Source: Macrostomum lignano (lineage: Eukaryota). Taken from it: a DNA stretch of 64,000 nt. Of the stretch, positions 1 through 64,000 are shown piece by piece. The stretch is taken from contig NIVC01000471.1 of NCBI GenBank assembly GCA_002269645.1, positions 1 through 64,000 of the forward strand. Reading direction: 5' to 3'. Both the position numbers and the translations under genes were made by a program. Under the pieces are notes generated by a model, which was not told the origin of the DNA, ran no database searches, and worked only from the letters and a program-made list of their open reading frames with translations. Every line of letters begins with the position of its first letter. Positions within the stretch are counted from its first letter, which is position 1.

Positions 1-284
1 CCGCGGTGTCGCCAGCGGACACGGCCAGGCAGGGAAAGTGGAAGCTGAGCAGCAGGCAGGCGCAGCGGCAGACCCGCTCGGCTGCAGTCCGCCAGCCGCC
101 AGCGAGTCCAGAGCGGCAAGCAGGCGCTTGGCGTGCACAGCCGGCAGGGCTGAGATGGCCTGCTCAAGCTCGTGCAGAGGCTGCCGGCCCAGCCAGCTGC
201 CCAGCGACTCCAGCGGCTTGTTGCTGCCGCCGCTGACACCGGCTGATGATGGCTTCGTCTCCTGTCGGTGTCCGTCTCCCAGCG
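1..284 (-). CDS. WDR3: WDR3 exon with Dip2/Utp12 C-terminal domain (runs off window; apparent 1-nt deletion near 70)
   Basis: ELEQAISALPAVHAKRLL, then in the -1 frame ERVCRCACLLLSFHF (WDR3: ELEESLLVLPFSY...ELICRCLFFLLRIHF). Acceptor CCCTCAG| at 285. Confidence 0.75.
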
Positions 285-361
285 CTGAGGGACAGAGGGG
301 GGTGGAATCTAATTATTTATTGTGCTCTGCGTGTGTGGCAACTCGGAAGACTGGGCCCAGC

Positions 362-1549
362 AAATGACAGAATGACCATACAGTGACACAATGACCATAC
401 AGTGACAGAATGACCATACAGTGACAGAATGACCATGCAGTGACACAATCACCATACAGTGACAGAATGACCATACAGTGACACAACAGCCACAGTGATA
501 CAATGACCAGTGACCACAGTGACACAACGGCCACAGTGACACAACGGCCACAGTGACACAATGACCAGTGACCACAGTGACACAACGGCCACAGTGTCAC
601 AACGGCCACAATGACACAATGACCACAGTGACACAATGACCAGTGACCACAGTGACACAACAGCCACAGTGACACAATGACCAGTGACCAGTGACACAAC
701 GGCCACAGTGACACAATGACCAGTGACCACAGTGACACAACAGCCACAGTGACACAACAGCCACAGTGACACAACAGCCACAGTGACACAACGGCCACAG
801 TGACACAACGGCCACAGTGACACAATGACCAGTGACCACAGTGACACAACAGCCACAGTGACACAACGGCCACAGTGACACAACGGCCACAGTGACACAA
901 TGACCAGTGACCACAGTGACACAACAGCCACAGTGACACAATGACCACAGTGACACAACGGCCACAGTGACACAATGACCAGTGACCACAGTGACACAAC
1001 GGCCACAGTGACAAACGGCCACAGTGACAAACGGCCACAATGACCACAGTGACACAATGACCAGTGACCACAGTGACACAACAGCCACAGTGACACAACG
1101 GCCACAGTGACACAACGGCCACAGTGACACAATGACCAGTGACCACAGTGACACAACAGCCACAGTGACACAACGGCCACAGTGACACAACGGCCACAGT
1201 GACACAATGACCAGTGACCACAGTGACACAACAGCCACAGTGACACAATGACCACAGTGACACAACGGCCACAGTGACACAATGACCAGTGACCACAGTG
1301 ACACAACGGCCACAGTGACAAACGGTCACAATGACACAATGACCACAGTGACACAATGACCAGTGACCACAGTGACACAACAGCCACAGTGACACAATGA
1401 CCAGTGACCACAGTGACACAACAGCCACAGTGACACAATAACCAGTGACCACAGTGACACAACAGCCACAGTGTCACAATGACCAGTGACCACAGTGACA
1501 CAACAGCCACAATGACCAGTGACCACAGTGACACAACAGCCACAATGAC
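362..1549. repeat. Intronic minisatellite built from CACAGTGACACAA(TGAC/CGGC/CAGC) variants
   Basis: Direct tandem repeats; source of the spurious Cys/Val-rich ORFs. Confidence 0.97.
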
Positions 1550-1595
1550 AGGCAGAGCACCAAGGCAATGCAGTCTGCAGCAGTCGCAGCCGTAC

Positions 1596-2447
1596 CTCCA
1601 GAGCAGCCAGCAACGCCTCGGCGCCGCGCACAGACTGCAGGCTCAGGCGGGACACCAGGCCGCTAGCTGCGCTGTCAGTGGCCTCAGCCTGCTGCTCGGC
1701 CATCTCCTCCTCAAACTGAGCATCCTTCTCCAACTCGCGCTGCTCCTCAAGCACCAGCGGCTCCTCAGTTCTCTGCCAGGTGCGAACGGAGCCGTCCTGA
1801 TCTACGCTAGCAAAGTAGTCCCCGGTGGGGGCAACTGCCACACAGGCCACGGCGGACTGATGGCCGTGCAGCGCTGCGACTCTGCGGAACTTGCCGGCGT
1901 CCCACAGTCGCAGACACTTGTCGGCGCCGCAGCTCACCAGCAGGCGCGATGATGACGACGAATCGGCGCCTTCGAAACCTTCTGGCATGGGGACGAACGC
2001 CAGATCGGCAATGGCCAGGTCGTGACCGCGGAGAATCTTCTGACAGTCGCCGAACTGCAGGCCCCACAGGCGGATGGTGCGGTCGCCGGACCCGCTGGCC
2101 AGCAGGGAGGAGTCGGAGCTGGCCGCCAGGGCCGAGGCCGGCTGCGAGTGGCCGTGCAGGTGCAGGAACTGGCGCACTGAGTCGGTGAACAGAACCCGGA
2201 TGGAGTTGTCCAGCAGGCCGCAACACAGCAGGCGCGCATCCGGGGTGCTGCACACCGAGGCCAGGCAATCGTCCAGAGCGATGCTTCTGGCTAGCAGGAG
2301 GCCCAGGCGGCTGCTGAGACCGCCTTGAGCTGCCGCCCTGCTGATCTCGTAGCGCCACTGCATCGCCTGCCGCTCGCCTGAGCTGCCGCTGATGAGGCCG
2401 CTGGAGTCGCTGAGCTGGCGCAGGCAGGTCACCGGGCCGCTGTGCGC
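1596..2447 (-). CDS. WDR3: WDR3 exon (WD40 repeats and linker)
   Basis: LLASGSGDRTIRLWGLQFGDCQKILRGH and WQRTEEPLVLEEQRELEKDAQFEE match WDR3 [24 protein letters not shown] and WERTREPLILEEEREMEREAEYEE. Donor GAG|GTACGG. Confidence 0.92.
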
Positions 2448-2587
2448 CTGACAATCGGGTTCGTGGTTGGGGCCTCGCTGCGTGATTTTTCTATGAGTAG
2501 TAGCCTTAGCTGAATGCGCTACTTAGAGTAGAAATATACGCTTTTAATATGAATAAATCTATCATTATTTCTTTCAAAAAACAAAAA

Positions 2588-2758
2588 GGCTGGCCCAGCA
2601 ACTGAGGATCTGGGAGGCTGGTGGCCCAGCAACTGAGGATCTGGGAGGCTGGTGGCCCAGCGACTGAGGATCTGGGAGGCTGGTGGCCCAGCAACTGAGG
2701 ATCTGGGAGGCTGGTGGCCCAGCAACTGAGGATCTGGGACGCTGGTGGCCCAGCAACT
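2588..2758. repeat. Intronic minisatellite GGGAGGCTGG(TGG)CCCAGCAACTGAGGATCT (28-31 bp)
   Basis: About 6 tandem copies; same family as 5700-6060. Confidence 0.95.
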
Positions 2759-2786
2759 AAACAACTCAATAAAGCTCCGCGCCAAC

Positions 2787-3122
2787 CTGCAGCTGCTCAG
2801 CCACCCGGCCATCGCTGAGGTCGCAGAGTAGCAGGCGGCCATCGGCGGTGCCGACAGCGGCGTACCGATCGCCGGCAAAAACACGCAGCGGGTCATCTGG
2901 CCGCTACCTGATCCGCTTTGATCTTCGCCGCCGCTGGAGCTGGGGCAGTCGATGGTGAGTAGGCACGCAAGGCTGGAGAACCGCCACAGTTTCAGCTGAC
3001 CGGCACTCAGCGTCATCACCGCCAGGCCATCCGAGCTGACGGTCGCCCATCGGACTGGGCCTTCGTGACCGTGGCTGATTTTTGAGCCAAGAGAGTCCAC
3101 CGTGACCGCCCCGTCCGAGTAG
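2787..3122 (-). CDS. WDR3: WDR3 exon (WD40 repeats; apparent 1-nt deletion near 2873)
   Basis: GHEGPVRWATVSSDGLAVMTLSAGQLKLWR, then in the -1 frame LPGDRYAAVGTADGRLLLCDLSDG (WDR3: VPGDRQVVIGTKTGKLQLYDLASG). Confidence 0.82.
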
Positions 3123-3142
3123 CTGAGACGGTAGGACAGAAT

Positions 3143-4031
3143 CTGGAAAATGGGATTTTAATGCACTGTGGGGATCTGGAAAATGGGATTTTAATGCACT
3201 GTGGGATCTGGAAAATGGGATGTTATGCACCGTGGGAATCTGGAAAATGGATGTTATGCACCGTGGAGATCTGGAAAATGGGATTTTAATGCACTGTGGA
3301 GATCTGGAAAATGGGATTTCAATGCACTGTGGAGATCTGGAAAATGGGATTTTAATGCACTGTGGAGATCTGGAAAATGGGATTTCAATGCACTGTGGGG
3401 TCTGGAAAATGGGATTTTATGCACTGTGGAGATCTGGAAAATGGGATTTTAATGCACTGTGGAGATCTGGAAAATGGGATTTTAATGCACTGTGGAGATC
3501 TGGAAAATGGGATTTCAATGCACTGTGGGGGTCTGGAAAATGGGATTTTATGCACTGTGGGGATCTGGAAAATGGGATTTAATACACTGTGGAGATCTGG
3601 AAAATGGGATTTTAATGCACTGTGGAGATCTGGAAAATGGGATTTCAATGCATTGTGGGGATCTGGGAGGTCAATGCACTGTGGGGATATGAGAAGTCAA
3701 TGCACTATGGGGATCTGGGAGGTCAATGCACTGTGGGGATCTGAGAGGTCAATGCACTGTGGGGATCTGGGAGGTCAATGCACTGTGGGGATCTGGGAGG
3801 TCAATGCATTGTTGGGGTCTGAGAGGTCAATGCATTGTGGGGATCTGAGAGGTCAATGCACTGTGGGGATCTGAGAGGTCAATGCACTGTGGGGATCTGA
3901 CAGGTCAATGCACTGTGGGGATCTGGGAGGTCAATGCACTGTGGGGATCTGGGAGGTCAATGCACTGTGGGGATCTGGGAGGTCAATGCACTGTGGGGAA
4001 CTGGGAGGTCAATGCACTGTGGGGATCTGGG
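3143..4031. repeat. Intronic bipartite minisatellite (about 33-bp unit switching to about 26-bp unit near 3660)
   Basis: CTGTGGAGATCTGGAAAATGGGATTTTAATGCA followed by CTGTGGGGATCTGGGAGGTCAATGCA. Confidence 0.96.
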
Positions 4032-4123
4032 AGGACAATGGAAAGATACATCAACACTTCCTGACTTCCTAACGGGAGCAAAGATAGAAACCTGTAAAAG
4101 TACATATACAACAAGCATCTAAC

Positions 4124-4548
4124 CGAGTTATTGGCCAAGCTGACAAAGCACTCAAAACGCAGCGCCTCAACCTGCCGATTGCTTCCTTGAGCAGCATCCA
4201 CGGATGCCTCATCGCTGGCTCCGGAGGCTGGTTGCTCGGCCAGCCGCACGGGGCCCAGGGCAGGCCACCTGAGCTTGGCCGGAAACCCGGTCAGCATGCC
4301 GGCCGGTTTGAGCAGATCCTCAGCCGCCAGCCTGCTCGGCCGGTCCGCACCGGCTTTTCTAGCCGCCTTCCTTTGGCGCTGCTTCAGTCGGGTGCGCTGC
4401 TCGGCTGAGCTGGGGCAGGCAAACCATTCGAGACCGCGGTGCCCGAGGCCACGCACAGCAGGCGGCCATCGGCTGTGGCGGCAAGCGAGTGCGTGCGGCC
4501 TTTGGTTGCCTTGGCAACGCTGCCTAGGAACTCAGCGGCCAGGGCGTC
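4124..4548 (-). CDS. WDR3: WDR3 exon 4 (apparent 1-nt deletion near 4440)
   Basis: GRLLCVASG, then GLEWFACPSSAEQRTRLKQRQRKAARKA and FVSLANNSV. The 3' boundary is tentative; a 32-nt intron (4092-4123) and mini-exon (about 4050-4091) may follow. Confidence 0.7.
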
Positions 4549-4560
4549 CTGGAGTTTCAG

Positions 4561-5310
4561 GTGGATTTCGGGGAGATATTTGAGGTGGGATTTGGGAAGA
4601 TTTCGTATGAGATTGGGGAGATTGTTAAATTGGATTTGAGAGAATATTTGATGGGATTTGGGGAAATATTTGATGTGATTTGGGGAGATTGTTGAATGGG
4701 ATTTGGGGAGATTTTTGGGTGGGATTTGGGGAGATATTTGATGTGATTTGGGGAGATTGTTGAATGAGATTTGGGGAGATTTTGAATGGGATTTGGGGAG
4801 ATTTTGAATGGGATTTGGGGAGATATTTGATGTGATTTGGGGAGATTGTTGAATGGGATTTGGGGAGATTTTTGGGTGGGATTTGGGGAGATATTTGATG
4901 TGATTTGGGGAGATTGTTGAATGGGATTTGGGGAGATTTTGAATGGGATTTGGGGAGATATTTGATGTGATTTGGGGAGATTGTTGAATGGGATTTGGGG
5001 AGATTTTGAATGGGATTTGGGGAGATATTTGATGTGATTTGGGGAGATTGTTGAATGGGATTTGGGGAGATTTTGAATGGGATTTGGGGAGATTTTGGAT
5101 GGGATTTGGGGAGATTTTGAATGGGATTTGGGGAGATATTTGATGTGATTTGGGGAGATTGTTGAATGGGATTTGGGGAGATTTTGAATGGGATTTGGGG
5201 AGATTTTGGATGGGATTTGGGGAGATTTTGAATGGGATTTGGGGAGATATTTGATGTGATTTGGGGAGATTGTTGAATGGGATTCGGGGAGATTTTTGGG
5301 TGGGATTTGA
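4561..5310. repeat. Intronic G/T-rich minisatellite (GGGATTTGGGGAGAT... variants)
   Basis: Tandem 20-24 bp variants arranged in higher-order blocks. Confidence 0.96.
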
Positions 5311-5332
5311 AGAATATTTTGAAGAATGAAAC

Positions 5333-5635
5333 CTCGAGATCGGCTGGCTGCAGCAGGGCCAGCTGCTCAGCCTCCTTAGCTGCATCAGTCTGAGCTCTCT
5401 TAGCCTCAGGTGCGCGATCGTCTTGAACTGAGAGGCGCCACAGGCGCAGCTGATTGTCGCACGAGCCCGTCACCAGGAGGTCCCTGGCGTCGCCAATCAA
5501 AGCGAAGTCCCAGATTTCGCCCGGGTGACCCGTCAGGGTTTTGAAGCAGACGCGTATGTCCAGATTCCAGAATTTCATGAGGCCGTCTTTGGAGGCGCTG
5601 AGCAGGCAGTTGCTCCACTGCTCCAGGAACTCTAC
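5333..5635 (-). CDS. WDR3: WDR3 exon 3
   Basis: LLSASKDGLMKFWNLDIRVCFKTLTGHPGEIWDFAL matches WDR3 LLVTSGKDTMVKWWDLDTQHCFKTMVGHRTEVW. Acceptor ACCAG|, donor GAG|GTTTCA. Confidence 0.88.
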
Positions 5636-5699
5636 CTGGTGCGGGAAATTATTGCGGAATTGTATCCGGGGGAAAGGAGTAAGAATAATTATGAGGATC

Positions 5700-6060
5700 C
5701 TGGCTCTGGATCCGGGAGGCTGGCCAAGCAACTGAGGATCCGGGAGGCTGGCCAAGCAACTGGGGATCTGGGAGGCTGGCCAAGCAACTGGGGATCTTGG
5801 AGGCTGGCCCAGCAACTAAGGATTTTGGAGGCTGGCCCAGCAACTGGGGATCTGGGAGGCTGGCCCAGTAACTAGGGATCTGGGAGGCTGGCCCAGCAAC
5901 TGGGGATCTGGGAGGCTGGCCCAGCAACTGAGGATCTGGGACGCTGGCCAAGCAACTGAGGATCTGAAAGGCTGGCCCAGCAACTTGGGATCTGGGAGGC
6001 TGGCCCAGAAACTGGGGATCTGGGAGGCTGACCAAGCAACTGGGGATCTTGGAGGCTGGC
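5700..6060. repeat. Intronic 28-bp minisatellite GGGAGGCTGGCCCAGCAACTGGGGATCT
   Basis: About 13 tandem copies. Confidence 0.96.
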
Positions 6061-6107
6061 GGCAGTGGTTACGGGTGAAGAAAAACCAGGACCCCAACAA
6101 GCCGCAC

Positions 6108-6276
6108 CTTGGTGACGGCATTGGAGTGGCCCTGCAGGCGGAAGCCGCTCTCCCCTCGATGCGCAGCACTGTGACGTCAGAGTCCATGCCGCCAGCGGCT
6201 AGCAGAGACCCGTCAGCGTTGAAAGCCATTGAAGACACTGCGTTCTTGTGGCCGCAGAACTTCACCAGCAGCTCGC
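6108..6276 (-). CDS. WDR3: WDR3 exon 2 (apparent 1-nt deletion at C-run 6152-6155)
   Basis: GELLVKFCGHKNAVSSMAFNADGSLLAAGGMDSDV, then ESGFRLQGHSNAVTK in the -1 frame. Canonical AG and GT ends. Confidence 0.82.
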
Positions 6277-6319
6277 CTGCAGTGCACAGGGTGGAAAATC
6301 TGTAGCTGATCATTTAGAA

Positions 6320-6825
6320 TAACACACTGAAATCCGCTCCCTACCCTCACAAAACACACTGAAATCCGCTCCCTACCCTCACAAAACACACTGAAATCCG
6401 CTCCCTACCCTCACAAAACACACTGAAATCCGCTCCCTACCCTTACAAAACACACTGAAATCCGCTCCCTACCCTTACAAAACACACTGAAATCCGCTCC
6501 CTACCCTTACAAAACACACTGAAATCCGCTCCCTACCCTCACAAAACACACTGAAATCCGCTCCCTACCCTCACAAAACACGCTGAAATCCGCTCCCTAC
6601 CCTTACAAAACACACTGAAATCCGCTCCCTACCCTCACAAAACACACTGAAATCCGCTCCCCACCCTCACAAAACACACTGAAATCCGCTCCCTACCCTC
6701 ACAAAACACACTGAAATCCGCTCCCTACCCTCACAAAACACACTGAAATCCGCTCCCTACCCTCACAAAACACACTGAAATCCGCTCCCCACCCTCACAA
6801 AACACACTGAAATCCGCTCCCCACC
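6320..6825. repeat. Intronic 32-bp minisatellite AACACACTGAAATCCGCTCCCTACCCTCACAA
   Basis: About 16 near-identical head-to-tail copies with no spacers. Confidence 0.97.
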
Positions 6826-6850
6826 ATCAAACACAGTAAAACCCGCTCAC

Positions 6851-7193
6851 CTGTCCACAGGTTGTACAGCCGAATCCAGCCATCCGAGTAGCCAACAGCG
6901 AGCGCCGAGGCGCCAGCATGCCAGGCCAGGCGCGCCACAACGGCGCCGGCGCGCAATCTCGGCCGCGCGGCCTCTTCGTCGGCGAAATCATCGTCGTCTT
7001 CTTCGCGAAATTTGCGAGCAGCCTGGCCGGTGACGGGGTTCCAGGCGATGGCGTCCTCGGCAGCGCCGGCCAGCACCAGAGGGCGGTGCCGCGTCACCGG
7101 GTCGGACACGGCCAGGATGTTGCAGCGAGGCGAAGCGGTCAGACCGAACCGGGAGTCGGCGGTGTACCGGGGGTACTCGTGGGTGACGGGCAT
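6851..7193 (-). CDS. WDR3: WDR3/UTP12 (DIP2) exon 1, SSU processome WD40 protein
   Basis: MPVTHEYPRYTADSRFGLTASPRCNI...LAVGYSDGWIRLYNLWTG resembles the WDR3 N-terminus (MGLTKQYLRY...LAVGYEDGSIRIF). ATG at 7193; donor CAG|GTGAGC at 6850. Confidence 0.88.
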
Positions 7194-7313
7194 GGCATGC
7201 ACAAGCGTGAGTCGGCTTTTTAATGAGCACTTTTGAGCTGGCTTGAGCACAGAAGCTAGAGATACATGGGATGGATAGGGCAGAGACAGAGGGAATCGAA
7301 CCCCCAGCACCGT

Positions 7314-7692
7314 GCGTGACTATAATCATTTAGGGCTTGACTATAATCATGTGGGGCTTGACTATAATCATGTGGGGCTTGACTATAATCATGTGGGGCT
7401 TGACTATAATCATGTGGGGCTTGACTATAATCATGTGGGGCTTGACTATAATCATGTGGGGCTTGACTATAACCATGTGGGGCTTGACTATAACCATGTG
7501 GGGCTTGACTATAATCATGTGGGGCTTGACTATAATCATGTGGGGCTTGACTATAATCATGTTGGGCTTGACTATAATCATGTGGGGCTTGACTATAACC
7601 ATGTGGGGCTTGACTATAATCATGTGGGGCTTGACTATAATCATGTGGGGCTTGACTATAATCATGTGGGGCTTGACTATAATCATGTGGGG
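7314..7692. repeat. 21-bp minisatellite GGGCTTGACTATAATCATGTG just upstream of the WDR3 start
   Basis: About 18 near-identical copies. Confidence 0.97.
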
Positions 7693-7945
7693 CTTTCCAA
7701 AATTGAAAGTGTAAAAAATAACTAAACCAAAAAAGGCTAAGCATGATAAAAATGATATCGGTTTTGATGTATTGAACTCAGCAATTAAAAAGTCATAATA
7801 GCAAAAAATGCAATGTTTTGTTGAGAGAGACAAAAAGCACGTGTTTGAAAGCTGAGATGCGCTTCAAAAAAAATCGAAATAAAAAACACAACACGGTTGT
7901 TAGTTTTCTATCTGCAGTGATCCACAGACTTGAGATTTTATCTCA

Positions 7946-8301
7946 CTAGGCACAAAGCATGGCCTCCTCGTAAGTCGGTGGCGGGCTGCGGTGTACATCA
8001 GGTTGGCCAAGCTGACGGTTCTGCCAGCAGCTCTGATCGCCATTGACTTGCCTGAAGGAGTTCAGCAGCATTGGAGGAGCAGAAGCTGCCGGGCAGGGGG
8101 GCGGATGCAGTCTGCTGCTGCTGCTGGCTGAGAGAGCAGCGCCACTGCGCACTAAGGGAAACGGAGGTGCCAGCATGCAGCGATAGAAGCCGTAGCAGAG
8201 CAGCAATAGAAAAATCAGCGACACCACAATTAGGCCGATTGGAAGTGGCTGCGGAAACTGCAGCATTCTGCCGCAGCTGCCTGACCTGGTGCACCCGCCA
8301 G
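7946..8301 (-). CDS. Terminal exon of a small single-pass membrane protein with C-terminal PPxY motif (WBP1/VOPP1/Shisa-like architecture)
   Basis: Acceptor CTGCAG| at 8302. Hydrophobic helix IGLIVVSLIFLLLLCYGFYRC, Pro/Ser-rich tail, PPPTYEEA, stop at 7946-7948. Upstream exons not identified. Confidence 0.6.
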
Positions 8302-8571
8302 CTGCAGTATGTGTAATATATTGGGATTTGTTTAGGCATGAATAATGTATTCAGTTTTGCAATTAGCTAGAAGCTACTGATTGGTAACTAGGGATGATTG
8401 TCCAGCAGACTACAAGTTGCTAAAATTCTTCTATTAAATTATCTGTATGGAACAATACATTTTAAGATTTTCCAATTATCAAAATTCTATTCATTTAGTA
8501 GGTTGTTTGTGCAGTTTTAGACATGAAACTTTGAACATCAAACTGTTATTTTATGTTTTTAAATCTATATT

Positions 8572-8614
8572 AGAGATAGATAGATAGATAGATATATGGA
8601 TAGATGGATATATG

Positions 8615-8659
<45 letters not shown>

Positions 8660-8879
8660 GTAGATAGACAGATAAATGAATAGATAGGTAGATAGATGAT
8701 AGATAGATATATAGAGATAGATAGATGGATAGATAGATAGATGGGTAGATAGATAGGTAGATGGACAGATAAATGGATAGATAGGTAGATAGATAATAGA
8801 TATATAGATAGATAGATAGATAGATATAGATAGATAGATAGATAGATAGATAGAAAGATAGATAGATATAGATAGATAC
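8572..8879. repeat. (GATA)n microsatellite, imperfect
   Basis: Direct inspection. Confidence 0.97.
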
Positions 8880-10499
8880 AAACTATTTTTGCATTTTTGA
8901 TATATAGATATATATGAATAGTCTGGGTGTCAAAATAAATAAACCAAAAGTGTTAAATTCTTTGTCAGAACACTAGTCTATCTGGGCCATAGCCTAGGCT
9001 CTAATCCAAGGATAATTACATTAATTTTGGGACTAAATTGGATTTTTTCTTGTGATTGCTTGCATAATAAGCATCATTGATTGAAGCCTAAAGGCTAGCC
9101 TCAAAGCCACTATAAAGTGTATATGCCCAATAGTAAATTAAGTTAGGGCTACTACAAAGGCTATCCCAAAAGTAGAGTTATTTTCATTATATCTCTCATT
9201 TTGATGATCCAAATAATATCATTTTTGCACAATTTTATAGTGGCAGCTCTCTTTCTCATATTAACTTGAACATCTTTAAAATCAAACAAAGGAAACAAAA
9301 GTTACAAACTCATTGATTTGCATTCAAGTGTTGCTTAGGGGAGCAAGATTTATACCCTTTGGAGGAGAGAACACAGTGTAGCCAAGATTAATGCGCAGCT
9401 TTCATTGGCTTATTGGTCTAATGCTATCATTTACCACAATTGTTTTACACATTTACTGCACCCAGTTACCCATTTTTCAGCTTCCACTTTGAAATTTTGC
9501 TAGCCGACTAACTTACTATAAGTCTATAGTTGAGCTCCTGCTACATTTTAGTTTGTAACTTTCGATTCCATTGTCTGACTTTAAAAATGTTAAATTTTAT
9601 ATATAAAGAGAATTGCCATTATAAAATTTTGCAAAATAATGATAGTTGAATCAATGGAACAAGAGATATAATGAAAAGTAAACCCTACTTTTAGGACAGC
9701 CCTCATATATCTTAGATAATAAGTATTATTTATGTCTATGTCTATTGCCTAAACATATATATATGATTGAATATCTATCTGAGCTTGCTTTTTTGTTTAA
9801 TGCTTCAGAAAGTTAGCAGAATGAGCTGCAATGTCTTATATTAATATTAGTTATGACACATTGCTTATAACATAGTCATAGAAGAATTTGTGAGGCCTAT
9901 TTGCCTATAAAAATGACCTAGGAAATTATAATTGCAAATAGTGAAATAGGAACAAACTAGTAAATAAATTTTTGCTAAAATATATCCCCATACGGCCATA
10001 GCCTAGACCACTCTACTCTAATTATATACCATTTTCAGGAAAATGCATTATATGCATCAGAAAAAAAACTTTTAGGCTGTCAGCACTAAGAGATAGCTCA
10101 CCTAATCCTAGGCCTAATCTAGATATCAATTATACTTATAGATAGATATATTGCTCTGCACAATAACCACCTAGGCCAGGCCTATGCCAGAAATTTAAGT
10201 CAGAAATTCAATTCTATTTCTGCATGTGAAATTCAAAAGGAAAAAAAAACATAACCTGATAACCAGTCATATAGAGTTTGCAGTGCTGCACTTTGCAAAT
10301 TCATTAGGACTTAGGTCCTCACTCCTCATTGTCTCCACCCTGACTGACTTTAATTACATTTCTGCTATACCACTTATATCTAGCACTGGTCTACTGGGTT
10401 TTTTTTTCGCCAGAGATAAGGTGCGAAATCGCACCTTGTGCCAAATTTCAAGGTGCGATTTTAAGGCTCAGAGTGCAATTTCTCTTGAGTCTTGTTTAG

Positions 10500-12983
10500 A
10501 ATGTGAGGGTTTCACGAGAGATATTCAGACAGACATTCGAAACGATCGTCTGTAACTTTAAACAAAATTGACCCGCTTCAACCATCTTTTTGGCAAATAC
10601 TTACGCAAGTGTTGGGCGTCAAATAAGCTTTAATTTATTAACTGAAGTAAAAATCCTTCTGACATACATTGATTTAAAAATTGCTTAGCAACACTAGCTC
10701 TGATTAGAAATCGCTTTACTATTGACTAAAATTGTTTTGATCGTAGCAGCCTAAAAGCAGATACTGGATTTAAAAATGCTTCGATTTACTCTATACGCAT
10801 GTCTCAGCTTTAAAATGACACCTCAGGCATCGCAAAAGACAGCTTTGATGCTGAGATATTCGACACTAAACATGCATTGCTTTGCGCAATCTCACATTCA
10901 GAGATTTCACTGATTTTTTGTCGATATTTGTGCAGCTGCCGTGTCCTTGTTTTTCATCAGAATCTTGTCAAATTCTAGTCATGTCCAGTTTAAACCTGGA
11001 CTTCTCTTAAACTGTCTTAAGTATTTGATTTTTAATGATTCCTGCCTTTATATTGCATAGATTGTACCTGAGTCAGTGAGTCTGTGAGTGTACATTTGTA
11101 CATATGGCAACCAATCATGACTTTTTCACCGCTTTGCGGTTCAAATAAATATACGAGTGTACAAGAAACATGTTCCAACTGTTATTGAGAGAAATTGACG
11201 TCGCGTTTATTAACAGTCAGTGGCAATTAATATGAAGCAAATAGTTTATTGTTATGTTTTTACTTTTTTTGCGTGGCAATTCTGCTATCCAAATCGGAAT
11301 GATGTAAGCGGTGGGAATAAAATAAAAAGGAAGAATTTTTTCTACTGTTGTTGCAACCCAATAGCTATATGTACTTCAAACTTTTTAGATTGAACAGGCG
11401 ATTTCTAATGTACTGCTAAGCTTTCCAATCCCTACGGACTACAGTAGCAGTTCTTAACTTTTTTTCTGTCTTGACTTCTAGACTCGGAATTCGGAACAAC
11501 CTAAGGAGCCGCATGAAAATATTTAATTGGATAAAGATATTTTCTAAAAACAGCTCAAGTCGTGACACATCTTCTTCTCACCTCAGTCCATCAACTGCTG
11601 CTCCTTCTGAGACCAAAGCGATCGTGAAAGTAAAACAGATCAGTTTAGATCCCATGGCCATGAATACAACCATTTCAATTGTGAACCTGCTTCGCTTACA
11701 AGTATGAGCACTAGCCTTCCATTTGATGCCATTAGCTCACTTAACTCTGAAATAGTTCAAGGACGGTTCCAAATGTTGAGATCTGACGTAGAAGCAGTCC
11801 AATTTGTGGAAATTTATCAACTGGACTCCATGAATCACTCCAATGAAAGGCGGCGAATAGCTGTAGAATGCGTAAACAAGTTTAAGTGAGTCACAAAAAC
11901 CCCATTTACTGTAACTACATACACTTGTACGTTAGCAAGGCTCCATGCGATGGTTAATAAATGGAGAAGTAGACAAGCATCTGAACAAATATTGAATAAA
12001 AATCAGTGAAGTTTCCGAATGTGAGTTTGAGCAAAGCAATGTTTAGTGTCGAATATCTCAGCATCAAAGCTGTCTTTTGCAATGCCTGAGGTGTCATTTT
12101 AAAGCTGAGACATGCGTATAGACATGACTAGAATTTGACAAGATTCTGATGAAAAACAAGGACATGGCAACTGCACAAATATCGACAAAAAATCAGTGAA
12201 ATTTCTGAATGTGAGATTGCGCAAAGCAATGCATGTTTAGTGTCGAATATCTCAGCATCAAAGCTGTCTTTTGCGATGCCTGAGGTGTCACCCTAAAGCT
12301 GAGACATGCGTATAGAGCAAATCGAAGCACTTTTAAATCCAGTATCTGCTTTTAGGCTGCTACAATCAAAACAATTTTAGTCAACAGTAAAGCGATTTCT
12401 AATCAGAGCTAGTGTTGCTAAGCAATTTTTAAATCAATGTATGTCAGAAGGATTTTTACTTCAGTTAATAAATTAAAGCTTATTTAATGCCCAACACTTG
12501 CGTAAGTATTTGCCAAAAAGATGGTTGAAGCGGGTCAATTTTGTTTGAAGTTACAGACAATCATTTTGAATGTCTGTCTGAATGGGTCTCCCTAAAACAC
12601 GCCCTGCACCGCCCTGCAGCGCTACACATTAAAACAAATTGGACTATAACTAAAGACACTTCAGAATGCGTTTTCTGTTAAGCTTCAAGTTTTTATTAAA
12701 TTTAGTTTTTTTTACTTTGAAATATAAAATTCGGTGAACAATAAGTGATATTAATAATAATATTAATAAAATAATAATATTATAATTTAATAATGAAAAT
12801 GAGAATATAAAAAATAATATTTAAAAAAAAATAAAGATATTTATTCCATTACTATTTTAACTTTTCCTTGCAATCAAATACTGCATTGACAAAAAATGTT
12901 ATAATGTGTAGCAGTTCGGGGCCCGGTGCGGGGCGTGTTTTAGGGAGCCTTTGTCTGAATATCTCTCGTGAAACCCTCACATT
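10500..12983. mobile_element. Long-TIR (about 480 bp) fold-back-type non-autonomous element nested in the hAT element
   Basis: 10500-10985 is the reverse complement of 12121-12583 plus 12952-12983. A partial extra TIR copy lies at 12000-12120. No TSD resolved. Confidence 0.75.
12584..12951. mobile_element. Mutator-like MITE (368 bp) inserted in the right TIR of the fold-back element
   Basis: 9-bp TSD TGTCTGAAT (12575-12583, 12952-12960). Imperfect TIRs of about 50 bp (CTCCCTAAAACACGCCC...). AT-rich core. Confidence 0.82.
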
Positions 12984-13805
12984 GCTCACATTTCAGACAA
13001 CTGGGAATGTATATTTTAATATCTTACATAAGGCTATATAGCTATAGGCTATATCGCCTATATGACTTAATAGGATTTAAAGAGTTATTTTGTTTCATAT
13101 TTTAAAATTTAAGGCAGTGCATAAAAAATAGCTTAAGCATGGTTAAGCCGTTAAAGAAAAATGGTTATAAGACCGCACCTAAACCGCACCTACTTTTTTA
13201 ATTTCAGGGTGCGATTTTAAAATTTAGGGTGCATACGCACACTCTGCGCACAAAAAAACCCTGCTGGTCTACATTCAGACTTACTTAATTGCAAGACTGC
13301 CATCCATGTACCTACTCAGGGGCTACGAATATATCTATATATATACTCGTCTATATATACGCCTAGGCCTATATCTATCTATGCTCCATCTAGTAGGGGC
13401 CTAGAATCAAGAAGTTTGAATAAGGCCTAAGTCTAAATAAATGTGGGGTAATAATATTAATAAATCAGTACATATTGGCATAAAATAGCAGCTTGCTACT
13501 GGTGCAATGCCGAAAGAAATAATAAAAAATTATCTACCTGATTTCCATAAGAGCCTAATTTGCGGCTTTTACCATCAGTTGCTTATTCTTGAAAAGCTAA
13601 CTAGAAGTATTATATTAGTGTTCTTGGAATTTTGTGTGTTTGAATTTTTTGTTATAGGGCCTACTTCACAATATAAACATTATGAAGTTGTTTAAATTAC
13701 AGTTATGTGCTACCTGGCATCTCTCTATTTTCCCAGCTGTTTTATATTTTAGGTTCAGACGTGTAATGACAATTCCACTTCTCCGTTTCTCTTCCATAAA
13801 ATCAG

Positions 13806-16800
13806 CCGTATATACACATTAGGCGGTATAGAACACGGCAAAAACCGCCTATAAGGCGGTCCGTGTCATGCTATATGATACGGTAGCATGCTATTGATTG
13901 CCTTTTGTATGCGCACTTAGGACCCAAAATGGCACAAATTTGAACAGCCGTTTCTGCTCATTTTTATATAATTCACTATGCAAAGTAGCGATTTTACTAC
14001 TATTTTCTAGTACAGTAATGCTAGATAATTAGGATGACTTCTAAAGTTACAAGTATCGAAACATTTGACATTATTTATGTAGCTCTAGCTGTTTATTATT
14101 TCCACATCACTGAAATAGCGAATTAATATTAGAACAAGAGAACAATAAGACTCGACCTGACTTAAGTGAACTTTAAAGCGTGACAGGAATAGGATGGCGC
14201 TCAGTTTGTAGCTAGGCCTATGCACAATTTTGTAACTCAATAACTGTGTGACTAATCTAAGGCTATATATTCTACTTTCTGAACACTGAGTTTAGGAGAG
14301 AAACTATCTAGTAAAGCTATAACTGATATATTGAGCAGGCATAATTTAGGGTTCTAATAGACTATAGCCTATTATATATACCTAGTATAACTAGCTGCTA
14401 GCATAAAATTCCATAAATGGAGTTATTATTTATATTTTAAAGTTTATTATTAAATTTGGTTCTATTCTACTATTTTATGTTATAGGCTAAGCCAATTAGT
14501 ATTTAGTAGGCCCTATTTAAAAGGTTCTATTTTTTGTTTTTTAACCTTTTTCTTCCCCACACATACCCTGCTAGCCTTCTCTATACCCTGCTATTTTTTA
14601 CTATACCCTGCCACTTTTGTCTATACCCTGCTGCTAGCCTTCTCTATACCTTGCTGCTTTTTACTATTTCCTGCTAGCCTTCATTATATCATGCTGGCCT
14701 TCTTATACCCTACTGGCTTTTCCCATATCCTGCTAGCCAGCCTTTTCCACATTCTGTTAGCCTTCCTTATACCCCACTGGCCTTCCTATATGCTGCTACC
14801 CTTTCTTAGGCCCTACCTATGCAGACCTTCCCCATATCCTGGTGGCCTTTTCTATACCTTGCTGTTTTTCACTATACCTTGCCACCTTTGTCTATACCCT
14901 GCTAGCTTTCTCTATATCCTATTGCCCTTCACTATACCCTAGTGGCTTTCCACACCCTGCTACCCTTTCTTACCAATGCAGGCCTTCCCCACATCCTGGT
15001 GGCCTTTTCCATACCCTGCTGGCTTTCCCTACTCTCTGTCCCTGCTACCCTTTCCCATACCCTGCTTGCCTTCCCACACCCTGCTGTCCTTCCCCGCACC
15101 CTCCTTGCTTTCCCCACGCCCTGCTTGCCTTCCTCACACCCTCCTTGCTTTCCCCACACCCTGCTTGCCTTCCACACACCCTGCTTGCCTTCCCCACACC
15201 CTGCTTGCCTTCCCCGCACCCTACTTGCCTTCCCCGCACCCTCCTTGCCTTCCCCGCACCCTGCTGTCCTTCCCCACACCTTGCTGTCCTTAACCACGCC
15301 CTGATGGCCTTCTCCACACGTTTGTGGCCTTCCACACAGCCTGGTTCTTTTCACCATACCATACCCTGCTTGCCTTCCCTGCACCCTGTTCCCTTCCCTA
15401 TACCCTGCTGGCCTTCTCCACATCCTGCTGGTCTTCCCCACACCCTGCTACACCCTGGTGAAACTCTGAAGCTTATTTGTTTCATTTTCTTAACGCAATC
15501 TTAGCGTCGACCTCTAACAAAGCGTTTTGTTTTTTCTTTGGAAATTATCAGATGTCCACATTTTGCGAATCTGATTTCAGCTACATGGGAAGACGAAAGC
15601 AGTCTGTTGCCAAGACGTCAATAAAGTATTGTACTCCTGCGTGTCGTAAGCGAGCACGTATCGTTCGAACGCCGGTGACATCGAAATGTTGCATTCCGTA
15701 AGTATAACTGTTCAAATGATTCACATATTCTTTCCTTGATCGCTAGTTTTTTCTCTACAGTGATGCCCAGCCTGTATACAACAACGACCCAGCTGAAGAA
15801 GAATGGTTGGATATCCAAGACGACCCTATCGTTGCGGAAGAAGTCGAGACTCATGACGATCGTGCTCAATGCAAGTCAGCAAAGCCAAGCCGTTTCAAGA
15901 CCTTTTGCAGTGAAGAAAACGACGCTTGGAATGAGTTATTTCAGTCAGGGGTCCTGACTGTCGGTTTAGCGGGTCACTACAACAAGCGCCCATGTGTCAT
16001 TTGCGGTTGCAAGACTGAAATATTCCGGTGCCTTAAGTGTCACTTACTATCGGTCTGCTCCACTTGCTTAGAGGCCCGCCATGCCCATATGCCGCCCCAT
16101 GCTGTTGAACGCTGGAATGTAAGTTCATACTATTCGGTTCTGCTTTAATTGTGATTATGTTGCTTATATTGTATTAAAGTATATATTTCTATACTGTATT
16201 GAATGCCTTCTTACATGCATTGAGTATTTTCTAAAATATGATACCTAGCAGCAGTGCTCTTTTCTACCCGCTCGACAGGGTGACTTCTTTGAGGCCGTTT
16301 CATCACAAGTGCGGCTTTCTCGGCTGTGCAGCTGTCTTCTCTACAGCGTACTTTCGGTCACTATTGTGACTGATGATGGTAATTCTTGGCTGAATTTTGC
16401 ATTTTTCCTGTTTGCAATAGCTCACTTTGTGCGGGGAAGGACAGAAGGGTGTGGGGAAGGCAAGCAGGGTGTGTGGAAGGCAAGCAGGGTGTGGGGAAAG
16501 CAAGGAGGGTGTGGGGAAGGCAAGCAGGCGGTGGGGAAAGCAAGGAGGGTGTGGGGAAGGCAAGCAGGGTGTGGGGAAGGCAAGGAGGGTGCGGGGAAGG
16601 CAAGCAGGGTGTGGGGAAGGCAAGCAGGGTGCGGGGAAGGCACGCAGGGTGCGGGGAAGGCAAGGAGGGTGCGGGGAAGGCAAGGAGGGTGCGGGGAAGG
16701 CAAGGAGGGTGTGGGGAAGGCAAGCAGCGTGCGGGGAAGGACAGAAGGGTGTGAGGAAGGCAAGCAGGGTGTGGGGAAAGCAAGGAGGGTGTGGGGAAGG

Positions 16801-18541
16801 CAAGCAGGGTACGGGGAAGGCAAGCAGGGTGCGGGGAAGACAATCAGGGTGTGGGGAAGGCAAGCAGGGTGCGGGGAAGGCACGCAGGGTGCGGGGAAGG
16901 CAAGGAGGGTGCGGGGAAGGCAAGTAGGGTGCGGGGAAGGCAAGCAGCGTGCGGGGAAGGACAGAAGGGTGTGGGGAAGGCAAGCAGGGTGTGTGGAAGG
17001 CAAGCAGTGTGTGGGGAAGGCAAGCAGCGTGCGGGGAAGGACAGAAGGGTGTGGGGAAGGCAAGCAGGGTGTGTGGAAGGCAAGCAGGGTGTGGGGAAGG
17101 CAAGCAGCGTGCGGGGAAGGACAGAAGGGTGTGGGGAAGGCAAGCAGGGTGTGGGGAAGGCAAGCAGGGTGTGTGGAAGGCAAGCAGGGTGTGGGGAAAG
17201 CAAGGAGGGTGTGAGGAAGGCAAGCAGGGCGTGGGGAAAGCAAGGAGGGTGCGGGGAAGGACAGCAGGGTGTGGGAAGGCAAGCAGGGTATGGGAAAGGG
17301 TAGCAGGGACAGAGAGTAGGGAAAGCCAGCAGGGTATGGAAAAGGCCACCAGGATGTGGGGAAGGCCTGCATTGGTAAGAAAGGGTAGCAGGGTGTGGAA
17401 AGCCACTAGGGTATAGTGAAGGGCAATAGGATATAGAGAAAGCTAGCAGGGTATAGACAAAGGTGGCAAGGTATAGTGAAAAACAGCAAGGTATAGAAAA
17501 GGCCACCAGGATATGGGGAAGGTCTGCATAGGTAGGGCCTAAGAAAGGGTAGCAGCATATAGGAAGGCCAGTGGGTATAAGGAAGGCTAACAGAATGTGG
17601 AAAAGGCTGGCTAGCAGGATATGGGAAAAGCCAGTAGGGTATAAGAAGGCCAGCATGATATAATGAAGGCTAGCAGGAAATAGTAAAAAGCAGCAAGGTA
17701 TAGAGAAGGCTAGCAGCAGGGTATAGACAAAAGTGGCAGGGTATAGTAAAAAATAGCAGGGTATAGAGAAGGCTAGCAGGGTATGTGTGGGGAAGAAAAA
17801 GGTTAAAAAACAAAAAATAGATTCTTTTAAATAGGGCCTACTAAATACTAATTGGCTTAGCCTATAACATAAAATAGTAGAATAGAACCAAATTTAATAA
17901 TAAACTTTAAAATATAAATAATAACTCCATTTATGGAATTTTATGCTAGCAGCTAGTTATACTAGGTATATATAATAGGCTATAGTCTATTAGAACCCTA
18001 AATTATGCCTGCTCAATATATCAGTTATAGCTTTACTAGATAGTTTCTCTCCTAAACTCAGTGTTCAGAAAGTAGAATATATAGCCTTAGATTAGTCACA
18101 CAGTTATTGAGTTACAAAATTGTGCATAGGCCTAGCTACAAACTGAGCGCCATCCTATTCCTGTCACGCTTTAAAGTTCACTTAAGTCAGGTCGAGTCTT
18201 ATTGTTCTCTTGTTCTAATATTAATTCGCTATTTCAGTGATGTGGAAATAATAAACAGCTAGAGCTACATAAATAATGTCAAATGTTTCGATACTTGTAA
18301 CTTTAGAAGTCATCCTAATTATCTAGCATTACTGTACTAGAAAATAGTAGTAAAATCGCTACTTTGCATAGTGAATTATATAAAAATGAGCAGAAACGGC
18401 TGTTCAAATTTGTGCCATTTTGGGTCCTAAGTGCGCATACAAAAGGCAATCAATAGCATGCTACCGTATCATATAGCATGACACGGACCGCCTTATAGGC
18501 GGTTTTTGCCGTGTTCTATATCGCCTAACGTGTATATACGG
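13806..18541. mobile_element. 4.7-kb DNA transposon derivative with TIRs of at least 1.4 kb containing internal minisatellites
   Basis: 13806-about 15250 is the near-perfect reverse complement of about 17100-18541. 20-bp units CCCTGCTTGCCTTCCCCACA expand inward on both arms. Termini read CCGTATATACAC, or CAC flanked by TATATA. Confidence 0.88.
15552..16378 (+). pseudogene. Spliced 5' fragment of a CxC2/CxC3-type (KDZ/Zisupton-class) transposase gene
   Basis: Phase-compatible exons 15552-15697, 15761-16118 and 16249-16378 with GT-AG ends. CVICGCKTEIFRCLKCHLLSVCSTCLEARHAHMPPHAVERWN fits the CxC cluster pattern. The catalytic domain is absent. Confidence 0.6.
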
Positions 18542-19869
18542 GTTCCGTTCCGTTCACCCTGCGGTCCCCACATTTCCCACCCGTTTATATTGCTCATGAT
18601 AGTTTATAAAAAGAGCCGCCCTGTGCAGGGTAGAACCGCGCATCTCTCGTTTTCCTAAATTGCTATACAGCATATACTCATCGGCCCCTATGTAAGCCCA
18701 AATTCTATCCGAGCGGTTACAGTCATTTCGGCGAAAATTGACACTTCGACGAAGGACATTTCGGCGAAAGTTGGATAATACTTAGAGATTTAGTATATTT
18801 GGATTGGTCATTTCGGTGAAAGGGGTATACGAACGGCGGGAATCTGACAAATCATTGACCGAGGGATCGAATCACGTTATTTTGTGACGGTGGTGTTGTA
18901 ACTGCAGTACGCTCGTATATAGTGTATGTGCTCAAACTAAGTACTGTCATATATATACTTGTAACCATATGCAGTATTTCTTAGTTTATACAATTATCGT
19001 ATTGTCAGTTTTAAATAATGTATTTGTTTAAATGAGCGAGTATAATTATTGTATACCCTCGAAACATTTCAATTTTTTAAGCAAGCAATATTTAGTTTCA
19101 AGTTGTATGTCACGAAAAAGTATAGCGACAATAAAAGTATGCGTGATTCTAGCTTTCGCAGCTTACCTTGATTAATAGATGTTTTGATAACAATTGCTTT
19201 GAGGTATCGACTGTATTTCTATTGCTTACGCGACGACAAATGCAGTCATCGTTTAACAGCTGGGATTGGTTAGCGGGAATCACAGACGAGCGCACATTTC
19301 TGGAATATATCATATGTTGCTTAATAATTCGTGACTTCGTGCCTCTCGGGCATTTCAAGAACAAAGATCTGAAAAAGTGTTCGAAGGCAAGCTTAGTCGT
19401 ATTGATTTCTTCTAAAGTCCTGGTAATTCAATTGCTGCGGGGGTCAGCTTGCCCCACAAGCTTTCATGATGAGACAATAATTACATGTAATTGCTAACGG
19501 CAAGTCTTCTCTTCACTGAACTTTATTCTGTTCGAGGCCACAGTATATATTTACATGTATGCAAGAGATTTTACTGTAAAGCCACAGGATTTTCCTGCGT
19601 CTAGAATCAACAAGCCGTGAGTTCTGCATTTTTTGTCTCGATTTAGCTGTGTAAGACCTCTCTGCATGCACTTCATTTGTGAGCGTCTTCTGCAGTCAGG
19701 AGAGTTATGCTTTACCCATAAGGATTACATAAGTTCCTCTGTTTCCTTCATACTCCCTCTCCACCTCACTCTCCCCCCTCTGCCCCATTATCCCCAATTG
19801 TCTCCCTCACAGTTTCTTTCCCCCTATCTTCCGTCATCACCCTCAGCCTCCCTCTCTTCCCTAACTTAA

Positions 19870-19872
<3 letters not shown>

Positions 19873-19906
<34 letters not shown>

Positions 19907-19911
19907 CTTCC

Positions 19912-19952
<41 letters not shown>

Positions 19953-19972
19953 TAGATAGAACCTATAACTAT

Positions 19973-20006
<34 letters not shown>

Positions 20007-20026
20007 TAGATAGAACCTATAACTAT

Positions 20027-20068
<42 letters not shown>

Positions 20069-20207
20069 TAGATAGAACCTATAACTATGACAGACAGACA
20101 GACAGATAGAACCTATAACTATGACAGAAAGACAGACAGACAGACTGACAGCCAGACAGACAGACAGAGAGCCAGCCAGCCAGACAGAACCTATAACTAT
20201 GACAGAA

Positions 20208-20260
<53 letters not shown>

Positions 20261-20379
20261 TACAGACAAACAGAGAGCCAGACAGACTAATAGAACCTAT
20301 GACTATGACAGAAAGACAGACAGACAGACAGACACTAAGACAGAAATAGAAAGACAGACAGACAGACAGACAGACACTA

Positions 20380-20414
<35 letters not shown>

Positions 20415-20438
20415 TAGATAGATAGAACATATAACAAT

Positions 20439-20477
<39 letters not shown>

Positions 20478-20541
20478 TAATAGAACCTATGACTATGACA
20501 GAAAGACAGACAAACAGACAGACACTAAGACAGAAATAGAA

Positions 20542-20596
<55 letters not shown>

Positions 20597-20657
20597 TAGA
20601 TAGAACCTATAACTATGACAGACAGACAGACAGATAGAACCTATAACTATGACAGAA

Positions 20658-20688
<31 letters not shown>

Positions 20689-21370
20689 GAGCCAGCCAGC
20701 CAGACAGAACCTGTAACTATGACAGAAAGACAGACAGACAGACGGACAGACAGACAGACGGACAGACAGACAGACAGACAGCCAGCCAGCCAGACAGACT
20801 AATAGAACCTATGACTATGACAGAAAGACAGGCAGACAGACAGACACTAAGACAGAAATAGAAAGACAGACAGACAGACAGACATAGAAAGACAGACAGA
20901 CAGACAGACAGACAGGCAGACAGACAAACAGACAAAGATAGACAGACAAACAGGCACTAAGATAGACCGACACGGCAGGTACAGACTGACAGACAGATAC
21001 TAAAGGTACACTACACAGACACTAAGGCAGACAGACCAACAGATAGGCAGACAGACAGACACTAAAGACAGACATACAGAGAGACAATAAAGAGAGACAC
21101 TAAGCCAGACAGACAGACACAAAGACAGACAGACAGACAGATAGATACTAAGACAGTCAGACACTAGAACAGACAGACAGACAGACACTAAAGACAGTCA
21201 GACAGTAAGACAGACAAATACAGACAGACAGATAGAGTCGACGACAGACAGACAGACAGAGTCGATAGACAGACAGACAGAGTCGACACTCAACAGACAG
21301 ACGGAGACAGGACACTAAGAGTAAGACAGACGGAGAAAGACTGAAGGAATGAGCTGACTCACTCAGACAC
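19873..21370. repeat. (CT)n followed by a complex (GACA)n satellite with recurring GATAGAACCTATAACTAT spacer
   Basis: Direct inspection. Confidence 0.96.
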
Positions 21371-21829
21371 AAATAAGAGACTGTCCTCTCCTGGGCTGGG
21401 TCTAATTGCTGATTAGAGTGTGCATTGCGTTCATGTTCATGTTGTGTGTCATCGCCTTCGCTATGGAGGAACGAAAGTGGTGTGATGACTGGTGAGTAAG
21501 ACTAAGAGAGACGTAGATTTATTGTCACCTTCCTTTCTTCCATTGCGTTGCGTCAGAAATGGCCGACCAACCAAGTCCAATATTGATGCAACGCACACTG
21601 GAAAGAGAGGGATTGCGTTTAAACACAGGGTAAGACATGCAGGCACAGGATACTGGAATAAAACCGATCGATATTCTTACACACACGCACACCCCAGTTT
21701 CAATAGCAGAGGCCGTGGGGTCCAATGACAGCGTGGCGCCCTGGCCCTCACCTCTTTCCCTCCACCGCTTGCCTTATATCAATCGGGACTCACAAAGCGC
21801 AAGCCGACCACAGGTCCACGGCTTAAAAT

Positions 21830-22559
21830 GGCAGCCTAGCTGGCTGGTTGGAGTCTTTCTGTTTCTACACCTTTAGTTGTTGGTCTTCAAGTTGCTTTCT
21901 TTACAAGTTTGGCTGGGAACTGGTTCTATTACCAGAACCAGTATTTGGCTACTTTCAATGTAAGTTTTTCAATTTTGAATTGCTACTTATATATACTGCT
22001 TAACTGCTATGACAAACTTATTTTTTAGCTAGTTGTAGTTACAGAAATTCAAATTCTAAATGGGTAATTCTTAGATTATATAGTGCATGCTTATAACTAG
22101 CAGATTCAAAAGTAATATAATTAATAATTTACAAGTAGTCTAATTTATAGTGTTTAAGCTATTCACGGGCATTGAGAGTGAGAGGTTTAGGCTAGCTTGG
22201 TACTTTTTATCCTTAGGCCTACAAGCCTTTGTCTTGAAGCGTTTTTATTTGCCATTTTGTCATACATGCTTTGGTATGTCTCTTCGAGAGGCACATCGAA
22301 TAATTTACATGAAACTGATGAGACTTAGTAGCTATAGCTCTTCACGTGTTGTTCGTATCTGTCTTCTCTGTGTCTTCAGCTTTATGTTTTCCTATAGGTA
22401 GTCTAGCGATTTTGTGGCAGTCCGTTGACTTGAAGGCTATAACTACTGACGACTATCGATCCTCAGTTTCCAGGCTGGCGGCTATAATTCCCTTCTGGAT
22501 CCTCGCCTCTGTGGTCGGATATCAGACCAAGAAAGAACTCGAACACATTATGTTATCTG
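21830..22559 (+). other. Possible exons of an unidentified hydrophobic membrane-protein gene
   Basis: Phase-compatible donor at 21960 and acceptor at 22150 (…FGYFQ|LFKLFTG…). A further candidate exon at 22398-22559. No start codon or family recognised. Confidence 0.25.
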
Positions 22560-23244
22560 GTAGGTTAACCTAACGGAGCTCAAAGCTAACTCTCTAGCAA
22601 AACCGCGGGGTCGCGTTTTTCCGCGCTCCGCTCCGACTTATATAATATTCTCGAAACCGAGGGGATGAAAAACTTAGCAACGGCAAGCAAGAGGATTTGT
22701 CCTGAACGAGGTCACAGCCTCAACTCTAGCACAGTCATAACTCATAAGCCTTAAACTAGTTAGTTGGTAGGCACACCAACCCCTTTTCTATGGTAGCGGG
22801 GGGCAGCCCTGAAACGCATTAGCTAAGTTAGGAAGTGTTCCCGCTTCTACCCAGACCTCTTTCCTACTGTTCGTTATCCCTTTCCCCTTCATCGATCCAG
22901 TCTTCTTGTGCGGTCCCGGCCTTCTCCGGCTTTCGTCTCCAGGCGGGGTCCAGGTCAACTCCTCATCAGTCTCCCCCGCGGGCCGGTTCCAACCAGTTCC
23001 AGTTTTGCTGTCTGTACGGGCCGCGTTCGCGCTGTAATGAAAGGGTGAGCTCCGGGCGTGTCCTCATCTAACCTCTCTGCTTTCAGTTGCTTGCCCTCTC
23101 TACTGTTGCTATTTTCTGCCCTGATTTTATCCTAGAGCTCTCTTGAATTCGTTTCAGATTTCTAAGTCTTATAGTAGCTACCACATAATCATTCATGAAT
23201 GCTCAATCCCGTACTACTGAAGAGTTTGCTTTAGCACACTAGAG

Positions 23245-25421
23245 ACTACATATCGTGCAGAAACTGCCAAGTTATTAGGCAGATTTGACGCAAAAAACGC
23301 AAATTATACTACTATCTGAAAATGAAGTAAGTAGTATACGAAAACTCTATCCTAAGCGTGATATATGGCAATATGTAGTTGTAATAATCCATGTGCTCAT
23401 ATATGTACATTAATTCCATGTACATTAATCCTTACTATCTCAAAATGGATATGTACATTAATTCCATGTACATTAATCCTTACTATCTCAAAATGGATAT
23501 GTACATTAATTCCATGTACATTAATCCCTATCCCAAATTGTCTATGTCTATCCCCAATTCTATATGTACGCAGTATGTGCATTAATCCACATGTACAGTG
23601 TCATCCCCAGACGGCCAGCGCGCGCGCACCAAAATTACAACTCGAAACCCTACTACATGTACAGTTGTACAATCTCATCCAAATGACTCAACTAATTGTA
23701 CAGCTCACATCGTATATAAACTATTTACAAAGAAGATATATTTACATTAAATCAGTAGCATATTACAGGAAATAATTTATATACAACATTACCAGCAAAT
23801 AAAATATACACAAAAAATTTACATTGTTTTTTTCAATAATTTTCTCTTCATAAATGATTTTAAACAAGTTTGACACGCAAAATATGTACAATAGATTTTT
23901 ACATTGGCAATTTCGCCGCATACAATACAAAAATGCTTTATGTACATTTGTATAGTAGTCTGTAACTGTTCATTACTTTAACATGCAAATTATGTACAAC
24001 AAATAGATTTTACTAATTTTATAATGCAAAATGTACATTGAATTGTCAGTCACCATTATTTATAGCCATAAGGCCTGCTGCAGGCCCCGTACATCCGTTT
24101 CGTCAGGACGCGCTGAAACGTCTTGTCCATACTGATCGTGTGTATAATACAAGACGCCTTGTCGCGCCTGAACTGAAACTGCGGCAGCTGCAGAGAGCCG
24201 CCGTGTAGCAGGGTGTTGCGCAAGTCGTCGCTACGCTCCCGAATCTCCGGAGTCAGGCGGATGCCCTTGCATTTCAGGACTTGGCTGCGGACACCAGCAG
24301 CATCCTCGACAATGTAAGTGTAGAGCTTGGCCCCCCCCACTTACAAAGTCGGTCATCCGGCTGCCTGCGGGCACCTCATTGGTCCACATTCCGAGGCTCG
24401 TGCCATGGGGCGGCTCCCATTGGCCCTCGGAATGCCGGTAAACGACCCTGTGTGGGAGAGAAAAACGAAATAATTAGTTCCACATGCTAACTATTCAATT
24501 CTAAAAGAATTTTTCCAATGCAATGCTTACGAGTCAGTGTCGCAGTAAATGGCCCGTTCGCCGAGCCCCTCCAATGCCTCGTACAGGCGCAGCTGGGCCT
24601 GCGTGGTCGTAAAGACTCCGATTGGCACATTGGAGTACCTGAATGGCCGCTGATTAAAGTAACGGTGCCGGTACTCTAGCAGCATAAACTCGCTGCCAAT
24701 CGGTTCGCAGGCCTTGACTTTGAGGTTGGGGTCGGTCAGCCGGGCGAGCCAGTCCTCGTAGCTGGACACAATCTCAGTCGAGGTCAGGTCGTCACGCTGA
24801 CAAAATTTGCCCCAGAGCCTGTGTAGTGAAAAGAAAAGCTACTGTTAGTAGAAGAAATCATTTAAAAAAACAAATTTTATGAATACTTACGAATTCAAAA
24901 AGATTTTCGCTACAAAGCGAAGTCCTGGGTTGGGCTCGACCTTGTCAAGCGTGACACCCTCCTTGGCGTAAAAATCGGCAATGTAGGCCGCCTTATCTTC
25001 ATCCGACATGCCGGGGGAGCCGCTCGATTCGGCCTTCATCTTGAGGAAGGCGTTTACATAATCACCGAACAGACCGGTCCGCTTCTCTGTCCAGTAGGCC
25101 AGCGCGTGAACAGCCTGCAGACGGTAGCCCAACTGGAAGGCCTTTTGCAGCTCCGGCGTTGCCCAGGTGCCAGTCAGCGCCCGTTTTTGGTCTGAGTGGT
25201 CGCAGCCGCTGCACTGCTGCTCCATACAGGTGCGGCAAAGCCCAAAAAAGAGCTTCTTTTGCACCCTGTTGGGCAGCAGCGGAATGTGCAAATCTGACGG
25301 CGGCAACACAGTCACTTTGGCAATGCCAAAGTAGCTAGCCAGCGCGTAAGAGTTAAACGTCTGCGGCGTCGGATGTTGCACCGGGTGGCCAATCGGGTAT
25401 GGGTCTTTCGACTGCACCGTC
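23245..25421 (-). mobile_element. Polinton-like element copy A: PolB-side terminus plus pPolB 3' exons
   Basis: TIR at 23245-23692, AT-rich 3' flank, then pPolB exons 24891-25421, 24531-24818 and 24056-24447. Confidence 0.85.
24056..25421 (-). pseudogene. Protein-primed family B DNA polymerase, C-terminal exons (motifs B and C), 5'-truncated
   Basis: KIFLNS|LWGKF and YCDTDS|VVYR reassembled across GT-AG introns at 24819-24890 and 24448-24530. PKLYTY...KCKGIRL (KxY motif). A +1 shift sits in the C-run near 24335. Confidence 0.9.
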
Positions 25422-26019
25422 ACTACGTAATGTGCAGAAACTGCTGGGTTTTCAGAATTCTGACGCAAAAAACGCAAATTATACTACTATCTGAAAATGA
25501 AGTAAGTAGTATACGAAAACGCTATCCTAAGCGTGATATATGGCAATATGTAGTTGTAATAATCCATGTGCTCATATATGTACATTAATTCCATGTACAT
25601 TAATCCCTATCTATCTCAAAATGGATATGTACATTAATCCCATGTACATTAATCCCTATCCCAAATTGTCTATCCCCAATTCTATATGTACATGTGCATT
25701 AATCTACAGTGTCATCCCCAGACGGCCAGCGCGCGCGCACCAAAATTACAACTCGAAACCCTACTACATGTACAATCTCATCCAAATGAGTCAACACCCA
25801 AGTTTTACAAAGCACGTTATATACATATTCCTATTTATATGTCAATTATTCAAAACCTACATGTAGCTGATTACACTACTACCTTTAGTAGAGTTACAAA
25901 TCTAGATTCTATTGAAAAAGACTGTATTCATATAGTCTCACATTGGAAAAGCGTATATTTTCATTTCAATAGTTGAAACAGAGAGCAATAACAGCAAGGA
26001 GACAACAGCAAGTTGAGAC

Positions 26020-26478
26020 TTAATTATAGCCTGTACTACCAAACCCTCCTGCACCGCGAATTGAGTGACTGCCAGCGGCCTCCTCTTCGCCATTTCCCCT
26101 ATAGAGATCCCTTACAACTACGGGAGCAATCAATACACGCTCCAAAACTAATTGAGCGATACGGTAGCCCCGAGTTATGAACCAGTCCGCATTGCCATGA
26201 TTAAATATCACCACAGTCAATTCTCCAGTATAGTCAGGGTCAATCACGCCGGCGCCCACTTGTATAGACTTGCGCAACGCTAGCCCAGACCGGCCGGCAA
26301 TCCGAGCGTAGGTCCCATCAGGCGGTTGGATTGAAATTCCGAGAGGCACCTGCGCAACCGACCCGGCCCGGACAACAGCATCTTCAGAGGCAAAGAGATC
26401 GTAGCCAACAGAACCGATCGTCTGGCGAGCCGGCGGGCAGGCACCTTCAGTCAGCAGCGACACCTTTAAAGCAGCCAT
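26020..26478 (-). CDS. dut: Trimeric dUTPase, intact and intronless
   Basis: All five motifs present: SVGYDL, RIAGRSGLA, AGVIDPDYTGE, RIAQLV, RGAGGFGSTG. Confidence 0.95.
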   Translation of the reverse strand: MAALKVSLLTEGACPPARQTIGSVGYDLFASEDAVVRAGSVAQVPLGISIQPPDGTYARIAGRSGLALRKSIQVGAGVIDPDYTGELTVVIFNHGNADWFITRGYRIAQLVLERVLIAPVVVRDLYRGNGEEEAAGSHSIRGAGGFGSTGYN

Positions 26479-26799
26479 GGTAAGTTTTTGGGTTATAATC
26501 AGTCACAGTGTTTACACACGGAATGGTTTATAGTTTTTTCATTCTAAATATCATTACTCGAAAAAATGGTAAAAATCTCAACGCAATATTTAAATTTTGC
26601 AAAACAATTTACTTGAAAAGAATGTGCATGTGGATAACGTAAGTGTGCATACACAACATTTAATGATATAGCAAGTTGAGATATAATACGAGGTGCATGA
26701 AAATTTAGATTGAGTGCAGACACAACACTTGATAAAACAAGATATGTACAAGGTGCATGAAAATAAAAATGCGTGCAGGCACAACATTAAATTGTCAAC

Positions 26800-27634
26800 A
26801 AAGCCCCGAGCCGGGGAACAGGCTGTCCAATTCTGCGGCTGTTTCATAATGTAAATCAGCCTCATACACCCGCCGCTCCTTCACCGCCGTGTAATACGCA
26901 CGCTCTTCAGTGGGGCTACCAAAACAATAGTCAGCTAGCTAGAAAAGGGAATGGTAAAAAAAGTTTTCCGCTATAATGCATTGAAATTTTGAATCAGCAA
27001 TTAGTTGCAAAAAAAAAGTTTTCGGATAAAATGCAATTATTTACCATGTCCAAGTCGGGCTCGCGGCGCCATTGTCGCAAAAATTCTTGGTATGCGGCCT
27101 CGTCAGCAACAGCAGCAGCTTCCCCACTAGCAGCAACCGCACTATGCAGCCCCATCCGAGGGGCTAAATTAATACCTAATCGGCTGCTCTTCTTCTTCAT
27201 CTGCTTCAGACTGCTACTGCTGCTGTTGCCTTCAATAGTCGCGGCGGCGGCAGCGGTGGCGACTGCGGCATGTTCACAGGGGCTGGCCCCAGCAGTCCAC
27301 AGCCATTACCGGGCTGGCAGCATTCATTACCGCAGTAGCCACCACCGCACCAACCTTGAAAGTCGTCGTCAATGCTGCTGCTGCTGTCGCCACTGATGCT
27401 GCTGTTGGTGCTGCTGCTGCTGCTGCTGCCGCTACTACTGTTGCTGTCATACGCCAGAGTTAAAACCGGTCGGGCGATATAACGATGTGGCGGGTTCCGG
27501 CCTACTCGACCGCCTCCAACCCCGCACCACAGGATTGAAGGGGTTTTGCCGCAACGCACTGCTACCGCCACCGCAACTAACTGCTCCGCCGGCTCGTCTA
27601 CACTGCTACGGCTGCGGTTGCTGCTTCTGTTCAT
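26800..27634 (-). other. ORF-X: unidentified, probably spliced or frameshifted low-complexity gene of the element
   Basis: TATAAAA at about 27711-27717 (minus strand), ATG at 27634, donor-like ATG|GTAAAT near 27047, and an open downstream segment PTEERAYYTAVKERRVYEADL. Confidence 0.3.
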
Positions 27635-27989
27635 TGTGTGCTAATGTGTGTGTGTGTGTGTGTGGTTGATCGCAAATTTGAAAAGATTTTCAGTCTCGCA
27701 GAGGTCCCGTTTTTATAGTGATTTTGCGAGGTCTCTCATTGGCTCCGCCAGCCTGCAAGCAAGCAAGCAAGCAAGCCTGCCCAAACCCTAGCCCCGCCAG
27801 CGAGTTAGTCAGTCTGACTCAACAACAGCAATATCTGTTTTAATAATAAAATTTCAAAGTCTCGGTTATTTTCAATTTCAAAATAAATGAAATAAGACCA
27901 TTTTTAATTCCAGAGATGTTATTTGTCAATTCCAGTTTATTCAAAAAGATGGTTTTCACATTATTAGAGTTGATATAATCACAGAAACA

Positions 27990-28295
27990 CAAATTCCCAC
28001 AAGTAAAAATTATACAATTGAGAGTTAATTTTGTCGCGGTCAAATTGACTGCAAACAATATGGTGCTAACAGTTAATACCCACAGGTTCGCAACAGAATT
28101 ATTATTATATATGCGCTGCCCAGACTGCGGATTGAAATGTTACAATCAGCAGTGCTTTAATAATCACCGCCAAAAGAACCGGGCTGGCCGGTCTCGCTGC
28201 AACACCACCCGCGTCTGCCCCAATTGCGGTTATCAGGAGGAGCTAAAAGCAGGCCAGAAGGAGCCGGAACACAAGTGCGGCTATATCAAAGTTAT
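27990..28295 (+). pseudogene. Rearranged fragment of the pPolB N-terminal and zinc-finger region
   Basis: VKLTANNMVLTVN joined to CPDCGLKCYNQQCFNNHRQKNRAGRSRC, paralogous to copies B and C. Confidence 0.8.
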
Positions 28296-28589
28296 TACAC
28301 AAACTATATATTCCCACAAAAGCAATAATTATACAACCCACACATTACGAATATGAATATTCGGTTGAGAGCTGCTGCAGCATCAGCAAAAGCAGCTAGC
28401 AGCAGAAGAAGCAACAACAGCAGCATCAACTGCTTCAACAGCATCAGCCGGAGCGGCCACCAGCAGCAGCAGCAGCAGCAGCAACAGCTAGCAGCAAACC
28501 TACACATTACGAATATGAATAATCCCACACCAAACGCAATGATTATACAGCCCACACAAAAGAGTTTTTTAGCAATTGTCTTAATCATT

Positions 28590-29396
28590 TCACTCGACAC
28601 GCATTGGGGGCAGTTTGGCCTTGTCGCTGCTGTAGATTAGCTTAATTCGCTTGTTCTGTTCCTTGATCACAGCAGCCCAGGCAGCAAAGGCCGGCTCGTG
28701 GGGCCCAATCTGATGGGCCGGGGTCTTGAAAAGCTGTTCATCAGTCAGGCCAGCAGCCCAGCTCTCGAGCTCAGTCGAGTCCGGGTGATACGAGTGCCAC
28801 CACTTGTAGCTGCTGCCGCTGCCGCTGCCGCCGTCAGTCGTAGAAAGCTTCTTCACCTGCGGCTGCAGTTCAATCGGTGGCGGGGTGCCAGCACTGCGGC
28901 GGCGGTTGCCATTGCCGTCACCATCATTGCTGCTGCTGCAGCTGTTGAACCGCGATGATGGTTCCGAGGCCGTCTTGGGTGGTGGCGGCGGCGGCGGCGA
29001 CTGCGAGGCAAACAGCGAATCAACGTCAGCATCCATCAGAGCAGTCCACAATTCAGGGGTGAACTTGATGGAATATTTCCAACGCTCGCCCTCATCGCAG
29101 CCGGCCGGGTTGATGCGATGCAGCCAAATCTGGCTGTTTTTCACTTCCAGAATCTTGCGGCCGCTCTCACCCAGTTGAAACCGCTTATGACGAGAGTCGA
29201 GGACGTGCAGAGACTCAATAATCGGCCACGCCCGTTTGAGATGCTCCCACTCGATGCGAGTCAGAAACACGCCGGGAAAACCGTGCTTGTAGTTACCGTT
29301 CTTGTCAGTGTAGAAACGCCGAATCTCAATCAGTTCTCGATCAGTATCGAATGTGGGCTTGCGCACAACATAATTGTCAACAAGTGGAATAGACAT
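28590..29396 (-). CDS. PC4/Sub1-family ssDNA-binding protein (268 aa; possible second degenerate PC4 repeat; Pro/Ser-rich tail)
   Basis: IEIRRFYTDKNGNYKHGFPGVFLTRIEWEHLK fits the PC4 signature (vdiR.fy.d..g...p...Gi.L...qw..L). Open frame with its own TATA box. Confidence 0.75.
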   Translation of the reverse strand: MSIPLVDNYVVRKPTFDTDRELIEIRRFYTDKNGNYKHGFPGVFLTRIEWEHLKRAWPIIESLHVLDSRHKRFQLGESGRKILEVKNSQIWLHRINPAGCDEGERWKYSIKFTPELWTALMDADVDSLFASQSPPPPPPPKTASEPSSRFNSCSSSNDGDGNGNRRRSAGTPPPIELQPQVKKLSTTDGGSGSGSSYKWWHSYHPDSTELESWAAGLTDEQLFKTPAHQIGPHEPAFAAWAAVIKEQNKRIKLIYSSDKAKLPPMRVE

Positions 29397-29485
29397 TTTG
29401 ACAGAGTTTCACGGTGATAGAGCTGTTGCAAAGAGTGTCGGAGCGAGCGAGCGAGAATTCTGAAAAATCTCTCAGCAGCGTGGTC

Positions 29486-29761
29486 CTTTATATACCCGAG
29501 AAAAGCGACTGTACTCTGAGGAGGTGAGGCTGCGGTCTGCATTTTTCGTTCCTACAGCACTACCGGTTGGTTAGATACACTCACATCCAATTACAATCTG
29601 TATGAGAACGAAAATGATGGGGTATTTTCAGACCCCATCTTTTCTATACCAAGTTGGGGTCTGAGTGTACACTAATTTGCAAATGCAGTACAGGGGAAAG
29701 GGAAATAATGCACACGCGCTCTCTGCTTTTGCAGCATCCCCTCCTGCAGGGGTATATAAAG
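29486..29761. promoter_or_regulatory. Divergent promoter with two identical GGTATATAAAG TATA boxes
   Basis: Minus-strand box at about 29486-29496, about 90 nt before the PC4 ATG. Plus-strand box at 29751-29761, about 85 nt before the pPolB ATG at 29845. Confidence 0.65.
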
Positions 29762-29844
29762 GAGATTGTGGGAGCATCACCAGTCACAGCCGCTTCCGCA
29801 TCAGCCACAATCACACCAGCATCAGCAGCATCAGCAGAAGAAGA

Positions 29845-32545
29845 ATGGCATCAAAACGCCCAGCCGCTGAAGCCGCCATTTCAGCCTTGTGGGGACAGGC
29901 TGGCCCCTCCAGGCAGCAGCAGCAACCACAGCAGCAGCATCAGCCTCCGCCCGCAAAGAGGGGACGACAGCTAGGTGAGTCTTGCAAGTCTGTGTAAAAA
30001 TTTCTTTTTCATCTTTATCTTTTACGAAACTTCAAATTCGGGATTATTGAATAATATTGGGCTGTTCTCTGTAAAAACTGCTTTTTCATCTTTGGCATTC
30101 ATTTGGCTTTCGCAAACTCAAAATAAGGCTTATTGAAATAATAATAAGGGGCGGGCAGGCCGGTATTCAGGCGGCAGTGATAAAATCAACCCCCCCCCCG
30201 ATTTTTGGGCATGATGATGTAATCACCGCTGCAATTGACAGTAGGGGTTTTGGCAGCAATAAAACTTGGCTGCTACAGTGAGGGTTATTAATCAGACAGC
30301 TTTAAAAATCCAAAAGCGGCCGCGCGGTATTGTTGCTAGGTGTCAAGGAGGCACAATGGAGGCACGTGCTGATAGGGGGTTTTCTTAAATTTTACAATGT
30401 CTGCTGCGGCAGGATCTGTGTTATCAAGGGTCATCAATCAAACATTTTTGACAGCCTAAAATTCGAAGCGGGTTAATGAACCCCACATTTCTTTTGTTGC
30501 TACGTGTCGGAACGTGCCGAGTTGGGGTTTTTACAACTCGCCGATTTTTGTTGCTTGGGCCTGGGGCTATAAAATTGCTGCTGCTGCAGGGCAATCAATT
30601 AAGTTTTTGACAGTTTTTAAAATCCGAAGCGGTCAGAATTTTAGTCACCATGCGCATTTTTATTGCAGATTTGGCTCAATTTCAACCCCCGCCCCAGCCC
30701 GACACTGTTGAAGGCGATGGTAAGGAGTTAATTTTATTTCATGAGTCATTCACCCGCCGCCTCTCGCAATTCTAATTTCAAAACCCTCCATTTTTCAGGC
30801 TTCATTGCACACCTGGGCGGGGCAAAGGCCCTGCCAAAATTTAGAGCCAAGGGCTACGAATATGAAGTAGCATTAACAAATACTACCGATGTTCGCTTAA
30901 CGATTGCAGAGGTTATTTCTGTACTCTGTGCGGACCTACACAGTGATGATTTCATCTCTGCCAAACTAACGGCGGATAACATGCTGCTCACGGTTAATGT
31001 CCCGCCCGTCCGCGCCGCCCGCTTCACTGCAGAGCTTGTTTTCAAGCATATAAACAAGGTTCTGCAGTCGGACTCCAGTGTCTTGGGCAACAACTTTAAA
31101 TTTTTTTGCTGAAGGCCTAGGGGCGGCTGCGGCAGCCTAGATGCGGCGGAGAAACACATCCAGGCTCGCCATTCAATTTAGGGACGAGTAAAAAATCTTG
31201 CGCATTTTAATTTGCATTTTTATTAATATACAAATGTTTTAGTCTTTATCAACCATCACACAGGCCGAGCCTTTCGGGGTTGACATGCTACCCCAACTGC
31301 TGGCTGTTCTGAACGCCCAGTCACCCGGCTGGGATTTCGGCGTTCGTGTGTACAGCGCGGAGGAGGGCAACACGTGCGTGTATGCTCTGCCCGGCCACAC
31401 GGTGCTGAATCTGCACCTAATTGGTGGGCATTTAAATACTGTGTGTAAAGTGCCGCCATTTTTCGGGGCCCGCCGCTATTGCGACAGCTGCCAGCAGCCG
31501 TACGACTGCATCTCTGCGCTGAGCACAAGTGTGCCAATACCTGCCCTCAGTGTAAAGTGCCCGGCTCCAATTGTAAAAGCCTGTAGCGTTACTACAAACG
31601 CTGTGCTGTCTGCGGAATGAATTGTTACAATCCGCAGTGCTTCGAGAACCACCGCCAGAAAAACCGGGGCGGCAGGTCTCGCTGCAGCTCCATACGCCTC
31701 TGCCCCAAATGCGGGTATTGCGAAGAATTTAGTCGGACAAAAGGAGCCGGATCACAAGTGCGGGCATGTCAAGTTCCCACTGTGTAAACAGTACGACGAG
31801 GCCGGCTCGCATTTGTGCTTCGTCAAGGCTCCCAAAGTGAAAGCTTCGACTATGCCGTACGTGTTCTACGATACGGAAACGTACACGGATGAGGAGAAGC
31901 AGCATCACGTGCATCTGGTGACTGCCGTCACGTGTTGCGAGACCTGTTCCGGCCGGGCGTTTCCGCGCGAGACTTGCCGCCTCTGCAATGGCCTGCATAG
32001 CACAGCCAATTGTCTGACTGGCCGCGATCTGGGGGAGGAATTCTCCAATTGCGTCAGCCACTCAAACTGCGCCTGCCAAATGGCCGATTTTGTGGCTGGG
32101 GGCCCGGCCTCGCTGAATGCTTTTTTCGCCTGGCTGAGCACAACTTTCCGAGGCGGCGCCATTGTTGTCGCGCAAAATGCATCAGGCTACGATTCGTTTC
32201 TACTGCTTGGAGCTCTGCTCAACGGCCTGGCCAAGAAGCGGCCCCAAGTACTGTTCCAGGGCAGCCGGCTAATGAGCATGACGGTGGATAAATTGTCGAG
32301 GATGCGGCCGGTGTCCGGAGCCAGGTCCTGAAATGCAAGGGCATCCGCCTGACTCCGGAGATTCGGGAACGCAGCGACGACCTGCGCAACACCCTGCTAC
32401 ACGGCGGCTCTCTGCAGCTGCCGCAGTTTCAATTCAGGCGCGACAAGGCGTCTTGTACCATTCATACGATCAGTATGGACAAGACCTTTCAACGCGTCCA
32501 GACGAAACGTCTGTACGGAGGCTGCAGCAGGCCTTATGGTTATAA
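29845..32545 (+). pseudogene. pPolB copy B: exons 29845-29974, 30669-30719, 30799-about 31170, 31264 onward; palm deleted
   Basis: Phase-1/phase-1 compatible GT-AG junctions (RQL|D, GD|G). Zinc-finger cluster, ExoI VFYDTETY, ExoII QNASGYDSFLL. A deletion joins VDKL to the C-terminal EDAAGV...KCKG. Confidence 0.85.
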
Positions 32546-32815
32546 ATAATAATGTAGTCCTTGCGACTGACTATTAAATGTAAATTTTTGTATTGCTAAA
32601 ATTATTTGAGTTAAATCTATTTGTTGTACGATAATTTGCATGTCAAATGTACATAAAGCATTTTTGTATTGTATGCGGTGAAATTTCCAATGTAAAAATC
32701 TATTGTACATATTTTGTGTGTCAAACTTGTTTAAAATCATTAATGAAATAAAAATTATTGAAAAACAATACAAAATTTTCTGTATATTCTATTTGCTGAT
32801 AATGTTGTACATAAA

Positions 32816-35800
32816 ACTACGTATCGTGCAGATAGTGGTTGATTTTCAGATGTTTTGACGCAAAAAACGCAAATTATACTACTGTCTGAAAATGAAGTAA
32901 GTAGTATATGAATACGCTATCCTAAGCGTGATATACATGCCAATATGTATTCGTATATGTGCATTAATCCTTGTACTCATATATGTACATTAATCCCTAT
33001 CTATCCCAAATTGTACATGTCTATCCCTAATTCTATATGTACGCAGTACATACTTCTACAATAATCTACATGTACAGTGTCATACATTAATCCCAAGACG
33101 GCCCACGCGCTCTGCGTATGAATCACCAAGATTACGTGTACAACTCGAAACCCTACTATATGTACAGTTGTGCGCAGAGGTGAGAATCGGTGTACAATCT
33201 CATCTAAATGAGTCAACTAATTGTACAGCTCACATCGTATATAAACTATTTAGAAAGAAGATATATTTACATTAAATCAGGAGCATTTTACAGGAAATAA
33301 TTTATGTACAACATTACCAGCAAATAGAATATAATAGAATATAGAATATAGAATAATTCAATAATTTTCTCTTCATAAATAATTTTAAACAGGTCTGACA
33401 CGCAAAATATGTACAATAGATTTTTACATTGGCAATACAAAAATGCTTTATGTACATCGACATGCAAATTACGTACAACAAATATACTCTGATAATTTTA
33501 ACAATACAAAAATGTTCATTGAATTTTCAGTCACAATTAGAATACATTATTTATAGCCATAAGGAACTGCTGCGGGCCCCGTACACGCGTTTCGTCAGGA
33601 CGCGCTGAAACGTCTTGTCCATACTGATCGTGTGTATGGTACAAGACGCCTTGTCGCACCTGAATTGAAACTGCGGCAGCTGCAGAGAGCCGCCGTGTAG
33701 CAGGGTGTTGCGCAAGTCATCGCTACGCTGCCGTATCTCTGGAGTCAGGCGGATGCCCTTGCATTTCAGGACCTGGCTGCGGACACCGGCCGCATCTTCA
33801 ACAATGTAAGTGTAGTGTTTTATGCCGCTCCAACTCGCGAGTGAACCACTCGGTCTCGTGGCGGATGTGGCTCAGAGGCTGCCGTTTGAGCGGGTGGACG
33901 ACATCCTGATCGGGCATACACTGCTCGCAGCCATGGTAGAAACAACCATGAAACTGCAAGACTGTTGCTGGCCTCATCAAAGCCGTCCACCTTGCGGCCG
34001 AGAATGACCGCCTCGCCGCCAGTCGAGTCGCAGGTGCGCAGCCGCCCGCAAAATTCGGTGGTATTCAAATAGGCCAGCCACTTGCGCGCCTTGAACGACT
34101 GCTGGTCGGCCTGCCGGGCAATCACGCCGACCGAGTTGGGCTCCATGAATTTAGTAGTAAATACGGCCATTGCTAAACTGGCAATCGTATTGGCCTGAAC
34201 AAACGGTTCCAGGCCGTCGCAAATGTCGCCAATTATCGCCCTGTACTTGATGCAGCCCTCGCGAAGCAGCACCGTGTCGCTCAAACAATAATCGAGATAT
34301 TCCCGATTAAAGTTGAACAACTCGCCCTGTCGCGAGGCCAGCCAAGCAGAGATGGAGTCGTAGTCATTGTTTGCCTTGCCGCCATAATATTCAATAGCCG
34401 GGTAAGGGCCAACGTAGTTCCAATTAGCCGGCTTGTTAAACTCGTGGGGAAAGGTCCCCTTGGCCAGCTTTGTGTCAGCGAGCCCCAGCGCTTTGGGGAA
34501 TTGCGCAAGCGGGAATGGTATAAAATTTAACGAATCTTTAAATACCAATTTATCCACCGTCATGCTCATTAGCCGGCTGCCCTGGAACAGTACTTGGGGC
34601 CGCTTCTTGGCCAGGCCGTTGAGCAGAGCTCCAAGCAGTAGAAACGAATCGTAGCCTGATGCATTTTGCGCGGCAACAATGGCGCCGCCTCGGAAAGTTG
34701 TGCTCAGCCAGGCGAAAAAAGCATTCAGCGAGGCCGGGCCCCCAGCCACAAAATCGGCCATTTGGCAGGCGCAGTTTGAGTGGCTGACGCAATTGGAGAA
34801 TTCCTCCCCCAGATCGCGGCCAGTCAGACAATTGGCTGTGCTATGCAGGCCATTGCAGAGGCGGCAAGTCTCGCGCGGAAACGCCCGGCCGGAACAGGTC
34901 TCGCAACACGTGACGGCAGTCACCAGATGCACGTGATGCTGCTTCTCCTCATCCGTGTACGTTACCGTATCGTAGAACACGTACGGCATATTTGAAGCTT
35001 TCACTTTGGGAGCCTTGACGAAGCACAAATGCGAGCCGGCCTCGTCGTACTGTTTACACAGTGGGAACTTGACATGCCCGCACTTGTGATCCGGCTCCTT
35101 TTGCCCGACTTTTAATTCCTCCAAATAGCCGCAATTAGCGCAGACACGGATGGAGCTGCAGCGCGAACGGCCGGCCCGGTTCTTCCTGCGGTGATTGTCA
35201 AAGCACTGCTGATTGTAGCACTTGAGGCCGCAGTCAGCGATGCGCTTAAAGTCGCACAGGCTTTTACAATTGGAGCCGGGCACTTTGCACTGATAACAGA
35301 GGTTGGCACACTTGTGCTCAGCGCAGAGATGCAATCGTACGGCTGCTGGCAGCTGTCACAGTGGCGGCGGGCTCCGAAAAATGGCGGCACTTTGCACACA
35401 GTGTTTAAGTGCTCGCCAATTAGGTGCACATTCAGCACTGTGCTGTCTGGTAGGGCATACACACATGTATTGCCCTCCTCGGCAGTATACACACGAACAC
35501 CGAAATCCCGGCCTGGCCACTGGGCGTTCAGGACAGCCAGCAGTTGGGGGAGCACGTCAACCCCGAAAGGCCCGGCCTGTGCAATGGTTGATTAAGACTA
35601 AAACATTTGTATATTAATAAAAATGCAAATTAAAATGTGCAAGAACATTATTACTCACCGAATACAATTTGGCAGCAATTTGTAGCTCCCCAGTCAGCTT
35701 CTTTTGCAGTGGGGAGTCGGCCTTGATGGTTTGCCACGTATTCTTAGTAATGGCCTTGGCCTGCAGATCCGCGTATGCCTTGGCCACCACAAGTGCCCGG

Positions 35801-37368
35801 ATTAAACAGCGCTTGTCGCGGTTAGCGATGACCACGTAGTTATACCCCATAGCATGCCTGGCCTGGATGTGTTTCTCCTTCACATCCAGGCTGCCGCAGC
35901 CGCCCCGCGGGACCCAGGCCTTGAGCAAAAACAATTTAAAGTTTTTGCCCAAGACACTGGAGTCTGATTGCAGAACCTTGTTTATATGTTTAAATATTAA
36001 CTCTGCAGTGAAGCGGCTGCGGCGGACGGGCGGGACATTGATAGCGAGCAACATGTCGTCGGCAGTCATCTTGGCCGAGACGAAATCATTGGCGTGTAGG
36101 TCAGCGCAGAGCGCAGAAATTATTTTTTCGAATGTGCTTCGAATATCGATAGTATCGGCGAAGAATACCACATATTCGTAGCCCTTGGCTTTAAATTTAG
36201 GCAGGGCTTTCGCCCCGCCAAGATGCGCATTGAAGCCTTAAAAAATGGAGGGTCTGAAATTAGAATTGCGAGAGGGGGCGGGTGAATGACTCATGAAATA
36301 AAATCAACTCCTTACCATCGCCTTCGACAGTGTCGGGCTGGGGCGGGGGTTGAAATTGAGCCAAATCTGCAATAAAAATGCGCATGGTGACTAAAATTCT
36401 GACCGCTTCGGATTTTAAAAACTGTCAAAAACTTAATTGATTGCCCTGCAGCAGCAGCAATTTTATAGCCCCAGGCCCAAGCAACAAAAATCGGCGAGTT
36501 GTAAAAACCCCAACTCGGCACGTTCCGACACGTAGCAACAAAAGAAATGTGGGGTTGATTGACCCCCGCTTCGAATTTTAGGCTGTCAAAAATGTTTGAC
36601 CCTTGATAACACAAATCCTGCCGCAGCAGAGATTGTAAAATTTAAGAAACCCCCCTATCAGCACGTGTCTCCATTGTGCCTCCTTGACACCTAGCAACAA
36701 TACCGCGCGGCCGCTAAAGCTGTCATAAATGCCTGATTAATAACCTTACCTGTAGCAGCCAAGTTTTATTGCTGCCAAAACCCCTACAATTGCAGCGGTG
36801 ATTACATCATCATGATAAAAAAATTTTGGGGTTGATTTTATCACTGCCACCTGCCCGCCCGCTGAGTCACGTTCGCGCGCGCGCGCTCGCCACAGAATTG
36901 CTGTTTTTGCTTCTCTAGTACAAGGATTAGTCATATAGCCCCCTGAAATTTTATGGCTATCCTCTACACACATTATTCGGCTATACTGCTGCTGCGGATA
37001 TTCTCTAAAACTCTGTTATTTCATTAGGCAATTGAGAAATCCGAAAACAGTTTCCTCCCTTTACTTCAACATCTATGGCAGGAGGAGGACAGCCTGACTT
37101 CAGAAATTTTAAGCCAAAATGAATGCTAAAGATGAAATGCAGCTGTGGTTTCAAAGAAAACCCATATTTCAACAAGCGTTAAGTTTGCAAATCACACAAA
37201 TGCTAAAGCTGAAAAGCGCAATTATACAGCCCTTTTTTCTGATTTTAGATTTTGCAAATGCTAAAGATAAAAAGCATAGTTTTACGCGCGCGCAGAGACT
37301 CACCTAGCTGTCATCCCCTCTTTGCGGCCGGAGGCTGATGCTGCTGCTGCTGCTGCTGCTGCTGCCTG
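32816..37368 (-). mobile_element. Polinton-like element copy C (inverted): PolB-side TIR plus pPolB exons 1 (partial) to 4, with the palm deleted
   Basis: TIR at 32816-33217. Exons 37304-37368, 36316-36366, 35659-36236 and 35576 onward. ExoIII YCLSDTVLL and VSR-like KVDG...QFHGCFYHGC. Deletion junction near 33815. Confidence 0.87.
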
Positions 37369-37708
37369 TACTCTGGATACATACTTCTACATGTGCATTA
37401 TTCCACCTCTACATGTACAGTGTCATACATTAATCCCAAGACGGCCCACGCGCGCTCTGTATATGAATCACCAAGATTACTTGTACAACTCGAAACCCTA
37501 CTACATGTACAGTTGTACAATCTCATCTACTACTGCCAAATGAGTCAACACCTAAGTTTACAAAGCACGTTATATGCACATAACCATTTGTTCAATTATT
37601 CAAAACCAAATGTACTTTTAGTAGAGTTACGAGTCAAGATTCGACTGAAAAAGATTGTATTCATATAGTATTCAAATTCACATTTGAAAAGTGTATATTT
37701 TTTCATTT
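37369..37708 (+). repeat. Remnant of dUTPase-side TIR and flank (probable left end of copy D)
   Basis: Paralogous to about 25700-25965. Interrupted by the TGTTACA LTR end at 37709. Confidence 0.75.
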
Positions 37709-38280
37709 TGTTACAGGGCTTGGTTAATCTATTAGAATCTCACTGATGTCACTAAAATCTGTTGTAGGGTGAGATTACTGACTCCTATTTTATCAAATTA
37801 TCACAAGGGATTTAATTGGGGAATAAAGAAAGATGCAAATTCTACTACTGACAGGAGTAAGCCTTAGGTTGCTCCTGGTGGCGTGGTGTGTCCGAGCGGC
37901 AAGACACTATATCTCTATTCAGTCCGAGTATTTAGAGGAGGGGGGAGTAAGGGCTTGATACTAAATTAGACTAAAGGCTACTAATGATACTATTTCTTAC
38001 TATTAACAACACTAAAAACATATTTTTATTTAGGCACGAAGATCTTTAATCGAATAGAAAAATAGTCGTAGTTATAAGGCAACATGCACAAGAATAATAG
38101 GCTAAGAATAACGGCTCTTTCAACTGGCCTTCCTGGCTTGAAAAATTGAATGAACGGTGAGTGAAAGTTTTCAAAAATAGAGCAATATTCGAACAATACA
38201 AAAAACAAAAGCGTAGATTATGGAAGCGAAAAATGCACCTAAATGTTTCACACCTGTAAAATGAATGTTTGTCGGTAATG

Positions 38281-39297
38281 TTACTGCAACATGTTAAACT
38301 CGCTTGGTAGCCGATGTTGGTGCGGCCAGCCGCACTCTTGGCCGAGCCAGCGAATTTCGAGGCCGAGGCTCTGTTCATTAAAACGACGAGGGCCACTGCG
38401 AAGGTCCGATAGCGCGTAATGCACAGCGCGCCTCCAGGCAGCAACTGCGTGCATGGGCTGCAGCTGGCGCAAATTTTTTAAAACCGGCCGCAGAGTCTCG
38501 CGCTGAGGGAATTCGCGCCCGTCTTGGAATCTACCAGCATGGATCAAATAAAGTTTGATAGCCGTAATCATGCGGCGGAAGTCGGCACGCTGGACTTCCG
38601 GCAAGCTCTCGATGGCTTGTGTAAAATTCGCGCATATCTCCTGTAGAGGCTGACTCTGCCTGACGAACCCGGCCATCAGAGGCGGTACACCAGAATCCAG
38701 CGGCTCCATTTTGATCGGCGGAGCGGGGCGGGGACGCGGCTGATTCATTGGCCTTACTCCGTAAGTCGGCGGCGGGGTTACTAGGGGTTTCGCAGGCGGC
38801 TGCTTCGGTGGGGAACGGGAGCGGGGTCGAGACTCCTGCTGTGGTGATGGACGGGGTCCAAGTCGCTTGCGGATGGACGGCGGCGGAGCTTCGGCCGTGG
38901 TCAAGACGATAGCCGACTTGGCGTTGGGGGGTTGGCGCTGAATGGCGGCTGGGGAGACGGCAACTGGTACGTCGGCGTGGCGCTTGAGCAGCTTAACTCG
39001 CTCTTCTTGGATAGATGGTGGGCGGACGTCTGGAGTGGATGACGGTGGGCGAGCGTCTGACGTAGGCGGTGGTGGACGAGCGTCTGAGGTGGACGGCGGC
39101 GGCGGACGGGTGACAACCGAAGCGATTCGGGGCTTTGGGCTGGGCTTACTTGGTCTCGTAGGCTGGCGCTCGGGGGCAGGCAAGTCGTCGTCTGATTCGT
39201 TGTCGAAGTCACTGTCGTTAGAATCGCTGAGACGGAGGTCGTCTTCGAGTTGTTTAAGACTCTCCTCAGAATACATGATCAGAGACTGATTACTCAA
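38281..39297 (-). CDS. G1 accessory ORF (338 aa; acidic and Pro-rich N-terminus, helical C-terminal domain), function unknown
   Basis: Long open frame between integrase and the 3' LTR, co-oriented with pol. Confidence 0.55.
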   Translation of the reverse strand: MSNQSLIMYSEESLKQLEDDLRLSDSNDSDFDNESDDDLPAPERQPTRPSKPSPKPRIASVVTRPPPPSTSDARPPPPTSDARPPSSTPDVRPPSIQEERVKLLKRHADVPVAVSPAAIQRQPPNAKSAIVLTTAEAPPPSIRKRLGPRPSPQQESRPRSRSPPKQPPAKPLVTPPPTYGVRPMNQPRPRPAPPIKMEPLDSGVPPLMAGFVRQSQPLQEICANFTQAIESLPEVQRADFRRMITAIKLYLIHAGRFQDGREFPQRETLRPVLKNLRQLQPMHAVAAWRRAVHYALSDLRSGPRRFNEQSLGLEIRWLGQECGWPHQHRLPSEFNMLQ

Positions 39298-41746
39298 TCA
39301 GTATAGGGTTTTTAAAAATCACTCGGATAGTAGAATTTTTTAAAAGTCGGGCTTGACAGTAGTAGAATGGAGCGGGTAGCGGGAAGCTTGTGATCTGATT
39401 GTGCAACGGGCTCAAATTTGCTTTTATTTACGAACTCTTGTTTACAGTTAGAGGGGATCCCTATGTTTTCGTAGCCCACCTCATTTTCTACGTTCTTTGG
39501 GCTCTAGTTTTTTTGTCGATCGATATTTTAAAGGGTTCTTTGTGCATAGCAGGGGTCTAGTCGAGGGCTTTCTTTGTCTAAAATTTGGGGTCTGTTGGGC
39601 GAATGGGGACGGCGAGGGAGGGGTAGGAAGGTGTAGACGGGCTAAAACTCTAAGTTGCGCAAGAGGTTTAGTGCTAATAGTAGTCTGTCTAGATGGCAGT
39701 TGCAACGCTGTTTATTTTGGGGTGGGGTCCTTAAATTGTAGGTGTGACGGCGCGGGGATTCGGGATCTCGCGGGGCAGGAGAGGGGGGTTGGGGCTCAGG
39801 GATTTCTTCGTTCGGGGCCTCACTCTCTGACTCATCGGTTGTTTCATTTTCTTCCTCTGTCTGGGCTTCATTCCATTCTTCTGACTGGGCTTCATTGTCT
39901 TCTCCTCCTACCTCTTCGTTCTCTGCTTCTCTAATTTGGCATTGCCAATTAATTCCTGCTTCATCGGATGATTTTTCAGATTCAACAGAGTTTAATTCTG
40001 GTGATTTCCGGCGGGGGTGGCCTTCCTTAATTGCAGGTTGTCTCTTAGGTTTAGTTGAGGCGGGGATTGGAGCGGGAGTGGGAATTGGACCGGGAGCGGG
40101 ATTAGGGGCGGAATCAGGGGCGGGGGCTGCAATATGGGCATCTCGCTGGCCTTCCTTAATGATTTGTTCTGCGGTTGAATTCGGGACTGGAGTTAAGTTA
40201 TCTCGATGCACAAGCATTTCTCTTTCTATTAGTTCTCCTTCTTCTTCCTTCTGGACTTTCAAAACTACGTCGGACAATTGTGCTAGAACTCTAAAGGCGG
40301 ATCTCTTCTTTCTATGGAATTTGTGGGATTCTTCGGCGTCTAATTGGGGATTGTTAATTAAAACAAGGCAACCTATGGGGACTCTCGGGGGGAGCTTATT
40401 GGTTTCTGCGGCGGTCTTTCTTTTGTCAACTATCTTTTCCAATTTCTTCTTGACTATTTTGTGCGCTTCTTCTAGTCTTTCAGCATGTTTAGTAATGTAG
40501 GCAGGATAGTCAGCATGTTCAGCTGCATTTCTAATTTGGGTATCTAAGGGTAGAGTAGCTTCTCTGCCGAATAATAGAAAATGTGGGGAGAATCCTGTTG
40601 TTACATTGGGGCTGGTGCGAACGGCTACTTAGGCTGCGGGAATTAGTAAGTCCCAATCACCGTGATCTTTATTGATCAAGCAGTGATAATTGATTTGACT
40701 TGCTTATTAAAGCGTTCCACTAATCCGTTAGATTGGGCATGGTATGGGGTAGTAAAGGTGTGGCGAATATTATAAAGTTCTCAGAAAGCTTTAAATTGTT
40801 TACTAGCGAAGGTTGTTCCATTGTCTGTGTGGATCCAGATGGGCTGTCCATATTCTGCTACTATTCGCTCGAGTAGTATCTTGATGACCGTATCTGATTT
40901 TTTATTTCTAATGGGAAAAGCGAACGGATATCGAGTGGTGCTATCTACAACTGTCAGAACGTATTTGTGACCTCGTTTGCTTTCTTTTGAGATTGGGCCG
41001 ATAATGTCTATGTGCAGGCGGCTGAAAGCTTCGCCAATGGGGAATGATTGGATAGGGGCTTGCACAAAGTGGCCTTTCTTACTCTCGAGACAGGGGATGC
41101 ACTCAGCAATCAACTGCTCATCTGAGGTACTCAATGCGGGTTGCCAAAATCTTTCTCTTATTCTCTGGAGCGTCTTATCTCTTCCTAGATGTCCTGCGAG
41201 GGGGCTGCAGTGTAAATCAATAAAGACTGCTTTGTCTAGGGATGGGGGCAAAACTACTTTGTTCTTTCCGTCTTCGGCAATTGTTAACAGATAATTATCG
41301 ATTTTCATGGCTTCGAAGTGTTTACTAATTTTCTCGGGCACGTCCGGTGATTCGGGGAGTTGGCTCAGTTTCTGTGATTTAGCTTCTAATAGAGCTCTAA
41401 TGATGGGATCAGCAGCTTGGGCTTCTTGAATCTGTTCTTTCTTCAGGGGGCTGGGGAGATAATCGGTTAACAGTTTCTCGCACTTTCCTGTCTCCTTTTC
41501 TACTTCTCTACCTGAGACATTCAGCATTGTCCTAGATTCGGGACATTCAGGCTGGGTCTCGCTTTCTGTCAGGGCTTTAGGTGACTGGGACATGGGGTTG
41601 TCCTTAGTTTCAGCGGGAGCACTCTCATCTCTCAGGGGAACAGGGGTCAACTTCTCGACTTTCTCAGGGATTGGCTCAGGGTTCTCAAAATTTTCTTTAG
41701 ATGCTTCAGGGGCTTCAGGGATCGCTTCAGCAGGCTCAGGGGCTGC

Positions 41747-42324
41747 TCAAATGTTTTAGAATAATGTGTTGCGGGGGTGTGCCCCTCTGACGATGACTAT
41801 GATCGTTGATGTTGCTGTTGAATCAAATAAGTCGGAGGTTCGATTTGTTTCTCTCGATCTCTAACCTTCAACAAGATGTTTATTACTAATCAATGTTAGT
41901 AGCAATTCCTAATAGGATATTGATCACGCAATTACGCAAATTTGTTAAGCAATTCAGTGAAAATGGAGCCACAGGCTACTTATCGATATTGTTGCACGAA
42001 TTGACGTTTGTCCGGATTTATCTCTGTTAAATCGGGATATTAGAGTTCAGGCCCGATTGTTGGGGCAAGCTAGCGGAGCAGTTGAGGAGGCAAAGAGGCG
42101 GAGAGCCGAGAACCGGGAAAAAACTGGAGAGAGGCTTCATTCTCACTGAACGCTAGTATATATATGATTTCTATAACGCATTTCATTGGTGTTCGCTTCA
42201 CGCAATAGGATCTTTACTGGTGCACAAGCATGTGCTGTACTTTCCTGATAGAAAAACCTTCTGAAGTTCGCATTAGATTAAAAAATAACATTGGGCATAA
42301 CATGCTTAAATTAAGATCACTTCA
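41747..42324 (-). repeat. G2 3' LTR
   Basis: Direct repeat of 54534-55111. Sense-strand ends are TGAAG...TTTGA. Confidence 0.95.
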
Positions 42325-44031
42325 TTGCCCTTATTTCACAAAGCGAAGGCCCACCGAGCGGCATAAGCAAAAGAAAACAGGTGTTGGATTATTAGTGAAG
42401 TTGTAACTAATGCTACTTGTATACGAGGCGCAAGGTGTAGGCTAGAGAAAGTGGATAAAGTGGTGAGTAAAATGGTGAAAATAAGCATAGAGCATGGCTT
42501 AGGAAAGGGTATTAAATATTAGAGTAAAGCTGTTGAAACCAAAGTTAAATGAACAGAGGAATAGCAAGGAGGATAAAATAAGTTTCAAAAGTGGCTTATT
42601 AAAGGGTTTGCTAAAACAGACAAAGACAGATAAAACAGAGAATTTTCAGATGGACGAAAATAGGCAACAAGTAAAGTTAGAGGTATAAATAAAATTGAGT
42701 AAAGGACAGTCAAACGAAATTGAGATTATTAAAGAAACGACTGGGACGCAAGGTGAAAAAGAAAGCTATTTTTAATCAAGGGTGTAGAATGTACATTGTA
42801 CGTGGGGTCGAAGAGATTATTGGCTTGGGGTGGGTGTTCGTAGAGCGCGTGAGTGTACACTGAAGCTAAGTCAAAGGAAAGGATGGAGTCGCGTGGTATA
42901 AATAAGATAAAAACGATAGGGAGGGAATTTTCTAGTTCAGGTTTTGTCCGCAATTGTTTTTAAGTTTCGATATAGCTCGTTTTTCATTCAAGTTAGATTA
43001 GTCAATGGCTGGTCTGTCTTTGGGAAGAGAGCAAATTACAGAGATCGCGGCTGGTATTCTCCAGGGGCGGCACGCGTACTTCATTTCCATCAGCGCGGTC
43101 GTCGCCATCATGCTGCTGCTGCTGTTACTGCTAGTGGCGGCGTTTGTAGCCTGCTGTTGTTGCTGCAAGTGTTGTTGCTGCTTTGGCGGCTGCAGCCGCT
43201 GTTGTCGCGCACCATTGCGGCCCGCTGCAACTGCCCGTGTCCAGGAGACTGCGGTGTAACTGCACAGTTGGTCTGCCAAGTCTTCTGCGTCCTTTGGGCG
43301 CCAACGTCAAAACGGCCTTTTTCAAGGCCACCACGTGTCAGATAGTGCTGTTCGTCTTAGTTTTGTTGCAGCCAGTAGGGTTTCTGTAGTCAGGCCGGTG
43401 TCGTAGTTCGTAGTTAGCCGTAGTTGTCGGTAGCAGGCATGTATTCTGTTAATTCGGAGCATAGCAGGTTGTTTCCAAGTAGTAGATAGGGCTGGGCAGT
43501 GGGCCGGGTTGGTGTTGAACAGAGTCGAAGCTGAATTTCGGTCAGGGCAGCGTGTAGAGCCGGATTGCAGTGTAGAGCGGGACGGCTGTGTAGATCCGGG
43601 TAACGCGTGGTCTTACAAAAGACCGAATAGGGATTATGAGGTGACGAAAGAAAAGATCATTGAATTCACGTGGGTGAGCAAAAGTAGAGAAAATGGTTCT
43701 GATAATTTTTCAAGGGTGAGTGATAGTAATTAAAGGTAAGCAAATAAAATATAGGGCTAAAGCGTTTGACGACAACAGAATAAAACAATAATTTTGATAA
43801 GAGTGTTGAGAACTGACATTTCTACTGTGAGTAGCAAAAGAGTAGCGTATTGTCAAGGAAATTATCTAACGAAGATAGATAAGTTGAAGCGGAAAATGAT
43901 AAATTGCGATTTAAGAGGAAGAAAGATAAAATATATAATTATAAAACTAATAGAAATAATATAAACGAATATAATTTTCAAAACGTATCGATAATCAACT
44001 GTCCATCGATAATCAACTGCCGCGTATTGAT

Positions 44032-47000
44032 TCACACATCCCGTGAGCGCAGATGATATCGCACAGCTGGAATAGGTTCTAGTCCGTGCTGATCACGAGT
44101 GTCAGGCTCATCCACGACGTCAGTCTGAGTAGCGTGATGCTGTGCCAGTGGCGGGTGGTGGTCGAAGTGAGTCTGTGGTATCGATGATGTGAAGTTCGGC
44201 AGATTGAGTTCCTCTTGTGGTTGAAAAGGGGAACGTTTTAGCTTGGAGGCATGGACTACGAATGGTGGCTCTGTCAGCTTATTAATATCCTGGATTAGCG
44301 CATTCTGTGGGCTCAGCCATTTTAGAATTCGCATCGGTCCTCGGAACGGATTAGAGAACTTTGTCGGCTTAGTAGCAGATATGTCTAAGTAACAGCGGGA
44401 GCCTATGGTGAGCTTTTGAGCATTAGGGGCTTTTTCTTCGTTCTGTTTCTGGGCCCGTTGATCGGCTGTAGAGTGTAGGTGATGGAGAGCAATTTCTCTG
44501 GCCAATGTGATCGCTGAGCAGGTCAAGCTGATTGGTTGGATTTCCTCGGTGTAGATCGATATTTGATTTTCGAGGATTCTTGTGCTGGGTGCCAGGAAGT
44601 CACGGGCGTAGAACAGGTAGAATGGCGATTCCTTCATGGCAGTGTGGGCTGCGGTGTTCAACGCAAGAGTCACTGCTGGCAAATATTCGATCCAGTGATC
44701 GGGCTTGTCGTGCACAAAGGTAGTTAGTGTCTGTTTGAGGTTTCGGTGGGCACGTTCTACGAAATTGCTGGATGGTTGATAGACTGATGTGTAGATCAGT
44801 CGGATTCCCATTGTGTCCATGTACTCGCGGAACTCCTTGGAAATGAACTGTGGTCCATTATCAGAAATCAGACAGGCCGGAAGTCCGGCTATCGCGAAGA
44901 CATGTCGAAACAAATGGTTGCAAATAGTAGACGTGGTTGTATCAGCCAGTGGTATCGTGAACAGAAACTTGCTAACACCACACTGAGCTGTCAAGATGTA
45001 CTTGTACACATCTCGCATGTAATGAGCCGGTGGTAACGGTCCTACAAGATCAATAGCCAGGTGTGAGAAGACACTGCGGAATTTCATTGCTTTCTGTTCT
45101 GAACGCAGTCGAGGTCCTGATTTGGCTTTTTGACAAATCTCGCATTTGTTAACGAAGCTTGTCACGTCTGCGTGGCAATTGGGCCAATAGTAGAATTTGC
45201 TGAGTCGGGACAAGGTTTTCTGAAGACCAAGGTGTCCTCCAAATGGAGAGGAATGGCATTCCTGAAGGAGAGCGTCTCTGTAGGCGGTTGGGATCACCAG
45301 ACGTGGTGTCGACGAGTTAGGACTACGAGAGTCACCTTCCAATGGATCGTAGTAGAGTGTGTCGTTGGTGTAGTAGAAGTGGTGTAGATGTTTCGTCAGA
45401 TGTTTTTGTTCTGTTTTCGATAAGTTCTTGTACATGGATGTTAGTACGTCGTCTTTTTGGTTCTGTAGAGTGGCTATCACTGTCGCACAGAATGGGTCTT
45501 GGTTTACTGCTTCGTGCAAGTTGTCAAAGGCTGGGATGGGATGTAAAGTATTCACACTAGGAATACGGGACAGGCAGTCGGCTACAGCGTTTGAGCGGCC
45601 TTTAATATAGTGGATCGAAAATTGGTAATCCTGTAGATGTAGAATCCACTTTTGCAGTCGTTTCGAGAGAGGCTGTTTGTCAGTGAACAGAGATTGCAAC
45701 GGTTGGTGATCCGTGAACACTGTAAATGGTAGGTGTGAGGCGTATAGGAAAACATGGAGCTTCCGAATCGCCCAATAGATGCATAGGCTTCTCTCTCAAT
45801 GGCAGGATAACGTTGTTCCGTCGGAGTCAAAGTTTTAGAGATGTAAGCGACGGGTTGCAGATGTCCACGCGAATCGTGTTGAGAGAGGACTGCACCAAGA
45901 GAGTAGTCAGAGGCATCCGTATGAAGCACGTAGGGCTTTCGAGGATCAGGATGTACTAGTATAATATCAGTTGACAGAATCTTTCGGATGTTGTCAAAGG
46001 CCGTCTGTGTGATAGTAGTCCATTTCAAACTTTTTGTAGCCAGAGCGTCTTTGAGAGCACGAAGCAATGGTGTCACAATCGTAGAGTATCCTTGTACATG
46101 CGAGCGATAAAAGTTGGCAAGTCCGAGGAAGGACTGCAGTTGCTTAGGTGTCTTAGGTTCCGGGAAGTTCTTAATTTTTTCGACAAGCGCTGGTGCCGGT
46201 CGGATTCCATGTTCGGACACTTGAAAGCCTAGATACTGTACTTCGTTCTTTGCAAAGGTGCATTTTCTAAGCGAGATACGAAGACCGTGATGGCGGAGTT
46301 TCGCCAAGAAATGTCTGAGTTCACCCAGCATGCCATTAAAGTCCTTTGCGATTAGGAGTACATCGTCCAGGTAGGCGATAAGATTAGGTGAATCTGCTGT
46401 GAGTAGAGCGACTAGACGACACATCAGACTGGGAGATGCGGCCAGACCCTGTGGCAAGCGATTAAACTGAAAAAGGAGGCCATTAGGTGCGATGAAGGCG
46501 GTATATTTGGCGCTGTCTGGGTCTAGTCGGACTTGGTAAAACGCGTCGGCAAGGTCGCACAACGAATAAAGTTTGGCGTCGCGTAGGCGGTTAGGAGGTC
46601 CGGTATACGTGGCGGGCGTATGCTTGGTGTTGTTAGAATTCGGTTGAGACGGCGAAAGTCAACGACAAGACGCAATTGGCGGCGTCCTTGTTCATCAAGT
46701 GTCTTCTTTTCGACCAGTAGACATGGGCTTGAGTATTCCGACTCGCTAGGGCTGAGTATTCCTTTGTGGATGAAATTCTCGATCAGTTGGTCAAAACGCT
46801 CTTGAAGACCATGTGCAATCGGAAAAGGTCGCGATGTAATTGGATGCGTATGTGGTTGAACGTTAATTGTGGCGGTATATTGAGTAGTGCATCCCATATC
46901 CGTAGGTAACAGAGCCAGCGTATCTCGGTACTCTAAAAGTAGGTCGCACAGTCTCGTAGCTTGTTCGGGTGTCAGATGCGAATTGTTAGGCCGTGTTTGT

Positions 47001-50000
47001 TGTTCAATTAGCTGGCGGTCGGTCTCAGGTCGTGCGTGCGAGGTAGAGATGGTATTGACTGTTGCTGTAGGTTTTGAAGTAACAGGTGTATATTCCGCGG
47101 GATCGGACAGACTGCCTAATCGTGTTTGAGCATAGAGTGTTACTGGCTGTAGTGAAGGGTTAGCGATCTGTATGAGGATCGAATTACCCGTTTCATCTGT
47201 AAGCGTCAAGCAGCTTGCGATTAAGAGCTTATAGCGTTGAATAGTATGATCCTTTGGTATGAATAGGACAGGCTGGCGCTTTGGATAGGTCGTGTCGATA
47301 TTCGCCTGTATCCAGGTGGTAGATTGAGCGGGTATGTGAGTCTGCTTTGGCAAGTAGACTTCAGCGACCTCAGTTGCTGTGTAAGTATTCAATATGGGAA
47401 ACGAAGTGCCATCGATTTGTGCTTCTGACTTGGCGTAGTCAATGGACAGTGGTATGCCAAGGGATTTAAAGGTTTCGACACCGAGAATTAGATCATAATC
47501 GGGTGGCATAGCCTCCAATATGTAAGCTGTGATTTTCCGATTTGATGATCCGATGATCATACTAAATTTAGCCTGTTTAGTTACGTTAAGAAGTTGTCCT
47601 CCTGCACATTGAACGCGTATTTTACAGGGTAAAATGTCAGCCTGTAGTTTCTGTGCGAAGGTAGGTGAAACGCAAGAGATAGAGGCGCCACTATCAATCA
47701 GCGCGGTGCACTTGCATTTGGTCATTCTTGGGCTTGTGCACCAGAGCGTGATGAGGGTTCGCATCGTAAGATGTTTCAAGACGGTGTTGTAGGCAACCGG
47801 CCAGTGTTGAAGTGTCGGGTAGAGTCTTGAATCTGTCCGTGAAGAAGTAGACGGTATAGCTGGCTGTCGTTCTTCGAGTTCCATAGGTGGAGCTGATGGG
47901 GCTGTCGCCTTTGTGTTTCTCCTAGAGGGCGAAGTAAGTACTAATGGTACTAACGACACGTGGTCGGAGGTAGTAGGAAGTCGCTGTGGGCTCCGGTTTT
48001 GTTGCGGTGATGGGTCGGTCGTTCGCATTACCATAAGGCGGTGTGTTCGACCATAAGTTAGTGTGTTGGCAACGCAGATTCGACCAATGTTGCAAAGGAA
48101 AATTAGTAGTGCAGCGTAGACAATTACAGCAGAACTGAACAGAAACTTCTCCATATGATTCTGTTGGAATCTTTCCCAACTGAAGAAGGTAGATGTCCAA
48201 AGATTCTGGTAAGCTTCCAAGGCGTTTAGGCCAAACTGCTTGAATTCATCCTTGTGGAGACGTCCAGTAGCGTTGTTTAGTTTAAAGACAGTGATTAGAA
48301 AATCACGTGTTTGGATGAAACTTTCCATCATGTCAGTTATTGTTACTGGTGATCGTAAAGCGCTGTAGTTGACGTCTCCAAGTGGCGTGAAGATACTCTG
48401 TCTAATGTCGGAGTATAAGGACTGTAGGAGGTAGGTTTCGTCGGATCTATTTTGTGCTTCTATCGGACTAAAGGAGCTGAAGTTGGCTGTGGCTTTGTAG
48501 ATGAATTCACCCTTTGGAAGATAGTAGTCTCGTAGGTAACGGCAGGATATTAGTGGTGGTCTTGCTGTTGAGATGATCGATGTCGTTGTATCGAGGAATC
48601 CGAGAACAGACTTATTGTGGAGTTGAAATTGTATCGGTGGTCTTGTGTAGCATTCGTCTCGTGAGTATCGCGGTTGAACGAACTGGAACTGACTTAGTGG
48701 CTTACATTGGTGAACAAAGATGTAGCCAGCGATGGAGTGCGCATAAATGAATTTGTCAGCGAATAATTGACGCGCAGCTAGTGTCGGATTGGTATAGTAT
48801 AGGTTGCGACTATAGCGAAGATTCAAAGCGTACATCTTGCACTGCGTAGTCGTCAGTTGAGTGTGTAGTTTCTTGAGATCGAGTAGAGTCTTCGATTGAA
48901 GTCCTTGTAGTTGACTGGAGAGAAGCTGTGCCGAAACGAGGTTTTCTGATAGCTTGAGTTCAGCGTTGGTGATGTTGACTGTTTTGTCTGGAGGTGGAAT
49001 CGCGCGACGGATTCTGTCCTGATGTTCCAGCATTGGTGGTTGGTCGCGGTGTAGGTATGGTATATTAAGAGGATCAGGTTCCAGTATGGTAGTAGGTGTT
49101 GTAGACATAGGTCCAGGAGTTAGTTGTTCGGTGGTAATACCGGTAGATGTCGTCGTTTTCGTAGTTAGCGGACTATACGACGTAACTGTAGTTGTGGCTA
49201 CTGTCGTTGGTAGAGTTGTAGACTTAAGTTGAAGAGATGTAGTGTGTTGAGGTTTTCTAAGCGACATCGTTGTTGTGGGTGTTTGAACTGTACTAGTCGC
49301 TATTGTCGTAGTTGGTGGAGTTGTAATTTCCAGATTTAGAGGTGTGGTAGTAGATTTTTTAATTGTAGAGGTAGTGACAGTAGGCTCGGATGTAGGTGAA
49401 GCTGTATCAAGCGTCTGCTGTGAGGGTAGAGACGTAATAGTTGGAGCTTGAACTGTCGTCGGAATCGGTGTGGTTGACGGTTGTTCTGTGGTAGCCAATA
49501 AGTCAGGTAGTGAACGGCTCTGTCGAGAAGATGAGCTGCTGTCAGCTGTTAAAGCATCCGCGGCTTTGACAGAGCGTGTTGTGTTGCTCGTGGTGTCATC
49601 AGCTGTAGATTGCACAATCGCGATTGACTTTAAGAAGTCTTCTTCTCTGTTGTCGAGCACTTCAACGTACAGTTCTTGTTCGGAAACATATAGTCGTTTC
49701 GTTCCAATTGAGCAGGTAAGGCGGAAGGGTTGAAGCGGCAATTTAAAGGTCAAAGCCAATGTCTGTTCTTCGTTAATGAAGAATCCCGAGTGTATGTTAC
49801 CTCGAATTTGTCGGAATGGCGTGAGTATACAGTCCGAACGGCTTGTTGTTTTCCACGTAAGTGTCAGTTTTCGTTGGCCAGTAACGGTCAGTTGTTGTGT
49901 CGCCGGTGGGTCGAGAGTGTCCCATGCGTTTTGAAGGAGAGTTGTCGGTAGGTTATAGCGTTTCATGTTGTCAAAGGTTGTCTCAATAATGCAGCCTTGA

Positions 50001-52587
50001 GATGAATAGCTACAGTGTGCCATGGAGAAGGCTAACGATTCCATTGGTTTGCTAGGAGAGGCGAAAGCTATTATCCCTTGTATGAGTGTTGAAACTATTT
50101 GAGTTCGTGCCTTGCGATGGTAACAGTCTTCGAGGAAGGAGGTTCCTGTATTGGAGCGAGAGATTTTGTAGTTTCCAGTGGTGGCAACCAGTTGAAGCTG
50201 ACCATCAGGTGAGTTATATGATTCGGTCCAATGTTGGCAATCTTGTGCGGCGACTGTAAGTGGGCGTAAGGTTACGTACGCATCACGGAGAGAGCGCAGA
50301 ACCTGGCTCATTGGGAGGCAATTAACCGAGATTTCCTCACGGAAGCATAAGCTGACTGGTGTTCTGGTTTGCTCCAGGTTAGTAGAGTAGAGCTGTAAGT
50401 GCACTGGTGTCGTAACGTCCTGTGACGACGTGAACTGTTCGCATCTGATCTGCTGAGGAATCTTGAAGATGCGCACGGGTCCATCTAATGGACAGAGCAT
50501 TGGTGTGTCCACGTAGAGTGGATGTTGCTTAGGATTCGATGGCAGTGGTGTTGTCTGCACCGTCGGGAATAGCGATAGCCAGATGAGTGTCACGAGAAGC
50601 GTCGTTAGACCAGTTAGTCGACGTCCTTTCTGCTGAGACAGTGGTCTTTTTACGTGTACCTGCTGTCGCTGGGCACGTAGCATATCTTTTCTTAGCTTTG
50701 GTTGAGCGGCTGATAGCGTAGTGTACGGTTGAACGTGGATGACTGACAGTGTAGATGGACTGTCGCGGATTAATTTCTTAAACTGCCTGGTCGAGCCATG
50801 GAACTTGTACTCAATTGGTCTGTCCAAAGCATAGGTTGGAGTAGCCGTTGATTTTGCCACAGGAACCTCAGTGAGACGCTGTGGAGCACTGGGTGTGCTG
50901 TTCGGTGGCACAATTTGTTGAGGCGAGTCCATAGTCGGCAGTTGTGGCATGGGGTCGTTCGAGACAACCTGAATTGAGTTTACACCGGCTGCAGGAGGGC
51001 GCGGTGACGGTGTTCTGGAACGTCCGTGGTTTGGTGAATCAGAGTGGCGTTCCCGTTGATATCGTTGAGTGGGGTTGCGCTGAAATTGTACGCGCCGGCC
51101 TAGATTATACCGCTGTGGGTTATTGTTTGTTGTTCTCCCCTGTTTAATATCGTGTAGGGTACGACATTCTTCGGTATCATGGGTGTCCGAGTTGTGAAAG
51201 TGGCAGTATTTGGCTGGAGAGCCTGTGTCTCGGCTGCGAGGATCATCGGAGCCTCGTCTGTACCGGTCTTGAATCGGTTGATTGCGTGTCCACTTAGAGT
51301 CAGCCTGTCTTGGTTGTCTAGCATTGGCAGTTTGTTGGCGTGCATTTCGAGGATCCTGGTAGCATCGATCTGTTGTGTGTCCAATCCTGTGGCAGAATTT
51401 GCACGTTGGTGGTTCTCTAGTATTGCTAGCGCCTTGAATAGCCGCTACTATTGGCTTGGGCTTGATGGTTCCACATTCTAAGGCAGCAAGGCGTTTTTCT
51501 ATATCGGCCGGAACGTTGTTTGGGGCCGTTAATTGTGAAGACTGCTGTATTTGTTCAAGGCGAATGGCCTGGTTGAGCAGCTGTTGTTCGGTATTCAGCG
51601 GGTTTCGCAGTAGTTCAACGCGAAGGTGAGGTAGAGCGCCACTTAGTATATGGCCGATCAATGTTTTGTTAAACATTTCATTTCGTTGGTCAATGACCGC
51701 TTGGTTAGCCGGTGCATTTTCGCCATCCACGGGTGGTAGTGGCGAGACTTCTGGGTATATGGCACGAAGTTTGCGGCGAATGTCCGTGTAGTACTGGATG
51801 AATGGCTCACCCGGGAGTTGTCGGCGGTTGGCGATGTGATGTAGTGCCGAAGTGGATCCGAGAGTGAGTACCGCTATTCTGTCGGACAGAGACCGAACTA
51901 ATTGGGTGTAGTCATTTTGTGTCTCGGCGGGTAGAGCGGCATATTCGATCTTTAGGAGATCGTTGAGGAGCCGAGGAAAGATGCGAAGCTTTGAGTTTTC
52001 ATCTAGATTAAAAGTTCTCGCTGATAGATCATACTCCATGATGAAAGAGGCAAAATCATGAAGTTGATCTATCTCCTTGAGACCTTCGCGGATCTCGTTG
52101 ATGGTACTAGCTGGGATTGCAGCGTGTGGTCTTTGTTGATCTCGCACAGCATTGATAAATTGTTGCATTAGTGCTTCTGCCATTGTAACGTTGCTCTCAG
52201 TTTCCTGGATATTGGCGTTATTTTGATTCAAATGATCAGGTTGCAGAAGTGGCTGTGGAGGATGTTGTTCTTGTTGCTGCTCGTACAACTCAGAAGGTTG
52301 TTCTTCGTCTCTGGTGCCGATGGCAGTGTTTTCTTGATGGGGCCAGGTAGATGGCAAAATGTAGCTGGGGTAGCTGTTTGTGTTAGTTGCTGTTGGGTGT
52401 CGTCAGTATGGTGTCCTCCAATGCCAGTAGAATGTCCACCAATACCAGTAGAATGTCCACAAAAGCCAGTAGAATCACCAGAAATATCAATAGGATTTTC
52501 AGCGACACTGGCAGAATTTGGTGTGGATATTGCAGGCGGCTCTTGTTGTTGTTGTTGTCCGAGTTGGGTACCAGAACGCAATTTCAT
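44032..52587 (-). CDS. G2 single polyprotein Gag-Env-PR-RT-RNaseH-INT (about 2850 aa; three apparent 1-nt deletions near 52360, 46590, 45780)
   Basis: MKLRSG start at 52587. Gag CA-like region; CCHC CKFCHRIGHTTDRC and CHFHNSDTHDTEEC; PR LIDSGAS; RT YLDD; RH TDAS; INT H-H-C-C, IDLVG, SDNGPQF, ERAHRNLK. A 1944-aa ORF spans Gag through the start of RT without a break. Confidence 0.9.
48060..50620 (-). other. gB-like (class III) envelope glycoprotein domain inside the G2 polyprotein
   Basis: Internal signal-like helix LTGLTTLLVTLIWLSLFPTVQT; Cys-rich ectodomain; Thr-rich mucin-like block; RIRR furin-like site; QLQ...QC...NPTLAARQL...A...G.IFVHQC...ECYTRPPIQF...GFL; C-terminal TM FLFSSAVIVYAALLIFLC. 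Confidence 0.72.
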
Positions 52588-54520
52588 GCAATGATCTGTG
52601 GAATGGGTTTACTTCGAGTGGTCTTGCAATTAAGAGTTGAAAATATAATCCGCAATTTTGTAACAATAAAGATTTGAAATAGCGTGAAGCAATAGCATCT
52701 GAGCGTGATTTGCGGTCATCTATCCAGGGTCAGTTTTTTGTTTTATATAAGCAAATTTTCAATATGTAGAGCTTCGGTAGCTGTAGTATCATTTATCAAA
52801 AGTGTGAGTTTAGAGCAATTTTGAGCAAGTGTTGAACAGTTGTATAAAGTAGAACTGAGTAGAGTCGGCTGATGCGCCTGTACTAATTATAATATAGCTC
52901 AGCGGTGGAGCAGTTAAAATATTTCATAGAAGCAGCAATAAAAGCTGAGCCTCATCCTTGGATTGAGTTTGATTAGAATTTGAACAGATTTTGGTAGAAG
53001 ATTCAGCGGAGGCGGCAATTTGCGCGTTAATGCCTTTGAGATCGAACGGATTGGGTTGAAAACTCAGCTGGTGAGTTGTGGTTAAGATGCCAGCGGATGT
53101 GGCGATGCGTGTTGAGTACGCGATTTGAATTTGTTGTAAAAGGAACGAAAGAGACTCTGCAGAAGTCTGTGGAAGCAAGGCAGAGGCGTATGAGTGGCGT
53201 GCCAAAACTTCAAACTTGGAACACGATGAGCATGAACCAAGCACCAGTCCTGGGTTTAAGTGTGTAATTGACAAATAGATTCGGCCGACTAAAATAGAAT
53301 TATAATTACCTGAAGGCAGGTGTAGAGGTCCTGTGTATAGGACAATTGCCGCGGGCTTATCGCTGCTAATCATGAAGAAATGATGTGGCTGCTTGAAATT
53401 GAGAAACAAGGAATAGGGAATAGGAGAGGGTGGGTAGCAATCACAGCGTAATTTTTATTTTGTTTTGAGAAATTTTGAACGACTGCGAAGGCTAAAGGGC
53501 TGGTGTATGGGTAGACGAGGGTGGTAGGTTGTACTTTGCGGAGAAGGAAAGCGGATTGTAGTATAAATAAGAGCTTGGGACGGAAATTATTCCCATTAGA
53601 GAACAATGGGGGTTTCTGATGGGAAAGCCCAAGGAGGGGAAGCAGCCATTGAAAAAAAAATGAATTCCCTGGGGTAAGAGAAGATTGAGAGTACTGAGAG
53701 TGTCGCACCGGTGTGACAGAATCATTCTCCCTCACTTTCTATCCCTGGGGATGAGAATTGCAGCGGAGAGAAGAGCTGGAGCGGATCACAGCTGAATTGT
53801 GGTAGGGCGTTGAGCCAACTGAGTGAGGCGCGGAGCCGATAGGGCGTTTTAGCCAACTGAGTGAGGCGAACTGAGGCCAGTTGAGGCTGGTTTGTGAACT
53901 GATGCAGACCGGAATGGAACTAGAATTTCCAGAAGACGAAAAACGATGCAGATCTGCTGTGAACCAGCCGGAGTAAAGGCGGAATTCTCCGGACGAGAAC
54001 TGGTTTTGCGAGGCTAAAAATAGAAAAAGGATTGAGACAATGCTGGTTGCCTGGTTGGGATTTGTCGCCCAGGCAGGATATTTATAGAACAGAGTGAGAT
54101 TGTGGAGAAAGAGCAAGGTGAACTTGACGTTCTTTGAGGTGAGGCGAGCAAAGTACTCGGAGAAAGTATATCAGAAGGGCGTAAATAGTGGGAATGGGTG
54201 GATTCCCATCGGAACCGGTTTGAGGACTGGTTCGCTGCTGGTTCTCCGAAGCGGGAGAGCGATTAGAGGTTGTAAATTTAAGAACATTAAATAACACTAA
54301 TCTTTTCTACGATTCTACAGCTTGGGAGATTCATACACGTAGTATTTTTGTAGTTTTGCAAATTGTATTGGTTTTTATATTTTGTAATTTTTTTTAATTT
54401 TTATATTTTTTACTGACCCTTTCTAAGATGCCATCACTAGCTCATAGCCAGCTCCACGGAGGTGTTCACCCCAGCATATTAAAGCCGGGCATGTTGAAGG
54501 AAATTACGGAGAGAAACAAG

Positions 54521-54532
54521 GTCGGGGAGCCA
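54521..54532 (-). promoter_or_regulatory. G2 primer-binding site, probably tRNA-Asp
   Basis: TGGCTCCCCGAC lies 1 nt after the 5' LTR. It is complementary to the 3' end (…GTCGGGGAGCCA) of invertebrate tRNA-Asp(GTC), as recalled. Confidence 0.7.
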
Positions 54533-54533
54533 G

Positions 54534-55111
54534 TCAAATGTTTTAGAATAATGTGTTGCGGGGGTGTGCCCCTCTGACGATGACTATGATCGTTGATGTT
54601 GCTGTTGAATCAAATAAGTCGGAGGTTCGATTTGTTTCTCTCGATCTCTAACCTTCAACAAGATGTTTATTACTAATCAATGTTAGTAGCAATTCCTAAT
54701 AGGATATTGATCACGCAATTACGCAAATTTGTTAAGCAATTCAGTGAAAATGGAGCCACAGGCTACTTATCGATATTGTTGCACGAATTGACGTTTGTCC
54801 GGATTTATCTCTGTTAAATCGGGATATTAGAGTTCAGGCCCGATTGTTGGGGCAAGCTAGCGGAGCAGTTGAGGAGGCAAAGAGGCGGAGAGCCGAGAAC
54901 CGGGAAAAAACTGGAGAGAGGCTTCATTCTCACTGAACGCTAGTATATATATGATTTCTATAACGCATTTCATTGGTGTTCGCTTCACGCAATAGGATCT
55001 TTACTGGTGCACAAGCATGTGCTGTACTTTCCTGATAGAAAAACCTTCTGAAGTTCGCATTAGATTAAAAAATAACATTGGGCATAACATGCTTAAATTA
55101 AGATCACTTCA
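54534..55111 (-). repeat. G2 5' LTR
   Basis: Direct repeat of 41747-42324; followed by the PBS. Confidence 0.95.
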
Positions 55112-57742
55112 CTGCGACAGGGACTTCAAAAACTTCAGATGCTATTTCAGCAAGTTCAGGGGCTGCTTCAGGGGATACTTCAGGGGCTTCAGCTATCTCA
55201 GCTGGTCTTCTTGACAATCCGTCGGCATTGGAATGCTTTGCACCGCTTCTGTGTTCAATGTCGAACCTGAATTCATTTAGACGCTCTATCCATCTACCTA
55301 AGATTCGGTTGCTTCAGTCTATCTCATGAGCCAAATTATCGCTTTATGATCAGTTCAAGCTAAGAATTTCTTGCCGATCAGATAAAATCTGAAATGCCTC
55401 ATAGCGTCGACAAGGGCTAACAATTCTTTCCGAGTAATGGGGTATCGCTTCTCAGATTATTTCATTGCTCTACTAAAATAAGCTATTGGTCGCTCTATGC
55501 CATCACTCTGGATTTGGCCAAGGCATGCGCCAATCCTGTCGTCACTGGCATTTGTGTCGAGCACCATCTTCACATTCTCATCATCGACATATTCGGGGTA
55601 GGCTAACACTTCAGTGGATATCATTCGCTGCTTTAGGGACTCAAAGGCTTCGTCATGCACTTTGCTTCACTTAGATTGGAAATTCTGGACTCCTTTTCGG
55701 GTCAATTGGAATAGGGAGTGAGCCACTTCGGCATAATTTTTCACAAATCGGCAATAATAATTGCATAGGCCAAGAAAACTGCGTAGTTCTTTTACGTCTT
55801 TGGGACGGGGCCAAGTTTAAATTGCTTCAATCTTCGTCTTGTCTGTTTGAATGCCTTGTCGGCCAATCACGTGTCCTAAATACTTTAACTCGTGATGGAA
55901 AAGATTGCACTTTTTGGGTCTCAACTTCAGACCTGCGGCAATTAGTCGCTTAAACACTTCTCTTAAGTGTTCTAAATGGTCTGCAAAAGTTTAGGAGTAG
56001 GCTATAATATCGTCTATATAGGACATAGCGAACTTGTGTTGAATTCCTAATAGTACTAAATTCATTAGACGTTGGAAGGTTCCGGGGGCATTGGAAAGTC
56101 CTTGGGCCATCACTTGGTGTTCAAATTGGCCTCTAGTTAGGGTGGAGAAGACGGTTCTATGCTTATCTTCTTCTTTGATGGGGACTTGCCAGTATCCTGA
56201 GTTTAAATCAAGGCTGCTAAAATATTGGCTACCAGTTAGGTGGGAGAAGGTCTCTTGGATATTGGGGAGGGGGTAGGGGTAGTAATTAACTCTCGAGTTG
56301 AGCACACGGAAATCGATAACTATTCTAATGGAACCATCTTTCTTGGGGACAATTACTAAGGGGGTGGAGTAGGTTGAGTAACAGGGTCTAATTAGGTTTT
56401 TGGCTAACATATCAACTAATTGGGCGTCAACTTGCTTTTGCAAGTGTGGGGGGATGCGTCTGGCTGGGATTCTAACGGGAGTGGGGTCTTTGATGGATAT
56501 TTCGTGGGTTACTAAGTGTGTCAGGCCCATGTCTAATTCATTCTGGGAAAAAGCTTCACGGTTTTCTTTCATTAAGTCGATGACTGCTTTTCGCTGTTCA
56601 TCTGACAGTTCAGGGCCAAGGCTCACTTCATTAATCCATGAATCTTCTGTACATTGAGTCTGGTTGACTTTCGCAGGGGGTTGGGAGCTGGGGGGTTGGG
56701 TTTGCCAATAGGTTAGATCTTTAGCTTTCATGGGTCTGGCTAAGCCAATTAGGGAAGTCTTAGTTAAATTCACATCTACTGGGTGGCGGTTAATAATTTC
56801 GACAATTCCTCTGCCTTCTTTCATAGTTACTAGGGTTGGAACCATTTCTAATGAGAAATCGCGGGTTCGGATAGTATCGCCAATGGCTTCTATGGTCATG
56901 GGGGTGCCGTAATTCGATTCACAATTCTTGGCTAACTTTACGGGTATTCGGAGAGCACTATTAGCTGGGATGATTGTTCTTTATTGAGTATAAACTCGGC
57001 AAACTTTCACGGGTAGGCGGGTATACTGCATGGATATACAAGTACCTTCGTTAAGCACTAGCATTCCTTTGGCTAGCTGAATGCTTTCGCATTGGGATAG
57101 GAAAAATTCCATTCCTAAAATATTATCGCAATCATGTCGGCATAGGAGGAAATCAACTTCAATTTGGATATCGCCAAACTTCACTTGGGCGGATACTTCT
57201 CCTTCTAATTGAACTGGGTTACCGTCAAATGTACTAATACTTTGCTAGTTTCTTGGATTTGATCGGCACGGAATAGCTTAGACCAGGTTGAGCGGCTCAG
57301 GAAATTATTTCTGGCGCCTGTGTCTAGCAGAAAATCAATGGTCTCTTTCTGGATATCGCCGACAATTACAGCTTCATAGCCTTCTAGCTTAGTCAGGTCG
57401 ATTCGGGATGGGGAATTGGGTTTTGGCTTTTGTCGCTTCCTTGAGCGACTTTCAGCACTGGATAGAGCATTATTGACTTCAATCGCATGGGATACATGGG
57501 GTGCAAGCGCAGTGGGTACATGGGGTGCGGACGCATGATGTACATAAGCTTTGGTCGCATTGGTTACATGAGAGGCGGTCGCATGAGGAGAATTGTACAC
57601 ATGGGGGTCATGGGGGGCATTTGGCATGGCATCGTCGGCATCATCAAAGGCAAGAAGTGAAAAATTGTTGGGGGAGACAGATATCGCGTTATTTACAGGC
57701 ATTGGCTGTACATGGGAGGTTTTGCGGGGATAGCGGAAACCA

Positions 57743-60700
57743 CGCGAGACTTGCCGCCTCTCCAATGGCCTGCATAGCACTGCCAATATTCTGACTGGCC
57801 GCGATCTGGGGAAGGAATTCTCCAATTGCGTCAGCCGCTCAAACTGCGCCTGCCAAATGGCCGACTTTGTGGCTGTGGGGCCGACCTCGCTGAATGCTTT
57901 TTTCGCCTGGCTAAGCACCACATTCCGAGCCGGCGCTATCGTTGTCGCGCACAATGCATCAGGCTATGATTCATTTTTACCGCTTGGCGCTCTACTTAAC
58001 GGCCTGGCCAAGAAGCGGCCCCAAGTGTTGTTCCAGGGCAGTTGGCTAATGTGCATGACGGTGAATAAATTGGTATTTAAAGACTCGCTAAACTATATAC
58101 CAATCCCGCTTGCGCAATTCCCCAAAGCTCTGGGGCTGGAAACAAAGCTGGCCACGACCTTTCCCCACGAGTTCAATAAGCCGGCCAATTGGAACTACGT
58201 GGGTCCCTTCCCGGCTATTGACTATTATGGCGACAAGGCAAACAACGATTACGGCTCCATCTGTGCTTGGCTGGCCTCGCGACAGGGCGAGTTGTTCAAC
58301 TTTAATCGGGAATATCTCGATTATTGTTTGAGCGACACGGTGCTGCTTCGCGAGGGCTGCATCAAGTACAGGGCGATAATTGGTGAAATTTGTGACGGCC
58401 TGGAACCGTTTGTTCAGGCCAACACAATTGCCAGCCTCGCAATGGCCGTCTTCACCACTAACTTCCTGGAGCCCAACTCGGTCGGCGTGATTGCCCAGCA
58501 GGCTGACCAGCAGTCGTTCAAGGCGCGCAAGTGGCTGACTTATTTGAATGCCACTGAATTTGGCGGGCAGCTGCGCACGTGCGACTCGACTAACGGCGGC
58601 GAGACTGTCATACTCGGCCGCAAGGTGGACGGCTTCAATGAGGCCAGCAACACTGTTTTGCAGTTTCATGGCTGTTTCTACTATGGCTGCGAGCAGTGCA
58701 TGCCCGATCAGGATGTCGTCCACACGCTCAAGCGGCAGCCTTTGAGCCACATCCGCCACGAGACTGAGTGGTTACTCGCGAGTTGGAGCGGCATAATTAC
58801 AGTGTTCGTGTCATTTGGGAGCATGAATACAACTCTGTATTGGCATCGCAGGCTGATTTTATCGCCGCAACTGACCATCTGCGCGCCCCGCTCAAGATGG
58901 AGGATGCGCTCTATGGCGGGCGCGTAGTGTTTCATCCCGCATGCTGTGGCCAGCGAGACTGAGACGCTTAAATATCGGGATGTGGTGAGTAGTGATACTA
59001 CTAATATAGTAGAATATTTGTATTTTTGTATAGTAGAATTTTGCAAAAATATGAAAAACCGTTTATGAAATATATATTTGTTTCATTGACTGCCATGCGG
59101 GTCTCTCTGTACCCGACGGTGCAGTCGAAAGACCCGTACCCGATTGGCCACCCGGTGAACCACCCGACGCCGCAGGAGCTCGATTCTGACGCGCTGGCTA
59201 GCTACTTTGGCATTGCCAAAGTGACTGTGCTGCCACCGTCGGATTTGCACATTCCGCTGTTGCCATACAGGGTGCAAAAGAAGCTCTTTTTTGGGCTTTA
59301 CCGCACCTGTATAGAGCAGCCGCAGGAGCAGTGCAGCGGCTGCCACCCCTCAGACGAGGAACGGGCGCTGACTGGCACCTGGGCAACGCCGGAGCTGCGG
59401 AAGGCCTTCCAGTTGGGCTACTAACTGCAAGTTGTGCATTCGCTAGCCTATTGGACAGAGCAGCGGAATGGCCTGTTCAGCGATTACGTCAATACCTTCC
59501 TCAAGTTGAAGGCCGAGTCGAGCGGCTCCCCCGACATGACTGATGAAGACAAGGCCGCCTAAATTGCCGATTTTTTACGCTAAGGAAGGCGTCACGCTGG
59601 TCAAAGTCGAGCCCAACCCTGGACTTCGCTTTGTAGCGAAAAAATTTTTGAATTCGTAAGTAATCATAAATTCTGTTTTTTAAACGATTTCTTCTACTAA
59701 CAGGAACCAATCTTTTCACAAGCTCTGGGGTAAATTCTGTCAGCGTGACGACCTGACATCGACAGAAATAGTTTCCAGTTACGAGGACTGGCTCGCCCGG
59801 CTGACCGAACCCAATCTCGAAGTCAAAGCCTGCGAACCGATTGGCAGCGAGTTTACGCTGCTTGAGCACCGGCACCGCTACTTTAATCAGCGGCCGTTCC
59901 GCTACTCCAATGTGCATATCGGGTTTTACGCAGACACACAGGCCCGGCTGCGCCTGTACGAGGCCTTGGAGGGTCTCTGTGAACGGGCCATTTACTCCGA
60001 CACCGACTCGTAAGTATTGCAGGCTGGATAATTTCTTTTAGAATTGATTACGTATCAATTCCTAACATGTGAAATCCGAACTAATAGCCTATTTTCTTCC
60101 CCCCACCCCCAACACACACACAGGGTCGTTAACCGCCATTCCGAGGGCCAATGGGAGCCGCCCCTATGGCACGAGCCTTGGAATGTGGACGGGACGGATG
60201 AGGTGCCCGCAGGCAGCCGAATGACCGAGTTTGTGAGTGGAGGGCCCAAGCTCTACACTTACACTGTCGAGGATGCGGCTGGGCGGAGGAGCCAGGTCTT
60301 GAAATGCAAGGGCATTCGCTTGACTCCTGAGATTCGGGAGAGCAGTAAGGACTTGCGCACCACGCTGTTACACGGCGGCTCTCTGCAGCTGCCGCAACTT
60401 CAGTTCGGGCGCGACAAGACGTTTCAGCGCGTGCTGACTAAACGAGTGTACGACGGGGCTGTGTGCAGCCAGCCTTATGGTTATAAATAATGCGGCCCTT
60501 GTGACTGACTGACTATTAAATGTACATTAAAACATTTCTGCTTGTAAAAATTTGTAAGAGTAAAATCTATTTGTTGTTTTACATATTTTGCATGTCAAAT
60601 TTACATAAAACCGTTTATGAAGAGGAACCGACCGACTATACAAATGTACATAAACCTTTTGTATCGTATGCAGTGAAATTGCCAATGTAAAAATCCATTG

Positions 60701-61265
60701 TACATATTTTGCGTGTCAGACTTGCCTAAAGTTATTTATGAAGCGAAAATTATTGAAAAACAATGTAAAATTTTCTGTATATTTTATTCGCTGGTGATGT
60801 TGTACATTAATTATTTCCTGTAATTTGCTACTGATTTATTGTAAATATATCTTCTTTGTAAATAGTTTATACATATACGACGTGAGCTACACAATTAGTG
60901 TACTCATTTGGTAGTAGTAGATAATATTGTACAGCTGGCGCGCGCACTCCGACCCACCTCTGCATATACTGCGCTGTACACGTAACAATTAGTGTTTCGA
61001 GTTGGAATTGTACATATAATCTTGTGGGGTTGACGATTCAAGTACGCAGAGCGGGGGCTGTCGTGTAGATTGGGGATTAATGTATACACTGTACATATTA
61101 GAAATTGTCATAGAAGTAGAATAATGCGCAAGTGTACATATAGAAGTATGCACTGTACAGGTAGACATGTACAAATTGAATTTGGCATAGACATAGAAGT
61201 AGACAATGTACATATACAATTTGAGATAGATAGGGATTAATGTACATATACGAATACATGGGATT
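57743..61265 (+). mobile_element. Polinton-like copy D, right part: pPolB exons 4-7 and inverted PolB-side TIR (truncated)
   Basis: Exons 57743-58984, 59101-59655, 59722-60009 and 60124-60490. YRDV|VSLYP, LNS|LWG and TDS|VV junctions. Stops, frameshifts and two mutated acceptors. The TIR runs from about 60898. Confidence 0.87.
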
Positions 61266-62045
61266 TATGTTGTGAGAATACGGTTGTAGCAATTCAGACC
61301 GCAGTCGGTGCAGCGTCTGTAGTTGCGCCGCATGCTCTTGCCAGGCACTTTGCACTGATAGCAGAGGTTGGCACACTTGTGCTCAGCAGAGCTGCAATCG
61401 TACGGCTGCTGGCAGCTTCCGCAATAGCGGCGAGTACCGAAAAATGACGGCACTTTGCACACAGTGTTGAAATGCTCGCCAATCAGGTGCAAATTGAGCA
61501 CTGTGCTGCCAGGCAGGGCATAGATACCTGTGTTGCCCTCTTTAGCGCTGTACACTCGAACGCCAAAATCTCGGCCGGGCGACTGAGCATTAATAGTGGC
61601 CAGCAGTTGGGGGAGCACATCGACGCCATAGGGGCCAGCCTGTGTGATGGTTGATGAAGACTAAAACATTTGTATATTAATAAAAATGCAAATTAATGTG
61701 TAAGATAATTTTCCGAATACAATTTGGCGGCAATCTGAAGCTCCCCAGTCTGCTTCTTCTGCAGTGGGGAGTGGGCTTTGATCGTTTGCCACGTATTCTT
61801 AGTTATGACTTTGGACTCCAGGTCGGCAAAGGCCTTGGCCACCACAAGCGCCCTGATGAGGCAGCGCTTGTCGCCGTTGGCAATGACGACATAATTGCGG
61901 CCTGTCGAATGCCTGGCCTGGATGTCCTTTTCAGCCGCATCTAGGCTGTCGCAGCCGCCCCGCAGGACCCAGGCCTTGAGCAAAAACAATTTAAAGTTGT
62001 TGCCCAAGACACTGGAGTCGGACTGCAGCACCTTGTTAGTATGTT
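61265..62045 (-). pseudogene. pPolB N-terminal fragment, copy E
   Basis: KVLQSDSSVLGNNFKLFLLKAW...KRCLIRALVVAKA...LYS, intron remnant, then LPQLLA...YDCSSAEHKCANLC. Paralogous to copy C. Confidence 0.85.
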
Positions 62046-64000
62046 GGGCTAGCTAGAGGCTCGTTCTCATCCACTACCCCCATCTTCTCGCAGTCAGTGC
62101 GTTTTACGGCTTTTCTTAACACCCCGCCCCCAGCACAAATGTACATTAATAAACAATTTGCCTCTCGCCTGCGCCAGCGTACACCCGCATTTATGCTTTG
62201 TCCCCCTTGTTATCGATCTCATAAGACCTCTTTCGCTCTCTATAAAATCGCTTGAATCATCATGTGCTATGAAGTTTAGGACTGGAGTATTTCGCCAAAT
62301 TCGCATCTAAAGCAAAACAATGATCCAGCAACAAATTATGATTGTGTTAAGGAATCAGGCAAACCAGATTCGCGCGCTGACTAGAGCTATTTTGGCATTC
62401 CAATCGCGATTCAATAGCACTACACAGGCGCCTCGCAGTTCAAAGCAGCACCAATTTCAGTCCGCTTCACTGATTGGCACCGAAAAACTCGTCGGACTGC
62501 TAACAGCCCTAGTTGTTCTTGTATTCGTCTATTCACTAGTTTCGTGCAAGTTTCGGTAGGTTTAAATTGCCTATTTGATTATTTCAACTCTTTTCTCCAT
62601 TTTTGTTTCATCCCTTTTTAACATCAGCACATCGCGCGCGACTCGGCCAAGAACTCCACCACAGTAGCCTTCAATCGCAGCAACTGACCATCAAACCCAA
62701 GAAACATGTCTACAATATCCTTGCGGATCGACTCCTCAGCGCGAATGGCACGCAATTACCCTGGAAAGTATTGATGAGGGAGAAACGCAAAACCAATCCG
62801 GAGAGACGATCGAATTGTATACCGTCCCATCGTAGCAGATGCATGGCCTGACTGCCCAGGCTCTGGGGTGATGGGAACCGCACAATTTCTTGAAAAAAAA
62901 CGCCGATGTAGTGGTACTAACACACGGTGCATATTTTTTGATTTTTGATATTATTTTGTACCTGCGATCAGCAGACCACCGTCTATGTTCTGTAACGGCT
63001 CAACTGCTTAAATTTACTTTAAATTTAATTTCCGTGTGCTTGATGCTACGACATCTGCTCATTCCTCTTATTTTCAACACTTTATGGCCATTGTTGCTAA
63101 CTTTCCCAATATTACTGTTTAATTTTATGATATTTACGTGTTGGTGCTAAGTCTAGCTTCATCGGTCTGTTCCTTAGCAATAATCGGAGTGTTTCTAAAT
63201 TTAAGTGTCTTTTTGTTTTGTGTTCTATTCTAAATCTCGAGCTTTTTGCTTAATTAACGTATAATTTTTCCTTCAACACTGTAGTATAAAACCAAAACTT
63301 TTAAATCTTGATCGTTAAACTGTTTTGGTCTTTAGACTCTAGTATTCACTTTAGTTCTAGTGTAAGATCTAAACGTTGTTCAAAGCTTGCTGTGTGTACA
63401 ATTCATATTAAGCGTTGAATAGAATATTGCACAAATTAAAGTATTGCACAAATTAAGAACACAGTATTATAATCGATATGCGGTCAAAGCCTCTCCTACT
63501 AGTCGGTAACTTCTTTTTAGTCAAATTTTCAACCCACTCCAATGCACTACCCTTAATCGAAGCCAACATGCTACGTACACTCCCTCTCGCTACAGACTAA
63601 GGCTGTTAAAAAAGCTCCGAAGCAACGCACTGGAAATAATCACCAAGACATCGCTTGACTCGACTTGCCAAAAGAAACAAAAGACACAAGTTTTTAATTT
63701 TAATACTGTATAGTGGGTGCTTGTCAAATCATAAATTTTCTAGCGTTATCAACCATATCTAAATATACTAAATCTCTAATTCTTTATTCTATGCGTCTGT
63801 TTCCTAATACCTTTTGCTTGCATTTTTACTAAGTAAATTTATTTTTCGGTTTACTCGCTTTACTTTAGCTATAAAAGAAATATACAAGAAACTAAAAAAC
63901 AGCGTACGTACAACAGTTGTTTTTCAAAGCTTATACTCTATTAAATTACACCAAAAGTTCAAAGTATAAAGTATCGATTCAAACCTCAGTTCACATAATT

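Follow-up and report, generated by a model that had tools for sequence, protein, structure and literature searches.

A reduced Polinton relative in Macrostomum lignano with an intron-split pPolB gene and no integrase or capsid gene found in its copies

The repeated element in the 64,000-nucleotide stretch of Macrostomum lignano DNA analysed here (the window) is probably an old, reduced offshoot of the VSR-class Polintons, a self-copying satellite whose copies are integrated in trans by the integrase of another Polinton. It is a TIR-bounded unit carrying a spliced pPolB gene, and whole units, a diverged second family and non-coding derivatives that seem to have moved recently are found elsewhere in the genome.

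In the window the element is present as six broken, nested pieces at 23,245-37,708 and 57,740-62,045, as mapped by self-comparison and probes (Table 1); no copy is whole, every one being broken. The pieces are interrupted by LTR retrotransposons at 38-57.7 kb, which are unrelated to the element and are the reason why the window has any rve integrase matches at all. The original prediction had read one repeat of 370-450 bp as a TIR, in forward orientation at 23245, 25422 and 32816 and inverted near 60.9 kb; the forward copies stand as described, and the inverted one, at ~60.9-61.26 kb, consists of the inner part only, without ACTAC. That the repeat is a true TIR is borne out by other contigs, where it bounds whole units. 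The dUTPase, PC4 and pPolB genes lie where they had been placed, with Pfam matches to PF00692, PF02229 and PF03175, respectively. The site at 27.8-28.3 kb, suspected of being a capsid or integrase remnant, instead holds short pieces of the element's own pPolB. This slot between ORF-X and PC4 (28060-28290 in the window, and in five other copies) contains mosaics of 110-250 bp from the 5' half of pPolB that are 79-87% identical, differ among copies and in one case are out of gene order.

Table 1. Element features in the window, with positions counted from its first nucleotide
Feature	Position	Strand	Remarks
TIR, copy A, polymerase side	23245..23692	+	starts ACTAC
Copy A pPolB, 3' part	24056..25421	-	cut at 25421 by TIR of next copy
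Copy A pPolB exons	exon 7 24056-24447, intron 6, exon 6 24531-24818, intron 5, part of exon 5	-	
TIR, copy B/C, dUTPase side	25422..25796	+	starts ACTAC
dUTPase	26020..26481	-	PF00692 E 4e-31
ORF-X, two exons	26795..27634	-	low-complexity; this copy frameshifted
Variable slot with short pPolB 5'-half pieces	28060..28290	+	pieces differ between copies
PC4-like single-stranded-DNA-binding protein (predicted)	28590..29396	-	PF02229 E 6e-6
PC4/pPolB divergent intergenic region	29397..29844	.	putative promoter
Copy C pPolB	29845..32815	+	internal deletions; ends with exon 7 end and 3' UTR
Copy C pPolB exons	exon 1 29845-29974; exon 2 30669-30719; exon 3 from 30799; exon 4 partial	+	
TIR, copy D	32816..33170 (3' limit approximate)	+	starts ACTAC
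Copy D pPolB, exons 1 (part) to 4 and exon 7 end	33547..37368	-	internal deletion at 33815/33820
Inner TIR piece and dUTPase-side 3' sequence, rearranged	37391..37708	+	
Copy E pPolB, exon 4 (part) to exon 7	57740..60490	+	frameshifts, stops
TIR, inner, diverged part	60911..61259	-	terminal ACTAC absent
Copy F, pPolB exons 3-4 fragment	61265..62045	-	

When the genome (G000, 764 Mb) was searched and the best-scoring candidates were scored, TIR-to-TIR units were recovered on C1263 (48014-58456; 10,443 bp, with the gene order inferred from the window), C157 (54556-64414; 9,859 bp) and C694, where the unit bears three insertions. Each of these three has its own frameshifts or deletions, and frameshifts or insertions occur in most copies examined outside the window. 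Whole units such as that on C1263 confirm the order TIR-dUTPase-ORF-X-PC4-pPolB-TIR and the seven exons of pPolB (about 1,300-1,360 codons), and TIR-to-TIR units elsewhere measure 9.5-10.4 kb, the earlier size estimate having been ~10.3 kb. Exact genomic matches to the terminal pattern number 111, and its reversed control has 0. Among the best 100 of the 111, 64 ends form 32 TIR pairs. pPolB lies within 12 of these (one of them an outer pair enclosing another), 18 are palindromic or left-arm derivatives and 2 are unclassified; pair and copy counts include duplicated haplotypes, since the window locus has apparently been assembled a second time at C513:443-479 kb (the junction is identical). 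A subtype of 9.5 kb, A2 (L035-L038, on C566, C260, C1159 and C2757), has the same TIR and a spliced pPolB, but its left arm is non-coding where dUTPase, ORF-X and PC4 would otherwise lie; a hidden gene in this arm was considered and rejected, as no frame is conserved across all four copies. Non-coding giant palindromes of 2.6-12 kb (L011 at C657:75348-84724, and others on C982, C2205, C600, C409, C1379 and further contigs) share the element's left end and carry 6-bp target duplications (TSDs). Their arms reach 4.2 kb at 99.9% identity among the matches listed, and they are 94-100% alike between insertion sites, which points to recent movement.

The polymerase matches PF03175, with the phi29 polymerase as its best PDB match, and its motifs A, B and C are intact once introns are removed. 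It contains a VSR-like insert (E 0.005; E 0.024 in a second search). Profile search of the element found no helicase, and no sequence match to a terminal-protein domain was found in it. ORF-X has no match in Atlas, Pfam or PHROGs and is absent from subtype A2 and family B. For PC4, the protein search gave no match at E<=0.01 and the fold search a best E of 0.017; the searches assigned its C-terminus to no family. Structures predicted in this analysis were of low confidence (pLDDT 45 and 35). One family B variant (L054:8238-9248) has an extra low-complexity ORF of 337 codons behind PC4, with no family match.

Integrase, capsid, ATPase and protease sequences of the resident Polintons, used in tblastn against 10 element stretches, gave nothing under E 0.16, and with probes and profiles from relatives no match in the 15 element stretches searched (127 kb) was better than E 0.18; as a control, the probes and profiles match resident Polintons with best E values of 1e-43 (tblastn) and 1e-69 (profile). 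The retrovirus-like integrase scored at best E 0.5-1.6 in the 15 stretches (controls to 1e-69) and the double jelly-roll (DJR) major capsid protein E 0.16-0.22 (controls to 1e-64). The packaging ATPase and the adenain-like protease had no match in the element stretches, nor had the minor capsid, for which the probes are weak even on controls. The resident Polintons account for at least 73 DJR capsid and at least 150 integrase matches, many in long open frames, and none of those listed falls inside the 32 TIR pairs, in a scan whose capsid profile misses the capsids of families C and D and which read through all pairs but five over 10.5 kb. A genome search with PF04665 returned 0 matches, although resident Polinton ATPases exist. 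The predicted lack of integrase, capsid and ATPase genes therefore held in all 15 element stretches, searched by means sensitive enough to find the ordinary Polintons of this genome; full-length copies with an integrase/capsid module, such as would mark an ordinary deleted Polinton, were not seen, and the diverged second family is likewise without the module. As Polintons are defined in the part of PMC5499653 consulted, polymerase and integrase are both required within the element; ours fails that definition, yet it would work like a Polinton.

The second family, B, is represented by C173 (9.0 kb) and C24 (8.8 kb), with PC4 and pPolB between TIRs, and about 30 further loci are suggested by genome search. 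Polymerase cores of families A and B are 68% identical, with dS above 1.8 or saturated. The dN/dS ratio of exon 4 is 0.06-0.27 in 18 of 21 pairs (the other 3 were not computable), that of PC4 0.09-0.20 overall and 0.09-0.14 within family A, that of dUTPase 0.23-0.59 among copies, and that of ORF-X exon 1 0.24-0.49, with one near-identical pair at 1.15. Saturated silent sites between A and B, together with low dN/dS, indicate that the reduced layout is old and under selection. One could instead take the copies for ordinary Polintons that have been deleted and are decaying, as all copies in the window are broken and most others are frameshifted or interrupted, but it is hardly credible that two families with saturated silent sites would then share the gene loss under strong purifying selection, with ends unlike those of the residents and no resident Polinton having a close polymerase. 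From these comparisons the element appears to be an old lineage under purifying selection and not a deleted Polinton.

All element ends in families A and B read 5'-ACTAC, those of family B starting ACTACT; TIRs measure about 370-520 bp in family A and 1.2-1.3 kb in family B. Exact 6-bp target duplications are present at 9 of 10 independent sites (7 of 8 in family A and its derivatives, 2 of 2 in family B); the tenth matches at 5 of 6 bases, and one duplication among the sites is a G run. Such duplications at the insertions speak for the helper-dependent Polinton derivative proposed in the original prediction rather than for a pure linear plasmid. Exact ends and duplications of a fixed 6 bp are what integrases typically leave, and because no integrase is encoded in the element, it would have to come in trans.

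The genome contains at least four ordinary Polinton families. At C2285:163-187 kb and C1704:1-21 kb a single Polinton insertion is shared (TSD GAGGGG), nested in another Polinton, and both families have a dUTPase and a kinase-like ORF. Polinton ends are of the form (AGT)2 or (AG)3, in contrast to the 5'-ACTAC of the element, which thus lacks the 5'-AG... terminal motif: the resident Polintons C67 and family C end 5'-AGTAGT, as does the relative L063, which has a 6-bp target duplication (the end of a third resident family is ambiguous). Because of this difference, the residents may not recognise the element's ends, and among the integrase matches listed in the genome we found no integrase gene with ACTAC ends. 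The element could then be one half of a split (bipartite) Polinton, whose ACTAC-ended partner holds integrase and capsid but no polymerase. The ACTAC ends are private to families A and B, no resident Polinton end seen having them, the 6-bp duplications need an integrase, and the terminal pattern would overlook a partner that, like family B, has just the first five bases in common. We nonetheless consider such a split unlikely, because no listed capsid or integrase match overlaps any of the 32 TIR pairs of family A (the profile misses family C and D capsids) and the only candidate partner, family D, has a polymerase, dUTPase and ATPase of its own. Suspicion had fallen on family D as a polymerase-less partner because ACTACGG occurs upstream of its integrase, at a distance of 760 bp; it was ruled out once pPolB, together with dUTPase, ATPase and protease genes, was seen in the matching flank. 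At the far end, family D is interrupted by an LTR element, and its ACTAC may be due to chance.

The unusual terminal bases would also fit an unrelated resident transposase that makes 6-bp duplications and uses these ends, the polymerase merely amplifying free copies, and the spread of non-coding palindromes, 97-100% alike, with TSDs over many sites is reminiscent of foldback elements. This is very improbable, as 6 bp is also the duplication of L063 and of intact vertebrate Mavericks (PMC8097293, in part). Nor do we favour the idea that the element integrates itself, for instance by a cryptic action of the VSR-like nuclease in pPolB together with host repair: such a domain is present, and neither ORF-X nor the C-terminus of PC4 was assigned to a family, but the VSR-like domain also occurs in relatives that keep an integrase, ORF-X is lacking in subtype A2 and family B, and the exact ends and fixed duplications are typical of integrases, which makes this reading very improbable. 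Integration by the integrase of another Polinton is thus the explanation we prefer.

The phylogeny of the polymerase fits an origin among Polintons of the VSR-like class (described in PMC10748475, as far as consulted). The closest database proteins (51-98% identical) are labelled Macrostomum lignano, all others being 30-42% identical. Families A and B form one clade with support 1.0 in two FastTree trees, sister to P0027. The resident endonuclease-VII-type Polintons are distant from this clade (19% identity), and C234, the only resident of the VSR class, is a degenerate copy that does not group as its sister. In a tree with more taxa (midpoint root, no topology test), the clade joins L067 and P0167 at 0.98. 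L067 is a Polinton with integrase, capsid, protease, ATPase and PC4, and since this nearest relative with known context keeps these genes, the direction of change is loss. L067 also encodes a TATA-binding protein (3144-3701; PF00352 E 7e-34) in addition to PC4 and has a weak BIR match. Scans of viral contigs with three queries found no relative of the element. We found no description of such an element in the literature searched, Repbase/Dfam curation and some founding papers and reviews lying outside that search; bioRxiv 2025.04.19.649669, in the part consulted, treats Polinton-type insertions in a flatworm, with introns outside its scope.

All six pPolB introns are GT-AG. Intron 4 splits motif A (RDV/VSLYP), intron 5 splits motif B (NS/LWGK) and intron 6 follows motif C (DTDS/V); the six sites are the same in family B, with intron sequences unrelated between A and B. 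In contigs of three of three sequencing runs, from three studies, intron 6 of C1263 is skipped as an exact 81 bases, these runs being guessed to be RNA with no run on record as such; contigs of a fourth run, of no recorded kind, do not show the skip. Among the joints listed, some pieces of run contigs end at the borders of introns 4 and 5. In the nr protein ALD16274.1, a family B polymerase, the exons are joined across introns 4-6, either from cDNA or by prediction; the text of PMC4490696 and part 1 of its supplement 2 contain no link to its origin. Spliceosomal introns imply, by inference, that the element's genes are transcribed in the nucleus. The original prediction went further and saw splicing as an adaptation of this element, which does not hold up, as GT-AG introns in pPolB occur in 6 of 80 related loci (L067, L070, L075, L086, L088 and L092), where they cluster in conserved motifs, and one in L088 is identical to intron 5 in codon and phase. 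Their presence in L067, at other positions, counts against splicing being special to capsid loss, since L067 bears integrase and capsid genes. Introns alone are thus not new, the nearest relative with known context being an intron-bearing Polinton. Introner-derived introns occur in dinoflagellate Polinton-like elements (PMC12166617, in part), and intact vertebrate Mavericks are intronless in the section of PMC8097293 consulted. Among early-ending relatives, 14 of 37 stop within motif B. Intron-split pPolB genes therefore exist, and screens that call only uninterrupted ORFs miss them.

The most probable cycle, drawn from established knowledge of phi29, adenovirus and Polintons, is the following. 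The element's genes would be transcribed and spliced in the nucleus; pPolB, primed by protein at the ACT-AC ends, would replicate the excised linear DNA with displacement of a strand, with PC4 coating the displaced strand and dUTPase keeping uracil out of the copies. Template switching may generate both the snap-back palindromes and the mosaic slot, and a retroviral-type integrase from another Polinton in the same nucleus would insert the copies. Kapitonov and Jurka (2006) reportedly described non-autonomous Polintons mobilised in trans with 6-bp duplications, deletion products sharing the TIRs of autonomous elements. The non-coding palindromes fit that description, whereas the coding units are an independent, old lineage with its own ends. 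More tentatively, the element may represent a distinct class of nuclear self-synthesising satellites, former Polintons that shed virions and integrase, retain a protein-primed polymerase spliced by the host and survive as free linear replicons with private ACTAC ends. Helper with integrase, polymerase-coding satellite and non-coding palindromic parasites would then make up a three-tier system, possibly with a partner segment; should the latter exist, this would be a segmented Polinton.

Linear plasmids of the cytoplasm and mitochondria (e.g., yeast killer plasmids with a helper plasmid; abstracts of PMC13348850 and PMC10583447) are alike in being capsid-less, protein-primed and TIR-bounded and in their helper dependence. 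They also have palindromic deletion derivatives and, to our knowledge, occur outside the nucleus, lack spliceosomal introns and leave no 6-bp duplications by insertion, whereas every copy of the element seen is chromosomal. Transpovirons, too, are small linear TIR elements derived from Polinton-like viruses that lost the virion module and are carried by helpers (PMC5499653, in part). They parasitise mimiviruses and have as their hallmark an SF1 helicase fused to an inactivated pPolB, an arrangement that the element does not share; it keeps its catalytic motifs, is spliced and resides in animal chromosomes with TSDs. Closest are the VSR-class Polintons/Mavericks of vertebrates, molluscs and marine nematodes, which have the same class of pPolB (35-42% identity), long TIRs and 6-bp duplications, with PC4 and pPolB introns also in L067, but which carry integrase, capsid, ATPase and protease and measure 13-25 kb (PMC10748475, in part) as compared to 9-10 kb. 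Replication and integration appear to be uncoupled across different elements in this laboratory-kept animal lineage, which bears on whether polymerase, integrase and capsid act in cis, and the element would illustrate a route from virus to nuclear plasmid-like transposon. The recent non-coding passengers mark activity and offer a natural system in which to look for free linear intermediates and the integrase donor.

The remainder of the window is also rich in repeats. The LTR retrotransposon at 41747-55115 has LTRs 99.8% identical and a 1,959-codon ORF with a long envelope-like stretch between gag and protease that has no PDB match; L137 contains a similar element. It is flanked by pieces of a second, interrupted gypsy-type element (38281-41746 and 55991-57963). 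Dense minisatellite arrays fill 300-21400, and inverted pairs resembling foldback elements lie at 10523-12583 and 13806-18541, the latter 96% identical over 1.6 kb.

Follow-up and report, generated by a model that had tools for sequence, protein, structure and literature searches.

The 64,000-nt window analyzed here (positions 1 to 64,000 of contig NIVC01000471.1, Macrostomum lignano) carries copies of the gene for a family-B DNA polymerase of the protein-primed kind (pPolB), in which introns interrupt catalytic motifs A, B, and C. Are these spliceosomal introns, and why do they lie in these motifs? The original prediction left open whether the placement reflected targeting or chance.

Structure and splicing of the polymerase introns

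The polymerase was identified by a match to PF03175 and by motifs that align with those of intron-free relatives. Between the exonuclease and the palm lies a putative VSR-like insert, whose VDG..FHGCFYHG segment could be aligned with relatives that carry the annotation very-short-patch repair endonuclease. No copy in the window is complete (Table 1). The plus-strand copy at 57734..60490 lacks its 5′ part, its start adjoins retrotransposon sequence, and it has at least one stop and two frameshifts. Because every copy is broken, the claim that polymerase activity is strictly splicing-dependent is true of the family, in which an active polymerase needs splicing, but not of the window copies, which are dead.

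Table 1. Features of the window, in order of position
Feature	Position	Strand	Details
Element end (terminal repeat tip)	23245..23300	-	5′-ACTAC type
pPolB, 3′ part only	24056..25420	-	Begins right after motif A, immediately behind element end
Intron C	24448..24530	-	83 nt; GTAAG..CAG; CTAAT at -30; homologous intron seen spliced
Exon between motifs B and C	24531..24818	-	288 nt
Intron B	24819..24890	-	72 nt; GTAAG..CAG; CTAAC at -30; homologous intron seen spliced
Element end (terminal repeat tip)	25422..25475	-	
dUTPase gene of element	26020..26502	-	Single ORF; PF00692, E 4.7e-31
Ser-rich ORF of element	27206..27640	-	No family; possible donors just downstream
PC4-like gene	28590..29408	-	Single ORF; PF02229, E 6.7e-6; probable single-stranded DNA-binding protein (function inferred)
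Inverted partial copy of pPolB N-terminal half	30470..32331	+	Internal deletion
Element end (terminal repeat tip)	32816..32870	-	
pPolB copy with N-terminal exons	33547..36366	-	Motif A-C region gone through internal deletion
N-terminal intron I2	35577..35658	-	82 nt; phase 0; GTGAG..CAG; same site in family 2
N-terminal intron I1	36237..36315	-	Phase 1; GTAAG..AG; site shared with family 2
Probable N-terminal intron I0	36367..36749	-	Acceptor at 36367; inferred donor 36749 or 37303
pPolB gene copy	57734..60490	+	PF03175 match; exonuclease, VSR-like, palm regions
Intron A, inside motif A	58985..59100	+	116 nt; phase 0; GC 0.27; GTGAG donor; 3′ end non-canonical
Intron B, inside motif B	59656..59721	+	66 nt; phase 2; 3′ end non-canonical
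Exon between motifs B and C	59722..60009	+	288 nt
Intron C, inside motif C	60010..60123	+	114 nt; phase 2; GTAAG..CAG
pPolB N-terminal exon fragment	61200..62050	-	

The five intervals originally placed within the motifs proved exact, as did the equal length of the exon between motifs B and C in both copies. Intron A is in phase 0 (YRDV|VSLYP), and introns B and C are in phase 2, each within a Ser codon (FLNS|LWG and DTDS|V). Canonical GTAAG..CAG ends were seen in both minus-strand introns and in the plus-strand intron C, but not in the plus-strand introns B and A, the latter being the sole motif-A intron in the window. A CTRAY-type branch-like site was absent from the last 45 nt of intron A in 21 of 22 cases. 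Three introns had also been proposed for the N-terminal part; I1 and I2 were fully mapped, but the third, I0, has an acceptor and two possible donors. In total, polB has five introns that could be mapped in full and probably one more.

The M. lignano genome has two polymerase families, ∼60% identical, in which motifs A, B, and C are split by GT-AG introns at the same codons. In genomic copies other than those of the window, with near-identical ones counted, both ends were canonical in 27/30, 26/32, and 27/29 family-1 copies of introns A, B, and C (one chance match to intron B in a viral contig was taken out) and in 21/21, 21/21, and 20/20 family-2 copies. Between the families the GT..AG ends are kept while the interiors drift (identity, 0.53 to 0.59); intron lengths vary across all three frames, whereas the exons hold length and frame.

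Junction reads had been suggested as a check on splicing. Contigs of probable RNA runs (their RNA status is a guess made by the software; no run listed is recorded as RNA; 4 of 24 runs were examined) showed the joints of intron B in two of three runs and those of intron C in all three; neither was seen in a fourth run. For introns A, I1, and I2 there was no joint among those listed (seven more joints fell outside the listing); cover was patchy, and the absence does not speak against splicing. Intron-free copies were rejected as the source of the joints on patterns for motifs A and B: the uninterrupted motifs were not matched once, whereas the motif-B donor pattern had 88 matches (a reversed control had 10). 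Across the window no group I or group II fold matched Rfam at gathering thresholds, and the introns are also too short for such folds. The accepted introns at motif sites are all 48 to 144 nt long, and none contains a homing endonuclease ORF, as a shintron would. Similarity of the introner type, or any other sequence shared between introns of different sites, was not found in 28 cross comparisons (best P, 0.05).

Almost certainly, the VSR-type pPolB of this Polinton-derived element is interrupted by ordinary short spliceosomal introns of the U2 type, which are older than the split of the two families and depend on the host spliceosome for excision. The spliceosomal nature that had been claimed is supported; B and C are seen spliced in the contigs of probable RNA runs, and splicing of A is not among the joints listed. 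The observation of introns in the motifs is thus partly confirmed: it is borne out for the family and, for the window, only in part.

Placement of the introns and its possible causes

Ranked by conservation in a 7-residue window, introns A, B, and C occupy the three leading peaks among ∼1,270 protein positions (top 1.3, 1.0, and 0.3%, respectively); the introns of the N-terminal part rank far lower (top 94 and 57%). For the whole Macrostomum gene, three of six introns are in the top 3% (P = 6e-4, or 3.5e-3 counting only G|G sites). The 650-codon exon with the exonuclease and VSR motifs has no intron inside. As had been proposed, we compared the host enzymes: Pol alpha, delta, and zeta are contiguous at motifs A, B, and C, and classical Polintons are likewise uninterrupted there. 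The introns had been said to fall close to the pol-a, pol-b, and pol-c intein sites; they are near them but not at the same positions. The pol-a and pol-b positions we take to be 15 nt and 2 nt from introns A and B, respectively. Intron C lies 8 nt downstream of pol-c, for which the site YGD|TDS has been given (PMC549080).

Motifs A, B, and C are contiguous in 84, 79, and 81 of 85 relatives. Across 85 unrelated loci, motif B holds short GT-AG introns in five lineages; they occupy three additional positions, 5 to 8 nt from the Macrostomum site, and one of the five lineages has an intron in motif C as well. In the 3′ part, which is free of query bias, all eight intron calls (in 7 of 55 loci) are in the cores of motif B or C, which make up only 4 to 10% of the candidate sites. 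A single clade of motif-B-intron loci was rejected (AU P = 9e-5; 7 versus 27 rows); the three lineages whose motif-B introns coincide in position may go back to a single gain (AU P = 0.29). One tree placed Macrostomum as sister to a protein that ends at its own site in motif B; this grouping was gone in the next tree and was not used. Truncated proteins with donor-like ends served as leads only, except for one lineage (L084) that was verified in DNA. The recurrence of introns at further motif-B positions, together with the three peaks, shows that the placement is not random.

Our best explanation, held tentatively, is that site-specific nucleases cutting the most conserved polymerase DNA may have driven the introns into the catalytic motifs. 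The introns would then be either relics of homing introns whose nuclease gene was lost or introns whose spread and protective effect stem from an outside nuclease that attacks the motif when it is uninterrupted. An intron would be the sole change that abolishes the nuclease target without altering an essential residue, and a candidate for the outside nuclease is the VSR-like domain built into this class of polymerase. Support comes from the three peaks, the intron-free exonuclease/VSR exon, the independent motif-B and motif-C introns of other lineages, and the uninterrupted host polymerases. It comes also from published systems: inteins and group I introns favor conserved sites, which spliceosomal introns generally do not (PMC2814812), and in mirusviruses, homing nucleases of the HNH, GIY-YIG, and VSR-like types are carried by spliceosomal introns (PMC12768974). 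Nuclease targeting is weakened by the lack of any nuclease-coding or long intron at a motif in the 85 loci, the introns being short and sharing no sequence across sites, and by the possible single gain in the three same-site lineages. Introns in the other loci lie elsewhere too, in variable regions, inside the VSR motif itself, and just past motif A. Most relatives with the VSR-like domain are without a motif intron (42/49 loci read through motif B), so that self-cleavage is not obligatory.

The same pattern can be obtained from retention alone (PMC2814812). Introns would be gained at random in the nucleus, and streamlining by imprecise deletion would spare only those inside invariant codons. 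This requires no nuclease, fits the introns in or beside other conserved motifs, and agrees with coding insertions, which steer clear of conserved columns (0/21 in the top 10%). We nonetheless consider it somewhat unlikely, because three Macrostomum introns persist in the variable N terminus of both families, because just the three catalytic peaks of ∼16 strong ones bear introns (dozens of gains and losses would be required), and because motif B is occupied far more often than adjacent peaks.

Regulatory selection is improbable. If an intron were retained, the product would be dead as a polymerase but would still have its terminal-protein, exonuclease, and nuclease parts, and it might supply primers or act as a repressor, like the P-element repressor. 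A catalytic-motif intron would render the mis-spliced product safely inactive. Several true Polintons do have a single ORF of >1,000 codons whose one break falls at motif B. Furthermore, unspliced contigs accompany spliced ones in the probable RNA runs, intron A is in frame and stop-free in 15/30 family-1 cases, and the structural genes of the partner element described below are single ORFs. However, the unspliced contigs may derive from DNA or from dead copies, and any upstream stop-bearing intron would give a dead product, so the exact placement in motifs is not predicted.

That chance and ascertainment produced the pattern, with introns noticed in recognizable motifs and G-rich Trp-Gly codons serving as proto-splice sites, is quite improbable. 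The metagenome query was built from proteins with intron-like ends, stopping at motif B, and loci with upstream introns were penalized. In the other loci 48 introns were called, and 30 of these calls were discarded, 28 because they were in frame and stop-free (some of these may be real introns in variable regions) and 2 for weak donors and exon-like GC. Conserved columns also have an excess of G|G junctions (14% for the top 10%). Against this, the full inventory of the Macrostomum gene and the unbiased 3′ part both point to the motifs, and the junctions of introns B and C (C|G) and of the commonest other site (T|G) are weak proto-splice contexts. Finally, although half of the family-1 intron A copies are readable in frame, it is highly improbable that the intervals are coding insertions, given their lengths in all three frames between constant exons, the contiguous motifs of the relatives, and the splicing of B and C (which rules this out for those two), or that they were copied from homologous sites of host polymerases, which are contiguous there.

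The polymerase element and a candidate structural partner

The polymerase gene lies in an element of 8.8 to 10.4 kb with terminal inverted repeats and target duplications of 6 bp. Its ends are 5′-ACTAC (matches to these ends numbered 243 and 151), and classical Polintons in the same genome end ..CTACT-3′. Integrase and capsid genes are absent from all eight polymerase elements with both ends, and ATPase and protease genes are absent from polymerase elements as well. We found a 10-kb partner with like ends that encodes an integrase (PF00665); major and minor capsid proteins, ATPase, and protease are present in both copies read, and polymerase in neither. One of the two lacks a matching target duplication. 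A trait given in the literature for Polintons/Mavericks was present in 8/8 polymerase elements and 1/2 partner elements. Other candidates were rejected: the 73 capsid matches inspected as partners belonged to classical Polintons, whose ends differ and whose group-1 polymerases are intron-free; four repeat pairs lacking polB, considered as a capsid segment, were palindromic satellites; and an 18-kb repeat pair, considered as a full-length Polinton, was a polymerase element with retrotransposon sequence inserted.

The polymerase element is probably half of a two-part Polinton, supplying polymerase, the PC4-like protein, and sometimes dUTPase, while the like-ended partner supplies integrase, capsids, protease, and ATPase. 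The two could instead be separate deletion derivatives, each mobilized by an unsampled full-length Polinton. The searches list only top-ranking candidates; of the structural type two copies were read, beyond which many further integrase copies (38 to 44% to the query) exist, and the missing target duplication also fits. Such derivatives are nevertheless rather unlikely: the division of genes is consistent in all 8 two-ended polymerase elements and both structural ones, the two types share their end type, the polymerase is under purifying selection (dN/dS, 0.04 to 0.13), and no other group-2 polymerase family appeared among the matches listed, bar one decayed copy.

A broader scenario, which we regard as doubtful, joins the two-part Polinton to nuclease targeting. 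The motifs would be contested sites, the VSR-like nuclease of pPolB2 being a domesticated homing endonuclease that cuts the uninterrupted motif DNA of rivals and the introns in A, B, and C being immunity marks or relics. The Macrostomum polymerase would then belong to a bipartite polintovirus, with a spliced replication segment, an intron-free structural segment, and its own palindromic satellites.

Relation to known systems

The closest known elements are the VSR-type pPolB2 Polintons/Mavericks of a marine nematode and mollusc group (bioRxiv 10.1101/2023.08.22.554363), which share PF03175, the VSR-like insert FHGCFxHG, terminal inverted repeats, and target duplications of 6 bp, and whose proteins are 30 to 40% identical to the Macrostomum polymerase. 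The Macrostomum element differs in its six polB introns, its size, and its lack of integrase, capsid, protease, and ATPase. Vertebrate Mavericks mostly have 5′-(AGT)2..(ACT)2-3′ or AG-repeat ends (PMC8097293), whereas the Macrostomum ends, 5′-ACTAC..GTAGT-3′, have no AGT/AG repeat motif. Polinton/Maverick core genes have been described as intronless (PMC8097293; 10.1101/2022.07.12.499685), unlike Macrostomum polB, although a multi-exon Polinton polB may already stand in the 2006 Polinton paper, Repbase, or bioRxiv supplements. Surveys that require intronless ORFs for intact Mavericks would misclassify these living lineages as decayed.

Mirusvirus shintrons (PMC12768974) are likewise gene-specific introns with GT-AG ends that interrupt essential genes in a DNA virus of the nucleus, with VSR-like nucleases among those involved, and a link with the motif introns is possible. 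However, the Macrostomum introns are short, ORF-free, in a polymerase gene rather than morphogenesis genes, and in an animal host. The PolB inteins at sites I to III (pol-a, -b, and -c), together with the group I introns of polymerase genes (PMC549080, PMC2814812), occupy the same three motifs and cluster at the most conserved sites, but the Macrostomum introns are at other residues, are removed by the spliceosome at the RNA level, and have no self-splicing fold. The introners of dinoflagellate Polinton-like elements (10.1101/2025.03.18.643946) are also spliceosomal introns in integrated elements; they are repeated, similar, and mostly post-integration, whereas those of Macrostomum are old, fixed, mutually unlike, and copied with the element. 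Spliceosomal introns that recur in the catalytic motifs of one enzyme are a testable case of gain by targeting.

Our literature searches gave no report of a Polinton divided into polymerase and structural elements. A polymerase element without integrase or capsid, paired with a like-ended structural element without polymerase, is thus probably new as a candidate bipartite Polinton. Bipartite bidnaviruses likewise have pPolB on one segment and the remaining genes on a second, with matching ends (PMC8502044); they are not integrating, double-jelly-roll elements, whereas both Macrostomum parts are integrated with 6-bp duplications. If true, a polymerase/structural split with satellites, in a flatworm amenable to laboratory work, would represent a genome plan new to the Polintons.

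Introns in the polymerase copies and their splicing

The polymerase gene of the window matches the family PF03175, and its protein-database matches, at 92 to 93% identity, are from the flatworm Macrostomum lignano. Five introns had been predicted inside the polymerase motifs of the window, and their exact coordinates were borne out, as were the splits of motif A (YRDV|VSLYP, phase 0), motif B (FLNS|LWG, phase 2), and motif C (DTDS|V, phase 2) and, in both window copies, the 288-nt exon separating introns B and C. Canonical ends were present in three of the five (GTAAG..CAG) but not in the sole motif-A intron, which has a GTGAG donor and a noncanonical 3′ end, or in the plus-strand motif-B intron, whose 3′ end is noncanonical. 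No window copy is intact: one has lost its 5′ part and contains stops and frameshifts, one is truncated at the 5′ end, one has an internal deletion, and two are fragments.

At least 41 DNA matches to the polymerase occur in the genome, which also has a second polymerase family (family 2), about 58 to 60% identical in amino acids to the window type (family 1). Introns A, B, and C have identical codon positions and phases in both families. Among the copies read, both ends were canonical for introns A, B, and C in 27/30, 26/32, and 27/29 cases in family 1 and in 21/21, 21/21, and 20/20 cases in family 2; these counts include near-identical copies, with 10 to 22 distinct sequences per site. Intron lengths are spread over all three frames, GC content is 0.25 to 0.42, and identity between families is only 0.53 to 0.59. 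The exons keep their length and frame and are under selection (dN/dS, 0.04 to 0.13). Two of three predicted N-terminal introns were recovered, both common to the two families, and the third is backed by its acceptor. Because intron A is in frame and stop-free in 15 of 30 family-1 cases, its read-through is formally possible; this would insert ∼27 residues into motif A.

Splice joints, the check proposed in the original prediction, were sought against one copy in 4 of 24 sequencing runs, none of them recorded as RNA. An 81-nt skip with CT..AC ends (intron C, minus strand) was seen in three guessed-RNA runs from three studies, a 77-nt skip (intron B) was seen in two, and one 921-nt contig lacks both introns; contigs retaining introns were also present. 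The fourth run, of unstated kind and with even coverage, had neither joint, and the joints listed for the four runs and this copy included none for intron A or the N-terminal introns. Uninterrupted motif-B and motif-A patterns had no genome matches, versus 88 for the motif-B donor, so the motif-B joint did not come from an intron-free copy within the assembly. At least introns B and C are transcribed and spliced, from some copy.

Placement and recurrence of the introns

In a conservation profile of 65 non-Macrostomum polymerases (about 1,270 positions), sites A, B, and C are the three highest peaks, in the top 1.3, 1.0, and 0.3% (7-residue window); weakly conserved sequence surrounds the two N-terminal introns that were mapped. 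In post hoc tests, Fisher's P for this placement ranged from 4e-4 to 4e-3 with four window sizes, and the presence of three of six introns within the top 3% had a P of 6e-4, or 3.5e-3 if introns are restricted to G|G junctions. The suggested comparison with host polymerases found Pol delta, alpha, and zeta, which we take to be these from their motif sequences, contiguous at the motifs read; so, too, were the classical Polintons (group 1) in this genome and one decayed copy from group 2. Among 85 relatives, motifs A, B, and C were contiguous in 84, 79, and 81. A decayed classical Polinton of the same genome (L021, L056, L057) has a group-2 polymerase with motifs A and C contiguous, beside capsid, ATPase-like, and integrase-like remnants.

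From 398 confirmed metagenome loci, the 80 best were kept and joined by 5 viral loci (85). A spliced aligner written for this analysis found the known introns again; in each Macrostomum test copy it also called one false intron, at a lineage-specific insert. It gave 48 intron calls, of which 18 (11 loci, 7 lineages) were accepted and 30 dropped; in 17 accepted calls, which are AT-rich, reading through would meet a stop or frameshift, and 1 is in frame with a perfect donor and acceptor. Five lineages have a motif-B intron, placed 5, 6, or 8 nt downstream of where Macrostomum has its own, and one of the five also has an intron in motif C. The remaining accepted introns fall within the VSR motif or next to it, directly behind motif A, or at either of two variable sites. 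By conservation, six of nine distinct sites rank in the top 10% (P = 6e-5), or four of seven with motif B counted once (P = 0.003). Two biases bear on these figures: the query stopped at motif B, so that loci with upstream introns ranked lower, and introns in variable regions may be hidden among the in-frame calls that were dropped. Free of this ranking bias, 3′ of the query end, all eight calls (7 of 55 loci) fall inside the core of motif B or of motif C; together these cores make up 4% of sites there, or 10% of G|G sites. Two of the loci with motif-B/C introns belong to ordinary Polintons, in which an integrase lies next to the polymerase.

A tree was built from 34 of the 49 loci whose reading extended through motif B, leaving out 15 close kin. 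A single clade of motif-B-intron loci was rejected (AU P = 9e-5); a single clade of the three lineages with one exact motif-B site was not (AU P = 0.29). The placement of introns in the motifs is real, nonrandom, and recurrent.

A metagenomic lineage of pPolB2 (L147, L156, L157) has at least four phase-0 introns of 48 to 81 nt, one directly following motif A and another immediately ahead of the VSR motif. The ORF-called relatives P0167, P0184, P0226, P0229, P0276, P0204, P0215, P0263, P0156, P0243, and P0256 break off in donor-like tails, whether at motif B, at motif C, or at the VSR motif, which suggests further intron-bearing lineages.

Explanations for the placement

We tentatively favor nuclease-driven targeting as what put the introns in the motifs. 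Different lineages have motif B interrupted at several neighboring bases, and PolB inteins, at their sites I to III, enter the same three motifs. Intein site III is given as YGD|TDS (PMC549080). In mirusviruses, some spliceosomal introns carry homing nucleases, among them VSR-like types (PMC12768974). Against targeting, however, no nuclease-bearing intron was found among the loci here, and 42 of 49 relatives with a VSR-like domain have no motif-B intron. Survival of introns at invariant codons is a somewhat less favored explanation, and a regulatory role and chance are both improbable. Spliceosomal introns are described as having no preference for conserved sites (PMC2814812).

The polymerase element, its probable partner, and known Polintons

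Eight polymerase elements read to both ends have terminal repeats (5′-ACTAC..GTAGT-3′), and integration leaves 6-bp target duplications, perfect in all eight. Seven measure 8.8 to 10.4 kb, and one reaches 18 kb through inserted retrotransposon sequence. They carry polB and a PC4-like gene, some also a dUTPase and a Ser-rich ORF; none of the eight contains an integrase, capsid, protease, or ATPase. Ends of this type number 243 and 151 in the genome. They read 5′-ACTAC, the reverse of the usual 5′-AGTAG; their last 30 nt vary in modular fashion among copies, the two ends of one copy usually being identical.

Features located in the window and at other loci
Location	Feature	Details
L176-L177	Partner element, 10.2 kb	Like ends; single ORFs for integrase (PF00665), minor and major capsid, protease, ATPase
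L178-L179	Partner element, 10.2 kb	Like ends; single ORFs for integrase (PF00665), minor and major capsid, protease, ATPase
L064:700-1845	Family-2 polymerase element	Interrupts the major capsid gene in a different structural module of Polinton type; this capsid 32% to partner's
Window 38000-57700	Nested LTR-retrotransposon-like ORFs (labels from reading translations)	Adjoin plus-strand polB copy; one ORF of 1959 codons, long central region separating gag-like and protease-like parts
Window 13806-18541	Long inverted repeats (969 nt, 100%)	Flank 20-nt tandem array; unrelated to polB element
Window 10516-12590	Second inverted pair, 470 nt	Unrelated to polB element

Neither partner element read (n = 2) has a polymerase. 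Their capsid was called from 27% identity to the capsid-position ORF of another Polinton and an Atlas score of 0.98 with double-jelly-roll clusters; one partner has a 6-bp duplication, and the other does not. Six partner-type integrases were among the integrase matches listed, and about 100 further Polinton-type integrase copies have 38 to 44% identity to the query. Four loci, L172 and L174 (family-1 ends) and L173 and L175 (family-2 ends), are near-perfect whole-length palindromes of 8.7 to 9.4 kb with 6-bp duplications (4/4), repeated internal units, and no long ORF. A 24-residue stretch is common to palindromes of both families (50%, E = 6e-4). The palindromes are probably satellites of the polymerase-element system.

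A two-part Polinton with satellites is the simplest reading and a fairly likely one. The alternative is that a full-length parent Polinton exists; none was found among the best candidates listed by the searches. In the two-part system, the host spliceosome would assemble the polymerase mRNA inside the nucleus, the polymerase would use protein priming to replicate each of the three element types, starting at the ends they share, and the partner's integrase would insert them. Protein priming is established for this polymerase class (PMC11161782).

In a literature search that covered the main texts of mainly open-access papers, we found no report of motif-placed introns in pPolB, of Macrostomum Polintons, or of a bipartite Polinton. 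The passages matched describe introners in dinoflagellate elements (10.1101/2025.03.18.643946), bidnavirus termini (PMC8502044), and an HNH or VSR domain in pPolB2, the last with no mention of spliceosomal introns (10.1101/2023.08.22.554363). They also describe core genes as intronless (10.1101/2022.07.12.499685) and intact vertebrate Mavericks as having no introns, "intact" being defined by intronless ORFs, together with their end motifs (PMC8097293). Taken alone, the polymerase element does not qualify as a Polinton, since it has no integrase or capsid, its end motif differs, and its genes are not intronless. It works like a Polinton, and with its partner it would have the full Polinton gene set.

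Follow-up and report, generated by a model that had tools for sequence, protein, structure and literature searches.

A Ty3/gypsy retroelement family, probably of Macrostomum lignano, with a predicted glycoprotein B-like envelope encoded in frame between Gag and protease

Organization of the element

The window (the whole 64,000-nucleotide stretch of DNA analysed) contains an LTR retroelement of ~13.4 kb in which LTRs, tRNA primer site, polypurine tract (PPT, a short purine-rich tract) and target site duplication (TSD) are all present (Table 1). It is a nested insertion, its host site being the pol gene of another gypsy element. The family has been recently amplified and active, as the initial annotation had proposed: the LTRs are identical at 578/578 positions and the CTGC TSD is intact. 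Six sister insertions were examined. Each is flanked by a different 4-bp TSD, and 0-4 differences separate its two LTRs; all six share with the window copy LTR ends of the form TG...GA rather than TG...CA. Sites matching the tRNA end complementary to the primer-binding site numbered 20 in G000 versus 0 for the control, and both of the two checked were tRNA-Asp. An Rfam tRNA scan, in which just 63 of the 61948 candidates received a score, was not informative.

A single minus-strand frame (46523-52402, 1959 codons from stop to stop) encodes in succession the Gag knuckles, a signal-like segment, an 803-aa ectodomain, a transmembrane helix (TM), the protease (PR) and the start of reverse transcriptase (RT). 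Counted from a TTG at 52357 the product is 1944 aa, and from the first ATG, at 52183, it is 1886 aa. No env-sized ORF was found 3' of pol in the 3' region of the element. As assembled, the window copy differs from its sisters by single-base length differences near 52340, 46590 (RT) and 45780 (RNase H). The Gag ATG is out of frame owing to the first of these, the long frame ends in RT because of the second, and the second and third together leave pol in three frames.

Table 1. Features of the element and its insertion site, in the order of its transcription
Feature	Position	Strand	Remarks
TSD CTGC, 5' side	55112..55115	.	matches 41743-41746
5' LTR, 578 bp	54534..55111	-	578/578 identical to 3' LTR
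Primer-binding site, 13 nt	54520..54532	-	complementary to 3' end of host tRNA-Asp(GTC) with CCA
5' leader, ~1.9 kb	52588..54519	-	includes short ORFs
Gag	51164..52587	-	upstream ATG at 52587, capsid-like region, CCHC and CHHC knuckles
CCHC knuckle	51362-51403	-
CHHC knuckle	51164-51205	-
Gag-Env linker, low-complexity	50615..51163	-	basic patch at its end; protease-site-like motif near 50985
Internal signal-peptide-like segment	50552..50614	-	hydrophobic, 5' of Env N-terminus; basic patch adjoins
Ectodomain, gB-like class III fusogen, 803 aa	48143..50551	-	fold by model
Ectodomain motifs	CP..C at 50494; QLQ at 48913; NPT at 48790; CYTRP at 48652	-
Minimal RxxR site	49514-49525	-	one flank of insert
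Mucin-like Ser/Thr-rich insert	49004..49525	-	pLDDT under 50; at gB furin loop position
RxRR site	49004-49015	-	other flank of insert
Transmembrane helix	48086..48142	-	hydropathy 2.33; basic residues after
Aspartic protease	47465..47713	-	DSG at 47695; Pfam Asp_protease_2 E 1.6e-6, over cut-off
RT, RNase H, integrase	44032..46830	-	Pfam RVT_1, RT_RNaseH, Integrase_H2C2, rve
3' non-coding region, 1.7 kb	42325..44031	-	ends in short purine-rich tract
3' LTR	41747..42324	-
TSD CTGC, 3' side	41743..41746	.

The domain order PR-RT-RNase H (RH)-integrase (IN) is that of Ty3/gypsy elements (Metaviridae), and the best PDB matches of the RT region were 4ol8 and Ty3-G Gag-Pol (E 1e-39 and 4e-38), with spuma and MLV-type RTs ranking behind (1e-27). 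This confirmed the Ty3/gypsy identity originally assigned. A Bel/Pao assignment was rejected on the same PDB matches and because Pfam gave no Pao-type match to the element. The Pfam search of the window-copy protein returned no capsid match; the Gag of relatives matches Retrotrans_gag or Ty3_capsid.

Integrity of the frame and related elements

The in-frame gag-env-pro-pol arrangement holds beyond the window copy. Four of eight near-identical copies are open in one frame from Gag to integrase (2859-2866 codons), and the Gag-Env and Env-PR junctions are open in 8/8 and 6/8, respectively. In short-read contigs from all four runs, each from a different study, the two junctions are crossed without indels or joints. 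The window is repeat-rich and holds a nested element, and single-base indels are scattered through the assembly, as might be expected of an assembly chimera or of a viral glycoprotein gene inserted secondarily into a single copy. However, the eight near-identical full-length copies have independent TSDs, the genome contains 144 env matches, and the layout also occurs in other animals. We therefore give this explanation a negligible probability and reject it on the distinct TSDs of the sister copies and the junction-spanning contigs.

A search for relatives of the same architecture was likewise successful. All six diverse loci fetched, which were picked for long frames, encode gag-env-pro-pol in one frame, and among 150 database representatives, a large share of which are fragments, 29 have a knuckle upstream and a PR motif downstream in one frame with Env. 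Relatives encoded as a single chain are present in Globodera and Caenorhabditis, and further homologues are labelled Meloidogyne. In an RT tree of 24 rows, midpoint-rooted, with a single partial env-less row and without named gypsy clades, the single-frame families L051, L052, L054 and L055 group with the window family (96/95), and the window family and the nematode-labelled proteins fall in separate supported clades (96/95 and 96/99).

The Env domain

Only two hydrophobic segments exceed the threshold in the long frame (50614-50558 and 48142-48086), one on either side of the ectodomain. Among 84 relatives, 80 have a hydrophobic segment ahead of the N-terminus of Env, versus 18 of 367 background windows, and the TM is at the same position in all six fetched loci. 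Together with the hydropathy of the TM, this supports the signal and TM topology that had been proposed. Against it, only 46 of the 84 relatives have a basic patch with a net charge of at least +2 on the 5' side of the segment.

The proposed gB/class III fold is also supported by structure modelling. Foldseek placed the modelled ectodomain with herpes gB-like class III fusogens (E ~1e-14), its best viral matches being nyamivirus glycoproteins, headed by a nyavirus glycoprotein. VIA gave Z 11.0 against HSV gB (431 residues aligned, rmsd 10.6) and 10.7 against domain IV of PRV gB (167 aligned, rmsd 4.0), and the first non-gB row had Z 6.7. Domains I-V of gB were recovered in the model, for which pTM was only 0.59 and global TM-scores were 0.3-0.4. 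The predicted Env has in common with herpesvirus gB and with nyamivirus and chuvirus G its fold, cysteine pattern, central helix and the position of the furin loop, at 8-13% identity. Single-sequence phmmer of the ectodomain against PDB gave 0 matches, the Pfam gB match was weak (E 0.21), and a word-based search found one match, the family's own protein; profiles were required to detect this relationship.

Within the ectodomain, ~200 of ~800 residues form a disordered Ser/Thr-rich stretch, and the loop holding the furin site in gB appears expanded into a mucin-like domain of ~170-200 aa. Ser/Thr content reaches 33 per 60 aa in the window family versus 20 or fewer in 150 other proteins, and none of 150 other homologues showed an insert of this kind. 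The insert is missing from the L051-L055 families, and a literature search for such an insert found no report.

In two sister-family pairs the dN/dS of env was 0.03-0.11, which indicates that env is under purifying selection in these families; dS was saturated between the window family and L029, L032 and L056. The Gag-Env linker was the least conserved part in the sister pairs (dN/dS 0.31-0.47). Constraint on env could have a source other than infection, if Env in the mucin-bearing subfamily were folded and necessary but mainly a membrane scaffold joining Gag and Pol, in an element that moves only within one cell. Pol can be made only if a domain placed in frame ahead of it remains open and is handled correctly at the ER, and this would itself give purifying selection; the putative fusion loops of the mucin-bearing subfamily also look weakly hydrophobic and, by eye, have fewer aromatic residues than the loops of L051 and L054. 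However, families that are 25-43% identical have all retained the cysteines and every gB domain, the dN/dS values are lower than an open frame alone needs, and no env-less close relative was seen among the DNA matches, which were not gathered for that purpose. We consider the scaffold explanation improbable.

Proposed expression and assembly

We regard it as very probable that this is a Ty3/gypsy family of the GAG-ENV-POL kind with an HSV gB-type Env (operationally of the 'errantivirus'/NERV kind), probably from Macrostomum lignano, which is expressed as a membrane-threaded polyprotein. One long RNA would be translated from the observed frame into one polyprotein. Gag would be synthesised in the cytosol, the signal segment downstream of it would insert into the ER, and signal peptidase may free the Env N-terminus, as conservation of the segment suggests. 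Once in the lumen, the ectodomain is predicted to adopt its class III fusogen fold. The TM would halt translocation, leaving PR-RT-RH-IN on the cytosolic side, attached to the Env tail. Both Gag and Pol would then be tethered to the membrane, Gag through its C-terminus and Pol through its N-terminus. The element's own protease most likely cuts the linker past the knuckles and the Env tail, and these cuts would release Gag and the enzymes at the membrane site of particle budding. A furin-type cut in the domain II loop may prime Env, which would serve cell-to-cell, probably soma-to-germline, spread by analogy with Drosophila gypsy.

We infer cleavage in the Gag-Env linker from a motif, [VIA]N[STA][ILV], found at the PR/RT and RH/IN junctions, in the linker and just 3' of the TM. 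P0003 has five matches, none within the ectodomain. The motif is short and loose, and is missing at the linker and/or post-TM place in L053, L054 and L056; the sole match in L053 is at the start of Env.

The single frame could instead be real in the DNA while splicing, recoding or subgenomic RNA yields unequal amounts of Gag, Env and Pol, with the polyprotein topology a minor form. Retroelements normally require excess Gag, which speaks for separate products, and signals for processing could lie in the 1.9-kb leader and the 1.7-kb trailer. Against this, the uninterrupted frame is retained in distant families and hosts, and no splice joint was seen in the contigs of the four runs, though rare forms are lost from contigs and the reads may derive from DNA. 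This explanation appears unlikely, if somewhat less so than a scaffold. The 1:1:1 stoichiometry suggested in the initial annotation follows from the in-frame layout for synthesis, provided there is no spliced or subgenomic RNA; as a ratio in particles it is not fixed by that layout.

Under the polyprotein scheme, a precursor threaded through the membrane, with an internal signal peptide anchoring the Gag C-terminus and with Pol on the Env tail until both are freed by the element's own protease, would be a route unlike that of retroviruses. We tentatively combine this with a class III Env whose glycan-rich mucin-like piece might be excised by two furin-type cuts and be a detachable module for shielding or attachment, a possibility to which we attach rather low confidence. 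The family is young, it has several sister lineages, of which some carry the insert and some lack it, and its host is probably a laboratory flatworm, and thus topology, processing, tissue expression and particle formation should be directly observable in the host. Herpesvirus gB has gH/gL partners, whereas this Env lies inside a polyprotein and no such partner is encoded; the family is thereby a test case for whether a gB-like protein works without them.

Relationship to known elements

Nematode endogenous retroviruses (NERVs), said to have been described by Sacco in 2022, reportedly have a continuous gag-env-pro-pol ORF, a metavirus RT and a glycoprotein like that of Nyamiviridae, and are reportedly restricted to nematodes. 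The window family has both the continuous ORF and the nyamivirus-like glycoprotein. In the midpoint-rooted tree of 24 RT rows it falls in a clade apart from the nematode-labelled proteins.

The implied novelty of the layout did not stand, since Chary and Hayashi (eLife 2026, PMC13524379) report GAG-ENV-POL Ty3/gypsy elements of gB type from Nematoda, Bryozoa and Platyhelminthes. Theirs was the only match in our search of the literature on gag-env-pol retrotransposons. A search on LTR retrotransposon envelopes of Macrostomum lignano found no match. The errantiviruses in the main text of PMC13524379 have in common with the window family the order gag, env, pol, a gB-type ectodomain between signal and TM or two TMs, and multiple copies with near-identical LTRs and uninterrupted ORFs. 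The words 'polyprotein', 'fused' and 'single ORF' are absent from that main text (figures apart), as are 'in-frame' and 'mucin' from the preprint (supplements apart). The sections of the paper considered here, which state that it is not known how gB-type elements enter cells, do not cover the route from precursor to particle. It lists a Macrostomum element, Platyhelminthes_Rhabditophora_Mlig_errantivirus_2, with an 863-bp LTR, a length of 10.6 kb and a different primer site, which sits 5' of L051, L052, L054 and L055. The window family, with its 578-bp LTR, ~13.4 kb, tRNA-Asp site, TG...GA ends and mucin-like insert, cannot be equated with it on LTR length and primer site. Relative to that main text, the window element is an unlisted family within the published layout. 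To the published description we add this family, the conserved internal signal segment (80/84), selection on env in sister families, the mucin-like insert and the TG...GA ends.

Among Belpaoviridae, Tas has a gB-like env. Atlas virus, as described in the text of PMC9094657, has Env in one frame with Gag and Pol, as in the window family, but its Env is C-terminal (Gag-Pol-Env) and of class II, in a different retroelement family.

Organization of the element

The initial annotation placed a gB-like fusogen in frame between the nucleocapsid and the protease of a Ty3/gypsy element. This gag-env-pro-pol feature is real, and its layout is already known. One open frame extends from the Gag knuckles through Env and a transmembrane segment (TM) to the DSG protease and into RT. 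The annotated ORF of 1944 aa is present as an open frame, with its count beginning at TTG. The element has a primer site with a 13 nt match to the end of host tRNA-Asp. LTRs of the window family end in TG...GA; those of sister families have a CA end, followed by their primer site. The element has inserted into pol of an older gypsy element, splitting its frame; Pfam detected no env-like domain in the latter.

Features of the element and of the surrounding window
Feature	Coordinates	Strand	Remarks
Open frame	46523-52402	-	1959 codons without stop
CCHC knuckle, then CHHC knuckle		-	In this order, ahead of the linker
Long linker		-	Between knuckles and first hydrophobic segment; basic patch at its end
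First hydrophobic segment	50614-50558	-	Directly after basic patch
Ectodomain		-	803 residues between the hydrophobic segments; bears the initially annotated motifs
Mucin-like insert	49004-49525	-	Ser/Thr-rich, within ectodomain
Second hydrophobic segment	48142-48086	-	C-terminal of ectodomain
Protease	47695	-	DSG motif; then start of RT in same frame
Rest of RT, RNase H, integrase	to 44032	-	Two further frames in window copy
Short ORFs	42998-43460	-	3' region of element; rich in Gln/Ala/Ser
LTRs	41747-42324 and 54534-55111	-	578 bp, identical; CTGC on both flanks
Interrupted gypsy element	39642-41746 and 55112-57963	-	Older, frameshifted; protease, RT, integrase
Type-B DNA polymerase gene copies	30470-36565, 57734-58927, 59717-61696		Several, degraded, partly inverted; Pfam DNA_pol_B_2
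Nested inverted repeats	30470-36565		
Minisatellites	365-8900		From contig start; about ten different, adjacent; periods 17-33
Large inverted repeats	13806-18541 and 10516-12590		969 nt at 100% and 470 nt at 96%
ORFs	28590-29408 and 38281-39297	-	272 and 338 codons

Fold of the Env ectodomain

As a single query, the ectodomain returned almost no matches. A profile of seven ectodomains from the Macrostomum genome matched MHV-68 gB at 9e-7, and five of its seven members matched the Monjiviricetes fusion family; with an 86-sequence profile, 54 of the 55 matches listed were herpes gB sequences (best 2e-22). The annotated class III likeness was borne out by structure prediction. An AlphaFold model (mean pLDDT 69, pTM 0.59, residues about 329-535 disordered) retrieved herpes gB throughout the Foldseek matches listed against the PDB (best 1e-14), with structural Z scores of 11.0 for HSV gB, 10.7 for PRV gB domain IV and 6.7 for the first unrelated row. 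The best viral structural match was a nyavirus glycoprotein (3e-21). Since the global rmsd to these matches was 8-15 A, the individual domain folds are more secure than their arrangement.

The mucin-like insert lies in the furin loop and reaches 33 Ser/Thr in 60 residues, a window in which none of 150 other proteins exceeds 20; in the 30 of these where the loop could be measured, Ser/Thr nowhere exceeded 21%. It is common to three subfamilies of the Macrostomum genome (22 of 30 loci, the remainder having broken frames or a missed anchor motif) and is absent from the related loci L051-L055. Two basic sites flank it, both canonical in the related locus L056 and only the second in the window family. 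A Ser/Thr/Pro-rich loop of lesser length occupies this position in EBV gB, so the insert is a known loop in enlarged form.

Proposed topology and processing

In the topology that this order suggests, Gag would be cytosolic, signal peptidase would cut the precursor, Env would be luminal and followed by a stop-transfer segment, and Pol would end up cytosolic. Gag would then be tethered via its C-terminus, the end normally facing the capsid interior, so the linker would have to be cut before or during assembly. In the protein P0003, a motif of the PR/RT and RH/IN junctions recurs at two places, in the linker and right behind the TM; L051 and L052 show this motif following the knuckle and following the TM. 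Because L053, L054 and L056 each lack it at one or both places, we regard this motif as a lead only. All six polyproteins have retained a basic site within the loop of domain II. By analogy with Drosophila gypsy, the element may spread between cells; the putative fusion loops of the window subfamily look weakly hydrophobic, which counts against the proposed mechanism.

Comparison with published elements

Sacco's 2022 work reportedly described nematode elements with a continuous gag-env-pro-pol ORF and a nyamivirus-like glycoprotein. Chary and Hayashi (PMC13524379) describe elements of Nematoda, Bryozoa and Platyhelminthes, not monophyletic, with a gB-type ENV in the order GAG-ENV-POL and ectodomains flanked by a signal and a TM or by two TMs; they cite Sacco 2022 for nematode elements in which ENV and POL are swapped. 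The novelty of the layout implied by the initial annotation is therefore not supported. The table of that paper contains nine flatworm elements, one from Macrostomum, and the window family is not among them. The primer site of the published Macrostomum element (164 genome matches, against 12 for a control) was found upstream of L051, L052, L054 and L055, and this element thus very probably belongs to a single-frame sister lineage. Atlas virus also carries Env inside a single polyprotein, at the C-terminus (PMC9094657).

Distribution and selection among relatives

The C-terminal half of the ectodomain gave 144 genome matches among 150 candidates scored. Six of these loci were fetched, picked because their frames are long and their sequences diverged; in all six a single frame covers knuckle, Env, TM and protease, and in five it includes RT and integrase. 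Searching 1.84 billion proteins with a profile yielded 401 matches, with named relatives in Globodera, Caenorhabditis and Meloidogyne; one labelled as a bacterial MAG is probably misbinned. Among the best 150, many of them fragments, an upstream knuckle was present in 51 and a downstream protease motif in 51, with 29 having the two together. Of the 84 proteins whose upstream sequence was long enough, 80 had a hydrophobic segment ahead of the Env start, compared with 18 of 367 background windows, and 46 of the 84 had a net basic patch ahead of that segment. Five relatives (P0025, P0083, P0097, P0009, P0064) have two protease-like domains, in some flanking Env on either side.

Purifying selection acts on Env in two pairs of sister families, where its dN/dS is 0.03-0.11, with RT at 0.01 and the linker at 0.31-0.47; comparisons involving the window family were saturated. 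Between L051 and L052, dS was about 1 in gag and 0.02-0.17 around the Env C-half, TM and protease, which suggests recombination between sister subfamilies. An RT tree of 24 rows, one partial and env-less, grouped four families of the Macrostomum genome (96/95) apart from a clade that includes the nematode-labelled proteins (96/99); with its single env-less row, the tree gives no count of how often the layout arose.

Recent activity and integrity

The very recent activity read from identical LTRs and an intact TSD was confirmed by near-identical copies, eight at full length including the window copy, plus one partial. All six sisters whose ends were fetched have their own distinct 4-bp TSD, TG...GA ends and 0-4 LTR differences, and are thus independent recent insertions. 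About twenty of 41 matches listed were further LTR-only matches (98-100%). In four of the eight copies, one uninterrupted frame spans 2859-2866 codons. A 2852-aa protein in the databases, which carries the label Macrostomum lignano and is identical across the queried env stretch, extends from Gag through integrase. Length differences of one base set the window copy apart from most sisters near 52340, 46590 and 45780, and at these positions contigs from 4/4, 3/4 and 4/4 sequencing runs, respectively, also differ from it; as contigs merge all copies, real lesions and assembly errors are not separable here. Contigs of all four runs spanned the Gag-Env and Env-protease junctions with no indel or joint, consistent with the open junctions annotated.

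Other features of the window

The large inverted repeats, the 969-nt one of which runs into a 20-nt minisatellite, represent either a foldback element or an assembly artefact. The type-B DNA polymerase gene copies are probably Polinton/Maverick-like. Several minisatellites near the contig start share the motif GGATCTGG.
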